From Balanoglossus misakiensis (Eukaryota; Animalia; Hemichordata): 64,000 bases of DNA. Of this stretch, positions 1 through 64,000 are shown piece after piece (positions within the stretch are counted from its first letter, which is position 1; each line of letters opens with the position of its first letter). A program made the translations under genes and the position numbers. The notes under the pieces were generated by a model that was not told the origin of the DNA, searched no databases, and saw nothing but the letters and a program-made list of their open reading frames with translations. The DNA is taken from assembly GCA_040954595.2 (NCBI GenBank), contig CM082586.2:7843337-7907336 (forward strand), written 5' to 3'.

Positions 1-1076
1 CATATGCAGAAAACGAGTCCCTGGATTGGAAACTGAGTAATTACTTTAAAACAAAAACTGGTCCTATGCATGCTGCAGTCATCGTTCACAAGGGTGGTGC
101 TGATTTTGACCGAATCGGCTCTACTACTATAAGAGTTGCTCAAAAAAAAGGTAATAGTTTAAATGGACATTGTATGACTTATCAAAATGTCTAAGTAACA
201 TAAATTAAGACAGAATAGGTCAAATCATAATAGTATATTGCACTGTGAGTAAAATGGTCGTAAACCCAATGTAATATTTTGAAGAAATAATGTATTAATT
301 ATTGTATTTCACGACATTTCTGTCTTTAGCTAGTATAAAGAACTTCATATTAATGCATTCGTGCCAGTACTGTTAAGATGTAAGGCGAAATAAAAAATGT
401 TTCCTGTTCCAATTACATGGTTTTTAAAAATAGGATAGGTGCGCAGGGAAATTTTCTTTATATTGCAATTTTTAAAAAATCTTCGGCCGTCATAGTGTAG
501 AAGAATGACGTCATAGTTCTGGCGCTATTCTTGCAATTTTCATAAATTTGATATGTTTGACATGGTTATTGTTACTTCTGGTTTACGAAGCTCTAAAAAG
601 TTTAGGGTTGGTGGGCTAAAATTAGGGAAGGTCGGGTAATTGGAACAGAACATATTTTTAATTTGGCCTATAACTGGCAACCTGTTTTGATTTTAAAGTT
701 TCCTCTTGTCCGTAGGTGAGACTAGGTCATTGATGATTATATAACTCTCAAATTTATGAACACATATAAGGTTGAATGGTTATGGACCTAATATCAATTT
801 GGTTTCTTTTCAGGTCGGGGAATTCCATTGTTTGCTATAATCACCCACATAGACAAAATGTCTGAAGATAAAATCAAGGAAGCTGAAGAAAATCTCTCAG
901 ATGGCCTTGGCATTGATCTCTCAAGGATTTATACAGTGGCGAATGCAGATGACAAGTTAAGTTCGACCACACCCTGCGTAACTCCAAAGCAAAACATCTA
1001 CATCCAGAATATGCTTCTTGGTTTTCTCACTGCAGCGGAAAATTACAAGAATGGTGGCGAATTCAAAATAAAATGA
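1..1076 (+). CDS. 3' end of an IFI44-like P-loop GTPase gene (paralog 1); exons <1..150 and 814..1076
   Basis: The first exon reads ...LDWKLSNYFKTKTGPMHAAVIVHKGGADFDRIGSTTIRVAQKK with a phase-1 donor g|gtaata after 150. The acceptor tttcag ends at 813 and the exon continues GRGIPLFAIITHIDK... to TGA at 1076. Exon boundaries, phase and the G4-like THID motif match the last two exons of the gene at 5482-9263. Confidence 0.8.
384..668. mobile_element. MITE with GGC(C/G)AAAT(T/A)AAAAA..TGTTCC terminal inverted repeats (Harbinger-like); second copy at about 40742-41023
   Basis: ggcgaaataaaaaatgtttcctgttccaattac at the left end is complementary to gtaattggaacagaacatattttaatttggcc at the right end. 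The copy at 40.7-41.0 kb has the same ends and internal sequence in the opposite orientation. Confidence 0.65.
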
Positions 1077-3499
1077 GATCAGATGTTTAAACAAGATGTC
1101 AATTTGAGCTACATCATATTATAAACACAATTTCCCTAGGGCTGTATTTTATTCGAGAACATGTATATCCATTTTGACGACATCACACGTTACCATGCCA
1201 ATGTTGAAGAGATGGAAGCAGCCTTTGTTTAAATTCAAATAGGTTGTACTGTTACTGAATTGTATCAAGGTATTTTAAGTCAAAAACTCATAATTATGGT
1301 TTTGAAGCAATAATCATAGTTTATCTTTTTACAATATTGCTCAATATGACGTTTACTGTGAGTGAAAAATATGTGGTTTTGAATATGTTAATACTAGTTG
1401 TAGTGTGACAGTTAAACTTTATGTTGTATCTACCATGAAAGTCAAATTTACAAATGTATGTAAAATAAATGGAAGCAGTTTTCAAGGAAAATTAAATGAT
1501 GTGACTATAATTTAGAAGTATTGATCTTCAAACCAAGTTTAGCAGGGTTAGCAATTAAATACAGTGATTAAATAAGACAATGTATATAAATGCAAAGAAT
1601 GAAAACTTAGTTGTGGGGAGCATCCTATTGGTGTTCATGTAAAAGATACAAGATTATGAGGAAAAATGTGTAAACTGGTGAATGTTTTGATTGATGGTGT
1701 CCACAGAACTATATTGTGGTGGAAAGAACAACGATATTATCAAATTATAACCATGCTGCAGTTTGATTCTTGAAATGGTAAATGCATGCGCTTGAATAAG
1801 CTTAAAAATCAGAGGGTTCAATTTTTAACATCCATTCAGCAAGCATTAAATATGAACATAGAACCATCTTATTCAATTTAAAACATACCTAGGCAACACA
1901 GGAAAGGTTTCTGTTTAACTTTTAAATGTAGAGTGTTTTTTTTCTTGGTGTTGTGTTTATAGAACAATAATGTATACAGCGTATGACTTTGCACTATTAA
2001 AGGCCATTCATTATATGGACATAAGTAGAATAAATGTGATAAATATGTCTACCAAAGGTCGACGTTCAAGTAGATGACAAATGTAATGACTAATGTTTAC
2101 ATGAGACATGTACCTATCCTTTATCTTTTGACAAAGCCCCAACTATACAAAGAAAATTCAAATGGAAGAGTCATTAATGACTCCCAAATTCAAACATTCA
2201 TTTGAAACCCACCTTACCACCAAGTGATGTGGTTTAAAAGGACAAAGCAACTCTTTTTACCTTTTTGTGATATCAAAAATACATGGAATTTCTGAGTGAA
2301 GTCTCTCAGTGCACAAAATCATGGTGTTTCATGACTTAAAAAGAGTAAAGTATTGACCCCTTTGCTGTATGTAAAGAAAAAAGTTAACTTTATTTGTTTG
2401 TGACCTCTTCACTATATAAATGCCTACTTCAAAGAACACTTTGTTTTCCAAAGTATACAAACATTCCTACAGATTATGTGAAGAATGTTATCCTTATCTA
2501 TATCAAAGCCCAACCCACCCCCATGGAAATCTCATTACAATGGCAAACAGTTAGTCTAAACATTAAGCGACCCTGACTGTGCAGTCAAGTAAATGAAAAA
2601 TCAGTGACTGAACAGTCAATAACTGGTACAGACCATAAATTGTTTCCTTGAAAGTCCAATTTTGTCTGCCATAATGATGTCAGGAGACCCAGACTTTAAA
2701 ATTCTGTTGCTTGAGAGAGCTCCCTCCGATTAGCAGGATGACAAGTGAACTCTCTGGGGTCAAACATATGCAAGATCACAGCAGACAAAACACATGTTAC
2801 GGAGAATAAGAAGCATTAGGCTATGGAATTCCTTTTTTCTGAAACACACTGCTATAAAACAGTCATCTGGGCACTTTGCCACGAAAATACTGAATGCATG
2901 CCAACATCACAACAATAACACATTCCATCATGTCAGCTGACAAGTTGGGCTCTATTCATATGACGGTTGACCTTTGGTATACACACTGAAGGCGTAACGT
3001 ACGAGTCGCAATCTACTCTGAAACACTTCTTTCTAAAATGGTGGCATGTGTTGGTAACATTTGCGTACGGTTATGTTAGAAGGGATATTTACGTTTTGAT
3101 ATGATGCGACCACTATTTCTTAACAGATGAAAATCTAAGTCTGCAGGCAAATTTCTCTGATTTGAAGACCATGCTGGGAGGAACGGCAATAATGGCAATA
3201 ATGGCGTTCAGCAGCGGACCCTCAGAGGTAGGTGCGCTTCGGTGCATAGAGCTGACGCCATGTGTTTAATTAAATATACCCTTTATTATTATATATAGAA
3301 ACGTACAACATAATATCAAGTCATACACCACTGTTGGCTGCATTTCACCTAATTATACCAAAGCGAAATGAAAGTGTGCACAGCAGCTCATTTCTGGCTG
3401 TATGGGTGTGCGTGACAACGCACTATTTATCTCCACACACTTACTGACTTAGGGCAGAACCATTTCACTTCGGTTTGGGGACTAAGGATTTGGGTGTAT

Positions 3500-5163
3500 C
3501 AACAAGTGGTTTTCGCTGAGCAGTTCAACTTCGAGCCGCAGGCGAGAAGTTGTACGCTTCCGCGAAAACCACGAGTATACGATGATGTTAAACAAAGAAA
3601 GATATCATGGGATTATTATATATAATTCCCCCGTATTTCGAACGAGTGTGCCTGCGTCGCGGACGAGTGATTCCCCGTATAGCGGCCGTATCCCTCCGAG
3701 CCGCAGGCGAGGAGGGATACAGCTATACGGGGAAATACGAGTTCGCGACGCAGGTACACGAGTGAGGAATACGGGGGAATTATATGTTTATCACATACAT
3801 AGATCCGCTAATTTTGATTTTCAAATAAATCTCTTTGTGGTTGCGATAAAATTTGGAACTATTTTGTGCAAAATTGTTATGCGGTCTATCTGTCAGGTGA
3901 CTGAGGTCACGACCTGGACGATTCTGGTTTTGGCGATGACCCGTCTGTTGTGCGTCAGCTGGATTTCATCGTCCGTCAAGGTTTCACTGCAGCAGGAAAC
4001 CTTTCTTGTGCCTTTTGCTTTATGACTAGACCGTTTTGCTCTAATCGTCGCATCAAAATTTTTGCGAATACTCAGTTTTGTACCTGTCGCTCGTTCGACA
4101 ACGCGACGACTTTGGCTCAGCACTGACGCCCTCGCGACAGTTTTGGTGCCAGTTGGTGCGATAAAAATGTACACAGGTAAAACTAATCGTCGATCGTCCA
4201 TATTTACACATACGAAACATTTTATTTATCTTTGCTTATTTTTTAATATCGAAATAAAACCAACAATTGCACTGAATTTTGTCGCCCTAAGAGGACTTTG
4301 TTTACAAGTTTAAAATAGTTCCGTTTGGTGACGTCAGAGGGATGGGTATTACAATAACGCTTGGTGCAAATTTACCTACGTCTGACGTCATACTATGGTA
4401 TATGCGGAGCTATGTATGTGATAATATATTTATCACATGAACAGTCTTCTTATTTTTCGTTAGAAGAGGCAGGACTATAAAAATTCAGTATATTGCAACA
4501 ATTTTGGAGCGGCGTAGTATTTTACTGAGCGGGATTATTTCCCCCTAGAGATATATGTTGGGAGAATTTATGAACGATCAGCGATAGTTCATCATTTTCA
4601 TATACGCAAATGATGAACTATCGCTGACCATTCATAATATCTCCCAACAAGTCGTCCTGTTGAGTTCCGTTCGCTCGAAGTTCTGCCTTACACAAATGTA
4701 ATCGATTCTCTAACAATTTTACTGCGACCTGTTGCCACGTCTTATACATTTCGTTGACCGGTGGAATATAGAGGTTCAGTCGTCACGCTGAACTGGCTCG
4801 AAACAATTCCCCACGCTGATTCGACTCGGAACGTACCAGACTTGCCCCTAGCCTATTAGCTATGTGCCTGACCCAAAACTTTGACAGCCACGATCGTCCA
4901 TGATCGTTGCGTCGACTGTCTTCTTTCCAAATTCCACCTTTCTGTTTTGAGCTTACAAAGCGATATTGTCATGTAACCGTCATTTTTTATTTCATTTCTG
5001 TATTGTAAATGCCGCTACACGTACTGTTTCTGTTTGACAACAAAGTTACAGCGAATCGGTGGAAATAGTTCCGGTTGATGACGTAGAACAGGGGTGATCT
5101 GGATTTTTGATCTGTCCTGGTCTACGTCACACAGGTCTTGATATGGGCCAGTTCATGTGATAA
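3500..5163. mobile_element. Cluster of palindrome-rich non-autonomous elements, possibly Crypton-type
   Basis: Paired ends ttatcacatacatagatccgc (about 3788) / gcggagctatgtatgtgataa (about 4423) and ttatcacatgaac (about 4430) / gttcatgtgataa (about 5163). Internal stem-loops are centred on gagccgcaggcgag (3532, 3698) and at 4566-4650. Confidence 0.45.
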
Positions 5164-5481
5164 GTTTAATTATCCTCCGCACCATCCACCAACATTTTGT
5201 CCACACAAATCTTCGATCCAGCCCGGAAATCAAATGGGTCTCCTTTTTACAGCACTGAAACTGTGGCAATGAATCCCAGTTTCTACTCTTGGTGGTCACC
5301 AAGGAGTTTCGAGTGTGAATATTATGTCTGGATCTGAATACAGAGTAAATTATCTGATTTCTGCCAAGGATATGTCATGCTTAATTTTCCTATAAATGTA
5401 TATGGTATTTTCCAACAGTTTCATTTCGCTCCGTGTTCCTGCACTGACACTGTTATTTCACGTTCATGGTTTAATTCACAG

Positions 5482-8400
5482 ATACATTTTTATTGTGGCT
5501 GAAGAATAAAATTGGTAATTTTCTATCATACATTTGGCAGGATGTCAGTTCCACTAGGTCTGGCAAGATTGACATTTCGGTTCAACATGTCGGTCGTCAT
5601 GGAAACACTGTGACCTTTCAATGTAAAATAAATGACTCTGTGTCTGTGTACGATCTGGCCCTGTGTATCAGAAAAAAATGTCACCTTTTCAATGTGACGC
5701 CAGACAGTATATCATTGAAGCAGTTGAAAATTTGGAAGTGTAATGAAGAATGGAAACCCACGCGGCGGCTTGAATTTAACGAATTGGTGTCAGAAGCCAA
5801 TCTCCGAATGGTATCTTTTGAAATGCCAGAAGGTAAATAAAAATCAGGTGATGTGTCATCTTAATGGAAAGATGGGACAGCCTTTCCCCTTTTTAAAGTT
5901 TAAATACTGACTCTGAGCTGTCAAAAATCCACCACACAGTATTTGCAGTATTCGCTTGAATGTCGGAAATTGCCATTGTGTCACTTGTAGTTACTTAGTC
6001 ACTATGTTCTTCTTCTCTCAGTGTTATGTTTACCAATCAGTGATGTCACGTCCGCTACTAAAGTGCTGGTCCACTATAAAGAAAACCAGACGATCGGTGA
6101 CATTCTAACATCAGTGCGGCAGAATGTCGAAGAAGCCCACATCAGATATGCAAGGACAAGGGCGAACATTGAGATGGGTTATGAAATCATTCTATTGCAG
6201 AGAAGTTGGGGATGGTATTCTGTGATTAAAACAGCCGCTCAGATAAAAGATTACAAACACCGGGAAATGTTCTATTATATAAAATCAGCAAATGAGACAA
6301 TGAAACCAACACAGAAATGTGAGTATACACCGGCGGTTTAATATTTACTTTTGAATGACAGTTGTACAAGTGGTAGCATGCGGCTGGCTACCCAGTGGTA
6401 ATATAGAATGGTTTCCCGAAACCGATGACCAAGAGAAACAGACAGTTTTAGAGGTCCCTGGAGGCCCAAGGCGAGACAAAACGCTATGCTGTTTCCTGAG
6501 TATGACTACTCTGTATTGGTTTATACATCACCTCAAAAAGTTTTGCTATTTATTAGCAAATTAAAGGGACAAAGTCTCTCTCTTGCTGCCCTTTTGCCAT
6601 TAATTATGTTTGATACAAGACACCCTTTACGTTAATGTACATGTGTGTATATAGTGAATCAACGTTCAACCATTCACACCTTCCATCCAACTTGTAGACA
6701 CGAGAGTGGAAAACTTGCCCAAATGAATAATCGGTATTTACCGTTTATTCATTTTGGCAAGATTTTTACTTGCATATCCTACAAACGGGATAGAAGTTGT
6801 GTGTGGTCGAATTTTGATCCACATGTAGAATAACATAAACAGTGTCTTGTATCAAACATAATTAATAGAAAAAGGACAGCGAGAGAGACACTTTGTCCCT
6901 TTAACAGCAAAGAAATCATCCTAGTGAATCGCTTGTTTTCGCTCTTTTTAAATTACTGCTACATGCAGCAATCTTTATCGGCAGTAGAAGTTTTCCAATC
7001 AAAATATTCCACGTATATACACGACTGATTGAATCCTATGCTCTGTTCAGTTCGTCTCATAGATGTCATTCACAAATCAGACGGGCAAAAGGTAGAACTT
7101 CTTGTTTCAGAAGATGACGAAGTTTTGAATGTGAAGGAACAGATAGTCACACAGTTGCACAGATTTGAGCTTTCAAGAAAAACCCACAGAGAAATCGAAA
7201 CACCCGGTAATGAGATCATCATCACGAAAGAAGGAGATGACAGAAAACTGGATTTTGACGAGAAGCTCCGAGATCTCGCGACGAGTCACTTTACGTTCGC
7301 TGTTGAAGACAGAGCATCAAGAGTCGTCTCTATAGGTAATTTAAATGTTATGATGGACGAATCCAATCAACTTAAATCATGTAACTGGTAGTGGTAGATA
7401 CTACATAGTGTTGTGTAGTCCAGTGCAACTGGTTAGAGTGAATAATATCCAAAGAGCTTTTCCACTGGCTGTATACCAATGCAAACTAAAATACTTCTTA
7501 TTTATACCTGTCATTGTTTAGAGAGTATTGCCAGGCATGTTGCCGGACAAAACATCGCTCTCTTCGGATTGCCAGGACATGGTAAATCCACAACAATTAA
7601 TACAATCATCACTGTAAGTATTATTTGTCAAAGAATTAAAGGGACAATTAAGTCTCTCTCTCGCTGCCCTTTTTTCCATTAATTATGTTTGATACAAGAC
7701 ACTGTTTATGTTATTCTACTTATGGATATATAGTGAATCAACGTTCGACCACACACAACTTCCATCCCGTTTGTAGGATATGAGAGTAAAAATTATGCCA
7801 AAATGAATAAACGGTAAACACCAATTATTCATTTGCGCAAGTTTTTCACTCTCGTGTCTCGTGGGATGGATATTGTGTGTGGTCGAACATTGATTCACTA
7901 TATATCCACATGTAGAGTAACATAAACAGTGTCTTGTATCAAACATAAGTAGTGGAAAAAGGGCAGCGAGAGAGAGACTTTGTCCCTTTAAGGAGCTAGA
8001 GGCGCTGTCTGAATTTCACAAGTGCAACCTTGCTGTTTGTAAGCACATCATTCACATTGCTCATATGCTGTTTAGAGAGACACCGCTAATCAAATACAGG
8101 TCAATCAAAGTAACGTAGAATGTGATATGCATTGTAGCAATTGCATAAGCAGGCAAATGGAAAAAAAAAAAAAAAAAAAAAAAAAAAAACACCTGAATAT
8201 ATCTTGCCCGTCCGGAAAAAAACCAACGTAATTTCATGGTAAATGTTTTAGAGCAGGAAATTGTGTAATTACAAACAATTATGTAAATATGATAACATAT
8301 GATGGCTGTTGCCATAGCGTCGGGGAGTGTTCTTGGTCCTTGCTTCTGGCATACACGATACAATCCACAGATCCTAAATTTTATTCGATTTTTTTCCACT

Positions 8401-9263
8401 TTCGCTCTATAGGCTCTGTCAGGAATGTATAAACCTGTCGCTCAAACATGGAAAGGGTCATCGACGGGAACGGCCGTACTCAGCACGTATCCCATTACAC
8501 TTAAATACAAAACATTCACATTTCTGGATGTGCCCGGTCAAGGCATTCAAAAACTGAGTGATGGCGACCAAAATTACGTGCGGAAGGTGATCAGTTCGAT
8601 ACTGGATGGAAAATTCCCAAAGGACCAGAAACTCGACTACTGGTCGTTGCTATCAATGCGGGCTATCTGGGCCGCAGTGTCTAAGCCATACACTGGACGC
8701 GTGGATGCAATTTTGTTAGTCCATAAGTGTAATGCAGTATTTGACAAGGTGAATGTTATGGTAATAGAAGAAGCCAAAAGTAAAGGTGATTGAATTATGC
8801 ATATATCTGTACAGATTGTTGGTTATGTGTTTCATAGTTTTACGTTAATGATAAATTCATTGATTGGTTTGTTTATTGGATGGTTGATTGATTGATTTGT
8901 CGATCAATCGACTGACTGACAGACTTACTGCTAATTTATTAATTGTGTGAGTGTGTGGATGAGTCAATTAACAGTAATGTATGTAGTTATTTTATTACTA
9001 TAAACTGAAATACTTTCTTTCTCTCTTCAAATTGCATCTTTCCAGGTCGTTCACTGCCAGTGTTCATTATTTTAACGCACATTGACATGATAAATCGCAG
9101 AGAACTTGAAAAGGTGGTTAAAGAAATATCGAAGAAATCGAACATTGACAGATCTAGAATTTTCACCATTTCAAACTACAGTCAAAGCGCCAGCGAGACA
9201 GTCGGCGACTCAAGACAGAACTACATTATGTGGTTTCTCCGAGAAATTTTGGATTCATCGTAA
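5482..9263 (+). CDS. IFI44-like P-loop GTPase with three N-terminal ubiquitin-like-looking modules; exons 5482..5832, 6022..6318, 7051..7335, 7522..7613, 8413..8785, 9046..9263 (first coding exon not located)
   Basis: All introns are GT-AG with compatible phases (1,1,1,0,1), giving one open frame of about 538 aa. Motifs: G1 NIALFGLPGHGKST, G3 FLDVPG, G4-like ILTHID. The IFI44 family call comes from motif spacing and context, not from a database search. Confidence 0.8.
6565..6900. mobile_element. Kolobok-type MITE (AGGGACAAAG.. long TIRs, TTAA TSD), copy 1
   Basis: ttaa|agggacaaagtctctctc ... gagagagacactttgtccct|ttaa with long imperfect TIRs. A TTAA TSD with RR..YY termini is characteristic of Kolobok. 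Confidence 0.8.
7640..7987. mobile_element. Kolobok-type MITE, copy 2 (intronic)
   Basis: Same TIRs, with TTAA at 7636-7639 and 7988-7991. Confidence 0.8.
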
Positions 9264-11835
9264 CTTTGATTTGACAGGTAGAAACGTTAACTAGAATGAT
9301 GGCCATTGACGCCACTTTGTATGCGCCTACTGTAATGTGCTGTTACTAAACATGTCTTTCTAGTTAACCACGCCTGAAGGCTATAAGGAGTGATAATTGC
9401 ACTTTTCGCGTTCTTTGACTTGCTGGCAACTGACTTGTCAAGTTGCATGGGATTCATATCTCCAGCCGAAGAAGAGAAAAATGCTGCCCAGCTTTAAAAT
9501 TAATTCGAGACATTGTAGACCATGGGGATGAAGCAGCCAATGCAGTTGTCAGACTTCTAATGACACATTCACCGGACAGGAACAATGTTCGTGATTCCAT
9601 TGAAAATGTTCAACTGTGTGTTAGATTGACCATGGTGCACATGAACACAGAGTACTTCATCATGTACATGGACCACTGTCTGCTGGATTAAGGCATATCA
9701 AGGGTAGAATAAAAATGTTACATATGAGAAGATATTTTACTTGTATTGCCTTGTACAACTGAGGTCAAAACATAGTTAAAGTGTCGGTGTCATCGAAATC
9801 TCTTTCATAGGAGCATTTTCAAAAATTGTCAACATTTGCAGTTTTTTGAACACACAAGATGTCAGACAATTCCCACTCCAAGCCAGGATGTGAACATTTG
9901 CACACGGCTGTATGTTTAAGTTTACTTTAATTTTCCAGTTTTATTTCACTAATTTCTCTCCATGGAAACAGCACCCCGTCGAAGCCAACCAATGCCCTAA
10001 ATCACGAACGATCATGCGTAGTTTTACACGCATGCGTAAACTTTGTAAAATCAGTCAATATCACATGATACCTATATAAATAATGAAAAGGTTAACTTCG
10101 GTGAACCTATAGTTCATTGGGTATAACAGTCACGGAAGTTCTATATTGTTCGTTGTGTGTATATAAATTAGACGGGGCATAGTGGCCGTAAAAGTTAGAC
10201 ATTAACCATTAACCAAATATCGATTAAAGTAGATACGAGATAAACATTTGACTAACCGTGTTGTGTGTATTTCGTTTTGTGGCCGACGGATTTCTTTTGC
10301 TGCTGTTTCCTTGACAACGGGTGAAATATCATACGCGATCTGATAAGCATACATTTAGCTGTGTGTTAATGTTTTTGCTAATTAATCGCCCAAAGCTACA
10401 CTTCTGATTGCTAAATAAATTTGATATTTTGAAATGATTATTTTAATAACAATGTTACATAAGGCATTTTTAAAGTATGAGTAGGCCCCCGTTATGCAAT
10501 TTACTTTGATTTACAATGCAATGTGGTATTAATTCACTATTTCGTTAAGAACATTGGCCTGTTCACACATAAAATGCAACGCTGCTTTCTCTTTCGTTTC
10601 CTTATTGATCTCCAATTTTCGTAGAAAGGTCTCTTCGTGGAATCATGCCAATGCATTAGTCATCATATGGAATTCAACAATGACATTGTATTGCAAACAG
10701 GCTGGCACAAACAAGCAGCTGTTTTTTATGAGTTCAAATGCAACCATTTGTGTCAATAATTTAAATTTAAACTTCAGTCTGCTTGACCATTTGCGTCTTG
10801 TGAAAATAATTTCACGCACATGGCACTCTTCGGCTAAATTTGCTGCAGTTCGGTCTTAAGGAATAACATGCCTCGATTATTTTAGTTGTTAACACACGGT
10901 TCTTTGCAGAGTGTAAAAATCGCGTCAAGGACACTGTTTGTGTAAATAAAACATTATTTACCCAAACAAATCCTGCTGGCGTTTGGTCGCAGAAAACAGC
11001 GGCCGAACGTCTTTGGTGGCAGCGTGATACACGGACACTGATGGCGTTGTCCTGGTTGGAACTCTTCATGCAGCTTGGTGTATGCTTATCATTATATAAT
11101 TCTTCTCGTACTTTCTTGGCATAGTGTTGTATTAGGTTTCTATTTTAGGAGATAGTTTTTGTATGTATTTTTGTGTCCGCGATTTCAGTCATCATTGACT
11201 CTGCAAAGTGTAGAGGGATGAAACATCTGCATATATGTGAACTCACTGCATCTTTTTTTTTACGGCAGTACTCCTTTTTCCGGCGCTGATGTTTCTTCTA
11301 TACGTTTGCTACCAATTTTATTGCTGGTTCTCTCTAGGTCTTTGTGACATAAATTAATTTCATTTTAAGGTAAATCTTCCAAGTTAAAGTCTAGTAGAAA
11401 TTCGTACAACTACAAGGCGATCTCAGATGTGACAAAGACAAAGTGGCTTAGCAATTTCATGACAAACCCCATCATAAAAATTTCATCACCATAATTATTT
11501 AAAAAAAAAAAACGTTTTGTAGTTAAAAGATACCATATAATATCCAAAATTTAAATAAAAACAAGTGATATGTAACCAAAAAGGTTGGTTCTGTAACATG
11601 CAAATTAAAACAAAAATGGGGGTCCCAACACCTGTTTTCCTGTAAAACCACAGAATGTTCTACTATAGTATTGCATAGATGTTTCTACATATCCAATCTA
11701 TAGAGGGCGCTGTTTAATATTAGAATGCCCGATGAGCAACAGGTGGTCGAGAACATTTGCAATAATACAAACACTTTTATCACCAGTTGAGGTGGCTCAA
11801 TGAGCTGGAAGACTGTTCGATGTTAATATTGGGTT

Positions 11836-12170
11836 ATGTTTTCACAGAGCAGATACATAAATGCGGAGGAAAGTGTTCTTTTCACGACAAGCACTGGCAA
11901 GACTGCATTGTATTGTACTGTAGATGTGCGTTTGTTCTTTGAGAAGGTTATGCGTCAGAGAGATTCAATATTTCTTAGGGCACCAGAGCATATACGTCAA
12001 GGTTTTAAATCAAAGGCAACAATTGAGTGTCTTAACTTTTTGACGTGACTGACAAGACGCCTTCCACCAGCCATGGACAAGACCTGTGGTCCAGACGCCA
12101 GATTGCCACATCAGACTCAAAGAAAAAAGAAGTGACCGAAACCAGCATCACCTGCCTTACATACAAAGCA
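11836..12170 (+). pseudogene. Degraded PIF1-like helicase fragment, probably transposon-derived
   Basis: VLFTTSTGKTA and FEKVMRQRDSIFLRAPEHIRQG resemble PIF1 motifs Ia and IV (L..VMRQ.D..F...L..IR.G); internally deleted and interrupted. Confidence 0.55.
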
Positions 12171-12454
12171 TTGAAAGAAATCGTCCTTGATAAACGACAT
12201 CAGACAAATCAGCGAATTTTGTCTTTTTGGGGGCCCTTAAAGTCTATCACTCTATATTGACAAAATATGCACCGAAACGTCAGGAGTTTGATCATAAGCA
12301 GATGGTGGCTAAATTCAAATGGCTGCTCTTGATAATACAACAATGTAGCAAGGAAACAGGCAGTGATAAAAAAACTGTCATAATTATGTTATGTTTTTAA
12401 CCATGATGGTTGATGTATAATCATATCACTCACAATATGCAGGAATGTTTTTAT

Positions 12455-12750
12455 TTAGAAAGCTTTCGACAGGGTGGAGTGGGCCTTCCTCCGTAAAGTA
12501 CTTGAGCAGTTGAATTTTGGCCACGTTATTTGGAATTATGTAGATACTTTGTATACTGATATTTGGAGGGTGGTTCTTTGTCATGGCTTTACTACTGACA
12601 AATTTGTTTTGAAGCGGGTGTGTGTGGGGGGGGGGGTCAGGGTGGGGTCAGGCCGGGCTGTCCGTTATCGCCACTCTTGTATGCCCTTTTTGTAGAACCA
12701 TTTGCGGCGGCTGTCTTTAGCGACCTGGCATTGCCAGTTTTGTATTTCCA
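12455..12750 (+). mobile_element. L1/Tx1-clade LINE reverse transcriptase fragment; duplicated at about 21195-21470
   Basis: KAFDRVEWAFLRKVLEQLNFG and GVRPGCPLSPLLYALFVEPFA motifs, with frameshifts and stops. Confidence 0.8.
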
Positions 12751-13097
12751 ACAATGGGTAGCGACGAGTTTTCCCCAACTTTCATATTCTGATCGTGCTG
12801 CACGTCAAATTTAACGCCAGACTGCGTGCATAGCCACTACCAGAATTGATTCACCAACCAATGAATACGTGTACACACATCAACTTACAAATGGATCGAT
12901 TTAGCCAACCAACCAACACCAATTCCTCTGAGCCAGACACCCAAATTATCCTACTCTGTCTTAATCTTTGAAAAATATGACTTCGAACAAGTTATAGATG
13001 GTTATATAGACTGTTTAATATCCCTTTTAATTAAAAACGACAAGGAATTACCACTTCCGTGTATAACTTCGCCATGGAGCCTTGGTAGTTTCCCGAA

Positions 13098-14588
13098 TTA
13101 CACTAAAATAAGAAATGGGAGTATTCCATTAGATGTCCACAGGAAACAAATTCATAATAGCACATTCTCAAGTAAAAATAGCATCAAGTGAAAAGCCCAT
13201 TAATTATATATATTAATTAGTTTGTTTGTTTGTTTTTCATTCATTCATTCATTCATTCATTCGTTAGCATTTATCACTCATGCAGCTTTCAAACCATTCA
13301 AACTTTAAACAGGATTGACGTACTATATAAATAAATATTAATCCGGTTTATCCAAGCGCACCTACCTCTAGAAACTATTCCGGAAACAGCCCAAGATGTT
13401 TTCACAATTGTATCAAAGCCTTGTCTCAGGTAGCAATTCTTTCCTGTCAGACTATACGCCCAAACAGTACACTGTGAGTTAGCTAAGCAGGCAGCGCAGC
13501 AGTTGTCTGCGTTGTCCATTGTGACAACATCCAAATTCGGTCCTTGCAAGTCCGTGCCAGAATGACCGGAACATTTCATTTCGCCAACAGAGTCTGCAAT
13601 CAAAATTGGTTAAATACCATTTCAGATGTGGAACTAATAACTTTACATTGTGGCCCTGCTGCAATGTCATGACTGCATTCCATAAGAGAGATATGAATAA
13701 TCTTGCCTCATTTTTTTCTACTCTCAAAACATGATCCCACAGGTTTAATGTAAGTGTCAAATACAAACTCAGACAATACAATTTGAATGTGAAACTTGGA
13801 CTGTAGATTAACATCATTTGAATAACTATGGGACCAGTACGGACCCTGAATGTATATGATTGGTACAATAAATAGCGAACCTTACCCAAAGACATGATTC
13901 CACTCACTGCCCACCAAATATTCGCAACTTCAGTGACACTATCGCGCAGGTAGCAGTTCTTCCCCATGGAACTCCATGCGTACGCAATGCATTGTGAGTT
14001 TGCTTCGCAGGCTCTGCAACAGTCTCCGGCTATCTTCACATCCTGAATTGTCTTCAGTGTGTTGCCCCGTAGGTCAGTTCCCACGACGAGTGAACACTCA
14101 GTTGCAGCCGTCATGGCTTTAGAATGGAACAAACAGCTTTTTCTGCATGATTGCTTTCATATTTTTAGGACCTGCAAACGCAGGCATTTTAGAAGCCCTA
14201 TACTCGTGATCGACAAATGTTCAAGTTGGGGGATTATAAGAGTTTGAGTCTCTGTTGTGTAAACATTCACGAAGCTAAATGTAAGTTGTTGCCTTTATGG
14301 TTTGAATACAGAACATATACTAATGTGTGTGTCCAGTTGTGATGTACAAACACATTCATGGCAAAGTTTTAGTTAAAAACACTCAATGTAGCAGCAACTT
14401 CAATATAACACAAGGGTCAAACATGCCTGGTTTAAAGTATTAAAATATTTCCACCATCATTGACCAAAATGCTCACCAAGAAATTAATACGGGAGTGTTC
14501 CACGAATATCCAAAAGAAAGAAATACGACTTACTGGACTCTGAAACGTGTGATACAGCTAACAAGGCGGCAACGAATAACCACATCAT
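13098..14588 (-). CDS. Small secreted protein with two PAN/apple domains; complement join 14534..14588, 13886..14116, 13366..13593, 13098..13102
   Basis: Signal peptide exon MMWLFVAALLAVSHVSES. Two symmetric phase-1 exons (231 and 228 nt) each encode GTDL.G..L.....CC.AC.ANSQC..(Y/W)A(W/Y)S..GKNCYLR...WAVSG. All junctions are GT-AG. TATAAA lies on the minus strand at 14645-14650. Confidence 0.85.
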
Positions 14589-14761
14589 GTTGACTTTTTG
14601 ATGTACACCAAACGAGTATACCCTATACTCCTCACATTGTGACATTTATATCATTTCGATGGCCGACATTATCATGTGACCCCTAGAGTTTTGCCGCTGT
14701 ACTTTTGGTTTACTAGTCACATTTGATGTCTGTCTCTGTACATTGGAAGACTATACCAAAC

Positions 14762-14975
14762 GTAGCTCTTTCTGTTTGCCCTATATCTATAAATCGCTAA
14801 CTTTACTTCACCCAATTCCACCAGTTTGCAGCTATAACTCTTTCTCTATTGCTCTCTATATATAAATCGCTAACTTTACTTCACCCAATTCCACCACTTT
14901 GCAGCTATAACTCTTTCTGTATTGCTCTATATCTATAAATCTCTTACATTACACCCAATTCCACCTATTTGTAGT
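14762..14975. repeat. Three-copy minisatellite of about 70-75 bp; single units recur at about 26330 and 61320
   Basis: Repeated ctctttct..ttgc.ctatatctataaatc...actttacttcacccaattccacc..tttg.ag. Confidence 0.7.
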
Positions 14976-16074
14976 TTTTTTGAGTTTTCCAATTTTATTT
15001 TTGGAAACATGTTTCACTCACATCATCTGTCACCATTGTTGTTTGCTTCGCAGACATGGCTTGAATTAGATTTTTTTAAATGGTGACAAAACATACAGTA
15101 GATTTCAGTTTATATACTGAATCTGTAGAAAAGATTGGAGATTATACCCATCCATTAGAATTTGCAAAAATAAGCCTACATTAGTTCAATTAGCCAATTG
15201 TCCCAAGATATTTCATTGGTAATTGTCTACTAAGAGAGACGCTGTTGTATTTACTACAATCGTAACTGCATTCAAGAGGCTGATGATAAGGGGATGTTAA
15301 GATCATAGCTGAGCTATCTGATGTGAAGGCTTCTAACACTAAAGTCCTATCCAGGTAAGTCCCACCAAAGGAAATTCCATCGCAATTTCTGAACTATTTC
15401 ATCACTATTTTCAACTTTGGGAAGGTTTACTCAGTCTCAACGTTGATACTCATGATGTACCGGTACTACCATCCCACACTTTCCCAACTTTCAGCCGTGT
15501 TTGACACAGTTGACCATGAAATTGTACTACACAGGCTCCAATATCATTTTGGCACTTCTTTTTCAGATCATATCTTGATAATTCCACAATTAAACGAAAC
15601 TTACCTGTAAGTTGAAATTTGATTGGAATTCTACCGAGTGATGTAAGTCAGGAAGGGATCACATGAGATTGCACAAATCTCCCAGAAGTCAGTATTGAAC
15701 ATGCATTGAGTGAATACATTCACATCAAGTCATTACGAATAGTCTCATCATCAGTGAGTGTTATATATCTCATCATATATCTGAGTATCCTCATCATCAG
15801 TGAGTGTTTATATAAATCACTCAGAGAAAAATTGTCAGCAAATGCTTTGAGCATTACAAAATCCCAATGGGTGGGAAAAGTTGCCAGGGTAGGGCATGTG
15901 ATCCCTTCCTGACTTACATCACTCGGTAGAATTCCAATCAAATTTCAACTTACAGGTAAGTTTCGTTTAATTGTGGAATTCTACCTCGTAATGACGTCAG
16001 TCCGGAATCACATGGGATTTGAAAGCAACGTATTCACGAAATGCAACAAATCTATAACCAGTAACAGAGTAACT

Positions 16075-17808
16075 TTATTTCTTGTGTGTAAAGTTTTTCA
16101 ACAAACCTGTGGCAAAAGTATCAGACCTGTCAATAGGCTTGTTATAATATCTGGCAAATGTTGATGTATTTGACCAGCCAGCTTTGCTCAAAATGGCTTC
16201 AATAGGGACTCCCCTGTCCTTAGCAGCGGAAGTAGATGCAGACCTAGTGCTATGAGCTGAAAATCTAGTTAGGTCAATACCTGCTCTGGATAAAACCAAT
16301 TTAATCCATCTAGATATTGTATCTTTTGATACAGCTTTGTAGGGTTTCACGTAGCTAATTAAAAGCTGGGTTTCCTGATTTCTGAGGGTCTTTGTTCTTA
16401 GTAAATATTCTCTTAAGACAAAGACTATGCAAAGGCGTCTGTCTGGCGGAAAAGCTGAAAATTTTTGCTCAGCCTGATGTGCTCCTAGCCTGGTATGTTT
16501 TAGTGGCTTGTCAATAATGAACTTGTAGCAAGACTTGCCAACAATCAACGTCTTTAAATTCAACAAGTGTAACGTCTGTAATCTTTGGCCAGACAAAATG
16601 GCCATTAACATAACTAACTTGAGAGTAAGATCCTTTAATGTCAAACTTTTGACTGGGGATAAATTTCTTAAGTAACTTAACACTTTATCTGTGTCCCAAG
16701 TATCTACGTATCTTGGTAACGCTGGTCTTGTTTGAAAAACGCCCTTCATGAAACGCACCACCAACGGGTGTGTGCCAAACGAACTATTAAACGGTAACTG
16801 TATAACACTAGATAAAGCCGACCTGGCTGTGTTTAATGCACTATAGTGCAAACCTTTTTGATAAAGTTGTGTTAGAAACTCCAAAGCAATTTCTACATTT
16901 GCATAAATGGGATCAATTTCCCTTTCAGCACAGAATGTAAGCCATCTCTGTAAATAGGGTTCATATTGTCTTTGAGTGGATTCTCTCCATGATGACATGA
17001 TAATGGAAATAGTGTCTGCTGAAATGCCTTGACTTTTAAGTCGTTTCCTGACAAGCGGCAAGCTAGTAACACCAGTTTTTGGTGACAGAGGATGGTGTTG
17101 GTCCTTTACTAAAGGATTGATCAAAAGTGTTCGAGTTCTTGGAAGTACTAGTGGCGGCTCTGTCAGCAGTCTCATTGCTTTGGCAAACCAACTTTGTGTT
17201 GGCCAGTACGGAAGGATGATTATCCCTTCTGCTTCCTCCAATTCCACCTTCTGGAGAACTTGGTTGATTATACTGAAAGGAGGGAAGGCATAAAATGTAG
17301 TGTTAGCCCATGAAATTGAAAAAGCATCTACTGCTTGAGCTTCAGGGTCAGGTTTCCAAGAAATGTATGGTTTTATTTGGTAATTCAACCTTGATGCGAA
17401 AAGGTCAATGGTTGGAGTCCCCAATTTTTCAGTTATGGATGCAAAAATGTTCTTATCTAGCATCCATTCTGTTTCCCCCTGGAATTTCCGGGAGCATTTG
17501 TCTGCCAGTATATTTTCTGAACCTGGTAAGTGTGCCGCCGATAACCAAATTCGTCTGTCTATGCACCATAACCATATTTCGTTTGCTAGCTCATTGCATT
17601 TGATTGATTGGGTGCCTCCCATATGGTTTACATAGGCTACTGCGGTAGTGTTGTCTATTTCTATTCGTATGTGAACCTGGCTACAATCAGAGCAAAAGCT
17701 CTTTAAAGCAAAGAATGCTGCCTTTAGTTCCAAGAAATTTATGTGTTCTAATGATTCCTCAGGTGTCCACTGACCCCCTGTGCTGTGACCCTGCCTGACT
17801 GCCCCCAC
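16075..17808 (-). CDS. DIRS RNase H remainder, DNA N6-adenine methyltransferase-like domain and tyrosine recombinase, fused in one frame by an indel near 17080
   Basis: RNase H: HINFLELKA, DNTTAVAY, ADKCSR. MT-like: DLFASRLN, DAFSISW, YAFPPF. YR catalytic residues: SGQR, HSTR, AGW, FARYY. Confidence 0.9.
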   Translation of the reverse strand: MGAVRQGHSTGGQWTPEESLEHINFLELKAAFFALKSFCSDCSQVHIRIEIDNTTAVAYVNHMGGTQSIKCNELANEIWLWCIDRRIWLSAAHLPGSENILADKCSRKFQGETEWMLDKNIFASITEKLGTPTIDLFASRLNYQIKPYISWKPDPEAQAVDAFSISWANTTFYAFPPFSIINQVLQKVELEEAEGIIILPYWPTQSWFAKAMRLLTEPPLVLPRTRTLLINPLVKDQHHPLSPKTGVTSLPLVRKRLKSQGISADTISIIMSSWRESTQRQYEPYLQRWLTFCAEREIDPIYANVEIALEFLTQLYQKGLHYSALNTARSALSSVIQLPFNSSFGTHPLVVRFMKGVFQTRPALPRYVDTWDTDKVLSYLRNLSPVKSLTLKDLTLKLVMLMAILSGQRLQTLHLLNLKTLIVGKSCYKFIIDKPLKHTRLGAHQAEQKFSAFPPDRRLCIVFVLREYLLRTKTLRNQETQLLISYVKPYKAVSKDTISRWIKLVLSRAGIDLTRFSAHSTRSASTSAAKDRGVPIEAILSKAGWSNTSTFARYYNKPIDRSDTFATGLLKNFTHKK

Positions 17809-19004
17809 CCTTTTTTGGAGGCGTCAGATTGTAACCAAATAGTGGGCTGGTCATGTGAGACTGGTTTAGAGACAGTAGTTATCTTGGTTATCCACCATTG
17901 TAAGTCATTTTTGTCATTATCATTGAGTGACATGCTTGCATCGTAATTCCCACGTGCAGATTTCAGTGCTTTTATTTTGCTAAGTTCTAAATTTCGATAG
18001 AACAGTGGCCCATGTTGATTCCCAGGAAATGATGATACCATTAGTCCTATGACGTGAGCAACCTCTCTGATTGTGGTTTTCATACTATCTGATAAGGATT
18101 GGCAAGCCCTTTGTAATTTCTGAGCTTTCTCCTCTGTCAATGAAATTTTCATTTGATAAGAATCCAATAAAAAACCCAAGAATATCAATCTTTGTGTGGG
18201 TATCATAATTGATTTTTCCTGATTTGGAGTGAATCCTAGCTCTAACAATAGTTGGTAGGTATAGCGTATGTTCAGCTGACACTCCTGAAAATTGTCTCCT
18301 TGCAAGTAGGAGTCGTCAATATATGGTGCTGAAATATGTCCCATGTTTCGTATATGTGCAAAAACTGGCTTTAAAAGCTTAGTGAATAGTCTAGGCGCAC
18401 AGGCCAAACCATTTGGGAGACAGGTGAACTGATATAATTGTTTTCTCCAGATAAATTTCAAATATTTCTGGTGATGATTTGCAATGGGCACTGAGTAATA
18501 AGCATCTTTCAGATCTATGGATGCCATATAGCAGTCTTTCCGCATCAGGGTTATTACCGATAATAGTGATTCCATTTTAAAATGGTGATATGATACATAT
18601 TTGTTAAGGTCTTTCAAATTTAAAATTAACCTGTAATCGCCATTCTTTTTTGGCCTGATGAAAATGGGGGAGATGAATTCCCCTTCACAATGTGTAGATG
18701 GTATGATAACCTGCTTATTACAAAGCTTTGTAATTTCAGAGTCAATAATTGTCTGTTCCTGTTCTGTGAACTTTATGACTCTAATTGCCGACCGCTGCGG
18801 GGGTATCATATCAAATTCTATTTCACAACCTTTGACTATGCTTAATATTTTCTCATCCGAGGTTATTTCTCTCCATTTATTAATGTGCATTCTCAGAGCA
18901 CCTGCCACAAAGGGTTTGATTGTGTAGGAATCATTGTTGTTCTCACCTTTTTTACTGACCTTAGTCATCTCTATTTCTGTGACCCTTCTGTCCCTTTCTT
19001 CCAC
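17748..19004 (-). CDS. DIRS reverse transcriptase and start of RNase H (frameshifted near 17805)
   Basis: SIDLKDAY, LPNGLACAPRLFTK, YIDD, FLGFLLDS, SDASKKGWG. Confidence 0.9.
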   Translation of the reverse strand: MEERDRRVTEIEMTKVSKKGENNNDSYTIKPFVAGALRMHINKWREITSDEKILSIVKGCEIEFDMIPPQRSAIRVIKFTEQEQTIIDSEITKLCNKQVIIPSTHCEGEFISPIFIRPKKNGDYRLILNLKDLNKYVSYHHFKMESLLSVITLMRKDCYMASIDLKDAYYSVPIANHHQKYLKFIWRKQLYQFTCLPNGLACAPRLFTKLLKPVFAHIRNMGHISAPYIDDSYLQGDNFQECQLNIRYTYQLLLELGFTPNQEKSIMIPTQRLIFLGFLLDSYQMKISLTEEKAQKLQRACQSLSDSMKTTIREVAHVIGLMVSSFPGNQHGPLFYRNLELSKIKALKSARGNYDASMSLNDNDKNDLQWWITKITTVSKPVSHDQPTIWLQSDASKKGWGQSGRVTAQGVSGHLRNH

Positions 19005-20437
19005 TGGGCATTGTACTGTGGTTTTTTGTGGAGGGAATAGTAGTTTTTTCCCTTTTGTTGGCTTTGGTAGTTTGTCCTGTAGCCTGATCGACCATAGTTG
19101 GTGCGTTGGTTTTGATACTTCTGGTTTGTTGACACCTTATATCCAACTCTATTTGTGGTGTTGATGTCATTTACTTGTTTAGGAAGATCATCTCCAAAAA
19201 GGAAGGTTGTTATTGGTACTTGTCTAGAACACAGCTGTCTGTATTGTTGATTTAGATCAGGCCTTATGGCAGCTCGTCGTCGCTGGTTTATTTCCCAGCA
19301 GCCTTGACCCATGAAGGTTAAAGCATCTGTCAGCTGTTTGACCAAGGTTTGTGCGTTAACTGTTACCAATGGTTTCTGTGGTTTCAGTAAATTATCAGTT
19401 ATGAGTAGCATGGGAATCATGGCCTTTATCAAACACTTCTGTATTGACTGTAATTTGATATCACGAGAGCGTGTATCTGGTTTGACTTTGTGCCAAATTT
19501 CTTCATTTACCTTTGCTGCTACTACTTTATCACAGTTTTCTGGTGTCAGATATTGTTTAAATTTCTCTCTTAGCGTTTCTTTGCTCAGTGGCGTGGCCAT
19601 CATCTTGTTGGCTATCTCCGCCAGTTTGGTACTGATCGGCGGCCCGAATTTCTGATCTTCCAGATCCAACTCCTGCGCCAAATCGTTTAGCCAGTCCTCC
19701 GACGGCTGTCCTGAGCTAGTAGTGGCTTGAATGTCGATCTCATTGTCTGTACTTGCACAGTCTTGTGAGCCCTGTGAAGCGCGTGTACGTTCGTTGTAAT
19801 CGAACAAGTTAGCGACTGCTGTGTCAATGTCGTTGACCTCTTCTTCCGGGGTCATTTCACGCACTTCCCGCTCATTTTCCGTATGTAGGAAATTCGCAGG
19901 ATTTCCATCAAAATCACTTGGATCGCCGGTGATAGGTATTTTTAGCCTTTTTGGCGTAGGGTTTCTGTCATGATTTTCGATTTCTGCCTCTGCGGCACGT
20001 TTGCGATCCATCCTTGTTATGGCATCGTTCAATGCCTGGGACACACTGCTGGACATTGCGTGTGCGAACGAGTTCATCGACTGTTGCTGCATTGCTGCAA
20101 AGCGATTTAAAGCAGTACTAAAATCCTCCTGAGCATGGGGTCCAGACTGACTTTCACCCCTAGGAAAATTTGGTGGGATGTCTGCCGCTATTGGGGTATC
20201 GATCTGGGTTCGCCCCGTAGCGGGTCGGTGTTCGTTCAGCAGAGAAGATGTACGTCTTCCTGAGCGTACCGGTGGTGTCGGATCACGCTTATCTGTCGAC
20301 ACATGTGTCTTCGCACCTGTAGTCCGAGACGTTTTTGGATCATCCGGTTTTTTGGTTTTAGCCCCTGAGGGTTTTGCGGCAGTAGATTTGTCTTTACCGC
20401 TAGATGTGTCAGCGACTTCGGGGTCGACTGCCGCCAT
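18971..20437 (-). CDS. DIRS gag-like ORF1 (488 aa)
   Basis: First ORF of the element, with a low-complexity N-terminus and a C-terminal region typical of DIRS ORF1 (PENC..VNEEIW..D..LQ.IQ; RR..IRP; LFGDDL). Confidence 0.85.
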   Translation of the reverse strand: MAAVDPEVADTSSGKDKSTAAKPSGAKTKKPDDPKTSRTTGAKTHVSTDKRDPTPPVRSGRRTSSLLNEHRPATGRTQIDTPIAADIPPNFPRGESQSGPHAQEDFSTALNRFAAMQQQSMNSFAHAMSSSVSQALNDAITRMDRKRAAEAEIENHDRNPTPKRLKIPITGDPSDFDGNPANFLHTENEREVREMTPEEEVNDIDTAVANLFDYNERTRASQGSQDCASTDNEIDIQATTSSGQPSEDWLNDLAQELDLEDQKFGPPISTKLAEIANKMMATPLSKETLREKFKQYLTPENCDKVVAAKVNEEIWHKVKPDTRSRDIKLQSIQKCLIKAMIPMLLITDNLLKPQKPLVTVNAQTLVKQLTDALTFMGQGCWEINQRRRAAIRPDLNQQYRQLCSRQVPITTFLFGDDLPKQVNDINTTNRVGYKVSTNQKYQNQRTNYGRSGYRTNYQSQQKGKNYYSLHKKPQYNAQWKKGTEGSQK

Positions 20438-21687
20438 GATGTGCGTTAGCGTGGATGTGAGACAAATCCCGCTGGACAGTTTTTCTGTCGATTTGTGAAA
20501 TTCTTCACAGAATTTTAGATCCAGGGGTTATTCAACCCAAGAACGGAGACCTCCGGTCTGCCAAGTGTTCGTTAAAATTACGAATTTGAGCTTTTTACGC
20601 CAATTTTGGCGAGAGCTCTGAAACAACGTGACTTCTACTTACGGGGTAGAAATGCGCACTGACTTCTGGGAGATTTGTGCAATCTCATGTGATTCCGGAC
20701 TGACGTCATTACGAGGTAGAATTGTTATCAGTACATCAACGTACAATGTACAAAGATGAAGTACGCCATCCCCAAGGTTCGGTGTTGGGTCCTGTTCTGT
20801 TCACTCTCTTTACGGCACCTCTTGAAGACATCATTGTTCATCACGGTTTAAACTACATGATGCATGCAGATGATTCACAGGTCTATGTTGTTTGTGATAG
20901 AGCGAATGAAGTCCAAGTCTCTGTCGAGGTATGCCTTGACGAAATTCAGAGCTGGATGAAATCGGACATGTTTACTCTTAATGATGACAATTAAGATTGA
21001 AGTGGTTTAGTTTTCATCACGTCTCAGATTGGATGTAGTGAAACTTTCCAGCATTAGGATCAGCGAATCTGATATTGTCCCCTGTTCTACAGTTCGTAAT
21101 TTGGTGTTATGCTTAACCATAATGGGTTGATATCTTTATCATATCACTCACATATGCAGGAATGTTTTTTTATTCAAGGAGAAAGGTTTAGACAAGGAGA
21201 AAGGGTGGAGTGGGCCTTCCTCCGTAAAGTACTCGAGCAGTTGAATTTTGGCCCAGTTGTTTGCAATTGTGTTGATATTTTGTATACTGATATTTAGAGG
21301 GTGGTTCTTTGCCATTGGCTTTACCAACAACAAAGTTGTTTTGAAACGTGTGTGTGTGTGTGTCAGACCGGGCTGTCTGTTATCGCCATCTTGTATGTCC
21401 TTTTTGTAGAACGATTTGTGGCCACTGTTCATATCGACCCTGGCATTGCCAGTTTTGCATTTTCAACACTGGGGTAGGTAGTGAAGTGACAAGCTACTAC
21501 TTCATGTCAAAGTGTATGCTAGATCGGGCATCGACATTGCTAAGTTTAATGTTAAAAATATTTATCAATTTGTGAACATATACCGGTACTGCGTATGTCG
21601 CGACAGAATTTTAATGTTTGGTAGAAGTCATTCACTTGTATGCTTCAGTCCAGTGTTGACATAGTTCCATAACCCAGAGTAATATTA

Positions 21688-22323
21688 GGGACCGTTCAGT
21701 TTTTTTACCACGGAACTTTTGCTTTCGAGTCCACAAAAATGCAGTTTCGCGCCATTTATTCTACAAAATTTTCTAATGTGGGACCCCCCCCCCCCTTTGA
21801 ACAGGCCCCAAAAATACCCACCCCCCTCCATTCTTTGCCACATTTCATTTATTGGCTGGCTTGTCTATTGTACCAGGGCAGACTTCTTGCCCTTCTTGCC
21901 ACCTCACCCCCACCGATGCTTACTTTGAGTGGAGTGGCAAAAGTTAAAATTGTTCCTCCCCAACATTGAGTTAATTTGCTTTTGAGTTCATTAAAATGCA
22001 ACACACCCACCCCGCCACTTTTCTTGTTTTACCAATTCTAACAACTATTGTATTGACTTGTCATTTTAATTTGTTCATAGATTTCTTTATTGCAATGATA
22101 TACTATTATTTACTTCAATTACTTTAACCAATTTATAATTGAGGTGCGAGGAGCCTCATTCCCTTTATTGCATACAGTCTACATAGGATCAGGACAGCGA
22201 ATGTTTTCGGCATGGGGGGGGGGATCATCATTGTTTGGTCCTGGGAGAAGAGTGGGTCGGCCTGATTATGAAAACCGATGACACAAACTTGCCCCCCCCC
22301 AGCCGTAAAAACTGAACAGTCCC
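21688..22323. mobile_element. PIF/Harbinger-type MITE (GGGACCGTTCAGTTTTT TIR, TTA TSD), internally deleted copy
   Basis: tta|gggaccgttcagtttt ... aaaaactgaacagtccc|tta; internal sequence shared with 46473-47378. Confidence 0.8.
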
Positions 22324-22789
22324 TTATGATTGTGTAATGGATAGGTGGCAGAACAAGATATTACTCATCATTGAGTTCATTTGTAAGAAAGATTAAGGTG
22401 ACGTGTTCCTGTTATGAATTAATATTTGACTGATGTACCGGTATATGAGGTGGGACAATATCTTAGACGACCATGGAGAATCCTGTGTAATTCATATGTC
22501 TCACCAGTTAGAAACCAGAACTCAGTGTTACCGCAAAAAATGGATGCAAGTCTCTGTGTACGTAAGGTTTATGATCTGCCGGGTATGTTTGTAAGTGTTT
22601 TGGGTGGATGTGGAGATTTTATACTCACAGCTTTCAGACATGACTAATTCCCAACGAGGTAAATGTCCGCTAGATGTGAGATGCAACGCGTACCAATATA
22701 TGTAATGGATTTAAAAGCATATAAAGACCTCTGCAGTGTATTTTCAAAACTGGGTAACGACAAGGCCCTCATTTATATTCTGTCAAGCT

Positions 22790-23358
22790 ACTTCTGCATG
22801 TCAAATTTAATGCCCAACCGCGCATTGCCATTACCACAATTGATTCAGCAATCCATGAATACACATGAATACATCACCTTACAAATTTACCTGTACACCA
22901 CTTAGTGTGAGCCAGCCACCCAACTTAATTGTAAATTTTTGAGAAATAACATCGAACAAGTTATAGATGGTTATATAGACTGTTTAATATCCTTTTGAAT
23001 TGTCAATAGAAGATTAGAACGACAAGGAAGTACCACTTCCGTGTATAACTTCGCCATGGAGCCTTGGTAGTTTCCCGAATTACACTAAAATAAGAAATGG
23101 GAGTATTCCATTAGATGTCCACAGGAAACAATTAATAATAGCATATCCATCAAGCCCATTAATTATATATATTAATTAGTTTGTTTGTTTTTCGTTCATT
23201 TATTCAGACATTCATTAGCATTTATCACTCAACCCAGCATGTCACCCTTTCAACCACCACTGCCTTCTAACCATTCAACCTGTTAACAGGATTATAACAT
23301 TCTATATCAATCTGGTTTATCCAAGTGCACCTACCTCTAGAAACTATTCCGGAAACAG
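22790..23358 (-). pseudogene. Duplicated 3' remnant of the PAN/apple gene (tail of exon 3, last intron, last exon and 3' UTR)
   Basis: Closely matches about 12800-13388; truncated at ..ccggaaacag, after which homology stops. Confidence 0.8.
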
Positions 23359-23714
23359 TCATCTGACTACTCATTAATATGCGCACGCATCTGATTGGTC
23401 ACTTCAGTAAACTTTCAGTACCTTTGACCCTATATGAATATTAATGAGCACTTCCATATATAGGGATCGGGGAGAGTGCACAGAGCAGTTCCAAATTAAA
23501 ACAGTCTTTTTATTTTATTTATTTGGTTTAATCCCACACTACTGAGGCTTAACCGCACATTTTTGCTGCTGCATGCTAGTTCAGGGGCCCGTTTTAGCAG
23601 TGCTATATTGAGTATTTTAGCATGTATGTATGTATGTATGTATGTATGTATGTATGTATGTATAGATTATACCAATTTTCTTTTCTCCAACTACCCTAAT
23701 TGTATGTATGTATG

Positions 23715-23747
<33 letters not shown>

Positions 23748-23814
23748 GGAAAAATAGTGGTTATTACTCTGTCTCTTATTATTCCACATATTACTTGCTT
23801 TGTTCTATTCACAG

Positions 23815-26120
23815 GAAAGAGGAGAGTTGATTCATCCAAACTTTGTAAGTAAAGAAGTAATGTGAGATATTCTTTGAGCAAATTATTTTATAGTGATGTA
23901 TACTTCATTTGTATCAAAGACAAAATTATGGAAATTGAGATTTAGTTATATAAATACAATTTTTATCCTGATAGTCAATGCCGCAACTGAGGGCAGTCAT
24001 CATATGATCAGTTTATTGGCATTTATTAACGTCTACAGATTATTTTAAGATGTTTCCTTATCAATGTTTTATTTTATTGTTCTATGATTTTTAACGAAGG
24101 GATCTCTGTTACTGGTTAGAAGCAACATACAAAGTCTCTACGCATACGACCATTTCCATGTCATCTCGCTGTTAAGATGTGTAATACACACGCAAAATAT
24201 AAATGACACATACAGTCTTTGACCAATATTTTCAATAAAAGTCTAACCAAATTAAAGTTTTTGAGTACAAATTTTTTAAGAAAGCGGCGACTGTAGCTGA
24301 AATCCACCGTAAATGCAAAAACTTGTAATGTTATAATTTAATTTGTGCCTGGCATCCTTGATAAATGAAAGACATGCTGATAAACATGCATTTCAGAAGT
24401 GATGATCTCTTATCTGACCACATATGTTATAATCAGATGGCCAGATTAAGCAAAATATACATAAATTTCTAACACATGTAAATGTTTACTGGTATCGTAT
24501 GCCAACCGTATCTCCTAGCAGCATAAAGGTAACAGCGCTGGTGTTAGGAAATGGCACGATAACATTTATAGACCTTTTTGTCTTACTTGGGAGATGACGT
24601 TAATGTTGTGATTTTCTGTATTGTATATGTTTCTGATTCTGGTATTTTTATTAAAATAGACGGCGCCGAAGCAGCCAATAATGGACATGAACGCACAGCA
24701 GGAAATACTCAAGGTAAGGTGATCAAAACCCTTAGACGTGTCTACAGATGACAAGTACATTTAGTAACATAGCTTTGATCAATGGCAGTTTATTTGTATA
24801 ACTATATCATTTATTGGAGGATGTATGTGTGTATTATTCCACTTATTGTCTATTTTGTTCTGTTCACAGGAAAGCAGATAGTTGATTCATCAAAACGTGG
24901 GTGGTATGTTGGTAAGTATAACTCTGCACAGTTATGTATTTATGTACCGTATGTATGTACCGTATGTATGTATGTATGTATGTATGTATGTATGTATGTA
25001 TGTATGTATGTATGTATGTATGTATATGTATGTATGTACGGTATGTATGTATGTATGTATGTATGTATGTATGTATGTATGTATGTATGTATGTATGACA
25101 TTACTGTGGTTAACTGAGATATAAATATTATTCCATATAGGGTCAGTTTATAACATATTGAGGTAACATTGGCATGCGAAATATGCGTTTCTTGGTATGC
25201 TACTTACAAATGTTCTGTTACGCTCTTTCTTTCCAGGCTTGTGGAACAAATGTAAGTATTACTCTGCACAGTTTAATGTATGTATGTATGTATGTATGTA
25301 TGTATGTATGTATGTATGTATGTATGTACCCCGGTATGTGGAAGAATATTGGTTTTATTACTTTTTCTCTTATATACTGCATTTTACCTGCTTTGTTCTA
25401 TTCACAAAGGTTAACTAAACAAAAACACAAAGACCTTTGTATTTTCATAGGCAAAGCTTTTAAGCAGACAAAGATATATCTCTCGCTCTTTTCAAGAGAC
25501 AGATTTTAAACTGTTTAATTGTCATGTATAGCTGTACTTTATTTTGCTGTCTTATCTATGTTAAATTTCTGTAACCCCCTTGCATATGGGCCGGTGGCCT
25601 TGGAACGCAATAAACGATTGATTGATTGATTGATTGATTGTTCTATTCACAGGAAAGAGGAGAGTTTATTGACCTGCCTTGACATGTGATATCTTGCAAG
25701 GTATCGTGGAGTTTGGAATGTGGTCTACTAGCTTTTGACTTTAGTAAAAATGTGTGTGATGAATACAAATCATTTGTCACATCAATGTTATGTCAATTTT
25801 AATTTTTGGTCACTCGGAAGCATTACAGCATTCTATTATTTTTGCCGTAACAAATTTTGAATGTAAACCTTGATTTCTTTCAGGCTACTATTGCTACATA
25901 TGGGACCGAGTTTGAATAAAGGACACCGGTGACTGTAGGAAGCACAATGGCATAAATGAAATGGAGTCATTTTACTCATGTATTCTATCTAGTCCTGTAA
26001 TTACTGTATCATTCAAAATATTCATGTCAGTTTCATAGTTGATTTAGAGTTCTTGGCTACCATATATGTATTTAGTCTTTCTTTAGCATTTGTGTAATCA
26101 CCCTTTTTATGTTGGGACTA
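23815..26120 (+). pseudogene. Micro-exon peptide precursor gene, copy 1 (5'-truncated); exons 23815..23844, 24660..24713, 24870..24911, 25237..25251, broken exon at 25653, terminal exon from 25884
   Basis: GT-AG exons of 30, 54, 42 and 15 nt, all phase 1, read xKRRVDSSKL-YGAEAANNGHERTAGNTQ-GKQIVDSSKRGWYV-GLWNK. They are homologous to exons of the 48.6-61 kb gene. No signal-peptide exon was found upstream. Confidence 0.7.
25407..25637 (+). mobile_element. 5'-truncated retroposon 3' end with (ATTG)n tail and 14-bp TSD
   Basis: TTGTTCTATTCACA at 25393-25406 and 25638-25651; AATAAA is followed directly by (gatt)n. Confidence 0.7.
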
Positions 26121-26547
26121 GTCAAGTAATAAACAGATAATGCATGATCAATATTGTTTGTTCAGTCTATGTTTAATAATGCATTGTACAAAGGTGAACG
26201 ACGAGCATTCTAGGCTAAGGAGTCTTTGTTGGCAGTGTGTATCTTCTAAAACGGTACTGACCGTGCGAGTTTCCATCGCTGAGAAAATTCTTGTTTGTAC
26301 TCTTTTCCTGGTCTTTCTGTATTGCCTTTATTTATATATCTCTTACCTTACTTCACCCAATTCCAACCATTTGTAGCTATTTTGGGTTTTACAATAACAC
26401 ACTGAATCTGTAGAAAATATTGGAGATTATACCCATCCATTTGAATTGGTAAAAATAAGCCATTTTTCGCAAGATATTTCATTGGTAATTGTCTGAGAGA
26501 GTGTAGTTATACTACCATCGTAACCGCATTCAAGAGGCTGATGATAA

Positions 26548-27068
26548 GGGTGACGCTTTTTTTTATTTGTTTCTCATCTCCAGAGGAATAGTCAGGCAGG
26601 GCGGGCGGGCGAAATGAAAAAAAAAAACGTGTACCAAAAAAAAAACCTGTTTCAGTTCCATGTTTTATCCATACAAACAAATGTGTAGGCCTATTTGTTT
26701 CTGTTCAATGTTCTGGCTGTTCAGTCATTGCAATTTCTTATCTTTCAGTCCCGTGTATTGTGCTCTCTGTCCTTTTAGTCACTATAATTTCTTGTCTTTC
26801 TCTTTAATGCTCTGTCCTTTCATTCTCTACAATTTCTTCCCTTTCCTCCGGCCTCGATGGCTTCAGCCATGGTCCGACACGACCGCCATGATGAATATGA
26901 CGTCATATTTGCAAAATCTCACAATTAGCCGTTGGGGCGCTGTTGCTAGGATGATCACCTCAGGCTCAGAGTCGGCGCAAATAAAACAGTTTTTTTTTAT
27001 TTTCATGTCGGAGCTGAAATTTACGGTCGGTCGGGAGATGAGAAACACAGAAAATAAAAACGTCGCCC
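26548..27068. mobile_element. MITE with GGG(T/C)GACG..TTTCTCATCTCC TIRs and TAA/TTA flanks (Harbinger-like)
   Basis: taa|gggtgacgcttttttttatttgtttctcatctcc ... ggagatgagaaacacagaaaataaaaacgtcgccc|tta. Confidence 0.7.
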
Positions 27069-27069
27069 T

Positions 27070-28995
27070 TATTGCTGGAGTTTTTCTTCTTTCTTCTTGA
27101 GTCATTTTTTTGTCCTCGTTTTTCTCTGAAATTCCGGCACCTGCGCTTACCAAACTTGGCACGGTGGTTGGGGCCCATGAGTACTGGTGCACCTGCCCTT
27201 TGAATTTGTAATTAGTCACGTGACTTGGTGGCTGTAATCAAGCGAAATTTTCAAATTGACCTAATTTGCACGTTAATGGGGGAATGTACATTCTTTTCGC
27301 GATTTTTGTAGACCATGTGGCCAAATCCCCTGTGCCAAATTTCAAGGTCCTAGGCCACGTCGATTTTGAGAAGAAGATTTTTGTAATATTTTTCGCATTT
27401 TTTGGTGGGCTGAGGACGAACACTGGGGCATGGCATCGGACTTTGACCGTCATTACGTAATGTTGTGGAGGTCTCATTAGCAGGGTACTCACTTCTGACG
27501 GGTTGCAGTAGTCCTTGGAAAATCGGCTGAAATACGTAAACAGACCAGTGATTATTTTCCATGGAATGAATTTTGGGACAACACATTATCGGAGTTCAGG
27601 CTGTGTTAGGGCGTTTTATTGAATTACGCTGAGTTTGTTAGCTGTTGCCGTTCAAATGTGTCTACGCAGACCCGGCTACACTGGTTAACATTCAATGTAA
27701 TGCGGCAGCGGACTTTGACCCTTAGTCGCTAATGTTGTGGGAGGTTTCATCATTAGCATGGTAGTCACATGTAGTGGATAGTAGTTCGGGAAATTGGCCG
27801 AAATACGTAAGCAGACCAGTGATTTTCTTGCACGAAGGGAGTATAGTTCCATCAGAGATCAGGCTTAGTTGCCGTTCAAAAGTTCCTACTTCAGTCGTGA
27901 CGTTGCAACTGGACGTTCAGTATTGGGTTCGGCCCGCAGGTGGCCGTGGGGGTTATCAGGTCCCCCGTAATGGCACACAGCTTCATGCAGCTGTATGGGA
28001 CCAAAATAATACGCCCGATTCGGGGGTCACCTGTGACACCTGCATAACTCAATTAAATGTGAATGCGTAATTGTGGGGTCAATGAAAGTGATGCTAGCAT
28101 GGTATTTGTTGCACATGGATCAATATGAAGTCCGATTTTCCTGTCAAGTTGTGGGCGACCTTATGTGACATTTCACCTACTTTTGCTTAGTGAGCATCCA
28201 CAGCAGATGCATGCAGCTTTGGCGTGTGGGGCGCATATACGGATGGGACCATAATGATACACCAAAGGCGGGGTCACCTGTTGCACCTGCCTAAGTCATT
28301 GATTTTGTACATTTAATTGGACACTAACCAACAGGGCGATAGGTGTGGTTTTTGTTCCACAGGGACGAATGTAAGTGTCAGTTGGTTTTTGCCCAAATGT
28401 ACAAGGTGATTTGGATTACCTCTGTCGCACAGTGCCATATCTCAGCACGTTGTACAGGTGCAGCTTTGGTATTTGGAGGGATGAAACTATCATGAAATGC
28501 CAAATACGGGGGGATACCTGTGACACCTGCTTGTTTCATGTATTACGTGCATACCTAATGGTAGGCAAAGTGAAAGGGCTGCAAATGTAGGATTTGTTGC
28601 ACATGACATAAACAGGAATGAAATTTTTGTTTCAAATTTTTGGATGACCTCAGGTGTCATTTTTATGGCCATACCTAATTTGACAAACCCAAAGGGCGAG
28701 GATTTTCCGTTGTCTTGAATATGAACCAAATAGGAATCCAAATTTTTGGCCCAATTTTTGGGTACCCTCAGCTGACCTTTGAAGTACTTACTGAAGTACT
28801 TACATAACGTAGAAGTTCACTTTTGGTTGTTGTGTTTGTACTTGTAGGACATCCATTTCGGGTGGTTGCCTACTTCCCCATATCTCCACATCCAGAGCAA
28901 CTACAGCCTACGCATTTGAATGGTACAACCCTGAATGGAGTCTAATGGTTATTATCTCTAAGCCTGGGCCCCTTCAATGCATGCTGCTTGCAGCG
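27070..28995 (-). mobile_element. Non-autonomous Helentron/Helitron2-like element with internal diverged repeats
   Basis: The right end gcctgggcccc..tgctgcttgcagc is the reverse complement of the gctgcaagcagca..ggggcccaagc start seen at 43095 and 44189. Internal blocks such as ggggtcacctgtgacacctgc recur. Confidence 0.5.
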
Positions 28996-29215
28996 TTAAT
29001 TCTTCCTGAAATTGACAAGTCAGGTGAATGGCTTCTCATTGGAACAGACCACAGTACAAACTTTGAGAAGTGCAGGTGCAGTGGTTTTCTAGGTCTAGGG
29101 TGACAAAGAATTAGAATGAAAAGGAGGAATAACCGATAACGGGTAGGGATAAGGGACCCACCAGCCCCAATGCTATCAGAGCATATAAACATCAAATGAA
29201 CATGTAGTACTTTAA

Positions 29216-29564
29216 AGGGACAAAGTCTCTCTCTCGCTGCCCTTTTTCCATTAATCATGTTTGATTCAAGACACCGCTCATGTTATTCTACATGTGGATA
29301 TATAGAGAATCAACATTCAACCACACACAACTTCCATCCCGTTTGTAGGATATGGTAGTAAAAATAGCGCCAAGATGAATAAATGGTAAACACCGATTAT
29401 TCATTTTGGCGAGTTTTTCTTTCTCGTGTCTATAAGTTGGATGGAATACGTGTGCGGTTGAATGTTGATTCACTATATATCCACATGTAGAATAATATAA
29501 AAGGTGTCTTGTATCAAATATAATTCATGGAAAAAGGTCGGCGAGAGAGAGAGACTTTGTCCCT
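29216..29564. mobile_element. Kolobok-type MITE, copy 3
   Basis: Same AGGGACAAAG TIRs and TTAA TSD. Confidence 0.8.
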
Positions 29565-30053
29565 TTAATAAGTAGCCTTGGTCAATGTTTGAAAACAGAA
29601 GCTTAAGACACAAAACATGATTAATCAAAATGTTATCTGACATAAGCTTGAGAAGAGAATTTGCCAGCACCAAAGATTTACTGTCCACTTGAAATGTTTG
29701 CCTCGACAGGTAGGTTACCAGTTAAAGTCCAAATAAGTAACCTCGGTCACTGTTTCGCTCCGAAGAATTCAAAACGAAAATAACCTACCAATGACTCGAG
29801 CTACGTATATAGGTCACACTTTAGGGAAATCCCCTTTATATCAACCAATTCGCGGGTTCCGAGTTACCGAAACAGGCCACCTTGGCCGCGTGAGGGCGTA
29901 TCAATGACGTCATTATAAGTACAAAGTGCATGGTCCGATGGGACCAAAATTCAAAATGGCGGCAGTGCGTGTGTGATCGATCGTGATCACTTCTGCTTGC
30001 GACTCCTTACACCTGTTTATTTAGCATTATTTTGACAAAAACACTGCCTGAAA

Positions 30054-32273
30054 ATGGTAAATTGGTTTTGTGCGGCTCCTGACTGTACTATCAGCTTGCG
30101 CAAGAAAAGAAACGCCGCAAAATACCCAGGATTGGCAGACGTGACATTTCATGCATTCCCAACTGAGAAACATCGCCGACTTCGCCAGCAGTGGATTTCC
30201 GTGTTACGTCGGAAGGATGACTGGTCACCGAACAATTATTCCCGTGTTTGTTCGAGGCATTTTCCGGGCAATAAAGGGCCGACCAAGGAGTTTCCAGTGC
30301 CGACACTTTTTCAGTATAACAACTGGAAACAACCCGTCACAGTTCGTTCCACTGGTGTCATTGGCAAACTCTCGCAACATCGACAAGATTCAGAGCTGCA
30401 TTCAAATTCGCATGGTTTCTGTGGGGACGACGATTGTTATACACCCATCAGGGAAGTTGATATGATTGTTGACGATCTGTATGATGGTGTAGGCCTTGAT
30501 ATTCAGTTGGGATCTGAAGACACACCTTCCAGTAAGTTTGGGTTTATTAGTTTCACTTCACATGATATAATATATTGTCATTTTTGTAGGTCATATGAAA
30601 AGGAAAGAGAAATTGTTTGAAAATGAATTTAGGCACTACTGTCGTACTGATTAATTTTACAGGCACATGAATGTCATGACCGCTGTGACAAAGTGCAACT
30701 GTGTGAACAACTCAGTGTCACAGTCACTTCATTTTCAATTTAAACAGAAAGCCCCATACAAATGATATGGGGTTAGATACATACACTGCAAGGATGTATA
30801 ACATAGCTTGTACATGTAGTTGTAGCCATCAGGGGATCCATGAATTAGCACGAATATAAATAATTTAACTGCAGGTTTCTCTTTGCATTTGATTTATCTT
30901 ATATTATTTCTAAAAATTTATGAAAACGTTTTGAAATTGAGTTGTAAAAATCCTGCACTTTTGTGATCTTGTTTATTAAAGTTGTGTGTTTATTATTTAC
31001 AGAAATGTACTCGGCTGTAAAGTGTTGCGGTGTTACCAAGCCACCCAGTGATCATGACTACATCTCTATGGTTGATGACACAACAGGCAAACCAAACTTG
31101 GATGGTGTTTCAAAGACCAGAGTAATGCCCATTTCAGGGGAAACACAGAAACGACATGTTGTGCATTGTGAAGAGGAGATGGATTCTTTTGTACTACCTA
31201 AACACTGTAAAATGACTGTAACCTGTGATTGTGAAACGCAGACTGATTTGACAGGGGACCAGATCAGTAGAATGTCTGCAGCTGCAGACAGATTCAATGA
31301 CAAAGATGTACTACGTCGTGAGCTGCTTCTTGAGAAAGTGTTTGAATCGGACAAATCAGTGCAGAACTATACAGGATTTCCAAACCGTAAATCACTGGAT
31401 GGTTTCTTTGGTGTTTTAGATAAAGCTGAAACTCATTTGAAATACTGGAGTAACAGCAGCAGTTCTAAGGACAAAAAGTACCAAAGACTGGGCAAGAAAC
31501 CAGGGCCAGGACGAAAATTAACAAGATATCAGGAATATATTTTAACTTTGATTCGTTTACGTTTAGGGCTAGTGGCTTTCTTTGTAGGTGATCTGTTCGG
31601 AGTTTCGAAAACACGTGTATCTCAAATATTTACAACATGGATTTCATATATGGCAGCACTTTTTGAAAGTCTTCCTTGGCCAACTAGATCACAAATTGAT
31701 AAACACATGCCCCCATCTTTTAAGCGAGATTTTCCTAAAACTAGAACTGTTATCGATTGTACTGAATTTTTTATCGAGAAGCCCAGAACACCTAAAGCCC
31801 AAATTACAACATACAGTACCTATAAATCTCACAACACATACAAGTGTCTTGTTGGTGTTACACCTGATGGAGGATTTAATTTTATATCCAAGCTGTGGGG
31901 AGGCAATGTTTCAGATAAATTCATAACTGCAAAAAGTGGCCTTCTAGACTTAATCGAACCTGGTGACGCTGTAATGGCTGACAGGGGTTTTAACATCCAA
32001 GAAATGCTTCTTGATCGAAGGGCTAAATTAATAATCCCAGCATTTACTCGAAAGGGTCAAGGGGGAAAGGGAAAGCGTCTCAATGTTAAAGAAATCATTG
32101 CAGCTAGGAAAATTGCTCGATTGAGGATCCATGTGGAAAGGGCTATTGGGCGAATGAAAAAGTTTCGCATGCTTTCGCAAATTTTACCCTTGTCAATGAA
32201 AAATATCACAAATCAAATGGTCCAGGTTGCTGGTGGGATATGTAATTTTCTTCCCCCACTTTTGCGCAAATAG
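30054..32273 (+). CDS. Transposase, THAP + HTH + DDE_Tnp_4-type; join 30054..30531, 31003..32273
   Basis: THAP motifs CAAPDC, FHAFP, W, VCSRHF, VPTLF. One phase-1 GT-AG intron. Catalytic motifs VIDCTEF, MADRGF, RIHVERAIGRMK. No stop codons. Confidence 0.9.
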
Positions 32274-32277
32274 GTAA

Positions 32278-33270
32278 ACTCGTCACTCTACTTGTTTTAC
32301 AAGAAAAGTGACTCTCACTTTTTGTTTCACTTATGAAATTAAAGAGGTTGTGACTGTAGAGAGATCAAATACAAAATATGTTGTAAGGGAATCAAGGAAT
32401 GTTTGCATTAACCAACTAACCTACTAACCCAAACCAAGTTCCCCAATTCACTAACCAACTGACCAACTAACATACAATATTCCCTTACAACATATTTTGT
32501 ATTTCACACTTCTCTGCAGTCACACCCTCTTTAACGTCATAAGTGAAACAAAAAGTGAGAGTCATGGTACTTCTAAAACTAGTAGAGTGACGAGTGAAAC
32601 TCTTGTGAAAGCACTAAGATTTGAATAAAAAAGACACCACATGTACAGTAACAGTTTAATTTTATTGGCTGAATAAAATTCATGACATGTCTATAAATGT
32701 AACTTTAATATTCTTTGCTTTTTTATGTCTGGAGTAGACGTCAGCGAGTGTGAACGCGTATGTGTAGGGAACATGTAGCGACGCTACCCGAAACTCGCCT
32801 CACTACCAGAAACACGCTCAAGGCAAGCATGCACACAAAAAGTATTGAGATTATTTTAAAGATTAAAAAATCACTGCAAAGACACACAAAGTATTGATAT
32901 TCCAAAAATCACCAAGCGACTAGTGGGCTAGTCTAGGGTTTAAGTATAGTTAGAATGATTCACTTTTATTTTAGAAGTACCATGACTCTCACTTTTTGTT
33001 TCACTAATGACGTTAAAGAGGGTGTGACTGCAGAGAAGTGTGAAATACAAAATATGTTGTAAGGGAATATTGTATGTTAGTTGGTCAGTTGGTTAGTGAA
33101 TTGGGGAACTTGGTTTGGGTTAGTAGGTTAGTTGGTTAATGCAAACATTCCTTGATTCCCTTACAACATATTTTGTATTTGAGCTCTCTACAGTCACAAC
33201 CTCTTTAATTTCATAAGTGAAACAAAAAGTGAGAGTCACTTTTCTTGTAAAATAAAAGTAAACAATTCTA
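32278..33270. repeat. Two inverted copies of a self-complementary hairpin of about 285 bp (32278-32595 and 32951-33270)
   Basis: 32295-32578 is the near-perfect reverse complement of 32969-33252, and each copy folds on itself with arms of about 110-120 bp. Confidence 0.9.
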
Positions 33271-33310
33271 AGCTATACCCTGGTTATCCTTTTCACTATC
33301 AACAACAGTC

Positions 33311-35416
33311 CTATTTACAACTGACAACAATGTTAGGTACAATAAAATCCTCATAAAATGTAGAAAGTTTAGCTTCAGTTGTTTTCCAAAAAAATTCATC
33401 AAAATATATCCTCTCTATTGAAATGGCTTTTCTCGTGAATAGCACAAAATCACACCATTGCAGTTTACAAGTAGCAAGTTGCATTTGTATTTGGGTATAC
33501 CATTTTGATGTCCTCCTCAAACACACTTTGCCATCTACATCCGAATATACATGGTATTTGGGATCTATGCTTGATATATCACGTGGGAATATATTGCGGT
33601 GTTTGCTGGAACATTTGATTTCACAAAGGCCTGTCCCACAACATTCACATGATACCCTCCCATCAGGACTTGAACTAAGATATGGCTTGTCAGAACTGAT
33701 GACTAAGCCAACATCTTCAAATTTCACTTTCTGGTGCAACTTTTTGTATTGCTCATGATATAAATGCTTAGCAACAGGTTCATGTTTAATACCAAAATCA
33801 ATATGGGTTGAAGGTATTGTCCTGTGACTGCCAGACATGATTTTTTGGACTATGTAGTTATTCAAGTCCCGAGTTTCTCTCATGTGAAGGATATCATGTG
33901 CAATGCTGGCAGTAACTCTCCCTTGTCTATACAAATACCAATCCTCACAATCTCTTTGATCAGCTGTCAATGATGAGATAAAATCAACATCAGCTTCTGT
34001 TACACATTCTCTAATATAGCTAGTAAAATCACCATCATTGCCAGCTTTAAATGAGCTGCCCATTTGGAGAATTGTTTTGGGTTTTTGTGCCTCAGCGGAT
34101 GGAAGTGGATCAAGCATCCTCTTCCAACATGAATCATCACCGGCTATTTCAAACATTGCTTTTGCTAACTTAGTGTCAAAGAGTTTTTTTTCATCATTGT
34201 CTCGAATGGCACCTGGATAATAGTTGGACATGGTTGGTCTTGGTGTGTCAGGTTCAGACTTATCCTTCCTAATGTCAAGCTCATCTATTTCCATAGGAGT
34301 GGACTCTTTGCGGGGTTTATCCCACTTACAGGGAACATCAGTACCAACTTGAGTATTTCTGTCTTTGTGGCGTCTATCGAAGTCGTTGATGCTAAACAGC
34401 AATGCAACGCAATGTTTGCATGTTCCATGCTCACTGTAAAAAAATCAGATACATGGTAAATGTTAACTCATGATTGCAGCTTTTTTGTTTATTCATTTCT
34501 GTGACTGTCAAATGAAAAATGAGGTATTCAAACCTAAAACGTCAATGCATCAAATGGAAAATGAAATCATAGAAACTATTTTCAAATATTATCTAATTTT
34601 GCAAATCCTGATTTACAGTCCTCAACAGCACTTTTAATTGGTGAACAGATACTGTTGAAAAAACATAGACAATTCTGTCAGACTCTATTGACAGTTTTCT
34701 CATCCAAACACCCAGATACAGCACACCGAACTAAAAAACAAATGTCAAAATACATGTATAACCATTTCTATGTACCTAGTCAGACTGGTAGAACTAAAAG
34801 GCGCGGTGGATTAAAATGATAAAATTTATATTTAAAAAAATACTTACGCAACGCAATTACAGCCTCCAGAGATGATTTGGGAATTTGTCTTCATTAGAAA
34901 CCAGGTACGATAAGGTTTTTCACGTTGTGAAGTTTCGCGGACACAGTCCGCCATAACGTATATGTATTGGGTATTTGAAACCTGGTGGAGTTTCAAATCG
35001 ACGATGTGTCCATCCCGAAATAGCAGAAACCCATTATCGTTTCGATAGTCAGCAAGCCTGTCCCGTGTCCAGTCGCATTTGTCCAAAAGATATACCAAAA
35101 TATCGGCAATTTCTATTGCGGGAAGGGAATGGAGGTCGCTGACCCACTCGGCGATCGTCGCCGGATCAGGCAAAGTGAAAGTGCTTTTGGCGGGGTCGCG
35201 ATCGTCTGCGACCGTCCGCCTATTTTTACTCGAAATTTCCTGGTCACCAGGCTCTAGTGGCCGAACGTCCAGTTCTATCGCTAACTCTACTAGCTGAATC
35301 AGTCTTTCTTTCCTGGTATTACTGCAAGTTATACCGCGTTCCGATAAAAACTTTCTGAGGTCAGGAACTCGCTTGCGACGGATGTTTTCCATGACGTAAC
35401 GTAAACAAAACCCCAT
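33311..35416 (-). CDS. SAP + SWIM zinc finger + YqaJ/lambda-exonuclease domain protein; complement join 34848..35416, 33311..34433
   Basis: SAP-like VPDLRKFLSERGITCSNTRKERL. The SWIM motif GCNCVA|EHGTCKHCVALL is completed across a phase-2 intron. YqaJ motifs: W...R.GRVTAS, G..HE, SSPDG, EIKC, YTQIQMQL. Confidence 0.9.
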
Positions 35417-37398
35417 TCAGGACCGGAAGTGCAGTGGTCCCAACTCGCACGCCCTCAGGCGACAAGAGTCTATGAACTTTCTACTTTATTGTGAACTCGG
35501 AACCCGCGAATTGCAGTACGTCAATGTATTGGTCCTATGCTCTGGATAGCTTTATCAGAAAGGCCACACCGGCTTAATGCCGGAGTTGTTAAATATACGT
35601 TTTAAACGCCACTGTGACAGATCTTAGACATATATACCATGACAGTGTTTTGTCACCTATGTTAGTCCACCTTTGAATTGCATTTATAGTTTCCTTTTTG
35701 GAGGTGCGTTTCAGCAGCGCGCATGCGTCCAGCTTATTGTCACATCGCCTGACGTTACACGTGACACTTACATTTATCTGCAGAGCTAGAGACTGGTACT
35801 TTTTCGCTATGCTAAAAAGAAAGGGTCAGGTACTGAAGGCCATCTTCATCAAAATCTTCATCAAACGGTATCCCAAGGTGACTGCGTATAACGTTCACCC
35901 ACAGGTACTGTCGAAGTCAGATGTAACAAGCAAGGGTCGAGTCATCCAGACAGTTTTGAAAGTTTCCAGTTGTTACCAAAAGGAAGGTTCTTCAAAAATT
36001 AATGATTTTTGTTCAAATAACACTTGTTTTGTTGGAGTTTAAATGGAACCCGGATCGAGGATACGAGAGCTGCATTCCTATTTATATGACAGTGCTTTGG
36101 CTTGTAAGCATATTATTACATAGTTCGATGATGAGTGTTCTCATTCGAATGCGCCAAAGTATATTTTGTTTGGAAAGCAAACACAAACTTGTTGTGATGT
36201 AGGAAATGCTCAAATTTATTGACCAATGAGAGCCATGTTTACAATAAACCGTACCTGCGTAGCCCACACAGGTTGGAATGGAGCAGGGGACCAGACTACC
36301 AAGTGCGTACATTGACCTTTTAATATCTACTCAACTGAATATTGACAGGATAAGACTCTCAAAAAGTCTGATTTGAGAATATTTTCCATATTAATTTACA
36401 TGTTTTAGGTCACGGGTCACTCATAAGGTTCAGGAAGGGATCCCTGGCCAGACTACTGTTGATCTTTAAATGAACCCCTTACCTTGTAAAATGTCTAATC
36501 ATTTTCGACAACAAAATCAACAACAAAATCGTTTCCTTCAACAAAAATAATACAGTCAATAAATACAAAACTAAATCTGATTTTGTAGTGATTCTCTTCG
36601 TCATTGGTTGCCACATAGTGGTGAGTTGAAAACGCGTTTCATATCTACCGGTATAAGTCAGCATCACGTACATACAGACAAGTCATGCGCATGCAGGAGT
36701 CCACGAGGTAGTGTGGAACGAAAACGAACGTTGGTGGCGTCGCTTTAACTGCTCAACAGGAGATCTTACTGACGTACAGTGTGGTTGTGCACCTTGATAG
36801 TTTCAAACTGGTTTGTTTTTTACGTGTGTTGGTGAATAGAACAACTCGTATTGTTAAGGGAGCCAAGCCTATATGAGATGAGTTAATTATGCACATCAAA
36901 CGTCAAGTAAAGTCTAACAAAGTAGCCAAGATATTACTGTGTTGGACGTGTACAAAGAGTGGGCCATCGAAGGGTGATTTTTAGTTGGTGCATGAACAAA
37001 ACATCACTTTAACAATATGCGCATGACCACCAATGCATTCAGGCGAAGGCTAATCAATTTTTACCTCGCAGGTGACATACGAATATGGACCATGGATAAC
37101 ACCCACAGACGCAAATAAATCAAGGTTGAATTTCAAACACATTAAGCATGCATGCAAAAATAATAAAGTTTACAGGACATTTAGAGACGTCGTAATTTCC
37201 GTATATGACTGGAAAGATATTGAACAGAATGCCCCAAATTCGCCACCTTAAAGGCATATTTTCATCTGTTCTAACTGTTACAATGGAAAATATAAATATG
37301 GCCAATCACAAATGACCATAGGTCGCACCCGCGACAAAAGTAGCCATTCGGAATTTGACCATAAATGGCATGTGTGTATTGGAGATGACCATATATCT

Positions 37399-37989
37399 TT
37401 AATTATATTATATCTTGCTACCGTCCGCAATTCTGATTGGACGAGAGCTCAGTCCAGCGATGCTAAAATTAAGCAATAATGCACTGCTGGCAGTGCTAAA
37501 ACGGGCCCCTGAACTAGCATACGACAGCAAAAATGTGCGGTTAAACCACAGTCGCGCGTGTTTAAACCAAATAAATAAAACAAAAATACTGTTGAATTAA
37601 CGGACGTTTTATTTTGGAATTGCTCTGTGGAAATATTTGTCACTTTGCCACGCGCGATGCCCGTCTTGTCAATTTTTTGTCGTCTGCTTCATGTTTAATA
37701 CTCGATCCCGGCTGGATCCCGGCCGCTCGTGTTTACATTCATCGTCGCCATGTTGGTTCACGATCGTAATTTCTCTTTCTGACGCCGTTTCGGTAAGAAA
37801 ATGACACTGATATGCCACAAAAACAATTGTTGATATAACATAATAGCAATAACCCCCGCCTCAGTCGGGTATACACTCGATTTGGGTACAATTCGCTCCT
37901 TATAGCACTCGCCTGACGGTTCGTGCTATATGTCTCGAATTGTACCCAAATCTCGCGTATACCCGTCTGCGGTGGGGGTTATTGCTTAA
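37399..37989. mobile_element. Non-autonomous element with terminal palindrome (CryptonV-like); related copies at about 23485-23615, 59333-59855 and 61568-61995
   Basis: Starts ttaattatatta..attctgattggacgagagc and ends in the hairpin agcaataacccc..gatttgggtacaattcg..cgaattgtacccaaatc..ggggttattgcttaa. Confidence 0.55.
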
Positions 37990-38638
37990 CTATATAGTAC
38001 TCACTCACCAATGTGGAAGGACGGACGGACGGACAAATGAACGAACGAATGAATGAAGCCCTACACGTTGACATACGGGACATCCCTCACGCACTGAAGG
38101 CATCCATAAAACGTGGCAGCCGTATGTTCTCCCAAGCAGAGAGTGAATACAAAGAGTGGGATGTCGCCCACCATTCCAAAGCATTGTTTCATGTCTGACT
38201 TAATATTTTATCTTGAGCCAGGTTATCGAAACTCCACTCTATCACTATTGTTCACAAAGAGGGGCATAACATGGATATGAATATCCATGCATAACGCTTG
38301 TCCTACACCCACGGTGGTCTTTGATATCACTTTGTAACATAAAGCCAGACTCAATCGTTACGATAACGGCCACAATTCAACTGGTGAAGATTTATCCCAA
38401 ATTATTAGTCCCATAGAATGATATTTATTCACAGAATTTTGACACAGCATGGAAAGAATATCACATATATTGTCAATACAAGTAATGGTGACTTCACTTA
38501 TGCGTGGTGCCCACATGATTAATTACCCCAACAAACAAAAGGTGAAATATTAAGTCATGCTGTCATACGCAAGTATCTCAGTGGGCGATGATCTCTCATC
38601 CGATCACATACCTCTCAATCAGATGAAGAAAGGACATC

Positions 38639-38644
38639 TATAAA
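38639..38644 (+). promoter_or_regulatory. TATA box of micro-exon gene copy 2 (equivalent at 48518-48523 for copy 3)
   Basis: TATAAA 60 bp upstream of caacATGATG in both paralogs. Confidence 0.6.
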
Positions 38645-38698
38645 TTGCGACCACCTGTAGATGTTCACTAGAATTGTACACCGAGATAATCAACCAAC

Positions 38699-41430
38699 AT
38701 GATGAAGGTATTATTGCTGACGATTATCCTCGCTTGTGTGTGTGTTGTTCAGCCATCATCTCTCCATGAAGAGCAGACAGCCAACATTGAACATCCTGGT
38801 AAGCTATCAACATATGATATTCATCAGAACTTTTGACACATCTTTTGACTATCTTTCTGTCGAATCATTTCCTGAGTTCATCTTAACGTGCAGACAAGGT
38901 TCGAGCATCCATTAAGAAGACGCATAACTCTATATCTTTCGGACTATGCACCAACGTACAGCATCTGGTGCACAAAAACTTTCCACGAGCTCGGCCATTA
39001 CACCGTGACGTGACACCAACATGTCTTGTACACTCTACACGATAAATCACACATAAAGGTGTTAGGAACTAACAAAATATCTCAATACACTGTCAACTAA
39101 CATAGACAGTATTGATGGGTACAGTCTGTGTTGCATTAAAGTCTTACACAGGTGGTGATATATATTTTGCATTATGTTTGTATCTGTTTTCCCGCTTGTA
39201 ATATAGTTTTTTATTTATTTATTTTTCAAAATAGATGCATCCGAATTAAAAGGGTATGGAAAAGATCACGTTGCAAGAACAAGTAAAGGTAAAGTGATAA
39301 TGATTGCTCTGTATTAAATTGAGATTAGTGGTTTCTTTCATTCATCACCATCAGTTATTTAAAGGTATACGGTCACCTCCAATTTACATACGTCCATATA
39401 TGTCAGAAATGCCGTATTTGTGTGTTCTTAAGAACATATGGTGGCGCTCTTTTTTCGCGTGTGCCACCCACTGAAAATCTGTGATTGGCTAGATCTCAAT
39501 TTGTCATGGTTACTATAGCTATATTTGCATAGGTGACCGTATACCTTTAATCAGTTAATATTCAAATTAATTGTAAACACCTGACTTCAACAATATAGTA
39601 AACGTTCAAGTTTTATTCGTATGACACTACACACTGTCAAACTCTTGCATACAGCCATGGTGTAAAGCGTTTCATATTTGATGACATATGCTCCCAGACT
39701 GGGCTATGGTTGTTGTAAAAAGTGGTAACAGTTCATGTTATCAACAAACTAAGAGATTTGTGTACACACCACAGTGCTGCTCGCGCACGCGTAATATGTG
39801 TTTGATAATTTGCTTGCAAAGAAAGCTACCGAAGACCGTTGCACACGAATGAAATTTGCTAAGCAAAATTCCTCTGACTTTTTGCACAGCTTATTTCTCT
39901 TGTGTGCACAGCCTTAAATTTGACATTAATGTCGTGATTTTAGTTAAATATAGACTTTTTTAGCTGATATAAACAATATTACATATATGGCAAGTTTATT
40001 ACATAACGGGGTAACATGTGGACGTCTTTGCATGCAAAATATGTGTATCTTGGTCTGTTTCTTACAAATATCCTGTTATTCTCTTTCTGTCCAGATGAGT
40101 GGAATACAGGTAAGTACACAGTTATGTATGTATGTATGTATGTATGTACCGGGGGTATGTATGTATGAATGGATGGATGGATGGATGGACGGACGGATTG
40201 ATGGATGTATGGATGGATGTATGGTTGTATGTACGTGAATGATAAATTTTCGTGATCTACACAAGAGCCAAAAAATAATCATGATAATAAATAGTCCCAA
40301 AAGAACAGTGTCTACCAAAACAATAGAATATTAATCAGAGATAAAGAGAACTGAAAATTAATCGTCCCGAAATAGTTGCCTCTGTTGATGTCCAGAAAAT
40401 TTCCTGTCATGAAAATTCCCATTTTACAATATGGATGGATGTGTGTACAAATAGTTACCTCAAATACGACAACCGCAAATACCAAAACACATGTGAAGGG
40501 ACCATACAAAAACAATTAATGATATAACATACACTAACATTGCAATGGTTATATTTAAAAAAACAGCAAGACAACATCAATCCGAAACAAATCAAATGCA
40601 GTCGACAAAACAGCTGGCCAAGTCGACCAAAATATAGCATTGCATTCACCTTGGTGTCGGACATAAATACCTCATTCTCAGTCAATACATGTGAATTGAC
40701 AATGAAACTCAACACCAGCTTATGAATCATTTGCAGCAGCAGGCCAAATAAAAAATACGTTCTGTTCCGATTACCCAACCTTCCCCAATTTTAGCCAGCC
40801 GACTCGGAACTTTTAGAGCTTCCTAATCCGGAAGTAAAAATAACCATGTCAAATATACAAAATTTATTAAAATTGCGAGAATCACGCAAGGACTATGACA
40901 CCATTCTTCTACACTACGGTGGCCAAGTATTTTTAAAAAATTGCAAAATAAAAAGTCCCCACCTACCTATCCTATTTTTAAAAAACATGCAATCGGAACA
41001 GCACCCATTTTTTTTATTTGGCCTCAGCAGAAAGTGAAGTGGCATTAATTCTTGTTGTATTTATCTTTTTCTCACCAGATTGGGGTGGTAAGTATTGAAA
41101 GGCTTTTCCATGATGGACGGATAGATACATGAATGGATGGTTGGGTGGATGGATGGATGGATGGATGCACGGAGTAAAACAATATCAATACATTTGCATG
41201 TCCCCACAGAGAATGTGGATGTCTGGGCAGGCGAAATATACATTTCTTGGTCTATTATTTATAAATGTTATTATGCTCTTTGTTTCCAGATGAGTGGAAC
41301 AAAGGTAAGTCTTATTCTGCACAGTTATGTTTGTATGTACCGTAGTTATGTATGTATGTACCGTAGTTATGTATGTATGTATGTATGTATGTATGTATGT
41401 ATGTATGTATGTATGTACATTGTATGTATG

Positions 41431-41464
<34 letters not shown>

Positions 41465-42174
41465 GGTAAAGTTAATCATTCACCTCAATCACAATTTCTC
41501 TGAAGAGCTGATGATTATGTTTATCAAAATACACCAATGACGTCGTAAACATGATATAATTGACTCAAAGTGATATTTGTGAAGTACATATGTGTATAAT
41601 TTTATGAAAATGCACACACAGATGGATTATTTTGGCATCCTATTACAATATAGGCACATACATTTCAATAATGTATTTGTTGCGGTATATAAAGAATACC
41701 CTTGTCATTTCTTGTTCAGTTTGAACGGCGTACCTTGTTCTGGGCACTAACCACTTATACAGAAATTACACTGTCCATTTTGGAGACACTCTACACAATT
41801 GACGTAATCTATATAAAACAAGATATATGGTTATTTTGCAGTATCATTTAAGAAACTGAAATGCCCATAAATTCTGCTAAACATTTGTCAACATACATCT
41901 GCAACAAAAATTAACCACAAAACACTGAAAAGGGTGAGGAGCATCGGACTTTTTCGTAGTGTTTTGGCGAATTGTCCAATACATGCAGCTTGGTGGGGGT
42001 CCAAGATAGTTGGAAGAGCCAAGCTAATGAAATGATGATCATGTTTTATTTTGTTGTCAAATGTAAAGTACTATCAGTTAGCACGTATTGAAATGAACAC
42101 TAGCTTACATTTGCATGCGCAGAAATTCTTATTTTGTCACGTTCTTCTCTTTCTTTCCAGTTTTTTGGTTATAA
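38699..42174 (+). CDS. Micro-exon secreted peptide precursor, copy 2 (68 aa); join 38699..38798, 39235..39288, 40095..40109, 41079..41087, 41290..41304, 42161..42174; terminal exon from 42801
   Basis: [68 protein letters not shown]. Every exon has a YAG acceptor and a GT donor. Internal exons are 54, 15, 9 and 15 nt, all phase 1. Confidence 0.8.
39363..39546. mobile_element. Short Kolobok-type MITE (AGGTATACGGTCACCT TIR, TTAA TSD); duplicated at about 49241-49402
   Basis: ttaa|aggtatacggtcacct ... aggtgaccgtatacct|ttaa. Confidence 0.75.
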
Positions 42175-43092
42175 GGTTTGTATTACTCTACTCAAACTTT
42201 CCTAATTTTCGAACATCTTATTGTTATTGTTTGGCTTGTTAAGACATAATCGTAATTAGTCAACTGTGAAGCGTAAGTTAAGCTCCATAGATAGCAGATA
42301 TGTACAATGTCATTAGATGGTCAATAATATATATGAGATGCTGAAGCAAGAAAACTCAATCGCTGATTGTACAAACTCTTAAAGGTAACATGTCACAGCG
42401 CAGGTATCTCATGATACTTTCTTAATTACCTTAGCAACGGTTTGCTGGCCAATCAGAACAAGCGAAACTATATAAAACCATAATACTGGTAGATGTAGAG
42501 TTTAACGGAAATTGTAATTTTGCGCCTTATCACATGTGCTGGTTGTCCTGTGCCACATGAGAATGTCCATCTAAAATGCCTTGACATGTCATATCTTGCA
42601 AGGTCTCGGGGAGTTTGGAATATGGTCTACTAGGATTTGACGTTAGTAAAAAAATGTTGGTGTGTGTGTGACAAATACCAATAATTTGTCACATCAATGT
42701 TATGTCAATTTTCAATTTCAATACTGGGTAACTCAGAAGCATTATAGCATTGTATTTTTTCAGCGAACATATTTTGAGTGTAAACCTTGATTTCTTTCAG
42801 GCGAATTGCTACATATGGGACTGAGTTTGAATAAAGGACACCGGTGACAGCAACAAGCACAATGGCATTAATGAAATGGAGTCAAATTACTCGTGTATTC
42901 TATCTAGCTCTGCTAGTATCATTCAAACGAGTCATGTATCAGTTTCATTGTTGATTAAGAATTCTAGGCTACTGTATACATTTTAGTGTTTTCTTTTAGC
43001 ATTTGTGTAATCATCCTTTTTGTGTTGAAACTAATCAAGTAATAAACAGGTAATGCATCATCAATATTGTTTATTCAGTCTATATTTAAATA

Positions 43093-43410
43093 TAGCTGCA
43101 AGCAGCAATGGCGGGGCCCAAGCTAGAATGGTCATCTGAGGTCACCTGATATTTGGGCAAAAACAATTGTCCCCATACTGGTCCAGGTCCATCAGAAACC
43201 AAACCTTCAGCCCTATCAGTTCACCTGGATGTAGGTATGCCCATAATTAATTAGTTAAGCAGTTGTACAGGTGACCTCAAAATTTGGCTTTTCATTTTAG
43301 TCCCATCCCTCCAAATGCCAAGGCTGTACATGCTCTGGAGGAGAAGAAGAAGTAGAAGAAAAACCCAGTAATACCAATAGGGCACAAGCCTGTGGGGCTT
43401 GTGCCCTAAT
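43093..43410 (+). mobile_element. Short Helentron/Helitron2-like non-autonomous element
   Basis: 5' agctgcaagcagca..ggggcccaagc; 3' hairpin tagggcacaagcc..ggcttgtgcccta. It interrupts sequence that is continuous in the paralogous region at about 26160-26200. Confidence 0.55.
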
Positions 43411-43639
43411 AATGCATAAACGACTGGCATACGAGGCTAAGGAGCGTTTGTTGGCAGTGTGTATCTCTTAAAATGGCACTGAGCATACAAGCTTCCACGC
43501 CAAGAAAATTATTGATTGTACTCTTTCCTGCGAATTGAAGTAATAAAACAGTATGGTATATACTGCCCAGATAAGTCAGGATTTTTTGTGATACTGTGCA
43601 GTTGATTGTTGATTGCTCTCGGCCCTTGTAAATTTGAGT

Positions 43640-44165
43640 TCCTATAGCGGGGACAGATAGATTTTCTCCCACTGATTCTATTTGGCAATATCGTTGTTTT
43701 GAAAATTTCCTTGCAATGATTACAGACAAACAAATTTTGAAATTTCGACACAGCATTTTTATATATAGCGACATCGTTGAAGCCTGATATCAAAATGTGG
43801 AAGGGGTCTTGTCTAAAAGTTAAGGTACTCAATTGTTGCCTTTGATTTAAATGTTTGACGTGTATTCTCCAGTGCCCCTAGAAATTTTGTATCTCTCTGA
43901 CGCATGACCTTCTTAAGGAATACACAAACATCTACAGTACAATTCCATGTAGTCAACTTAAAAACAAACTGGCAGCCTCGCTAGAGCTGGCTGTGAGAAG
44001 AAGACCTTTCTCGCCATGTTTATGTAACTGTTCTTTAATTACATGGCACAATACAAAAGTCTTTCCAGAGCCAGCTCGACTGGTAATACAAGTATTCGCA
44101 TTATTTCCTGTGTTCTTTATCACCTGTTTCTCATCTGTCAATTCAGACATATTTCCCCTCAACAA
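43640..44165 (-). pseudogene. Degraded PIF1-like helicase fragment
   Basis: CITSRAGSGKTFVL (degenerate Walker A), LLLTASSSEAASL (motif Ia) and, in another frame, LKKVMRQRD.KF (motif IV). Confidence 0.6.
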
Positions 44166-44187
44166 AAATAACAATAAATACAATTAA

Positions 44188-45527
44188 AGCTGAAAGCAGC
44201 ATTGTCGGGGCCCAAGCTCTATTATCGGATCTGATTATTAGATATGCACATAATTAATAAGTAGAAACATAATGCTGTGTTTTATCCCATGAAATATCAA
44301 GGTTATATCTATGTTTGGTGCTGATATAGTGTTAAGTAGGTCAAAGGTCACCCAGGGGTCACCCACAATTTGGGCAGAAAATTTTGACCCATAGTAGTTC
44401 ATGTCCAACAAAAACCAGACCTCTAGCCCTTTTGGTTAGTCCAGAATTAGGTATGCACATAAATAATGAGTTAAGCAGGTGTCACAGGTGACCCAAAACT
44501 TTGGCTTTTCATTATGGCCCATACCTCCGAACGCCAAGGCTGTATCTGCTGTGGATGTCGAGATATGCAAAAGTAGGTCAAAGGTCACCAGAGGTCACCC
44601 AACATTTGGGCAAAAAATTTTGATCCCATACTGGTCCATGTCCAACAAAAACCAAACCTCTAGCTCTATTGGTTCGCCTGTAATTAGCTATGCACATAAT
44701 TAATGAGGTCAGCAGAGGTCAAAGGGGTCTTGAAAAGTAGCAAAATATTTCGATCACACACTAAATCCACATGCATCAAAAACCAAACGTCTAGCCCTAT
44801 AGGTTAGCCAGAAATTAGGTATGCAGAAATAATAACACATGAAAAGTAGGTCAAAGGTCACGCGAAAAAAATCGCCAAAAATTTGTTACATATTTTAGTC
44901 ACATGACGATTGATATCCATCAAAAGAATTTGTATGCTATCAATTTTTAGACTAGGATAAGGAATTTAAATTTTTCACTGCTTTTTACAAAATCCAATAT
45001 GGCCGCCATAATGTTCGACCAATCACAATGATCTTCGCAAACTTGATAGACATCAGATAGGTGACCACATACCCCAAACAAACCCTGTGTCTCGGTTATC
45101 ACCGTTTCTGGAGAAGAAGATTTTGGAAATTTAAGCCGGATTTCAGAAAAAAATTGTAGCAAAAAAACTGCAACATTGACAGCAAAATATCCAATTACAA
45201 AAATAATGGGTAGAAGGTAGACTACCTGCACACCAAATTTGAAGTCGATCTGACTTGTAGTTTCTGAGATCTGAGATTTGCATTTTTTCAGAAAATCCAA
45301 TATGGCCGCCAGGTCACGGGACTAATTAAAAATTCACAGGTTCAATGCACATCTACTAATTGACCTTGACCACTGTAGCAAGTTTGAGAAGTGTACCTGC
45401 AGCAGTGTCTGAGATCTAGAGCGACAAAGAATTGACACAAGAAAAAAGAAAGAAAGAAAGAAAGAAAGAATTCCAACAAAACCAAGAGGGGCCCAAGCCA
45501 AGCCAGGCTTGGGCCCCTCTTGGTTTC
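44188..45527 (+). mobile_element. Helentron/Helitron2-like non-autonomous element
   Basis: Same 5' motif as 43093, internal diverged repeats, (aaag)n tract, and terminal hairpin aaaccaagaggggcccaagcc..ggcttgggcccctcttggttt. Confidence 0.55.
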
Positions 45528-46472
45528 GTTGAAATTTTAAAAATGGTCAAACCTCAAAATGGTCAAACCTCAAAAACTATGAACACCCTGTCAAACTGCT
45601 CATCAGAGATCGCCTTGTAAATGTAACTGGGAAGATTTACCTTAAAATTATGTTATTAAAAATGAATAGCCAAACATTAGTCTTCTCTGTAATGTATACC
45701 ACTTATTCTGATTTTCCAGTGATTCTCTTCGTCATTTGTTGCCAAATAGTGGTGGGTTGAAAATGCGTTTCATATCTATAAGTCTGCATCACGTACGTAC
45801 GTACGTACAGACAAGTCGCGCACATGCCTGAGTCCACAAGGTAGTGTGAAACGAAAACGAACGTTGGTTACGTCGCATTTACTGCTTAGGAGGCAGTCGT
45901 ACCGATGTACGGTGTGGTATACGTTAATACTGGATTGTTTGTTACTCGATTTGGTGTATAGAAAACTCGCATTTCAGGTCCCGCAAAGTTAAGTGAGCCA
46001 ACCCTTCATGAGATGGGTTAATATGCACATGAATTGTCAAGTAAAGTCTTACAAAGTAGTGATTTGCCCACTAGCAAAGGTAAAAATTTATATCCATCTT
46101 TTACCGCTTCTCTGGTTTAGTTATTGTGAAATTGCTTTGAAGTCATGTGAGCTGCAACTTTTGGAACAATTATCATAAAACTCAACACTAACATTAGCCC
46201 ATACAGATAAATAATAAAGCTTTGTCGTAAGCAAATATTGTTGACACCATGGGAAAATGCAAAAGACAATGAAAATGTTGCATGTGAAACTACATAAAAC
46301 TGTACTGATTTTTTTTCAATTCTTTAGTCATTTAAACAAATAATGCTGTCATGACATAGTATCAGATAATATCACTTAATGGATAAAATTAAAAGCCTTT
46401 CGGTGGTTATTAGAGATGTTTTAAGTTTAAATTTTATAAAGTTGCAGCTAATGGCGCCGAAAGTTGATATTA

Positions 46473-47378
46473 GGGACCGTTCAGTTTTTACGGCCGGGGG
46501 GGGGGGGGGGGGGGGGTCATCTGGTTTTTTTAAACGTTTAGGGGGGGGGGGGTCACATACTTTTGCCACCGAACTTTTGCTTTTGTGTCCACAAAATTGC
46601 AGTTTCGCACCCTTTATTTTACAAAATTTTCTAATGTGGGAGGGGGACACCCCCTCCCCCTGCATTCTCCGCCACATTTCATTTTGGCTGGTTTGTCTAG
46701 TGTACCAGGGCAGAGTGCTTGCCACCCCAACCCCACCGATGATAATATTTAACAAAGTGAATACATAAAGGAGAATAATTGTTTAAACCATTTTGCATAA
46801 CTGATAGTTTCGCGCTGCATCTTCTATATACTAGAAGTTTTATAAATGATGTCATGACAAGATGACGCCAAATCTTCTAACTTTGAGTGGAGTGGCAAAA
46901 AGTAAAATTGGTCCTCCCAAACTTTGAGATAATTTGCTTTTGAGTTCATTAAAATGCAACTTTGCGCTTCATATTTTACAAAATATTCTTATGTGGGAGG
47001 GGGACACCCCCTCCCATGCCCACCCCTGCCACTTTTCTTGTTTTAACGATTCTAGCAACTATTGTATTGACTTGTCATTTTAATTTGTCCATAGATTTCT
47101 TTATTGCAACGATATACTATTATATACTTCAATAATACTTTAAGAAATATATAATTGAGGTGTGAGGAGCCTCATTCCCTTTATTGCATACAGTGTACAT
47201 AGGATCAGGACGGCGAATGTTTTGGGCGTGGGTCATCATATTTTTGGGTCTGTCAAAGGGGGGGGGGTCATCATTTTTTGGTCCTGGGTGAAGGGGGAGT
47301 CGGCCTGATTTTGAGAACCAATGACACAAACTTGCCGCCGCCCCCCCCCCCCCCTGCCGTAAAAAACTGAACGGTCCC
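46473..47378. mobile_element. PIF/Harbinger-type MITE (GGGACCGTTCAGTTTTTACGGC TIR, TTA TSD)
   Basis: tta|gggaccgttcagtttttacggc ... gccgtaaaaaactgaacggtccc|tta. Confidence 0.85.
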
Positions 47379-48577
47379 TTACTGTGGTTGGCAATTGTGG
47401 ACGTGTACAGCAAATTGAGCCATCGGCTTAGGGTGATTTTTACTTCATGCGCATGACCACCGATGCATTCAGGCGAAGGCTGATCAATTTTTTCCTCGCA
47501 GGTGACATCGACTATGTACCATGGATAGCACCCATAGACGAAAATAAATCAAGGTTGAATTTCAAACACATTAACCATACACACACACAAAAATACAGTA
47601 CACTGGGCATTTAGAGACGACGTAATTTCAGTGTATGATTGAGGTATGATGACTGGAAAGGTATGGAACAGAATGCCCCAAATTCACATCCCTTAAAGGT
47701 ATATGGTCATCATTTCCTAACTGTTACACTGGAAAATACAAATATAGCCAATCACAAATGCCCAATGGCACCCGCGATAAAACATGGTCATTTGGACACT
47801 AGGTCACGCGATTTTGACCATAAAAAGGCATGTGTGTATTAGAGGTGACCGTATATCTTTAACTGCTCAGTCACTAATGTGGAAGGACGGACGGACGGAA
47901 GGACGAATGAACGAATGTATGAATGAATGTAGCCTTTACACGTTGACATATGGGACATGCTTTCACTCAATGAAAGGAACTATAAAACGTGGCAGCCATA
48001 TGTTCTCCCAAGCAGAGAGTGAATACAAAGAGTGGGATGTCGCCCACCATTCCAAAGCATTGTTTCATGTCTGACTTAATATTTTATCCTGTGCCACGTT
48101 ATCGAAACTCCACTCTATCACTATTGTTCACAAAGCGGGGGCATAACATGGATATGAATATCCATGCATAACGCTTGTCCTACACCCACGGTGGTCTTTG
48201 ATATCACTTTGTAACATAAAGCCAGACTCAATCGTTACGATAACGGCCACAATTCAACTGGTGAAGATTTATCCCAAATTATTAGTCCCATAGAATGATA
48301 TTTATTCACAGAATTTTGACACAGCATGGAAAGAATATCACATATATTGTCAATACAAGTATTATGGTGACTTCACTTGTGTGTGGTGCCCACATAATTA
48401 ATTACCCCAACAAACAAAAGGTGAAATATTAAGTCATGCTGTCATACGCAAGTATCTCAGTGGGCGATGATCTCTCATCCGATCACATACCTCTCAATCA
48501 GATGAAGAAAGGACATCTATAAATTGCGACCACCTGTAGATGTTCACTAGAATCCTACACCGAGATAATCAACCAAC

Positions 48578-51500
48578 ATGATGAAGGTATTATTGCTGTC
48601 GATTATCCTCGCTTGTGTGTGTGTTGTTTGGCCATCATCTCTCCCTGAAGAGAAGACAGTCTTCAGTGAACATCCTGGTAAGCTATCAACATATGATATT
48701 CATCAGAACTTCTGACACATCTTTTGACTATCTTTCTGTCGAATCATTTCCTGAGTTCATCTTAACGTGCAGACGAGGTTCGAGCATCCATTAAGAAGAC
48801 GCATAACTCTATATCTTTCGGACTATGCACCAACGTACAGCATCTGGTGCACAAAAACTTTCCACGAGCTCGGCCATTACACCGTGACGTGACACCAACA
48901 TGCCTTGTACACTCTACACGATAAATCACACATAAAGGTGTTAGGAACTAACAAAATATCTCAATACACTGTCAACTAACATGGACAGTATTGATGGGTA
49001 CAGTCTGTGTTGCATTAAAGTCTTACACAGGTGGTGATATATATTTTGCATTATGTTTGTATCTGTTTTCCTGCTTGTAATATAGTTTTTATTTATTTAT
49101 TTTTCAAAATAGATGCATCCGAATTAAAAGGGTATGGAAAAGATCACGTTGCAAGAACAAGTAAAGGTAAATTGATAATAATTGCTCTGTATTAAATTGA
49201 GATTAGTGGTTTCTTTCATTCATCAGCATCAGTTATTTAAAGGTATACGGTCACCTCCAATTTACATACGTCCATATATGTCAGAAATGCCGTATTTGTG
49301 TGTTCTTAAGAACATATGGTGGCGCTCTTTTTTCGCGTGATTGGCTAGATCTCAATTTGTCATGGTTACTATAGCTATATTTGCATAGGTGACCGTATAC
49401 ATTTAATCAGGGGATGAAAACTCAAATGAGTATTCAATCCGATCCCGGACAAGCCCCCAATTTGTTACAACCCGCAGGCCGTCCGAGCCAAAAATATGCG
49501 GAGAATAGAGAGGTCAATTTACCTGACCGGGTGGCTTGTTTTACACCCGAACCGACCAACAGGCCGCAGCAAAAGAAATGGTCAAAGACAGCACACGTAC
49601 AACAAACCAGTCTATCTACAGTGTTAATTTAATTACAGATACGAGTAAATTTCACAAATATGTTAACTAATATTTACAATAAAGTACAAACTAAACTAAC
49701 GAGCGTGACCAGGTAAACAAACAAAAAATCCCTACCACGTTCAAAGTCTCACCAACAGTTCGGCGTCTCGACGCACGACGATACTGGCGTTTCACTCAAC
49801 GCACAGCAATTCTGGCCTTTCTGTCCGTTTTACGCCGGGGTACAAAAAAGACAGCCACGTATAACCTCAAACTGCATATCCACCGTGTAGTCCACAGACA
49901 GCCACGTATTACCTCCAATGCAGTTCCAAAGTGACACGGAGACGCGCTCCCTCAGGACGGCTCCCAAATCCCACGCGGCGTTCTCGAAAACCTCCACCAC
50001 GACTTCACAAGTCCCTTCGACAGTGTCAATCCTCAGCTACCACAGTAGACAGGCACACTCCGTACAGTGGGCTCCCAAAACTCCGCGACAATGCGACGGC
50101 ACAGCTACCAGACCAGAATCAAAATGAGCCACACGACAACGTGGCACTGGGGTGTCTTTTATACGACCGAAACTAACACCTGGTCACGTTAATATGTTAA
50201 ATAAAGAAATTAACATAGGTGCACCTGGCCACGAAACAAAACAAAAAAGAAACTTCATCACATAGGATTCTGAAACTCTTGCATTCAGCCATGGTGTAAA
50301 GCGTTTCATATTTGATGACATATGCTCCCAGACTGGGCTATGGTTGTTATAAAAAGTGGTAACAGTTCATGTTATCAACAAACTAAGAGATTTGTGTACA
50401 CAACCACAGCGCTGCTCGCGCACGCGTAATACTAATAGTTACCAGATGAAGTTTCATGGAGGTCGCGGTCATGTCACATCTGCCTATTTATTAATTTATG
50501 GAGAGTCTCAGTTGGCTGCTTACAAGTGACCCGGCTGGGCTGTACTAAATATCGGCAGACACCCTAATTATCATAGATTATCAATTATTTGCACAGACAA
50601 TGACATATAATGTTCTACTTTTTTCTTTTCAGGCCAATGGGGTTGTGAGTATGGCATTCTTTTCATTTTGAAAGCATGGAGTGTGTGTGTGTGTGTATGT
50701 CTGTCTATCTGTACATGTATGTAGGTGTGTGTATGTTGATTTGTATGTGCCTCTACAAAGAGACAACCAATTGTATGCACAAAATCGGTGAAGATCTAAG
50801 ACGCAAATTATAACATGCAATAACAATATAATGTATATGAAAAGGGAGATCTTTCCTTTTGAACGCCAAAGTCAAGATAAGAACTTTATTTTCGGTCAAA
50901 TTTAAAATCGCACCTACATGTATCAATAAATATACACACTGACAGTAACACTAATTTCTACAGATTATAAATTAATTGAATCATCAGAAACTAGCAATAA
51001 TAATTGTTGTCATGATCTTCTCTTTTCACTTTGCATTGTTTGCATATTAGAAAGTCGCCTGTATGTATGTATGTTTATGTATACACATACATGTACATCT
51101 CTGATCACGAGGAGTATAGTAGGTATAGGCAAAACCAGTCATATGATTACAAAAGTATCTGTTTATTGGTCTTGACGAAAAGGAAACAAGGGTTTCAATC
51201 TCATCTTGTACATCCTTTCATCGGGTGACAACCGAATCATCCAGTTTTTAACCCGCAGCAGTTGCATACATGTAGATGTTTTTTTAACAAATATCACCCT
51301 CCAAACTTCAGGATATGTTTTAGAGTCCCATAATCAAGCCATAATACCATTGAAAATGGCAATGGGTCTGCTTGACAAAAATCCCATTCATACACAGATA
51401 TTTTACAACTGTTACAACTGCTTTTTTAATGCGTTGTTCAGTTTTATTCCTTTTCTCTCAGTGGAAGATGTTATCCATATGTCAGAGAACATGCAGCGAC

Positions 51501-53382
51501 CACGCTGGACTGGCTGTCAGATGGAATAACCCTACTTACTAATTAGTGATAATGGTTTATTTAGATGGAAAATTTATAACTTTTACTGTCACTTAATACT
51601 TAAAGGCACGTAAGCTGCAACTGGATAAAAAATCAATGTTTTAAATAATCTCATATATGCTTTTAATTATATCTATTAAATGCTATTTCATGATAATATA
51701 TCAAGCTCAACACTTATTTATGACAAAATGGCCAAAAATTAAAGAAAAACGAAAATTCCTGAAATTTTTAAAAAAGTGCAATATTGCAATGAAAAATGAC
51801 AATCTGATGTCTCAGTGGTGTACATTTACTTCCATGAGCTCAAGTGGATGAGATCATGTTTTGTTTATGAAGTTTCACAACCGGAAATGCGACATTTTCA
51901 TTGTTTCTTTCATTTTCCCACGGTGGCGGCCATAATCGCTTGCGGCAAAGCTTTATTATTTATCTGGTTAAAACTTGCATATGCACTCATATTTAGGGTT
52001 TATAATGCTTGTGTATAGTTCACTGCCTTCATCTGCATGGACTTATGGTAGTGCAGTGTGAAACAAAAATTATGAAAATTATCCCAAAAGTTACAGCTTA
52101 CGTGCCTTTAAAGGGACAAAGTCTCTCTCTCGCTGCCCTTTTTCCATTAATTATGTTTGATACAAGACACTATTAATGTTATTCTACATGTAGATATATA
52201 GTGAATCAATGTTCGACCACACAAAACTTCCATCCCACTTGTATGAAATGAGAGTAAAAACTCGCCCAAAATGAATAAATGGTAAAGAATGATTATTCAT
52301 TTTGGCGAGTTTTTTCACTCTCCTGTCTATAAGAGGGATGGAAGTTGTGTGTGGTTGAACATTCATTCACTATATATCTATATGTAGAATAACAAATTGT
52401 GTCTTGTATCAAATATAATTAATGGAAAAAAGGGCAGCGAGAGAGAGACTTTGTCCCTTTAATACAGGAACAACCAAATTAAACATTGTCAAACATTTCA
52501 AGAAGCGGAAACTTGTATTAAAATGTTTCTTGTGCTCTTTCTCTACAGATCCGTGGAATGACAGTAAGTAACACTATGCACAAATTGCACAAATATTAAA
52601 ATTTCTATGTACTGGTGCTTGTGTGTGTGGGTATGTATGTATGTATGTATGTATGTATGTATACATGCATGTATGTAAATTACCTAGGGAGGTTGAAGTT
52701 TTGATGGATAGTTTTCTTGTTGGCACTGATTTATCAGTTGATTGATTTGCTTACTCATTATCATATTTATTGCCTATTTATTTACTATTTTTATGAATTT
52801 GATCATTTTTATGAGGACCCTGATGTAAATTAAAATTTGTTTCTTGTGATCAGGTTACCCTCTTTCAATGAAGTATGACAATAATGATTGAGGTTTCATC
52901 AAAGAGACTACCCTTATTTGGAAAGCTTTGCTCAATGTCATTCACCTCTTCATTGCTAAAAGCAATGTACACATCAATAATATATGACACATTTGCTGGA
53001 CTATGCTGTCAGATAGAGAGCCAAGTAGACCAAGCACAATTTAAGGGAAAAATTTCACTCCCTCATGGCCAATCAATATGTATTGTCCTCGTGCAGAAAC
53101 TTATATTAAAATGTTTCTTCTGCTCTTCCTTTACAGACCCTGCACGGGAAGGTGAGTTTTACTCTTATGAAACAAGTATGTATGTATGTATGTATGTATG
53201 TATGTATGTATGTATGTATGTATGTATGTATGTATGTATGTATGTACCGGTATGTATGTATGTATGCATGTATGTATGTCAAGAAGGGTAGTAGCTACTA
53301 CCCTTCTTTATACTCCGCTCTACTCTTGTATTAAGCACTTTGGATTGGACCAGTTGAATCGCATACTTCGTATGTATGTATG

Positions 53383-53413
<31 letters not shown>

Positions 53414-56400
53414 CGTTTGCATGCTTAAACTTTATGTTAGTTACCTATCATATTGTCTTCTTGATCTAATCACAGGAAAGAGAGAAGATTTGTCAAAGCG
53501 TTGTAAGTAATACGTTTTTTTTTATTTGGACAGACAGACACATACATACATACATACATACATACATACATACATGTGTCTCTTGGTCTACAAAACAGTG
53601 GAATTGATATCATAATACACATATACATGCACACAAATGATTATAAACCACTTTAAAGCACCAACACATAAGTCATCGCTGACATTGCACAGGATGAAAT
53701 GTCAGCGATTGTCTGCATTGAGACAATGTACCGGTCAGTATACAGCGACCGATGCAGGACCGGTTGTACAAACTAGCCAATCAATAACGATAGCTTAAAG
53801 TGTTAATCCTTCATTATAAGTCGAAACATATTGAGACGATCAACCAAATTGAACTGATCATGAATGTCATCCAAAGGCAGAGACTTGTGTTAATCGTTTG
53901 GTCTGCTCTTTCTATACAGATCCCTGGGGGGAAGGTATGTATGTATAATATCTACAACTGGACTCACTCATGAGAAGACAGGCTGGGTTACATGCATATA
54001 TACAGGTGGTGGATTGTTTGATGGTTGGTAGTTTTGCTTAACATGGTGATATGAATGTGCAGGGAGATGAGTGGGGAGATACTGCCTATTGTTTCTCCAG
54101 CTGCCCTTACTTTATATTCAGCTCAGCTTTATTATCGAGTACTTTGTATTGGACTAGTCAAACCACATATTGTATGTACCATATGTATGTATACCTTATT
54201 ATCGCCCACTATGAACATCAAACTTCAAGACATTATTCAACTGTTTCTTTTCACCACCTATGTAACTTATAACAGATTGAATAAACCGCATTGCCATTAT
54301 TTTAGATTATAAATGCAACAAGTTTTAATGATCTGTCGATCGCTGTATCTTTCATGTAAAAATCACAATTACTGGTACCTGAGTACAGTGCGTAGTACAG
54401 AGATGACATGAAAATGTTATGGTTCCATGACTTTCGCCTTATCGCTTACCAAAATCAACAGTAGAAAAACTTGGGAAATATGACAGCAGAAACAATGTGT
54501 CACAAATGTGTTAGAGAATTGACAAGCACATGCAGTATATGAGTTTGGTTAAAAAATTGCATATTGTTCCTTCTAGCTTTGACTAGCTTTGGTTTTCAAA
54601 ATCAAAACGGTGCCGTTTCATTTGCATGTTTTGAAATATTTTGTCCCACCTCTTCTAACAATAAATATGAAGACTGTTCATATGATAAACACAGAATGCA
54701 TTCAATATTTTTCTGTGTACTGGTATACTCATAGAAAGCAGTCATGTAAACGAAGATATCAAATACAGAAATATCATTGGATATGTCATATTGGCTATGC
54801 AATTATCAATCATTTTAACGAGCAGAAACTTGTATAAACAAATGCTTCTTTTCTTCTTTTCCTTTTCTACAGACATGTATTATCGTAAGTAGACCAAGCA
54901 CAATTTAAGGGAAAAATTTCACTCCCTCATGGCCAATCAATATGTATTGTCCTCGTGCAGAAACTTATATTAAAATGTTTCTTCTGCTCTTCCTTTACAG
55001 ACCCTGCACGGGAAGGTGAGTTTTACTCTTATGAAACAAGTATGTATGTATGTATGTATGTATGTATGTATGTATGTACCGGTATGTATGTATGTATGCA
55101 TGTATGTATGTCAAGAAGGGTAGTAGCTACTACCCTTCTTTATACTCCGCTCTACTCTTGTTAGAGAATTGACAAGCACATGCAGTATATGAGTTTGGTT
55201 AAAAAATTGCATATTGTTCCTTCTAGCTTTGACTAGCTTTGGTTTTCAAAATCAAAACGGTGCCGTTTCATTTGCATGTTTTGAAATATTTTGTCCCACC
55301 TCTTTTAACAATAAATATGAAGACTGTTCATATGATAAACACAGAATGCATTCAATATTTTTCTGTGTACTGGTATACTCATAGAAAGCAGTCATGTAAA
55401 CGAAGATATCAAATACAGAAACATCATTGGATATGTCATATTGGTTATGTAATTATCAATCATTTAACGAGCAGAAACTTGTATAAACAAATGCTTCTTT
55501 TCTTCTTTTCCTTTTCTACAGACATGTGGGGTTATCGTAAGTATTACATGGCGCAAAAAGTCGTATGTATGTATGTATGTATGTATGTATGTATGTATGT
55601 ATGTATGTATTCAGCAAGTCTGTTAATCAATAACAACACATTCTGTTTATACCGCATGCACTTGTATTGAAAATGTTCTATTCTGTCCTTCCTTCCAGAA
55701 CCATGGGCTTTAGGTAAGTACATGTATTATTGTGTTTTAACACTTTATATTAAATTTTGAAAGTCTGGTGTATGACCCAAATATAACCATAGCTGTGTAT
55801 TGTATAAGAGCAAAATTTCCCTCTATAAACACCAATTCACAAAAAAATGTTGAACAAATCAAACATTGGTTTAAAGTGGCATAACGTAACTCTTGCATTA
55901 AATATACATCCCTCACTATTAGTACATAATGATAGTAACAACAAGATTGTCAATCGATCGCAACAACAGAAACTTATTATTATTTATTTATGTATGTATA
56001 AATGCATGTGTGTTTGTACGCGGGCAAATTTCTTTTTATTATTTTATGTGTCATTATTGCATGTATTACCTACTCTGTTCCAATCACAGGAAAGAAAAGA
56101 GTTGATTCATCCAAACGTGGTAAGCAATGAAAAATTAATGTTAGATATTATTTGTTAAGCAAGGCATTTTATGTGAAATCTGCAAAGATCACTACTTAAG
56201 GGATGGCACAAAATTGTGATACATTATTTACTCGCAATTTGCAATAATAACTTTAACATTCTCTGTTGCCTTATTAGAGCGAAAATAAATGGGTGATAAT
56301 AAAACTTATTTTGTGTTGTGGTCTTCTCTATTGATTATGTTTCTGATTCTAGCATTATTCATTAAAATAGATGGGGTTGAAGCAACAATGCATGGATATG

Positions 56401-58164
56401 AACGAGAAGCAGGAGAAACACAAGGTAAGGTGATCAAAACCCATTGACCTGTATATTGAAGATGAGTACTTTTAGTATCATAACTTCGTTCGACTATAGT
56501 TTCATTCAATAGCACTTTTTTAGTATGTGTTATTTACATGGTTAAATTTGAAAATGTTTCCATTATACAGAAAGGAAACATCATAATTCAATACTCTGTT
56601 CTAATCACAGGAAAGAAGAGAGTTGATGCATCCAAACCTGGTAAGTAATGAAAAAGTAATGTTAGATATTATTCGTTGAGCAAAGCATTTTCTTATTATG
56701 TGCACTTTGTATATTTTAAAAATAACAAGTTATTGAGGTGTCATCTTCGTCTTAACAATTTGCAATGGATTTTTGAAAATAGCAAAAGGTATGATCACAA
56801 ATTTGTGTCTCACCCCAATATGATGAAATACAGATTTTTGAGACATCATTGGGAATGTTTCATTTACTTATCTAAATATGAGATGTTGTGATTTTATTCG
56901 TGTATGCATGGATGCATTTTTATGCATCTTTGTATGTGGGCAAACATTATTTATTACTTTGTGTGTTATTGTTTCATGCATTACCTACTTTGTTCTAATC
57001 AAAGGAAAGAAGAGAGTAGATTCTTCCAAACGTGGTACATGTAATTAATGAAAAGTAATGTTAGACATTATTCGTTGAGCAAGGCATTTTTATGCAAAAT
57101 CTGCAAAGGTCACTAATTAGGGAATGTACCGGCAATTTGCAATGATAACTTTAACACTCTCTGTTGCCTTATTAGAGCGATAATAAATTAGTGATAATAA
57201 AACTCATTTTGTGTTGTGGTCTTCTCTATTGATTATGTTTCTGATTCTAGCATTTTTTCATTAAAATAGACGACGTCAAAGCCACCATGCGTGAATATGA
57301 ACGAGAAGCAGGAAAAACACGAGGTATGGTGATCAATGCAATTACATTATGTTCATATCTTTACAGGATCACACTAAAATACAAGTTGACCTTGATCACA
57401 ATGTGCGCCTTTTTTTCTGCTGTCTATCTAAAATGTCCAGAAATGCACTTTGCCTAAATTGTATTTACCAATTCTGGTTGTCAGAGCTTAAACTTTGCAA
57501 CTTCCATTGTGTTCATGGTAAAAAAAACTGGCAACTTTTTGTGAATTGCAATTTCAACTATGTATGCGTTATATGACCAATCTATAACCATGATTTTGTT
57601 AGCCCAAAATGTAAATCACTCACTATTGGTCTATAAAATTGAAAGTTCCTCCAACTACAACAGAATGTCAATAATATGCACAATCAGAAACATGTACTTA
57701 GAAATGTAATGTTCTGTTCTTTCTCTCTAGATGAGCCTTGTAAGTATTACTCTGCATTTTATGTATGTATGTATGTATGTATGTATGTATGCATGCATGT
57801 ATGCATGTATGTATGTATGTATGTATGTATGTATGTATGTATGTATGTTGTGCGTATGTAGGTATGTATTCATGTATGTTATGTGTGTAGGCATGTATCC
57901 ACCTGTATGTGTTATGTTGGACAAATTGTACGCACAAGCAATTCAAATGCAATCCACAACATACCATGCTTCAATAAAGGCGTGAGATATAAACCCCTAA
58001 ATATTATCCAATACATATTGACAGTAACACATACCAAACATCATATAATAAATCATTAAATAAGCATAAATGTGCATTAACACTTTTCATTATTTTCTCC
58101 TCTCCAGATTGGAATGGTAAGTATTGGGAGCTGTTCCATTTGTAATGTATTGTTCTATATATAA

Positions 58165-58195
<31 letters not shown>

Positions 58196-59084
58196 TGTAT
58201 GTATGTATGTATGAAGGGGTGTATGTATGTACAATGTAAAATAATACACTTATCACTCATGAAAATAATATCCGAACTGCACAGATCGCGCGCACAGGTC
58301 ATGAAGTTCTGTCATATTGGTATACATGTCCCCACAAATAATGTGGATGTCTTTGCAGGCGAAGTATCATGTATCTTGGTCTATACTTGTAAACATTATG
58401 ATTTGCTCTTTCTTTCCAGGTTTTTGGGATGATTGTAAGTATTACAATGTGTTTATATTGCCTGAAGACCTAAAAGTTAAGTTAACCAAAATACATAAAT
58501 GCCGTCGTAAATATGACGTTGTTCTGCAATTCCCTCAAAATGTTCGCTGTGATGTACATAAGAGCTTGGCAATTTTGTGAGAATGCACACACACACATGT
58601 ACTATTGCAAAATTGACACATTTTAGTCACATTTCAGGATACTTGTTTTATAAGGTATATAAGGACAATTTCAATCATGGGGGAATTTCCTTTGGTTAGA
58701 TGGGCACATCCTGCTCTGGACACTACCCACTAAAACAGAATATACATCATCATAAATAATATTTCCATAATTGACAGCCTCTACATAATCGATGCAGATC
58801 TGGTCTTCCGCAATATCATTTAACTAACAAAAATGTCCCTAAACATTTGACAATAGCCACGAAATACTGAATTAGCTAGGTGGAGATCATCATTGTACAG
58901 TATTTGATAGAGTTTTGGCCAAGTGTGCGATAGTTACATAAGGGTGGGAGTCCAAGATTATTTGAAGATCCAACCTTTCCAATTGATGATCATGCTGTGT
59001 TTTGTCGTCAAATGTATGTTCTTTCACTATAAGTATGTATCCTGTTGTTTTTTCTCTTTCTTTACAGATTTGTGGATTTTTTAA
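48578..59084 (+). CDS. Micro-exon secreted multi-peptide precursor, copy 3 (180 aa if all 20 exons are used); exons 48578..48677, 49113..49166, 50633..50644, 52549..52563, 53137..53151, 53476..53502, 53920..53934, 54873..54884, 55001..55015, 55522..55536, 55699..55713, 56090..56119, 56371..56424, 56611..56640, 57005..57034 (weak sites), 57270..57323, 57731..57739, 58108..58116, 58420..58434, 59068..59084; terminal exon from 60750
   Basis: The spliced frame is open: [180 protein letters not shown]. All 18 internal exons are multiples of 3 and phase 1, with AG/GT ends. Confidence 0.8.
49410..50261. mobile_element. Insertion of about 850 bp, possibly a solo LTR
   Basis: GC-richer block absent from the paralogous intron of copy 2. 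Its ends are gggatgaa.. and ..ttcatcaca, a degenerate TG..CA with a short inverted repeat. No clear TSD. Confidence 0.4.
51604..52107. mobile_element. Kolobok-type MITE (AGGCACGTAAGCTG TIR, TTAA TSD)
   Basis: ttaa|aggcacgtaagctgcaact ... agttacagcttacgtgcct|ttaa; a partial relative lies at about 60050-60490. Confidence 0.75.
52112..52458. mobile_element. Kolobok-type MITE (AGGGACAAAG family), copy 4
   Basis: TTAA at 52108-52111 (shared with the preceding MITE) and at 52459-52462. Confidence 0.8.
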
Positions 59085-61993
59085 CGGTGTGTATTACCTT
59101 TTTAAGTTTTCTTAATTTCGAAAATCCTTTATTGTTTGGCTTATTGTGATAATTAGTCAACTATGGAACATAAGGTCCATAGGTAGCATATATACATCGT
59201 CATTTGATAATCAAGTTTAATATAAGAATACTTAAGCAAGAAAAGTCAGCAATAAGTCTTACAAAGTTAGGATGATATGTCACAACGCACTAACTTTGTG
59301 CTCATATCTTTCCTCGATCACACTTAATCTAAATTATATTATTTCATTCTACCATCCCCCATTCTGATTGGACGCGAGCTCAATCCAGCGATGCCAAAAT
59401 ACTCATATAGCACTGCTAAAGCGGGGCCCTGAACTAGCATGCAGCAGCAAAAAATGTGCCGTTAAACCAGTCGTGTGGGATTAAACCAAATAAAAAAAAT
59501 AAAAATACTGTTGAATTAACGGATGTTTTATTTTTGAACTGCTCTGTGGGAATATAGGTCACTTTGCCATGCGCGTGCCTGTCTTGTCACTTTTTTTTTC
59601 GTCTGCTTCATGTTTAATGCTCCATCCCGGGCGCTCGTGTTTACATTCATCGTTGCCATGTTGGTTCGCGTTACGGTAACTCCTATTTCTGACGCTGTTT
59701 CGTAAAGAAAATGCCACTGATATGCCACAAAATCAATTGTTGATTTAATATAATAGCAATACTCGATTTGGTTACAATTCGCTCCATATAGCACTCGCCT
59801 ATGTCTCGAATTGTACCCAAATCTTGTGTATACCCGCCTGCGGGTTATTGCTTAAATATAAGTTGAACTTGACCACAATGTGCTGCTATTAGCACAAATA
59901 AACACTAGCTTTCTTCTGCTGTCTACCTAAAATGTCCACAAATGCCCGAGATCTCGCGAGACTTGGTTAATTACTGTAGCAACGGTTCGCTAGCCAATTA
60001 GAATAAGCGAAACCATATGAAACCATAATAGATTTAAAGTTTAAAGTCACATAAGCTGCAACTTTTGGGATAATTATCATTTTTATATGTATTACCATTA
60101 GCCCATGCAGATGTAGTCACTGAACTATAGACAAGTATTGTAACCCCCCAAAAAGTGCATATACAAGTTTTAACCAGATAAATAGTAAAGCTTTGCAACA
60201 AAGGAATATGTAGGAAAATGCAAGAAACAATGAAAACACTACATGGCATTTCATAAAAAAATCATGGTCTCATCCACTAGAACTCATGGAAGTAAATGTA
60301 CTCTGCTGAGACATTGCATTCTCATATTTCCATTCCAATATTGCACTTTCAAAAAAAATTGCAGGAATTTTTGATTTTCTTTATTTTTTTTGCCATTTTG
60401 TCATAAATAAGTGTTTATCTTAATTAAGAGCATATATGGGTTTCATTTAAAGCTTAATTTTTTTTTATCCAGTCGCAGCTCATGTGCTTTTAACATTTGC
60501 GCCTTAACACGCGATCGGCCATATACTGCTTGTCCAGTGCTGCATGAGAATTTCAACTTATAAACTGTCTTCACGTGATACCTCACGGAGTTCAGAATAT
60601 GGTCGAGTAGCATTTGACTTCAGTAAAAAATGTTGATGTGTGTGTCATGAATAGAAATCAATTATCTCATCAATGGACACTCAATAGCATTATAACTTTC
60701 TATTTTTTTCGCCTAACAAATTTTAAATGTAAACTTTGACTTCTTTCAGGACAACTGTTATATCTGGGAACAAGTTTAAGACTGAATAAAGGACACCAGC
60801 GACTGCAGCAAGCATAATGGCATTTGATTAAATGGAGTCATATTACTTATGTATTCTATCTAGTTCTGTTACTGTATGATTCATAATTATATAGTCATGT
60901 ATCAATTACACAGTTGATTTAGAGTATCAAGGCTAGCATATAAGTATTTAGGGTTTCTTTAGCATTTGAGTAATGATCCTTTTTATGTCGAAACTTATAA
61001 AGTAATAAAAAGGTAATGCATCATCAATATTGTTTATTCAGTCTATATTAAGTAACAGCTATTTCGCATATTTAACCAATTTATACACTGTACAATGTAC
61101 ATGTATTTCCAATTTTGGGCAACCAATAGGGTCAAGGCGAAGTTGCTTTACAAACATGCACCAATATTGAACTTGAATGTGTTGCAAAATGTCTAGACGT
61201 CTGTGTCGCTCTATGAAAATACATTAAGCTAAACAAATATGCTATGATTCAAAATACTTTGACAATATATACAACTAATCTGCCCTCCACTATTATAGCC
61301 AAATGTACATGTACCGCTCGTAGCTCTTTCTGTATTGCCCTATATATCTATAAATCTCTTACTTTACTTCAACCAATTCCAACAATTTATAGCTATTTTG
61401 AGTTTTAAAATTTTATTTTTGGAAACACGTTCACTCACACAATCTGTCATCATTGCTGCTTGCTTTGCAGACATCTACGAATGGTTTGAATTAGCTTCCT
61501 TTTAAATGGTGACAAAACATACATTGTAGATTTCAGTTAACATACTGAATCTGTAGGAAATATTGCAGATTATATTATATCATGCTACCGTCCGCAATTC
61601 TGATTGGACGAGAGCTCAATCCAGCGAGGCTAAAATACTCAATACACTGCTAAAACGGGCCCCTGAACTAGCATACGGCAGCAAAATTGTGCGGTTAAAC
61701 CACAGTCGCGCGTGTTTAAACCAAATAAATAAAACAAAAATACTGTTGAATTAACGGACGTTTTATTTTGAAACTGCTCTGTGGAAATATTTGTCACTTT
61801 GCCACGCGCGATGCCTGTCTTGTCACTTTTTGTCGTCTGCTTCATGTTTAATGCTTGATTGTCGATATAATATAATAGCAATAACCCCCGCCTCAGTCTG
61901 GTATACACTCGATTTGGGTACAATTCGCTCCATATAGCACTCGCCTGACGGCTCGTGCTATATGTCTCAAATTGTACCCAAATCTCGCGTATA

Positions 61994-62175
61994 CCGTTAA
62001 AGTCATTTTATAAGACGCACCTTTTTTGAGTGACAGTGTGTGCCGAAAAGGGGGTGCGACTTATAATACCAATGTTCTGTTGTATTCATTTCCTTAAAAT
62101 CTCCTCCCAAACAAGTCTTTCAAAGAAGGTGTGCGACTTATAATACCGCTGCGACTTATAAAGTGACTTTAACGG
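61994..62175. mobile_element. Tc1/mariner-type MITE (CCGTTAAAGTCA TIR, TA TSD)
   Basis: ta|ccgttaaagtcattttataagacgca ... tgcgacttataaagtgactttaacgg|ta. Confidence 0.75.
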
Positions 62176-62399
62176 TATTACTTAATTATAGCCATCCATT
62201 TGAATTTGCAAAAATAAGCCTACATTAGTTAAATTAGCCAGTTTTCCCAGAACATTTCATTGGTATTTGTCTAGTAGTTACTACCATCGTAACCGCATTC
62301 AAGAGGGTGATGATAAGGGAGATGTTTAAGATCACAGCTGAGCCATCTGTTGCAAGGGCTACTAACACTAAAGTTCCACCAGACGAAATTCCATCGCAG

Positions 62400-62950
62400 T
62401 TTCTGAACTATTTCATCGCCAAGGTTTTGCGACTTCGAGAAGGTCTACCCATGCAGTCTCAATGTTGATACTGTCAATGTACTACCACCCCACACTTTCC
62501 CATCTTTCAGCATTACGTCTGCTGAGTAAGACTGTCCTTTGCGTGTCCACAATGACATCATGCTTGCTCTCAACGACAAAAAGGTGTTCTCCTTGTCATA
62601 CTAGATTCATCGGCCACGTTTGACACAGTTGACCATGACATTCTGCTACTCAGACTCAATATCGTTTTCGCATTACTGGCACCGCTGTATTGTTGTTCAG
62701 ATCATATCTCGACAATCGTTATCAGTATGTCAAGGTACAGTCAAGGTACAAAGTACAATGATGAAGTACAGTGTCCCCCCAAGGTTCGGTGTTGGGTACT
62801 GTTCTGTTCACTCTATACATGGCACCAATTGAAGACATCATGGTTTATTAAACTACATGATGTATTCAGATGAATCACAGGTCTATGTTGTTTGTGATAG
62901 AGCGAATGAAGTCGAAGTCTCTGTCGAGGTACGCGTGAACGAAATTAGCA
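62400..62950 (+). mobile_element. Degraded CR1/L2 LINE RT fragment (empty-site paralog of the DIRS target)
   Basis: TFDTVDHDILLLRL and VPPRFGVG (frameshifted VPQGSVLG) motifs; aligns across both DIRS flanks. Confidence 0.75.
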
Positions 62951-63367
62951 GCAGGGGCAGTGTCATGAATTCAAGTTTTACATATTCATAGTTTCTTTTG
63001 TTCACACTTTTGTTAACATTTTTTCCAGAGTGTTTTGTGTACAGGAGGAAAACGGTAGCAGCAATGGTTCTTACGTTCCGGTTATGTTTTTCATATCCAA
63101 GATTTTTGCAGCTGTTCTTTTGGATATTTGAAGTGCCAACGCCTGTTCGAAAGACTGGTGGAGTTCGGAAGTTTGTGAAACTTCTAGTATTTGTGCATAT
63201 TGCAGTTGGATAAGATTTGAGTGATTTACCTGTATTACATACGGTAGCGTATACCCTTACGAAGTTGTTTTCTTGCGGTAAACATGTGGCGAAGTTGCGG
63301 CACGCAAATTTCTGACTGCAAAATTGTGGCGACTATTCGCTGATGGTCGCCAGTACCGGCACACTTC

Positions 63368-63540
63368 TGGCGATCAGTCAAGCCTTTTGTGGCACGTATG
63401 CCGCAACATTTAAGTAAACACAGAGTGTCTTGTACTACTGGTGATCAGTGGAGCCTTTTGCGGCGCATATACAGCAAAAGTAAAGTAAACAAGGAGTTTG
63501 ATATTATCTGGTGATCAGTGGAGTCTTTTGCGGCACGGTT
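63368..63540. repeat. About 2.5 copies of a 70-bp minisatellite
   Basis: tgg(t/c)gatcagt..ag(c/t)cttttg(c/t)ggc at 63368, 63439 and 63509. Confidence 0.65.
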
Positions 63541-64000
63541 GCGGTATATATGACAGAACGTTCAAGTAAACAGAATTTGAATATGCAGCTGGTTATAATT
63601 ACTTTTTGGTGACATGTGCAGAAACGAGAATGAGGCTGATTTCATGTAGGTTACACTGGGATCTCTGTGCCCATCAAAAACCATGAATTTGATGTCACCA
63701 ATCCATACAGCTGGAAGCTGCTTCACTTGAATACTGTGGTAGCGATATTTGTGCATTACCAGAGGTCAGTAGTTTGAACAATTTCCTGAGGATGATGTCA
63801 TAATCTTGTACTAAAAGAAAAACTCTGATGTTGATCCAAGACATACCGGTATACCAGTAAGAGGACACTTGAGACAAGAACATTGCAATGACATGTATAG
63901 AGCTGGGTGAGTTTCTAAATGTTGTTGGTTTCTGTGGTAGTTGAATCACTTGAGATAGCTATAAAATAATTCCTGTTGCTGAAATAAACAATGAGGGTCA

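Follow-up and report, generated by a model that had tools for sequence, protein, structure and literature searches.

This locus raises the question of what kind of gene is written in exons of three to five codons, and what such a gene would produce. Self-BLAST comparison of the window, i.e., the whole stretch of 64,000 nt that was analysed, revealed three collinear units on the + strand, in agreement with the three tandem paralogs that had been proposed in a previous sequence-only reading. Most of the micro-exons encode a few residues around a single tryptophan of a predicted secreted precursor. The reading which we favour, with moderate confidence, is that the locus represents three tandem micro-exon paralogs whose predicted secreted precursors would probably be processed at conserved KKR/KR sites to release short Trp-rich peptides, the expression and function of these genes being deduced from their sequence.

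The terminal exon, with its AATAAA signal, is conserved among the copies, and together with the 3'UTR it aligns between copies 1 and 2 (25675-26176 and 42577-43089, 83.9%), copies 1 and 3 (25807-26170 and 60674-61046, 80.5%) and copies 2 and 3 (42731-43086 and 60679-61049, 79.6%). Copies 2 and 3 also possess a common 5' block (38000-39554 and 47866-49410, 95.0% over 1568) which continues at 39639-39796 and 50273-50431 (97.5%), an insertion of ~860 nt at 49411-50272 being present within this tract in copy 3 only. These matches bear out the claim that copies 2 and 3 have in common the promoter region, the signal exon, an identical 54-nt exon 2 and the terminal exon. In both copies a TATA box is located 60 nt 5' of the ATG in exon 1, the first codons of which give a hydrophobic stretch resembling a signal peptide. 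Exon 1 has a phase-1 donor and is followed by five (copy 2) or nineteen (copy 3) more exons, all in phase 1, which form a single open frame up to a stop in the last coding exon, the totals being 7 and 21 exons, respectively.

The idea of a scaffold common to all copies holds in general, but not for copy 1, which possesses neither the promoter nor the signal exon: no homolog of exon 1 or exon 2 was found for this copy, and a frame-compatible start-exon candidate (22337-22382 plus 22508-22561) was judged unconvincing. Given the absent start exon and two decayed basic sites (KL and KQI), copy 1 may be a pseudogene; decayed exon remnants are also found in its region near 25395 and 25653. Cysteine is confined to its terminal exon, none being present in what would be mature peptide in copies 2 and 3.

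Three exon classes can be distinguished, i.e., cores of 9-15 nt with the pattern x-x-W-x-x, cassettes of 27-30 nt with the pattern G-KKR-VDSS-KR, and acidic spacers of 54 nt. As previously described, copy 2 carries four cores (at 40095, 41079, 41290 and 42161) and no dibasic exon, while copy 3 carries twelve cores and four dibasic exons (53476, 56090, 56611 and 57005), to which two 54-nt spacer exons that had not been listed (56371 and 57270) are to be added. The reported GWYV and GLWNK of copy 1 were also recovered, GWYV within a 42-nt exon, and this copy further includes a pair of dibasic exons, a single spacer exon and a terminal exon with coding sequence. The features are as follows:

23815..23844, +, copy 1 dibasic-type exon, xKRRVDSSKL, second basic pair decayed to KL
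24660..24713, +, copy 1 54-nt spacer exon (YGAEAANNGHERTAGNTQ)
24870..24911, +, copy 1 42-nt exon, dibasic cassette fused to core, GKQIVDSSKR-GWYV
25237..25251, +, copy 1 core micro-exon GLWNK
25884..26133, +, copy 1 terminal exon, coding CYYCYIWDRV and TGA (25884-25915), 3'UTR, AATAAA at 26128
38000..39796, +, high-identity 5' tract of copy 2 (promoter, exon 1, intron 1, exon 2, start of intron 2), common to 47866-50431
38639..38645, +, copy 2 TATAAAT box, 60 nt 5' of ATG
38699..38798, +, copy 2 exon 1, 33 residues, phase-1 donor
39235..39288, +, copy 2 exon 2, 54 nt, 18 residues, identical to copy 3 exon 2
40095..40109, +, copy 2 core DEWNT
41079..41087, +, copy 2 core DWG, 9 nt
41290..41304, +, copy 2 core DEWNK
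42161..42175, +, copy 2 core VFWL, in-frame TAA (42172-42174), weak donor gtttgt
42801..43046, +, copy 2 terminal exon, 3'UTR if the VFWL exon is included, AATAAA at 43041
48518..48524, +, copy 3 TATAAAT box
48578..48677, +, copy 3 exon 1, 33 residues
49113..49166, +, copy 3 exon 2, 54 nt
50633..50644, +, copy 3 core GQWG, 12 nt
52549..52563, +, copy 3 core YPWND
53137..53151, +, copy 3 core NPARE, no Trp
53476..53502, +, copy 3 dibasic exon GKREDLSKR, 27 nt
53920..53934, +, copy 3 core YPWGE, donor gtatgt
54873..54884, +, copy 3 core DMYY, 12 nt, no Trp
55001..55015, +, copy 3 core HPARE, exon and flanks identical to 53137
55522..55536, +, copy 3 core DMWGY
55699..55713, +, copy 3 core QPWAL
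56090..56119, +, copy 3 dibasic exon GKKRVDSSKR
56371..56424, +, copy 3 54-nt spacer exon DGVEATMHGYEREAGETQ
56611..56640, +, copy 3 dibasic exon GKKRVDASKP
57005..57034, +, copy 3 dibasic exon GKKRVDSSKR, weak sites (acceptor aag, donor gtacat)
57270..57323, +, copy 3 54-nt spacer exon DDVKATMREYEREAGKTR
57731..57739, +, copy 3 core DEP, 9 nt, no Trp
58108..58116, +, copy 3 core YWN, 9 nt
58420..58434, +, copy 3 core GFWDD
59068..59086, +, copy 3 core YLWIF, in-frame TAA (59082-59084), 19 nt, donor gtgtgt
60750..61009, +, copy 3 terminal exon, 3'UTR, AATAAA at 61004

All 28 predicted internal exons are joined in intron phase 1, and 27 of them are multiples of three, although this count, like the pairwise identities given below, is not one of independent observations, the exons being duplicates of each other. 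Their lengths range from 9 to 54 nt and are mostly 9-15 nt, eleven exons being of 15 nt. When micro-exons were required to have a consensus donor and an acceptor rich in pyrimidines, the + strand held 17 in total, 16 of at most 15 nt and 12 with Trp and without a stop, against 4, 2 and 0 on the - strand and means of 2.9, 0.6 and 0.12 (maxima 8, 3 and 1) in 100 Markov simulations; micro-exons on the + strand are thus far above chance. The donor is GTAAGT in 15 of the 28 internal exons and the acceptor CAG in 21, TAG in six and AAG in one, with a mean pyrimidine fraction of 0.81. The introns measure 116-1904 nt, and weak splice sites were observed in three exons (42161, 57005 and 59068). Joined in phase 1, the internal exons of copy 3 contain a single, terminal stop, compared to 3 and 12 stops in the other frames. 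The Trp codon TGG occupies nt 6-8 in ten of the eleven 15-nt cores; it is not, as had been stated, retained every time, as Trp is present in 15 of the 19 cores and absent from NPARE, HPARE, DMYY and DEP.

In prohormones, basic sites are cleaved by convertases and the preceding Gly serves as amide donor to an amidating enzyme. By analogy, the signal peptide would direct the product of this locus into the secretory pathway, proprotein convertases would cleave after KKR and KR, and the Gly preceding each basic site would yield a C-terminal amide. The predicted products include GQWGYPWNDNPARE-NH2, YPWGEDMYYHPAREDMWGYQPWAL-NH2 and the C-terminal DEPYWNGFWDDYLWIF from copy 3, DEWNTDWGDEWNKVFWL from copy 2, with just R-T-S-K as predicted release site, and GWYVGLWNKCYYCYIWDRV from copy 1. 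An amphipathic helix was considered for the C-terminal peptides of copies 2 and 3 and rejected, the hydrophobic moment not being above that of shuffles (p=0.10 and 0.46).

It is also conceivable, though unlikely, that these are real micro-exon genes whose products stay intact as small secreted proteins, which has been proposed for schistosome micro-exon genes (MEGs), variation arising mainly by alternative inclusion of symmetric exons and not by peptide release. Phase 1-1 internal exons would allow any subset to be skipped in frame, as described for MEGs in PMC4350168, and the lack of a dibasic exon in copy 2 fits this explanation. Against it, no other exons of the locus are as well conserved as the G-KKR-VDSS-KR cassettes, which are more alike than both flanking introns in 15 of 15 pairs. 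This is what would be expected if cleavage and amidation signals were in use, and Gly precedes the basic site in every intact cassette.

The exon classes do evolve differently, as the proposed combination of a conserved leader and variable cores had implied. Trp cores are less alike than their flanks in six of the eight pairs with a flank identity of at least 0.70, TGG being fixed, so that core divergence does exceed that of adjacent introns in these pairs, albeit with few sites behind each value (9-15 nt per exon); a hand tally of pooled, non-overlapping pairs gives a modest exon-intron difference. The claim that homologous intron contexts hold different cores is upheld by DEWNK and GFWDD (6/15 nt identical, upstream flank 57/74), the sole clear pair at random level, GFWDD having an identity of 0.40 to either DEWNK or DEWNT. 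It does not extend to DWG and YWN, which are identical at 7/9 nt and whose D/Y change is set by the last base of the preceding exon. Nor does the leader carry its part of the claim: because the introns of the ~1.8 kb 5' tract differ by just 1.1-1.6% between copies 2 and 3, the identity of exon 2 and the signal region is that expected from recent duplication or gene conversion (Fisher p=0.40), and it does not speak for conservation of the leader by selection. Within this recent tract, exon 1 is hypervariable downstream of the signal, with 8/49 substitutions compared to 39/1378 (2.8%) in the surrounding non-coding DNA (p=1.2e-4), and nine of nine exon 1 changes alter the amino acid, as judged by hand reading of codon positions.

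The window contains 13 (TATG)n arrays, none of them outside the three genes, and the repeat stands directly downstream of most micro-exon units. Diversity would be generated at the exon level, the duplicating unit comprising an intron end, a micro-exon, an intron start and a (TATG)n repeat; such units would have changed in length by whole codons and outpaced their introns in divergence, with the Trp codon kept. Copy 2 looks like a recombinant whose 5' end resembles copy 3 and whose 3' end resembles copy 1, and copy 1 would be a derivative truncated at its 5' end.

The association of every unit with (TATG)n, the missing start exon and decayed remnants of copy 1 and the absence of any homolog found with the exon 1 query would also suit an unexpressed, microsatellite-linked repeat family in which splice-like edges and open frame are chance or the relics of dead genes (a pseudogene array). 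Such an origin is improbable, since the copy 3 frame is open across 20 consecutive exons whose small members vary in length in frame (9, 12, 15 and 27 nt), dibasic exons are more conserved than introns, copies 2 and 3 have each retained an intact promoter, start exon and polyA signal, and exon 1 shows an excess of non-synonymous changes. That the copies are assembly artefacts, i.e., uncollapsed haplotypes, as the sequence-only reading had allowed, or mis-joined repeats, is very improbable, as the 95-99% identity between copies 2 and 3 in their 5' tract and the 98-100% identity of repeats inside copy 3 (53023-53329 recurring at 54887-55161, and 54509-54891 at 55159-55543) are set against gene bodies of 4.4 and 12.5 kb that are not collinear and that, beyond the 5' tract, differ in exon number, length and order, a 3'UTR identity of just ~80% and distinct transposon insertions between copies; at most, the NPARE/DMYY-HPARE/DMWGY internal duplication could be artefactual.

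Among known systems, MEGs, so far known mainly from parasitic flatworms, are defined in PMC10526429 as genes in which symmetric exons of very small size (~6-81 nt, mostly 15, and divisible by 3) carry most of the coding sequence, and PMC4350168 describes protein variants made via alternative splicing of micro-exons. Schistosome MEGs and this locus have in common a 5' signal-peptide exon followed by many tiny symmetric exons, mostly of 15 nt, introns of 0.1-5 kb, organization in families, transposon-rich surroundings and a mature part evolving faster than the signal (PMC10526429, PMC4350168). Exon lengths and symmetry at this locus match that definition, and its signal exon, judged by hydrophobicity, opens with MMK and 14 hydrophobic residues (best window 9-10/10 hydrophobic). 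With exon 1 alone as query, no sequence similarity to schistosome MEGs was found. Furthermore, the locus differs in its prohormone-type KKR/KR cassettes and one-Trp modules, neither of which, to our knowledge, is known from MEGs.

With multi-peptide prohormones, the locus has in common a signal peptide, di- or tribasic-bounded peptides, a Gly amidation donor and acidic spacers: G-KKR or G-KR opens all four copy 3 dibasic exons, three of which end in KR (56611 ends in KP). It differs in that the peptides are built from exons of 3-5 codons and the paralogs diverge quickly; a repeated peptide with a conserved C-terminal motif is also lacking, the predicted products being alike in Trp spacing and composition alone. 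Because divergence is fast and no conserved peptide motif is repeated, an externally directed role (defence, toxin or pheromone) might be favoured over that of a conserved neuropeptide, which is the most tentative of our suggestions.

The suggested analogy to conotoxin precursors is apt in its logic, not in gene structure. According to PMC3862624, these precursors, like this locus, combine a conserved signal and variable mature part with a phase-1 intron after the signal exon and simple-repeat-rich introns, whereas their genes have 2-3 exons (signal/pro/mature), with the mature toxin in one exon, introns of >3 kb and Cys frameworks; copies 2 and 3 have 7 and 21 exons and no mature Cys. The RiPP analogy is unsupported: RiPP leaders are read by dedicated, usually nearby enzymes, while the genes described here are eukaryotic and spliced, with prohormone-type KKR/KR signals, and no modifying enzyme was found in the window, where a Pfam scan of 29 ORFs of at least 110 aa returned just transposon-type domains and one PAN domain. 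In the sea urchin, SpTransformer (Sp185/333) genes are tandem secreted-protein genes, mosaics of short 'elements' with flanking microsatellites; there the elements lie within one exon, whereas at this locus every element forms a separate exon and the repeat is found in the intron next to it.

Homolog searches with exon 1 plus 12 read-through residues among proteins of similar length gave no candidate, the two-copy exon 1 alignment gave none among longer proteins at E<=10, and HMMER with exon 1 gave none at E<=0.001 among 1.84 billion representatives, the shortness of these queries (33 residues, plus 12) making the negatives weak. Exact exon 2 had no match in metagenome contigs, nor had the window in Rfam. 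Among the papers listed in literature searches, none dealt with micro-exon genes outside Schistosoma, six peptide motifs gave no match in papers, and no family resembling the predicted acidic, Trp/Tyr-rich peptides was found. The Harbinger transposase of the window has its best match, 61% identical, in Ptychodera flava, and the named matches listed include a hemichordate, bivalves, a sea urchin and a coral, with no flatworm among them. The CpG o/e is 0.70.

Tentatively, the locus may represent a micro-exon family that arose independently of flatworm MEGs in a marine invertebrate, in which one-Trp phase-1 modules of 9-15 nt, (TATG)n repeats beside the donor that drive exon duplication and loss, and conserved KKR..KR exons as portable cleavage/amidation cassettes would together generate secreted Trp-rich peptides combinatorially at the level of exons. 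If expressed, these genes would extend beyond the platyhelminths a design which, according to a 2015 paper (PMC4350168), appears restricted to that phylum, and would tie it to prohormone-type processing. They would represent genes in which modules of 3-5 residues, cleavage cassettes and spacers each occupy an exon of their own that can be freely duplicated, and would offer a tractable case both for the recognition of very small exons, with near-perfect splice sites and mostly with (TATG)n just 3', and for peptide repertoires that diversify by exon birth and death, beyond point mutation alone.

Self-comparison of the window recovered the three + strand units described by the sequence-only reading, here termed copies 1, 2 and 3 (23815-61010), and a terminal exon and 3'UTR common to all three were found to be 80-84% identical. 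Copies 2 and 3 also share, as had been claimed, a 5' tract (38000-39554 vs 47866-49410, 95.0%; 39639-39796 vs 50273-50431, 97.5%), inside which copy 3 only carries an insertion of ~860 nt. In both copies this tract contains a TATAAAT box 60 nt 5' of the ATG and a first exon of 100 nt, which encodes MMK followed by 14 hydrophobic residues and a tail of 16 and ends in phase 1, while the 54-nt exon 2 has the same sequence in copies 2 and 3. Micro-exons were found where the reading had placed them, and its count for copy 3 of 12 cores (micro-exons of 9-15 nt, mostly with one Trp and named by their encoded residues) and 4 dibasic exons (27-30-nt cassettes of the G-KKR-VDSS-KR type) proved right, since the twelfth core, YPWGE (53920), was retrieved by a relaxed scan and the fourth dibasic exon (53476) by reading 53300-54000. 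Spacer exons of 54 nt, located at 56371 and 57270 in copy 3 and at 24660 in copy 1, can be added to that inventory; they have the same length and 'aaaatag' acceptor as exon 2. With its spacer exon included, copy 1 can be read without a stop from 23815 up to its TGA at 25913-25915. Homologs of exons 1 and 2 were not found for copy 1 by self-comparison of the window, and its upstream flank (21919-22326, matching 46877-47381) passes straight into the dibasic-plus-spacer module. Upstream of copy 1, two frame-compatible candidates for 5' exons are present at 22337-22382 (MDRWQNKILLIIEFI, phase-1 donor) and 22508-22561 (54 nt, phase-1 open); they have no homology to exon 1 or 2 of the other copies and may have arisen by chance.

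Exons that combine a pyrimidine-rich acceptor with a near-consensus donor and whose length is divisible by 3 were counted on both strands, and the chance expectation was derived from 100 first-order Markov simulations.

Exons with these properties on each strand, and simulated mean (maximum)
All: + strand 17; - strand 4; simulated 2.9 (8)
15 nt or shorter: + strand 16; - strand 2; simulated 0.6 (3)
Encoding Trp without a stop: + strand 12; - strand 0; simulated 0.12 (1)

The length is divisible by 3 in 27 of the 28 internal exons, the exception being a stop-bearing exon of 19 nt at 59068; fifteen of the 28 have a GTAAGT donor, and the acceptors are CAG (21), TAG (6) and AAG (1), counts which are not independent because the exons are duplicates of one another. 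Even so, that the small exons vary in length (9, 12, 15 and 27 nt) without loss of frame speaks for coding constraint. Intron lengths range from 116 to 1904 nt. In the phase that exon 1 sets, the joined internal exons of copy 3 contain no stop other than the terminal one, as against 3 and 12 stops in the other frames.

Joined in silico, copy 2 is predicted to encode 68 aa, comprising the signal, a 34-residue stretch and then DEWNT-DWG-DEWNK-VFWL. The predicted product of copy 3 is 180 aa long and opens with the signal and a pro-region, followed by GQWGYPWNDNPARE-G-KR-EDLS-KR, YPWGEDMYYHPAREDMWGYQPWAL-G-KKR-VDSS-KR, DGVEATMHGYEREAGETQ-G-KKR-VDASKP-G-KKR-VDSS-KR, DDVKATMREYEREAGKTR and then DEPYWNGFWDDYLWIF; the partial product of copy 1, likewise predicted, reads ..KRRVDSSKL, YGAEAANNGHERTAGNTQ, GKQIVDSSKR and then GWYVGLWNKCYYCYIWDRV. 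Trp is encoded by 15 of the 19 cores and accounts for 15 of about 90 core-encoded residues (hand count). Ten of the eleven 15-nt cores have TGG at nt 6-8, every other position being variable.

The dibasic exons exceed both of their flanks in identity in all 15 pairs (exons 0.63-0.90, flanks 0.46-0.82). The cores behave differently: of the eight core pairs whose flanks reach 70% identity or more, six have exons less similar than the flanks, as expected if cores diverge more than adjacent introns, while one pair is equal (the identical NPARE/HPARE duplicate) and one is more alike (DEWNT/DEWNK). This core-intron difference, drawn from pooled non-overlapping pairs (hand tally) with few sites per core, is modest, and more weight is carried by the comparison with the dibasic exons. 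The proposed presence of different cores, DEWNK and GFWDD, in homologous intron contexts is borne out, in that GFWDD matches DEWNK or DEWNT at 6/15 positions, the level of random 15-mers (0.42 +/- 0.09), whereas the upstream intron is identical at 54-57 of 71-74 positions. DWG and YWN, offered as another such pair, are identical at 7/9 positions and do not represent a replacement.

The notion of a leader conserved by selection is not supported, since the surrounding 5' tract is itself nearly identical between copies 2 and 3: non-coding sites differ at 39/1378 positions in the tract and at 5/435 in intron 1, compared with 0/54 in exon 2 (p=0.40) and 1/51 in the signal part of exon 1, as expected of a recent duplication or a gene-conversion tract. 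The 49 nt after the signal (38750-38798 vs 48629-48677), however, carry 8 substitutions (p=1.2e-4) within a tract that is otherwise 97-99% identical, and all 9 exon-1 changes alter amino acids, with 7 replacements (hand reading of codon positions). This excess suggests either diversifying selection or conversion of a short patch by an unseen paralog.

Copy 2 looks recombinant, because its 5' tract is copy-3-like while its 3' half (41226-43530) finds its best match in copy 1 (25171-26310; 3'UTR 84% vs 80%). Copy 3 contains an internal duplication, [NPARE ... DMYY][HPARE DMWGY] (53023-53329 / 54887-55161 and 54509-54891 / 55159-55543, 97.7-100% identity), in which an in-frame 3-nt indel removes the Trp from DMYY relative to DMWGY; as judged from the sequence the duplication is very recent, or it could be an assembly artefact. 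The last intron of copy 1 holds decayed remnants of dibasic-type exons (25395-25410 and 25653-25690), one an acceptor that no exon follows and the other (GKRRVY) stop-bearing. The window contains 13 (TATG)n arrays, every one of them inside the three genes (23622-25328, 40123-41460 and 52631-58231) and in a single orientation, with one ACAT array in addition at 53540. Ten of 16 micro-exons have (TATG)n within 70 nt 3' of the donor (hand comparison of positions), and most arrays start 14-70 nt after a micro-exon donor, behind the conserved intron start gtaagtattactctgcacag. This pattern fits exon birth and death through unequal exchange at (TATG)n; the arrays may promote the duplication of exons or help micro-exons to be recognized.

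The window is eukaryotic in sequence (G+C 32-44%), with animal-type introns and several transposons; its other features are as follows.

Features of the window outside the micro-exons
13479-14156, - strand: ORF containing a PAN/apple domain at residues 23-76; it is probably one exon of an unrelated gene encoded on the opposite strand
16075-20527, - strand: DIRS-like retroelement with three long ORFs, including reverse transcriptase (RVT_1) and a phage-integrase-type tyrosine recombinase
30036-32273, + strand: Harbinger-type transposon whose THAP and DDE_Tnp_4 ORFs are open
32295-32578 and 32969-33252: inverted repeat of 284 nt, 99.3% identity, adjoining the YqaJ-like ORF
33311-34444, - strand: ORF with a YqaJ-like exonuclease domain, probably forming another mobile element with the inverted repeat

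The DIRS-like element interrupts a segment (14754-15582 and 20731-20955) homologous to DNA 3' of both copy 3 (61312-62955) and copy 1 (26312-26550), suggesting that the duplicated unit may be larger and that a fourth copy may perhaps have been lost. Among the 120 matches listed for the Harbinger transposase, a Ptychodera flava protein ranks first (61% identity), followed by bivalve (51-56%), sea urchin (48%) and Saccoglossus and Acropora (43-44%) proteins, and no flatworm is named. The host is accordingly likely to be a marine invertebrate with proteins absent from the databases. A palindromic, MITE-like repeat of ~360 nt, matching itself in both orientations, is present at 6560-6904, 7636-7991, 29212-29568 and 52108-52462, the last of these within a copy 3 intron. 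Another repeat (~450-560 nt, 83-96% identity) occurs 5' of copy 2 (37401-37963), in the last intron of copy 3 (59332-59863) and 3' of that copy (61569-61995).

As modelled from DNA, the locus matches the micro-exon genes (MEGs) of schistosomes in its architecture. MEGs are described as having a signal exon followed by 10-20 symmetric exons, which range from 6 to 81 nt and are mostly 15 nt long; their introns span 0.1-5 kb, the mature parts evolve fast and the loci are rich in transposons (PMC10526429, PMC4350168). They 'appear to be restricted to platyhelminths' (PMC4350168). No work on micro-exon genes outside Schistosoma was found among the literature matches, and protein sequence searches with exon 1 only, a short query, found no homologs of the locus. 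The suggested analogy with conotoxin genes stands only for the principle of pairing a conserved signal with variable mature parts and for the phase-1 first intron (PMC3862624). That with RiPP precursors fails on the single feature that the window allows to be tested, as a Pfam domain scan of 29 ORFs of 110 aa or more revealed no modifying enzyme.

What the sequence itself shows is the gene architecture and the conservation of the basic cassettes. By analogy with prohormone processing in general, the precursor would be secreted, cleaved after KKR/KR and amidated at the Gly preceding the basic site, and would thereby release acidic, Trp/Tyr-rich peptides of 14-24 residues; putative Tyr sulfation beside Asp/Glu and putative Trp modification are possible. 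An amphipathic-helix reading of the C-terminal peptides was rejected on test, their hydrophobic moment not exceeding that of shuffles. Like every function proposed here, an externally directed role is an inference; it is favored, with low confidence, over that of a conserved neuropeptide in view of the fast divergence of the paralogs and the lack of a recurring peptide motif.

Follow-up and report, generated by a model that had tools for sequence, protein, structure and literature searches.

A stretch of 64,000 nucleotides from the acorn worm Balanoglossus misakiensis (GCA_040954595.2, contig CM082586.2, positions 7,843,337 to 7,907,336; hereafter the window) contains a string of exons as short as 9 nt, and the question it raises is whether these form a real gene and, if so, how such a gene would vary its products. 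The first-pass annotation had proposed a signal exon followed by 18 internal exons, each a multiple of three in length and in phase 1, splicing into one open frame. All were found where it had placed them, on the + strand, and when joined they give an open frame of 180 aa, here called gene B. Exon 1, whose coding part (48578..48677) runs from an ATG at 48578 to a phase-1 donor, lies downstream of a TATA box at 48518..48523 that is also present at 38639 in a paralogue, gene A. By hydropathy (2.1–3.6 over the N-terminal windows, polar after), the N-terminus is of signal type over residues ~1–17, and residues 18–33 are hypervariable.

The 18 internal exons (18/18 a multiple of three and in phase 1; 9–54 nt) fall into three classes. 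Eleven are cores of 9–15 nt: exons 3 (50633..50644, 12 nt, QWG), 4 (52549..52563, 15 nt, PWND), 5 (53137..53151, 15 nt, PARE, without Trp), 7 (53920..53934, 15 nt, PWGE), 8 (54873..54884, 12 nt, MYY), 9 (55001..55015, 15 nt), 10 (55522..55536, 15 nt, MWGY), 11 (55699..55713, 15 nt, PWAL), 17 (57731..57739, 9 nt, EP), 18 (58108..58116, 9 nt, WN) and 19 (58420..58434, 15 nt, FWDD). Four are processing exons of 27–30 nt: exons 6 (53476..53502, 27 nt, KR...KR), 12 (56090..56119, 30 nt, KKR...KR), 14 (56611..56640) and 15 (57005..57034). Three have 54 nt: exons 2 (49113..49166, Lys-ending, with the same sequence in gene A), 13 (56371..56424, an acidic 18-mer) and 16 (57270..57323, with a KTR end). 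That most cores bear Trp or Tyr is borne out by 8 of the 11, whereas the KR..KR pattern ascribed to the processing exons fails in exon 14, which has lost its second KR. The YLWIF exon, previously placed among the cores, exists (exon 20, 59068..59086, LWIF), but it is 19 nt long, holds the stop and stands outside the 18. The terminal exon (60750..61010) has AATAAA at 60785 and 61004, and contains a short Trp-containing frame that only a further paralogue, C, has in frame. With all of exon 20 counted, about half of the 540 coding nucleotides (283 nt) lie in exons of at most 30 nt and about four-fifths (445 nt) in exons of at most 54 nt.

Exons this short call for a test against chance. A fixed splice rule, not trained on the exons of gene B, was scanned on both strands, inside and outside the loci of the three tandem copies (A, B and C) that the window holds; the bounds of the loci were set after an initial scan. 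Within them the + strand gave 17 calls, two of which have a common donor, and 17/17 were multiples of three, as against one of the 5 calls on the + strand beyond the loci (44.6 kb). The − strand gave no call within the loci and 3 beyond them, none a multiple of three. Across the span of gene B, 10 calls compare with a mean of 0.39 in 300 shuffles (maximum 3). Read in phase 1, all 17 called exons are free of stops and 12 have Trp; in phases 0 and 2, 14/17 and 9/17 are stop-free, with 1 Trp in each phase. Because the copies are paralogous, called exons across them are not independent, and the strict rule retrieves only 10 of the 18 internal exons of gene B. In gene B no other strong pairing of acceptor and donor turned up.

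The two paralogues had been overlooked in the earlier reading of the sequence: gene A (38.7–43.0 kb) is complete and C (23.8–26.1 kb) is truncated at the 5' end. Gene A (38699..43045, + strand) would encode 68 aa with four Trp cores and no processing exon, from exons at 38699-38798, 39235-39288, 40095-40109, 41079-41087, 41290-41304, 42161-42175 (with the stop) and 42801-43045. Paralogue C (23815..26140, + strand), likely decaying, has exons at 23815-23844, 24660-24713, 24870-24911 (a processing exon fused with a core) and 25237-25251, a broken exon at 25653 and a terminal exon at 25884-26140. A search for a signal exon 5' of C gave three weak calls, two of them from a microsatellite and none with a TATA box. 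Polyadenylation signals and the TATA box take matching positions among the paralogues.

Could the tandem arrangement be an assembly artefact, with A and B two haplotypes set end to end, or a non-functional relic? The non-coding DNA of A and B is ~98.5% identical across ~1.2 kb, certain internal blocks are 98–100% identical, and C looks decayed. Beyond the ~1.2 kb segment, however, A and B are only 72–81% identical and their exon strings differ; B keeps its frame, splice sites and dibasic motifs; and DNA contigs of a sequencing run cover 30/30 bins of 48300-49060. An artefact or relic is very improbable. The model of gene B stands, as a real member of a fast-evolving, likely secreted peptide family. 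Together with its paralogues it is unannotated, having been missed by ORF-based annotation.

Comparison of the copies shows that exons have been reshuffled at the DNA level in this tandem family. Core exons share descent together with their flanks and change length in steps of three only. The paralogues have different exon strings because three exon modules (Trp core, processing site and 54-nt peptide) were duplicated along with flanking intron sequence and then rearranged. The uniform phase follows from the duplication of a single symmetric unit, an exon with its intron. Exon shuffling is caught in progress within the window: exons 8-9-10 arose in a recent event from copies of the exon-10 block (exon 8) and the exon-5 block (exon 9, 154/154 nt identical), with short microhomologies at both ends. 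Microsatellites, considered as the breakpoints of this duplication, were ruled out by those ends. Exon 8 has since lost 3 nt in frame and undergone one substitution, compared with 5 events across ~370 nucleotides of flank.

This history bears on the claim that the symmetric exons point to exon skipping. That argument falls, since the exons derive from a single symmetric module and duplication already accounts for their symmetry. Skipping of core and processing exons would turn one gene into many precursors, as in the micro-exon genes (MEGs) of schistosomes, and we regard such a splice-generated library as possible, if on balance improbable. Exons of 9–15 nt are prone to skipping, and the frame of exon 15 is intact although its splice sites are weak: the acceptor is AAG, and the donor scores 3.3, the lowest value, where the others reach 7.9–14.3. 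If skipping occurs, 238,848 of the 262,144 subsets of internal exons (91%) stay open through to the stop exon. Against these points, the acceptors and donors of the core exons are near consensus, which fits constitutive inclusion, and gene A lacks any processing exon. Precedents, as far as excerpts of the papers go, are divided: MEGs are built on a skipping design (PMC4350168) and splicing diversity has been proposed for the PRMP genes of sponges (PMC10945851), whereas tandem-exon peptide genes of Xenopus are said to gain little diversity from splicing (PMC3731216).

The modules are also less free than had been supposed. Cores and cleavage sites were said to reshuffle independently; they do lie on separate exons, but every junction codon is split, so the modules are not fully independent, and 9 of 190 ordered exon pairs create a stop. 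The amidation Gly arises only behind exons that end in G (12/19), exons ending in A or C giving Arg instead; a G stands before each of the four processing exons, without reaching significance (P=0.13). A bolder proposal makes a virtue of this. Single-Trp cassettes of 3–5 residues and cleavage/amidation cassettes, as independent exons, would form a deuterostome splice-programmed library, independent of schistosome MEGs, in which skipping determines how the peptides read and how they end (amide, free acid, or early stop via a split junction codon) and the products are possibly halogenated. We consider it tentative and rather doubtful.

Selection appears to act differently along the precursor. 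The processing exons show purifying selection (pS 0.27, pN 0.11, over 10 non-independent pairs), and exon 15 differs from exon 12 by 3 synonymous and no non-synonymous changes. By contrast, the stretch behind the signal peptide diverges 11-fold above the flanking introns: between A and B, 8 of 49 nucleotides differ over residues 18–33, all non-synonymous, against 17 of 1170 in non-coding DNA (Fisher p=2.5e-6). At codons 18 and 29, two further exon-1 variants in DNA contigs give three different residues, and the read variants of exon 1 also hold 3 synonymous changes. The lack of synonymous changes among 9 is not significant by itself, and a gene-conversion tract from another copy could explain the excess in place of selection. 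Pairs of 54-nt exons are mixed, with pN<pS in 2/6 and pN>pS in 4/6.

Gene B has four G-K-R or G-K-K-R junctions and three more KR sites. The first-pass view of a Trp-rich precursor processed at KR/GKR, here taken to be translated and likely secreted, is supported by the hydropathy profile, by the selection seen on the processing exons and by expression of PC2 and PAM in the acorn worm Saccoglossus (PMC10508912, in part). The 54-nt exons had been taken as spacers, and for exon 13 this does not hold: because KR and GKKR flank it, it is a predicted amidated peptide. The predicted peptides have net charges of 0 to −4, those of gene B are free of Cys, and the four predicted amide ends are all different, with no common motif.

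Such sites would also suit a lineage-specific neuropeptide or endocrine precursor, its micro-exons included through an SRRM/eMIC programme. Fast turnover is unusual among neuropeptides, and the amide ends lack the common motif that such a precursor would lead one to expect. UGC near the 3' splice site is a feature of SRRM3/4 targets (bioRxiv 2024.09.17.613571, in part), and UGC stands at −16 in 6/17 short exons; the background is 32/162, however, the six UGCs are a single inherited site, and AG-free zones, which should be long in such targets, hardly exceed background in length (41 against 36 nt, p=0.055). We judge a neuropeptide precursor unlikely. An equally unlikely origin is a pheromone or gamete-recognition system, a spawning cue or a sperm-activating peptide of the kind known from echinoderms. 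The peptides are acidic and water-soluble, divergence is fast at the species level and the precursor holds several peptides, but these are heterogeneous rather than near-identical repeats.

An animal RiPP precursor, in which the processing exons serve as recognition sequences and Trp/Tyr cores are halogenated, sulfated or cross-linked, has a still smaller chance. Like the sponge PRMP genes, gene B has conserved flanks, aromatic cores that vary and simple repeats in its introns. Fungal Kex2-cut multi-core precursors cyclise via Tyr (PMC9233826), and according to the title of a work cited in PMC4280546, acorn worms produce bromophenols. Yet no tailoring enzyme occurs among the 14 window ORFs scanned, the cores lack a terminal Pro (a single predicted product ends in Pro, with an amidation signal after it), and GKR amidation signals match the ordinary secretory route.

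The family was not recognised at the outset and is still without a recognised family after searches at the level of exons. Exon 1 had no match among 1.84 billion representatives, and with 12 read-through codons 0/3 candidates were homologous; the three 54-nt exons with flanks gave 0/97 homologous candidates; Pfam gave nothing for either copy of exon 1, and an Atlas search no usable match. One metagenome pattern search returned nothing, another two chance matches without similarity past the pattern. Outside searches used single exons only and are hence weak; an orthologue in P. flava or Glandiceps may exist. Six peptide motifs yielded no relevant paper in the open-licence literature, where no described secreted peptide family of acorn worms was found either; lists of hemichordate neuropeptides published as supplements could affect how novel the family is. 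What we take to be likenesses of 3–5 residues to YPW opioid peptides, plant QPW cores, CCK and cyanobactin recognition sites were given no weight.

Taken together, these observations make it probable that the locus is a tandem gene family of duplicated, frame-preserving micro-exons, whose predicted secreted precursor would yield short, acidic, Trp/Tyr-rich peptides, likely for outward-facing secretion under diversifying selection. All exons would be transcribed and spliced, and the precursor secreted and cut by convertases and PAM at KR/KKR, perhaps also where exons 2 and 16 end in basic residues. This would give four amidated peptides, with ends at exons 5, 11, 13 and 14, and leave a Trp peptide at the C-terminus as a free acid. 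Peptide variety would come mainly from genomic exon gain, loss and point change, with skipping of some 9–15 nt exons as a plausible second layer. The products likely serve in mucus defence or as a chemical signal, and acorn-worm epidermis is strongly secretory (PMC13554239, in part). The case for defence draws only on evolutionary rate and analogy, because the peptides are net negative (−2 to −4) and Cys-free, whereas defence peptides are typically cationic or held by disulfide bonds. If the model is true, a hemichordate has converged on a MEG-type architecture and joined it to prohormone processing, secreted repertoires can be built from motif-sized exons, and ORF-based annotation overlooks such families. 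The model also yields a defined set of synthesisable peptides for acorn worms.

Among known systems, the closest designs to gene B are the schistosome MEGs and the sponge PRMP genes, which are macrocyclic-peptide precursors. With MEGs, gene B has in common a signal peptide, mostly tiny symmetric exons (mostly 15 nt), tandem clustering and fast evolution (excerpts of PMC4350168 and PMC10526429). They are described as seemingly restricted to platyhelminths (PMC4350168, excerpt), whereas the host here is a deuterostome, and the gene next to the family also marks it as an enteropneust hemichordate near Ptychodera and Glandiceps; the excerpted MEG review lacks the word 'convertase', whereas gene B has dedicated KR/GKR exons; and skipping is demonstrated in MEGs, whereas in gene B it is a possibility. 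Exon-level searches found no sequence similarity between the two, and gene B works like a MEG without belonging to that family by descent. PRMP genes share a signal peptide, conserved recognition sequences, hypervariable cores, intron-separated units, simple-repeat introns, tandem duplication and proposed splicing diversity (PMC10945851, in part). In PRMP genes, however, one intron-bounded unit holds recognition sequence and core, the recognition sequence flanks the cores, and these end in Pro and are cyclised; in gene B, cores and cleavage sites occupy separate exons, the conserved processing exon is not beside each core, one peptide is drawn from up to five micro-exons, and there are amidation signals. 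Bilaterian neuropeptide precursors likewise have a signal peptide, dibasic sites and Gly-Lys-Arg signals, but carry paracopies with a family C-terminal motif where gene B has four different amide ends. Fungal dikaritins and epichloecyclins resemble it in a secretory multi-core precursor, dibasic (Kex2) cleavage and aromatic cores (PMC9233826, in part); their clustered tailoring enzyme is not seen in the window, and gene B differs in its micro-exon build and animal host. Cationic or Cys-stabilised defence peptides have a positive charge or a disulfide frame, and gene B products neither. The pipid frog skin cluster of antimicrobial and hormone-like peptides also has tandem secreted precursors, KR/RR processing, duplicated peptide exons and 5'-less pseudogenes (PMC3731216, in part), and in bee apidaecin genes each exon encodes one apidaecin (PMC3415428, in part). 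In both, an exon encodes most of a whole peptide, whereas the module of gene B is 3–5 residues round one Trp, and its products are acidic.

Joined by their coordinates, the exons of the micro-exon gene (gene B) form a model that runs from exon 1 (48578-48677) through 18 internal exons to a stop exon of 19 nt and a terminal exon carrying polyA signals. All 18 internal exons are a multiple of three in length and in phase 1, and together they give a single open frame, as the first-pass annotation had claimed; this frame spans 180 residues. On the forward strand, a fixed splice rule made 17 calls within gene B and its two relatives described below (19.4 kb), all of length 3n, and 5 calls in the remaining 44.6 kb, one of them 3n; on the reverse strand it made none within these three loci and 3 beyond them. 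Gene B received 10 calls, against 0.39 (maximum 3) across 300 shuffles. Phase 1 alone is stop-free in all 17 called exons; read in that phase they contain 12 Trp, and only 1 in each of the other two phases. The nominal p-value makes the case look stronger than it is, since the loci were delimited after a first scan and their exons share descent; even so, chance is excluded by the comparisons with the opposite strand and with shuffled sequence. A search of gene B with a matrix trained on the model revealed no missed exon, and scored exon 15 as weak.

The micro-exon gene is borne out, and it belongs to a family of three: self-comparison of the window revealed two additional copies. Gene A (38699-43045) has the promoter, exon 1 and exon 2 in common with gene B; after these come three cores with Trp and the exon that holds the stop. 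It encodes 68 residues and lacks a processing exon (the KR-bearing class of 27-30 nt). Copy C (23815-26140) is without a signal exon; of its processing exons, one is fused to a core and a second is disrupted by a deletion. Some of its dibasic sites are gone, and the copy is probably decaying. A and B are near-identical over a 1.5-kb segment and 72-81% alike elsewhere; the latter value led us to reject two haplotypes and argues for paralogues with recent conversion. All three terminal exons keep a short C-Y-I-W frame whose end lies directly ahead of an AATAAA (60750-60780 in B, 42801-42830 in A, 25884-25915 in C), with several silent changes among them. It is in frame in C only; in A and B, where the stop falls in the preceding exon, the terminal exon would have to be entered in phase 0. 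One extra T in the T-run of exon 20 of B would join this frame, and a homopolymer polymorphism or error is possible there.

The exons multiplied by duplication. Upstream intron sequence is common to the core exons (9-15 nt), and likewise shared among the processing exons and among the 54-nt exons. The exon-9 block is identical to the exon-5 block (154/154 nt), and the exon-8 and exon-10 blocks differ by 7 events, 2 of them exonic, including an in-frame 3-nt deletion; exons 8-9-10 are thus products of copying, with short microhomologies at the ends of the copies. The pairs 12-13 and 15-16 go back to an earlier duplication. The first-pass annotation had inferred from the symmetric exons that skipping could occur; uniform phase is no sign of skipping, because every copy of one symmetric phase-1 module is symmetric. 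Core lengths shift among 9, 12 and 15 only, which, together with the uniform phase, shows that the reading frame is under selection. The window has 19 (TATG)n arrays of at least 4 units, and every one (positions 23625-58213) falls within the three loci, which make up 19.6 of its 64 kb; 18 are in sense orientation, and 17 follow a micro-exon at a distance of 14-220 nt. They could have travelled with the module as it was copied, or could enhance splicing, GUAUGU being similar to a donor.

Across 10 pairs of processing exons, which are not independent of each other, pS is 0.27 and pN 0.11; between exons 12 and 15 there are 3 silent changes and nothing else. The 54-nt exons are mixed, with pN < pS in 2 of 6 pairs. 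Over residues 18-33, genes A and B differ at 8 of 49 nt, every one changing an amino acid, compared with 1/51 in the signal part, 0/54 in exon 2 and 17/1170 in the non-coding flanks (p = 2.5e-6 against the flanks). Two more exon-1 variants in DNA contigs of one sample bring codons 18 and 29 to three residues each, and also carry 3 silent changes. This pattern suggests diversifying selection on residues 18-33, although gene conversion over a short stretch, with another copy as donor, may also account for the excess.

Of the 262,144 internal-exon subsets, 91% were computed to remain open, and 9 of 190 ordered exon pairs create a stop. Before a processing exon, an exon ending in G gives Gly (amide), one ending in A or C gives Arg (cleavage without amide) and one ending in T gives a stop. 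The design therefore tolerates skipping, which would vary peptide ends, but the modules are tied to one another by the codons split between them. The strong splice sites of core exons fit constitutive use equally well, and combinatorial splicing of gene B is a prediction that we regard as rather doubtful.

KR is a convertase site and G-K-R an amidation signal. Cleaved in silico at (G)(K)KR, the gene B precursor would yield a 46-mer at the N-terminus that closes with exon 5 (the final 14 of its residues following the Lys at the end of exon 2), a 24-mer (exons 7-11), an 18-mer (exon 13), a 6-mer and three linkers of 4 residues each; the C-terminal product is a 34-mer, which may have a monobasic site after exon 16. 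An amidation signal stands at four of the predicted ends, and the products have net charges of 0 to -4 and no Cys. The peptide-precursor reading is likely, with convertase cleavage and amidation presumed; Saccoglossus is described as expressing PC2 and PAM (PMC10508912). The acidity of the products and their lack of Cys speak against a classical membrane-lytic peptide. Acorn-worm epidermis is described as highly secretory (PMC13554239), and because of this, the rapid turnover, the tandem copies and the heterogeneous products, we lean towards a secretion directed outwards, for mucus defence or as a chemical signal, whose variety arises mainly at the genome level. Alternative readings are a neuropeptide, a pheromone or a RiPP. 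A UGC at -16, described as a feature of SRRM3/4 targets (bioRxiv 2024.09.17.613571), precedes 6 of 17 short exons, against 32 of 162 in the background, the six going back to one inherited site; AG-free zones measure 41 nt against 36 nt (p = 0.055). These values speak neither clearly for nor clearly against an eMIC signature.

The window also holds other genes and mobile elements. A multi-exon gene lies at 0.3-9.3 kb (+). One of its exons has its matches in GTPase-domain proteins, uncharacterised so far, from Ptychodera flava (69%) and Glandiceps talaboti (56%), these hemichordate matches being the only 3 hits among 173 candidates; they mark the window as animal DNA, likely from an enteropneust hemichordate. 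The homologues have a GTPase of MMR_HSR1 type and, weakly, a match to the Crinkler N-terminus, and the gene may be IFI44-like. A gene with at least 2 PAN/apple-domain exons lies at 13298-14156 (-); a duplicate of its 3' flank is present at 22737-23358, immediately 5' of the truncated copy C. An apparently intact retroelement, presumably DIRS-type, occupies 15580-20723 (-), with a long gag-like ORF, reverse transcriptase, tyrosine recombinase and split terminal repeats. The DNA transposon at 30036-35416, which we assume to be ISL2EU/Harbinger-like, encodes THAP and DDE_Tnp_4 on the forward strand and a YqaJ exonuclease on the reverse, separated by a 287-nt inverted repeat (99%; 32292-33255). 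A palindromic MITE-like element of ~360 nt occurs at 6559-6904, 7634-7991, 29210-29570 and 52106-52464, one copy lying in intron 3 of gene B, and a second family at 23500, 37401, 59332 and 61569.

Literature searches for hemichordate micro-exon or peptide-precursor reports, and with six peptide motifs, returned nothing on this family, and homologue searches with single exons as queries were negative. As summarised in two sources, schistosome MEGs share the micro-exon design of gene B and are said to appear confined to platyhelminths (PMC4350168; PMC10526429). The nearest peptide-precursor analogue is the sponge PRMP genes, described as having cores separated by introns, simple-repeat introns and a proposed splicing diversity (PMC10945851), an account that reduces the novelty of the general idea. 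Peptide exons are also reported in tandem in frog skin genes (PMC3731216) and apidaecin genes (PMC3415428). Gene B is set apart by the placement of cores and cleavage sites on different exons, and by the size of its modules.
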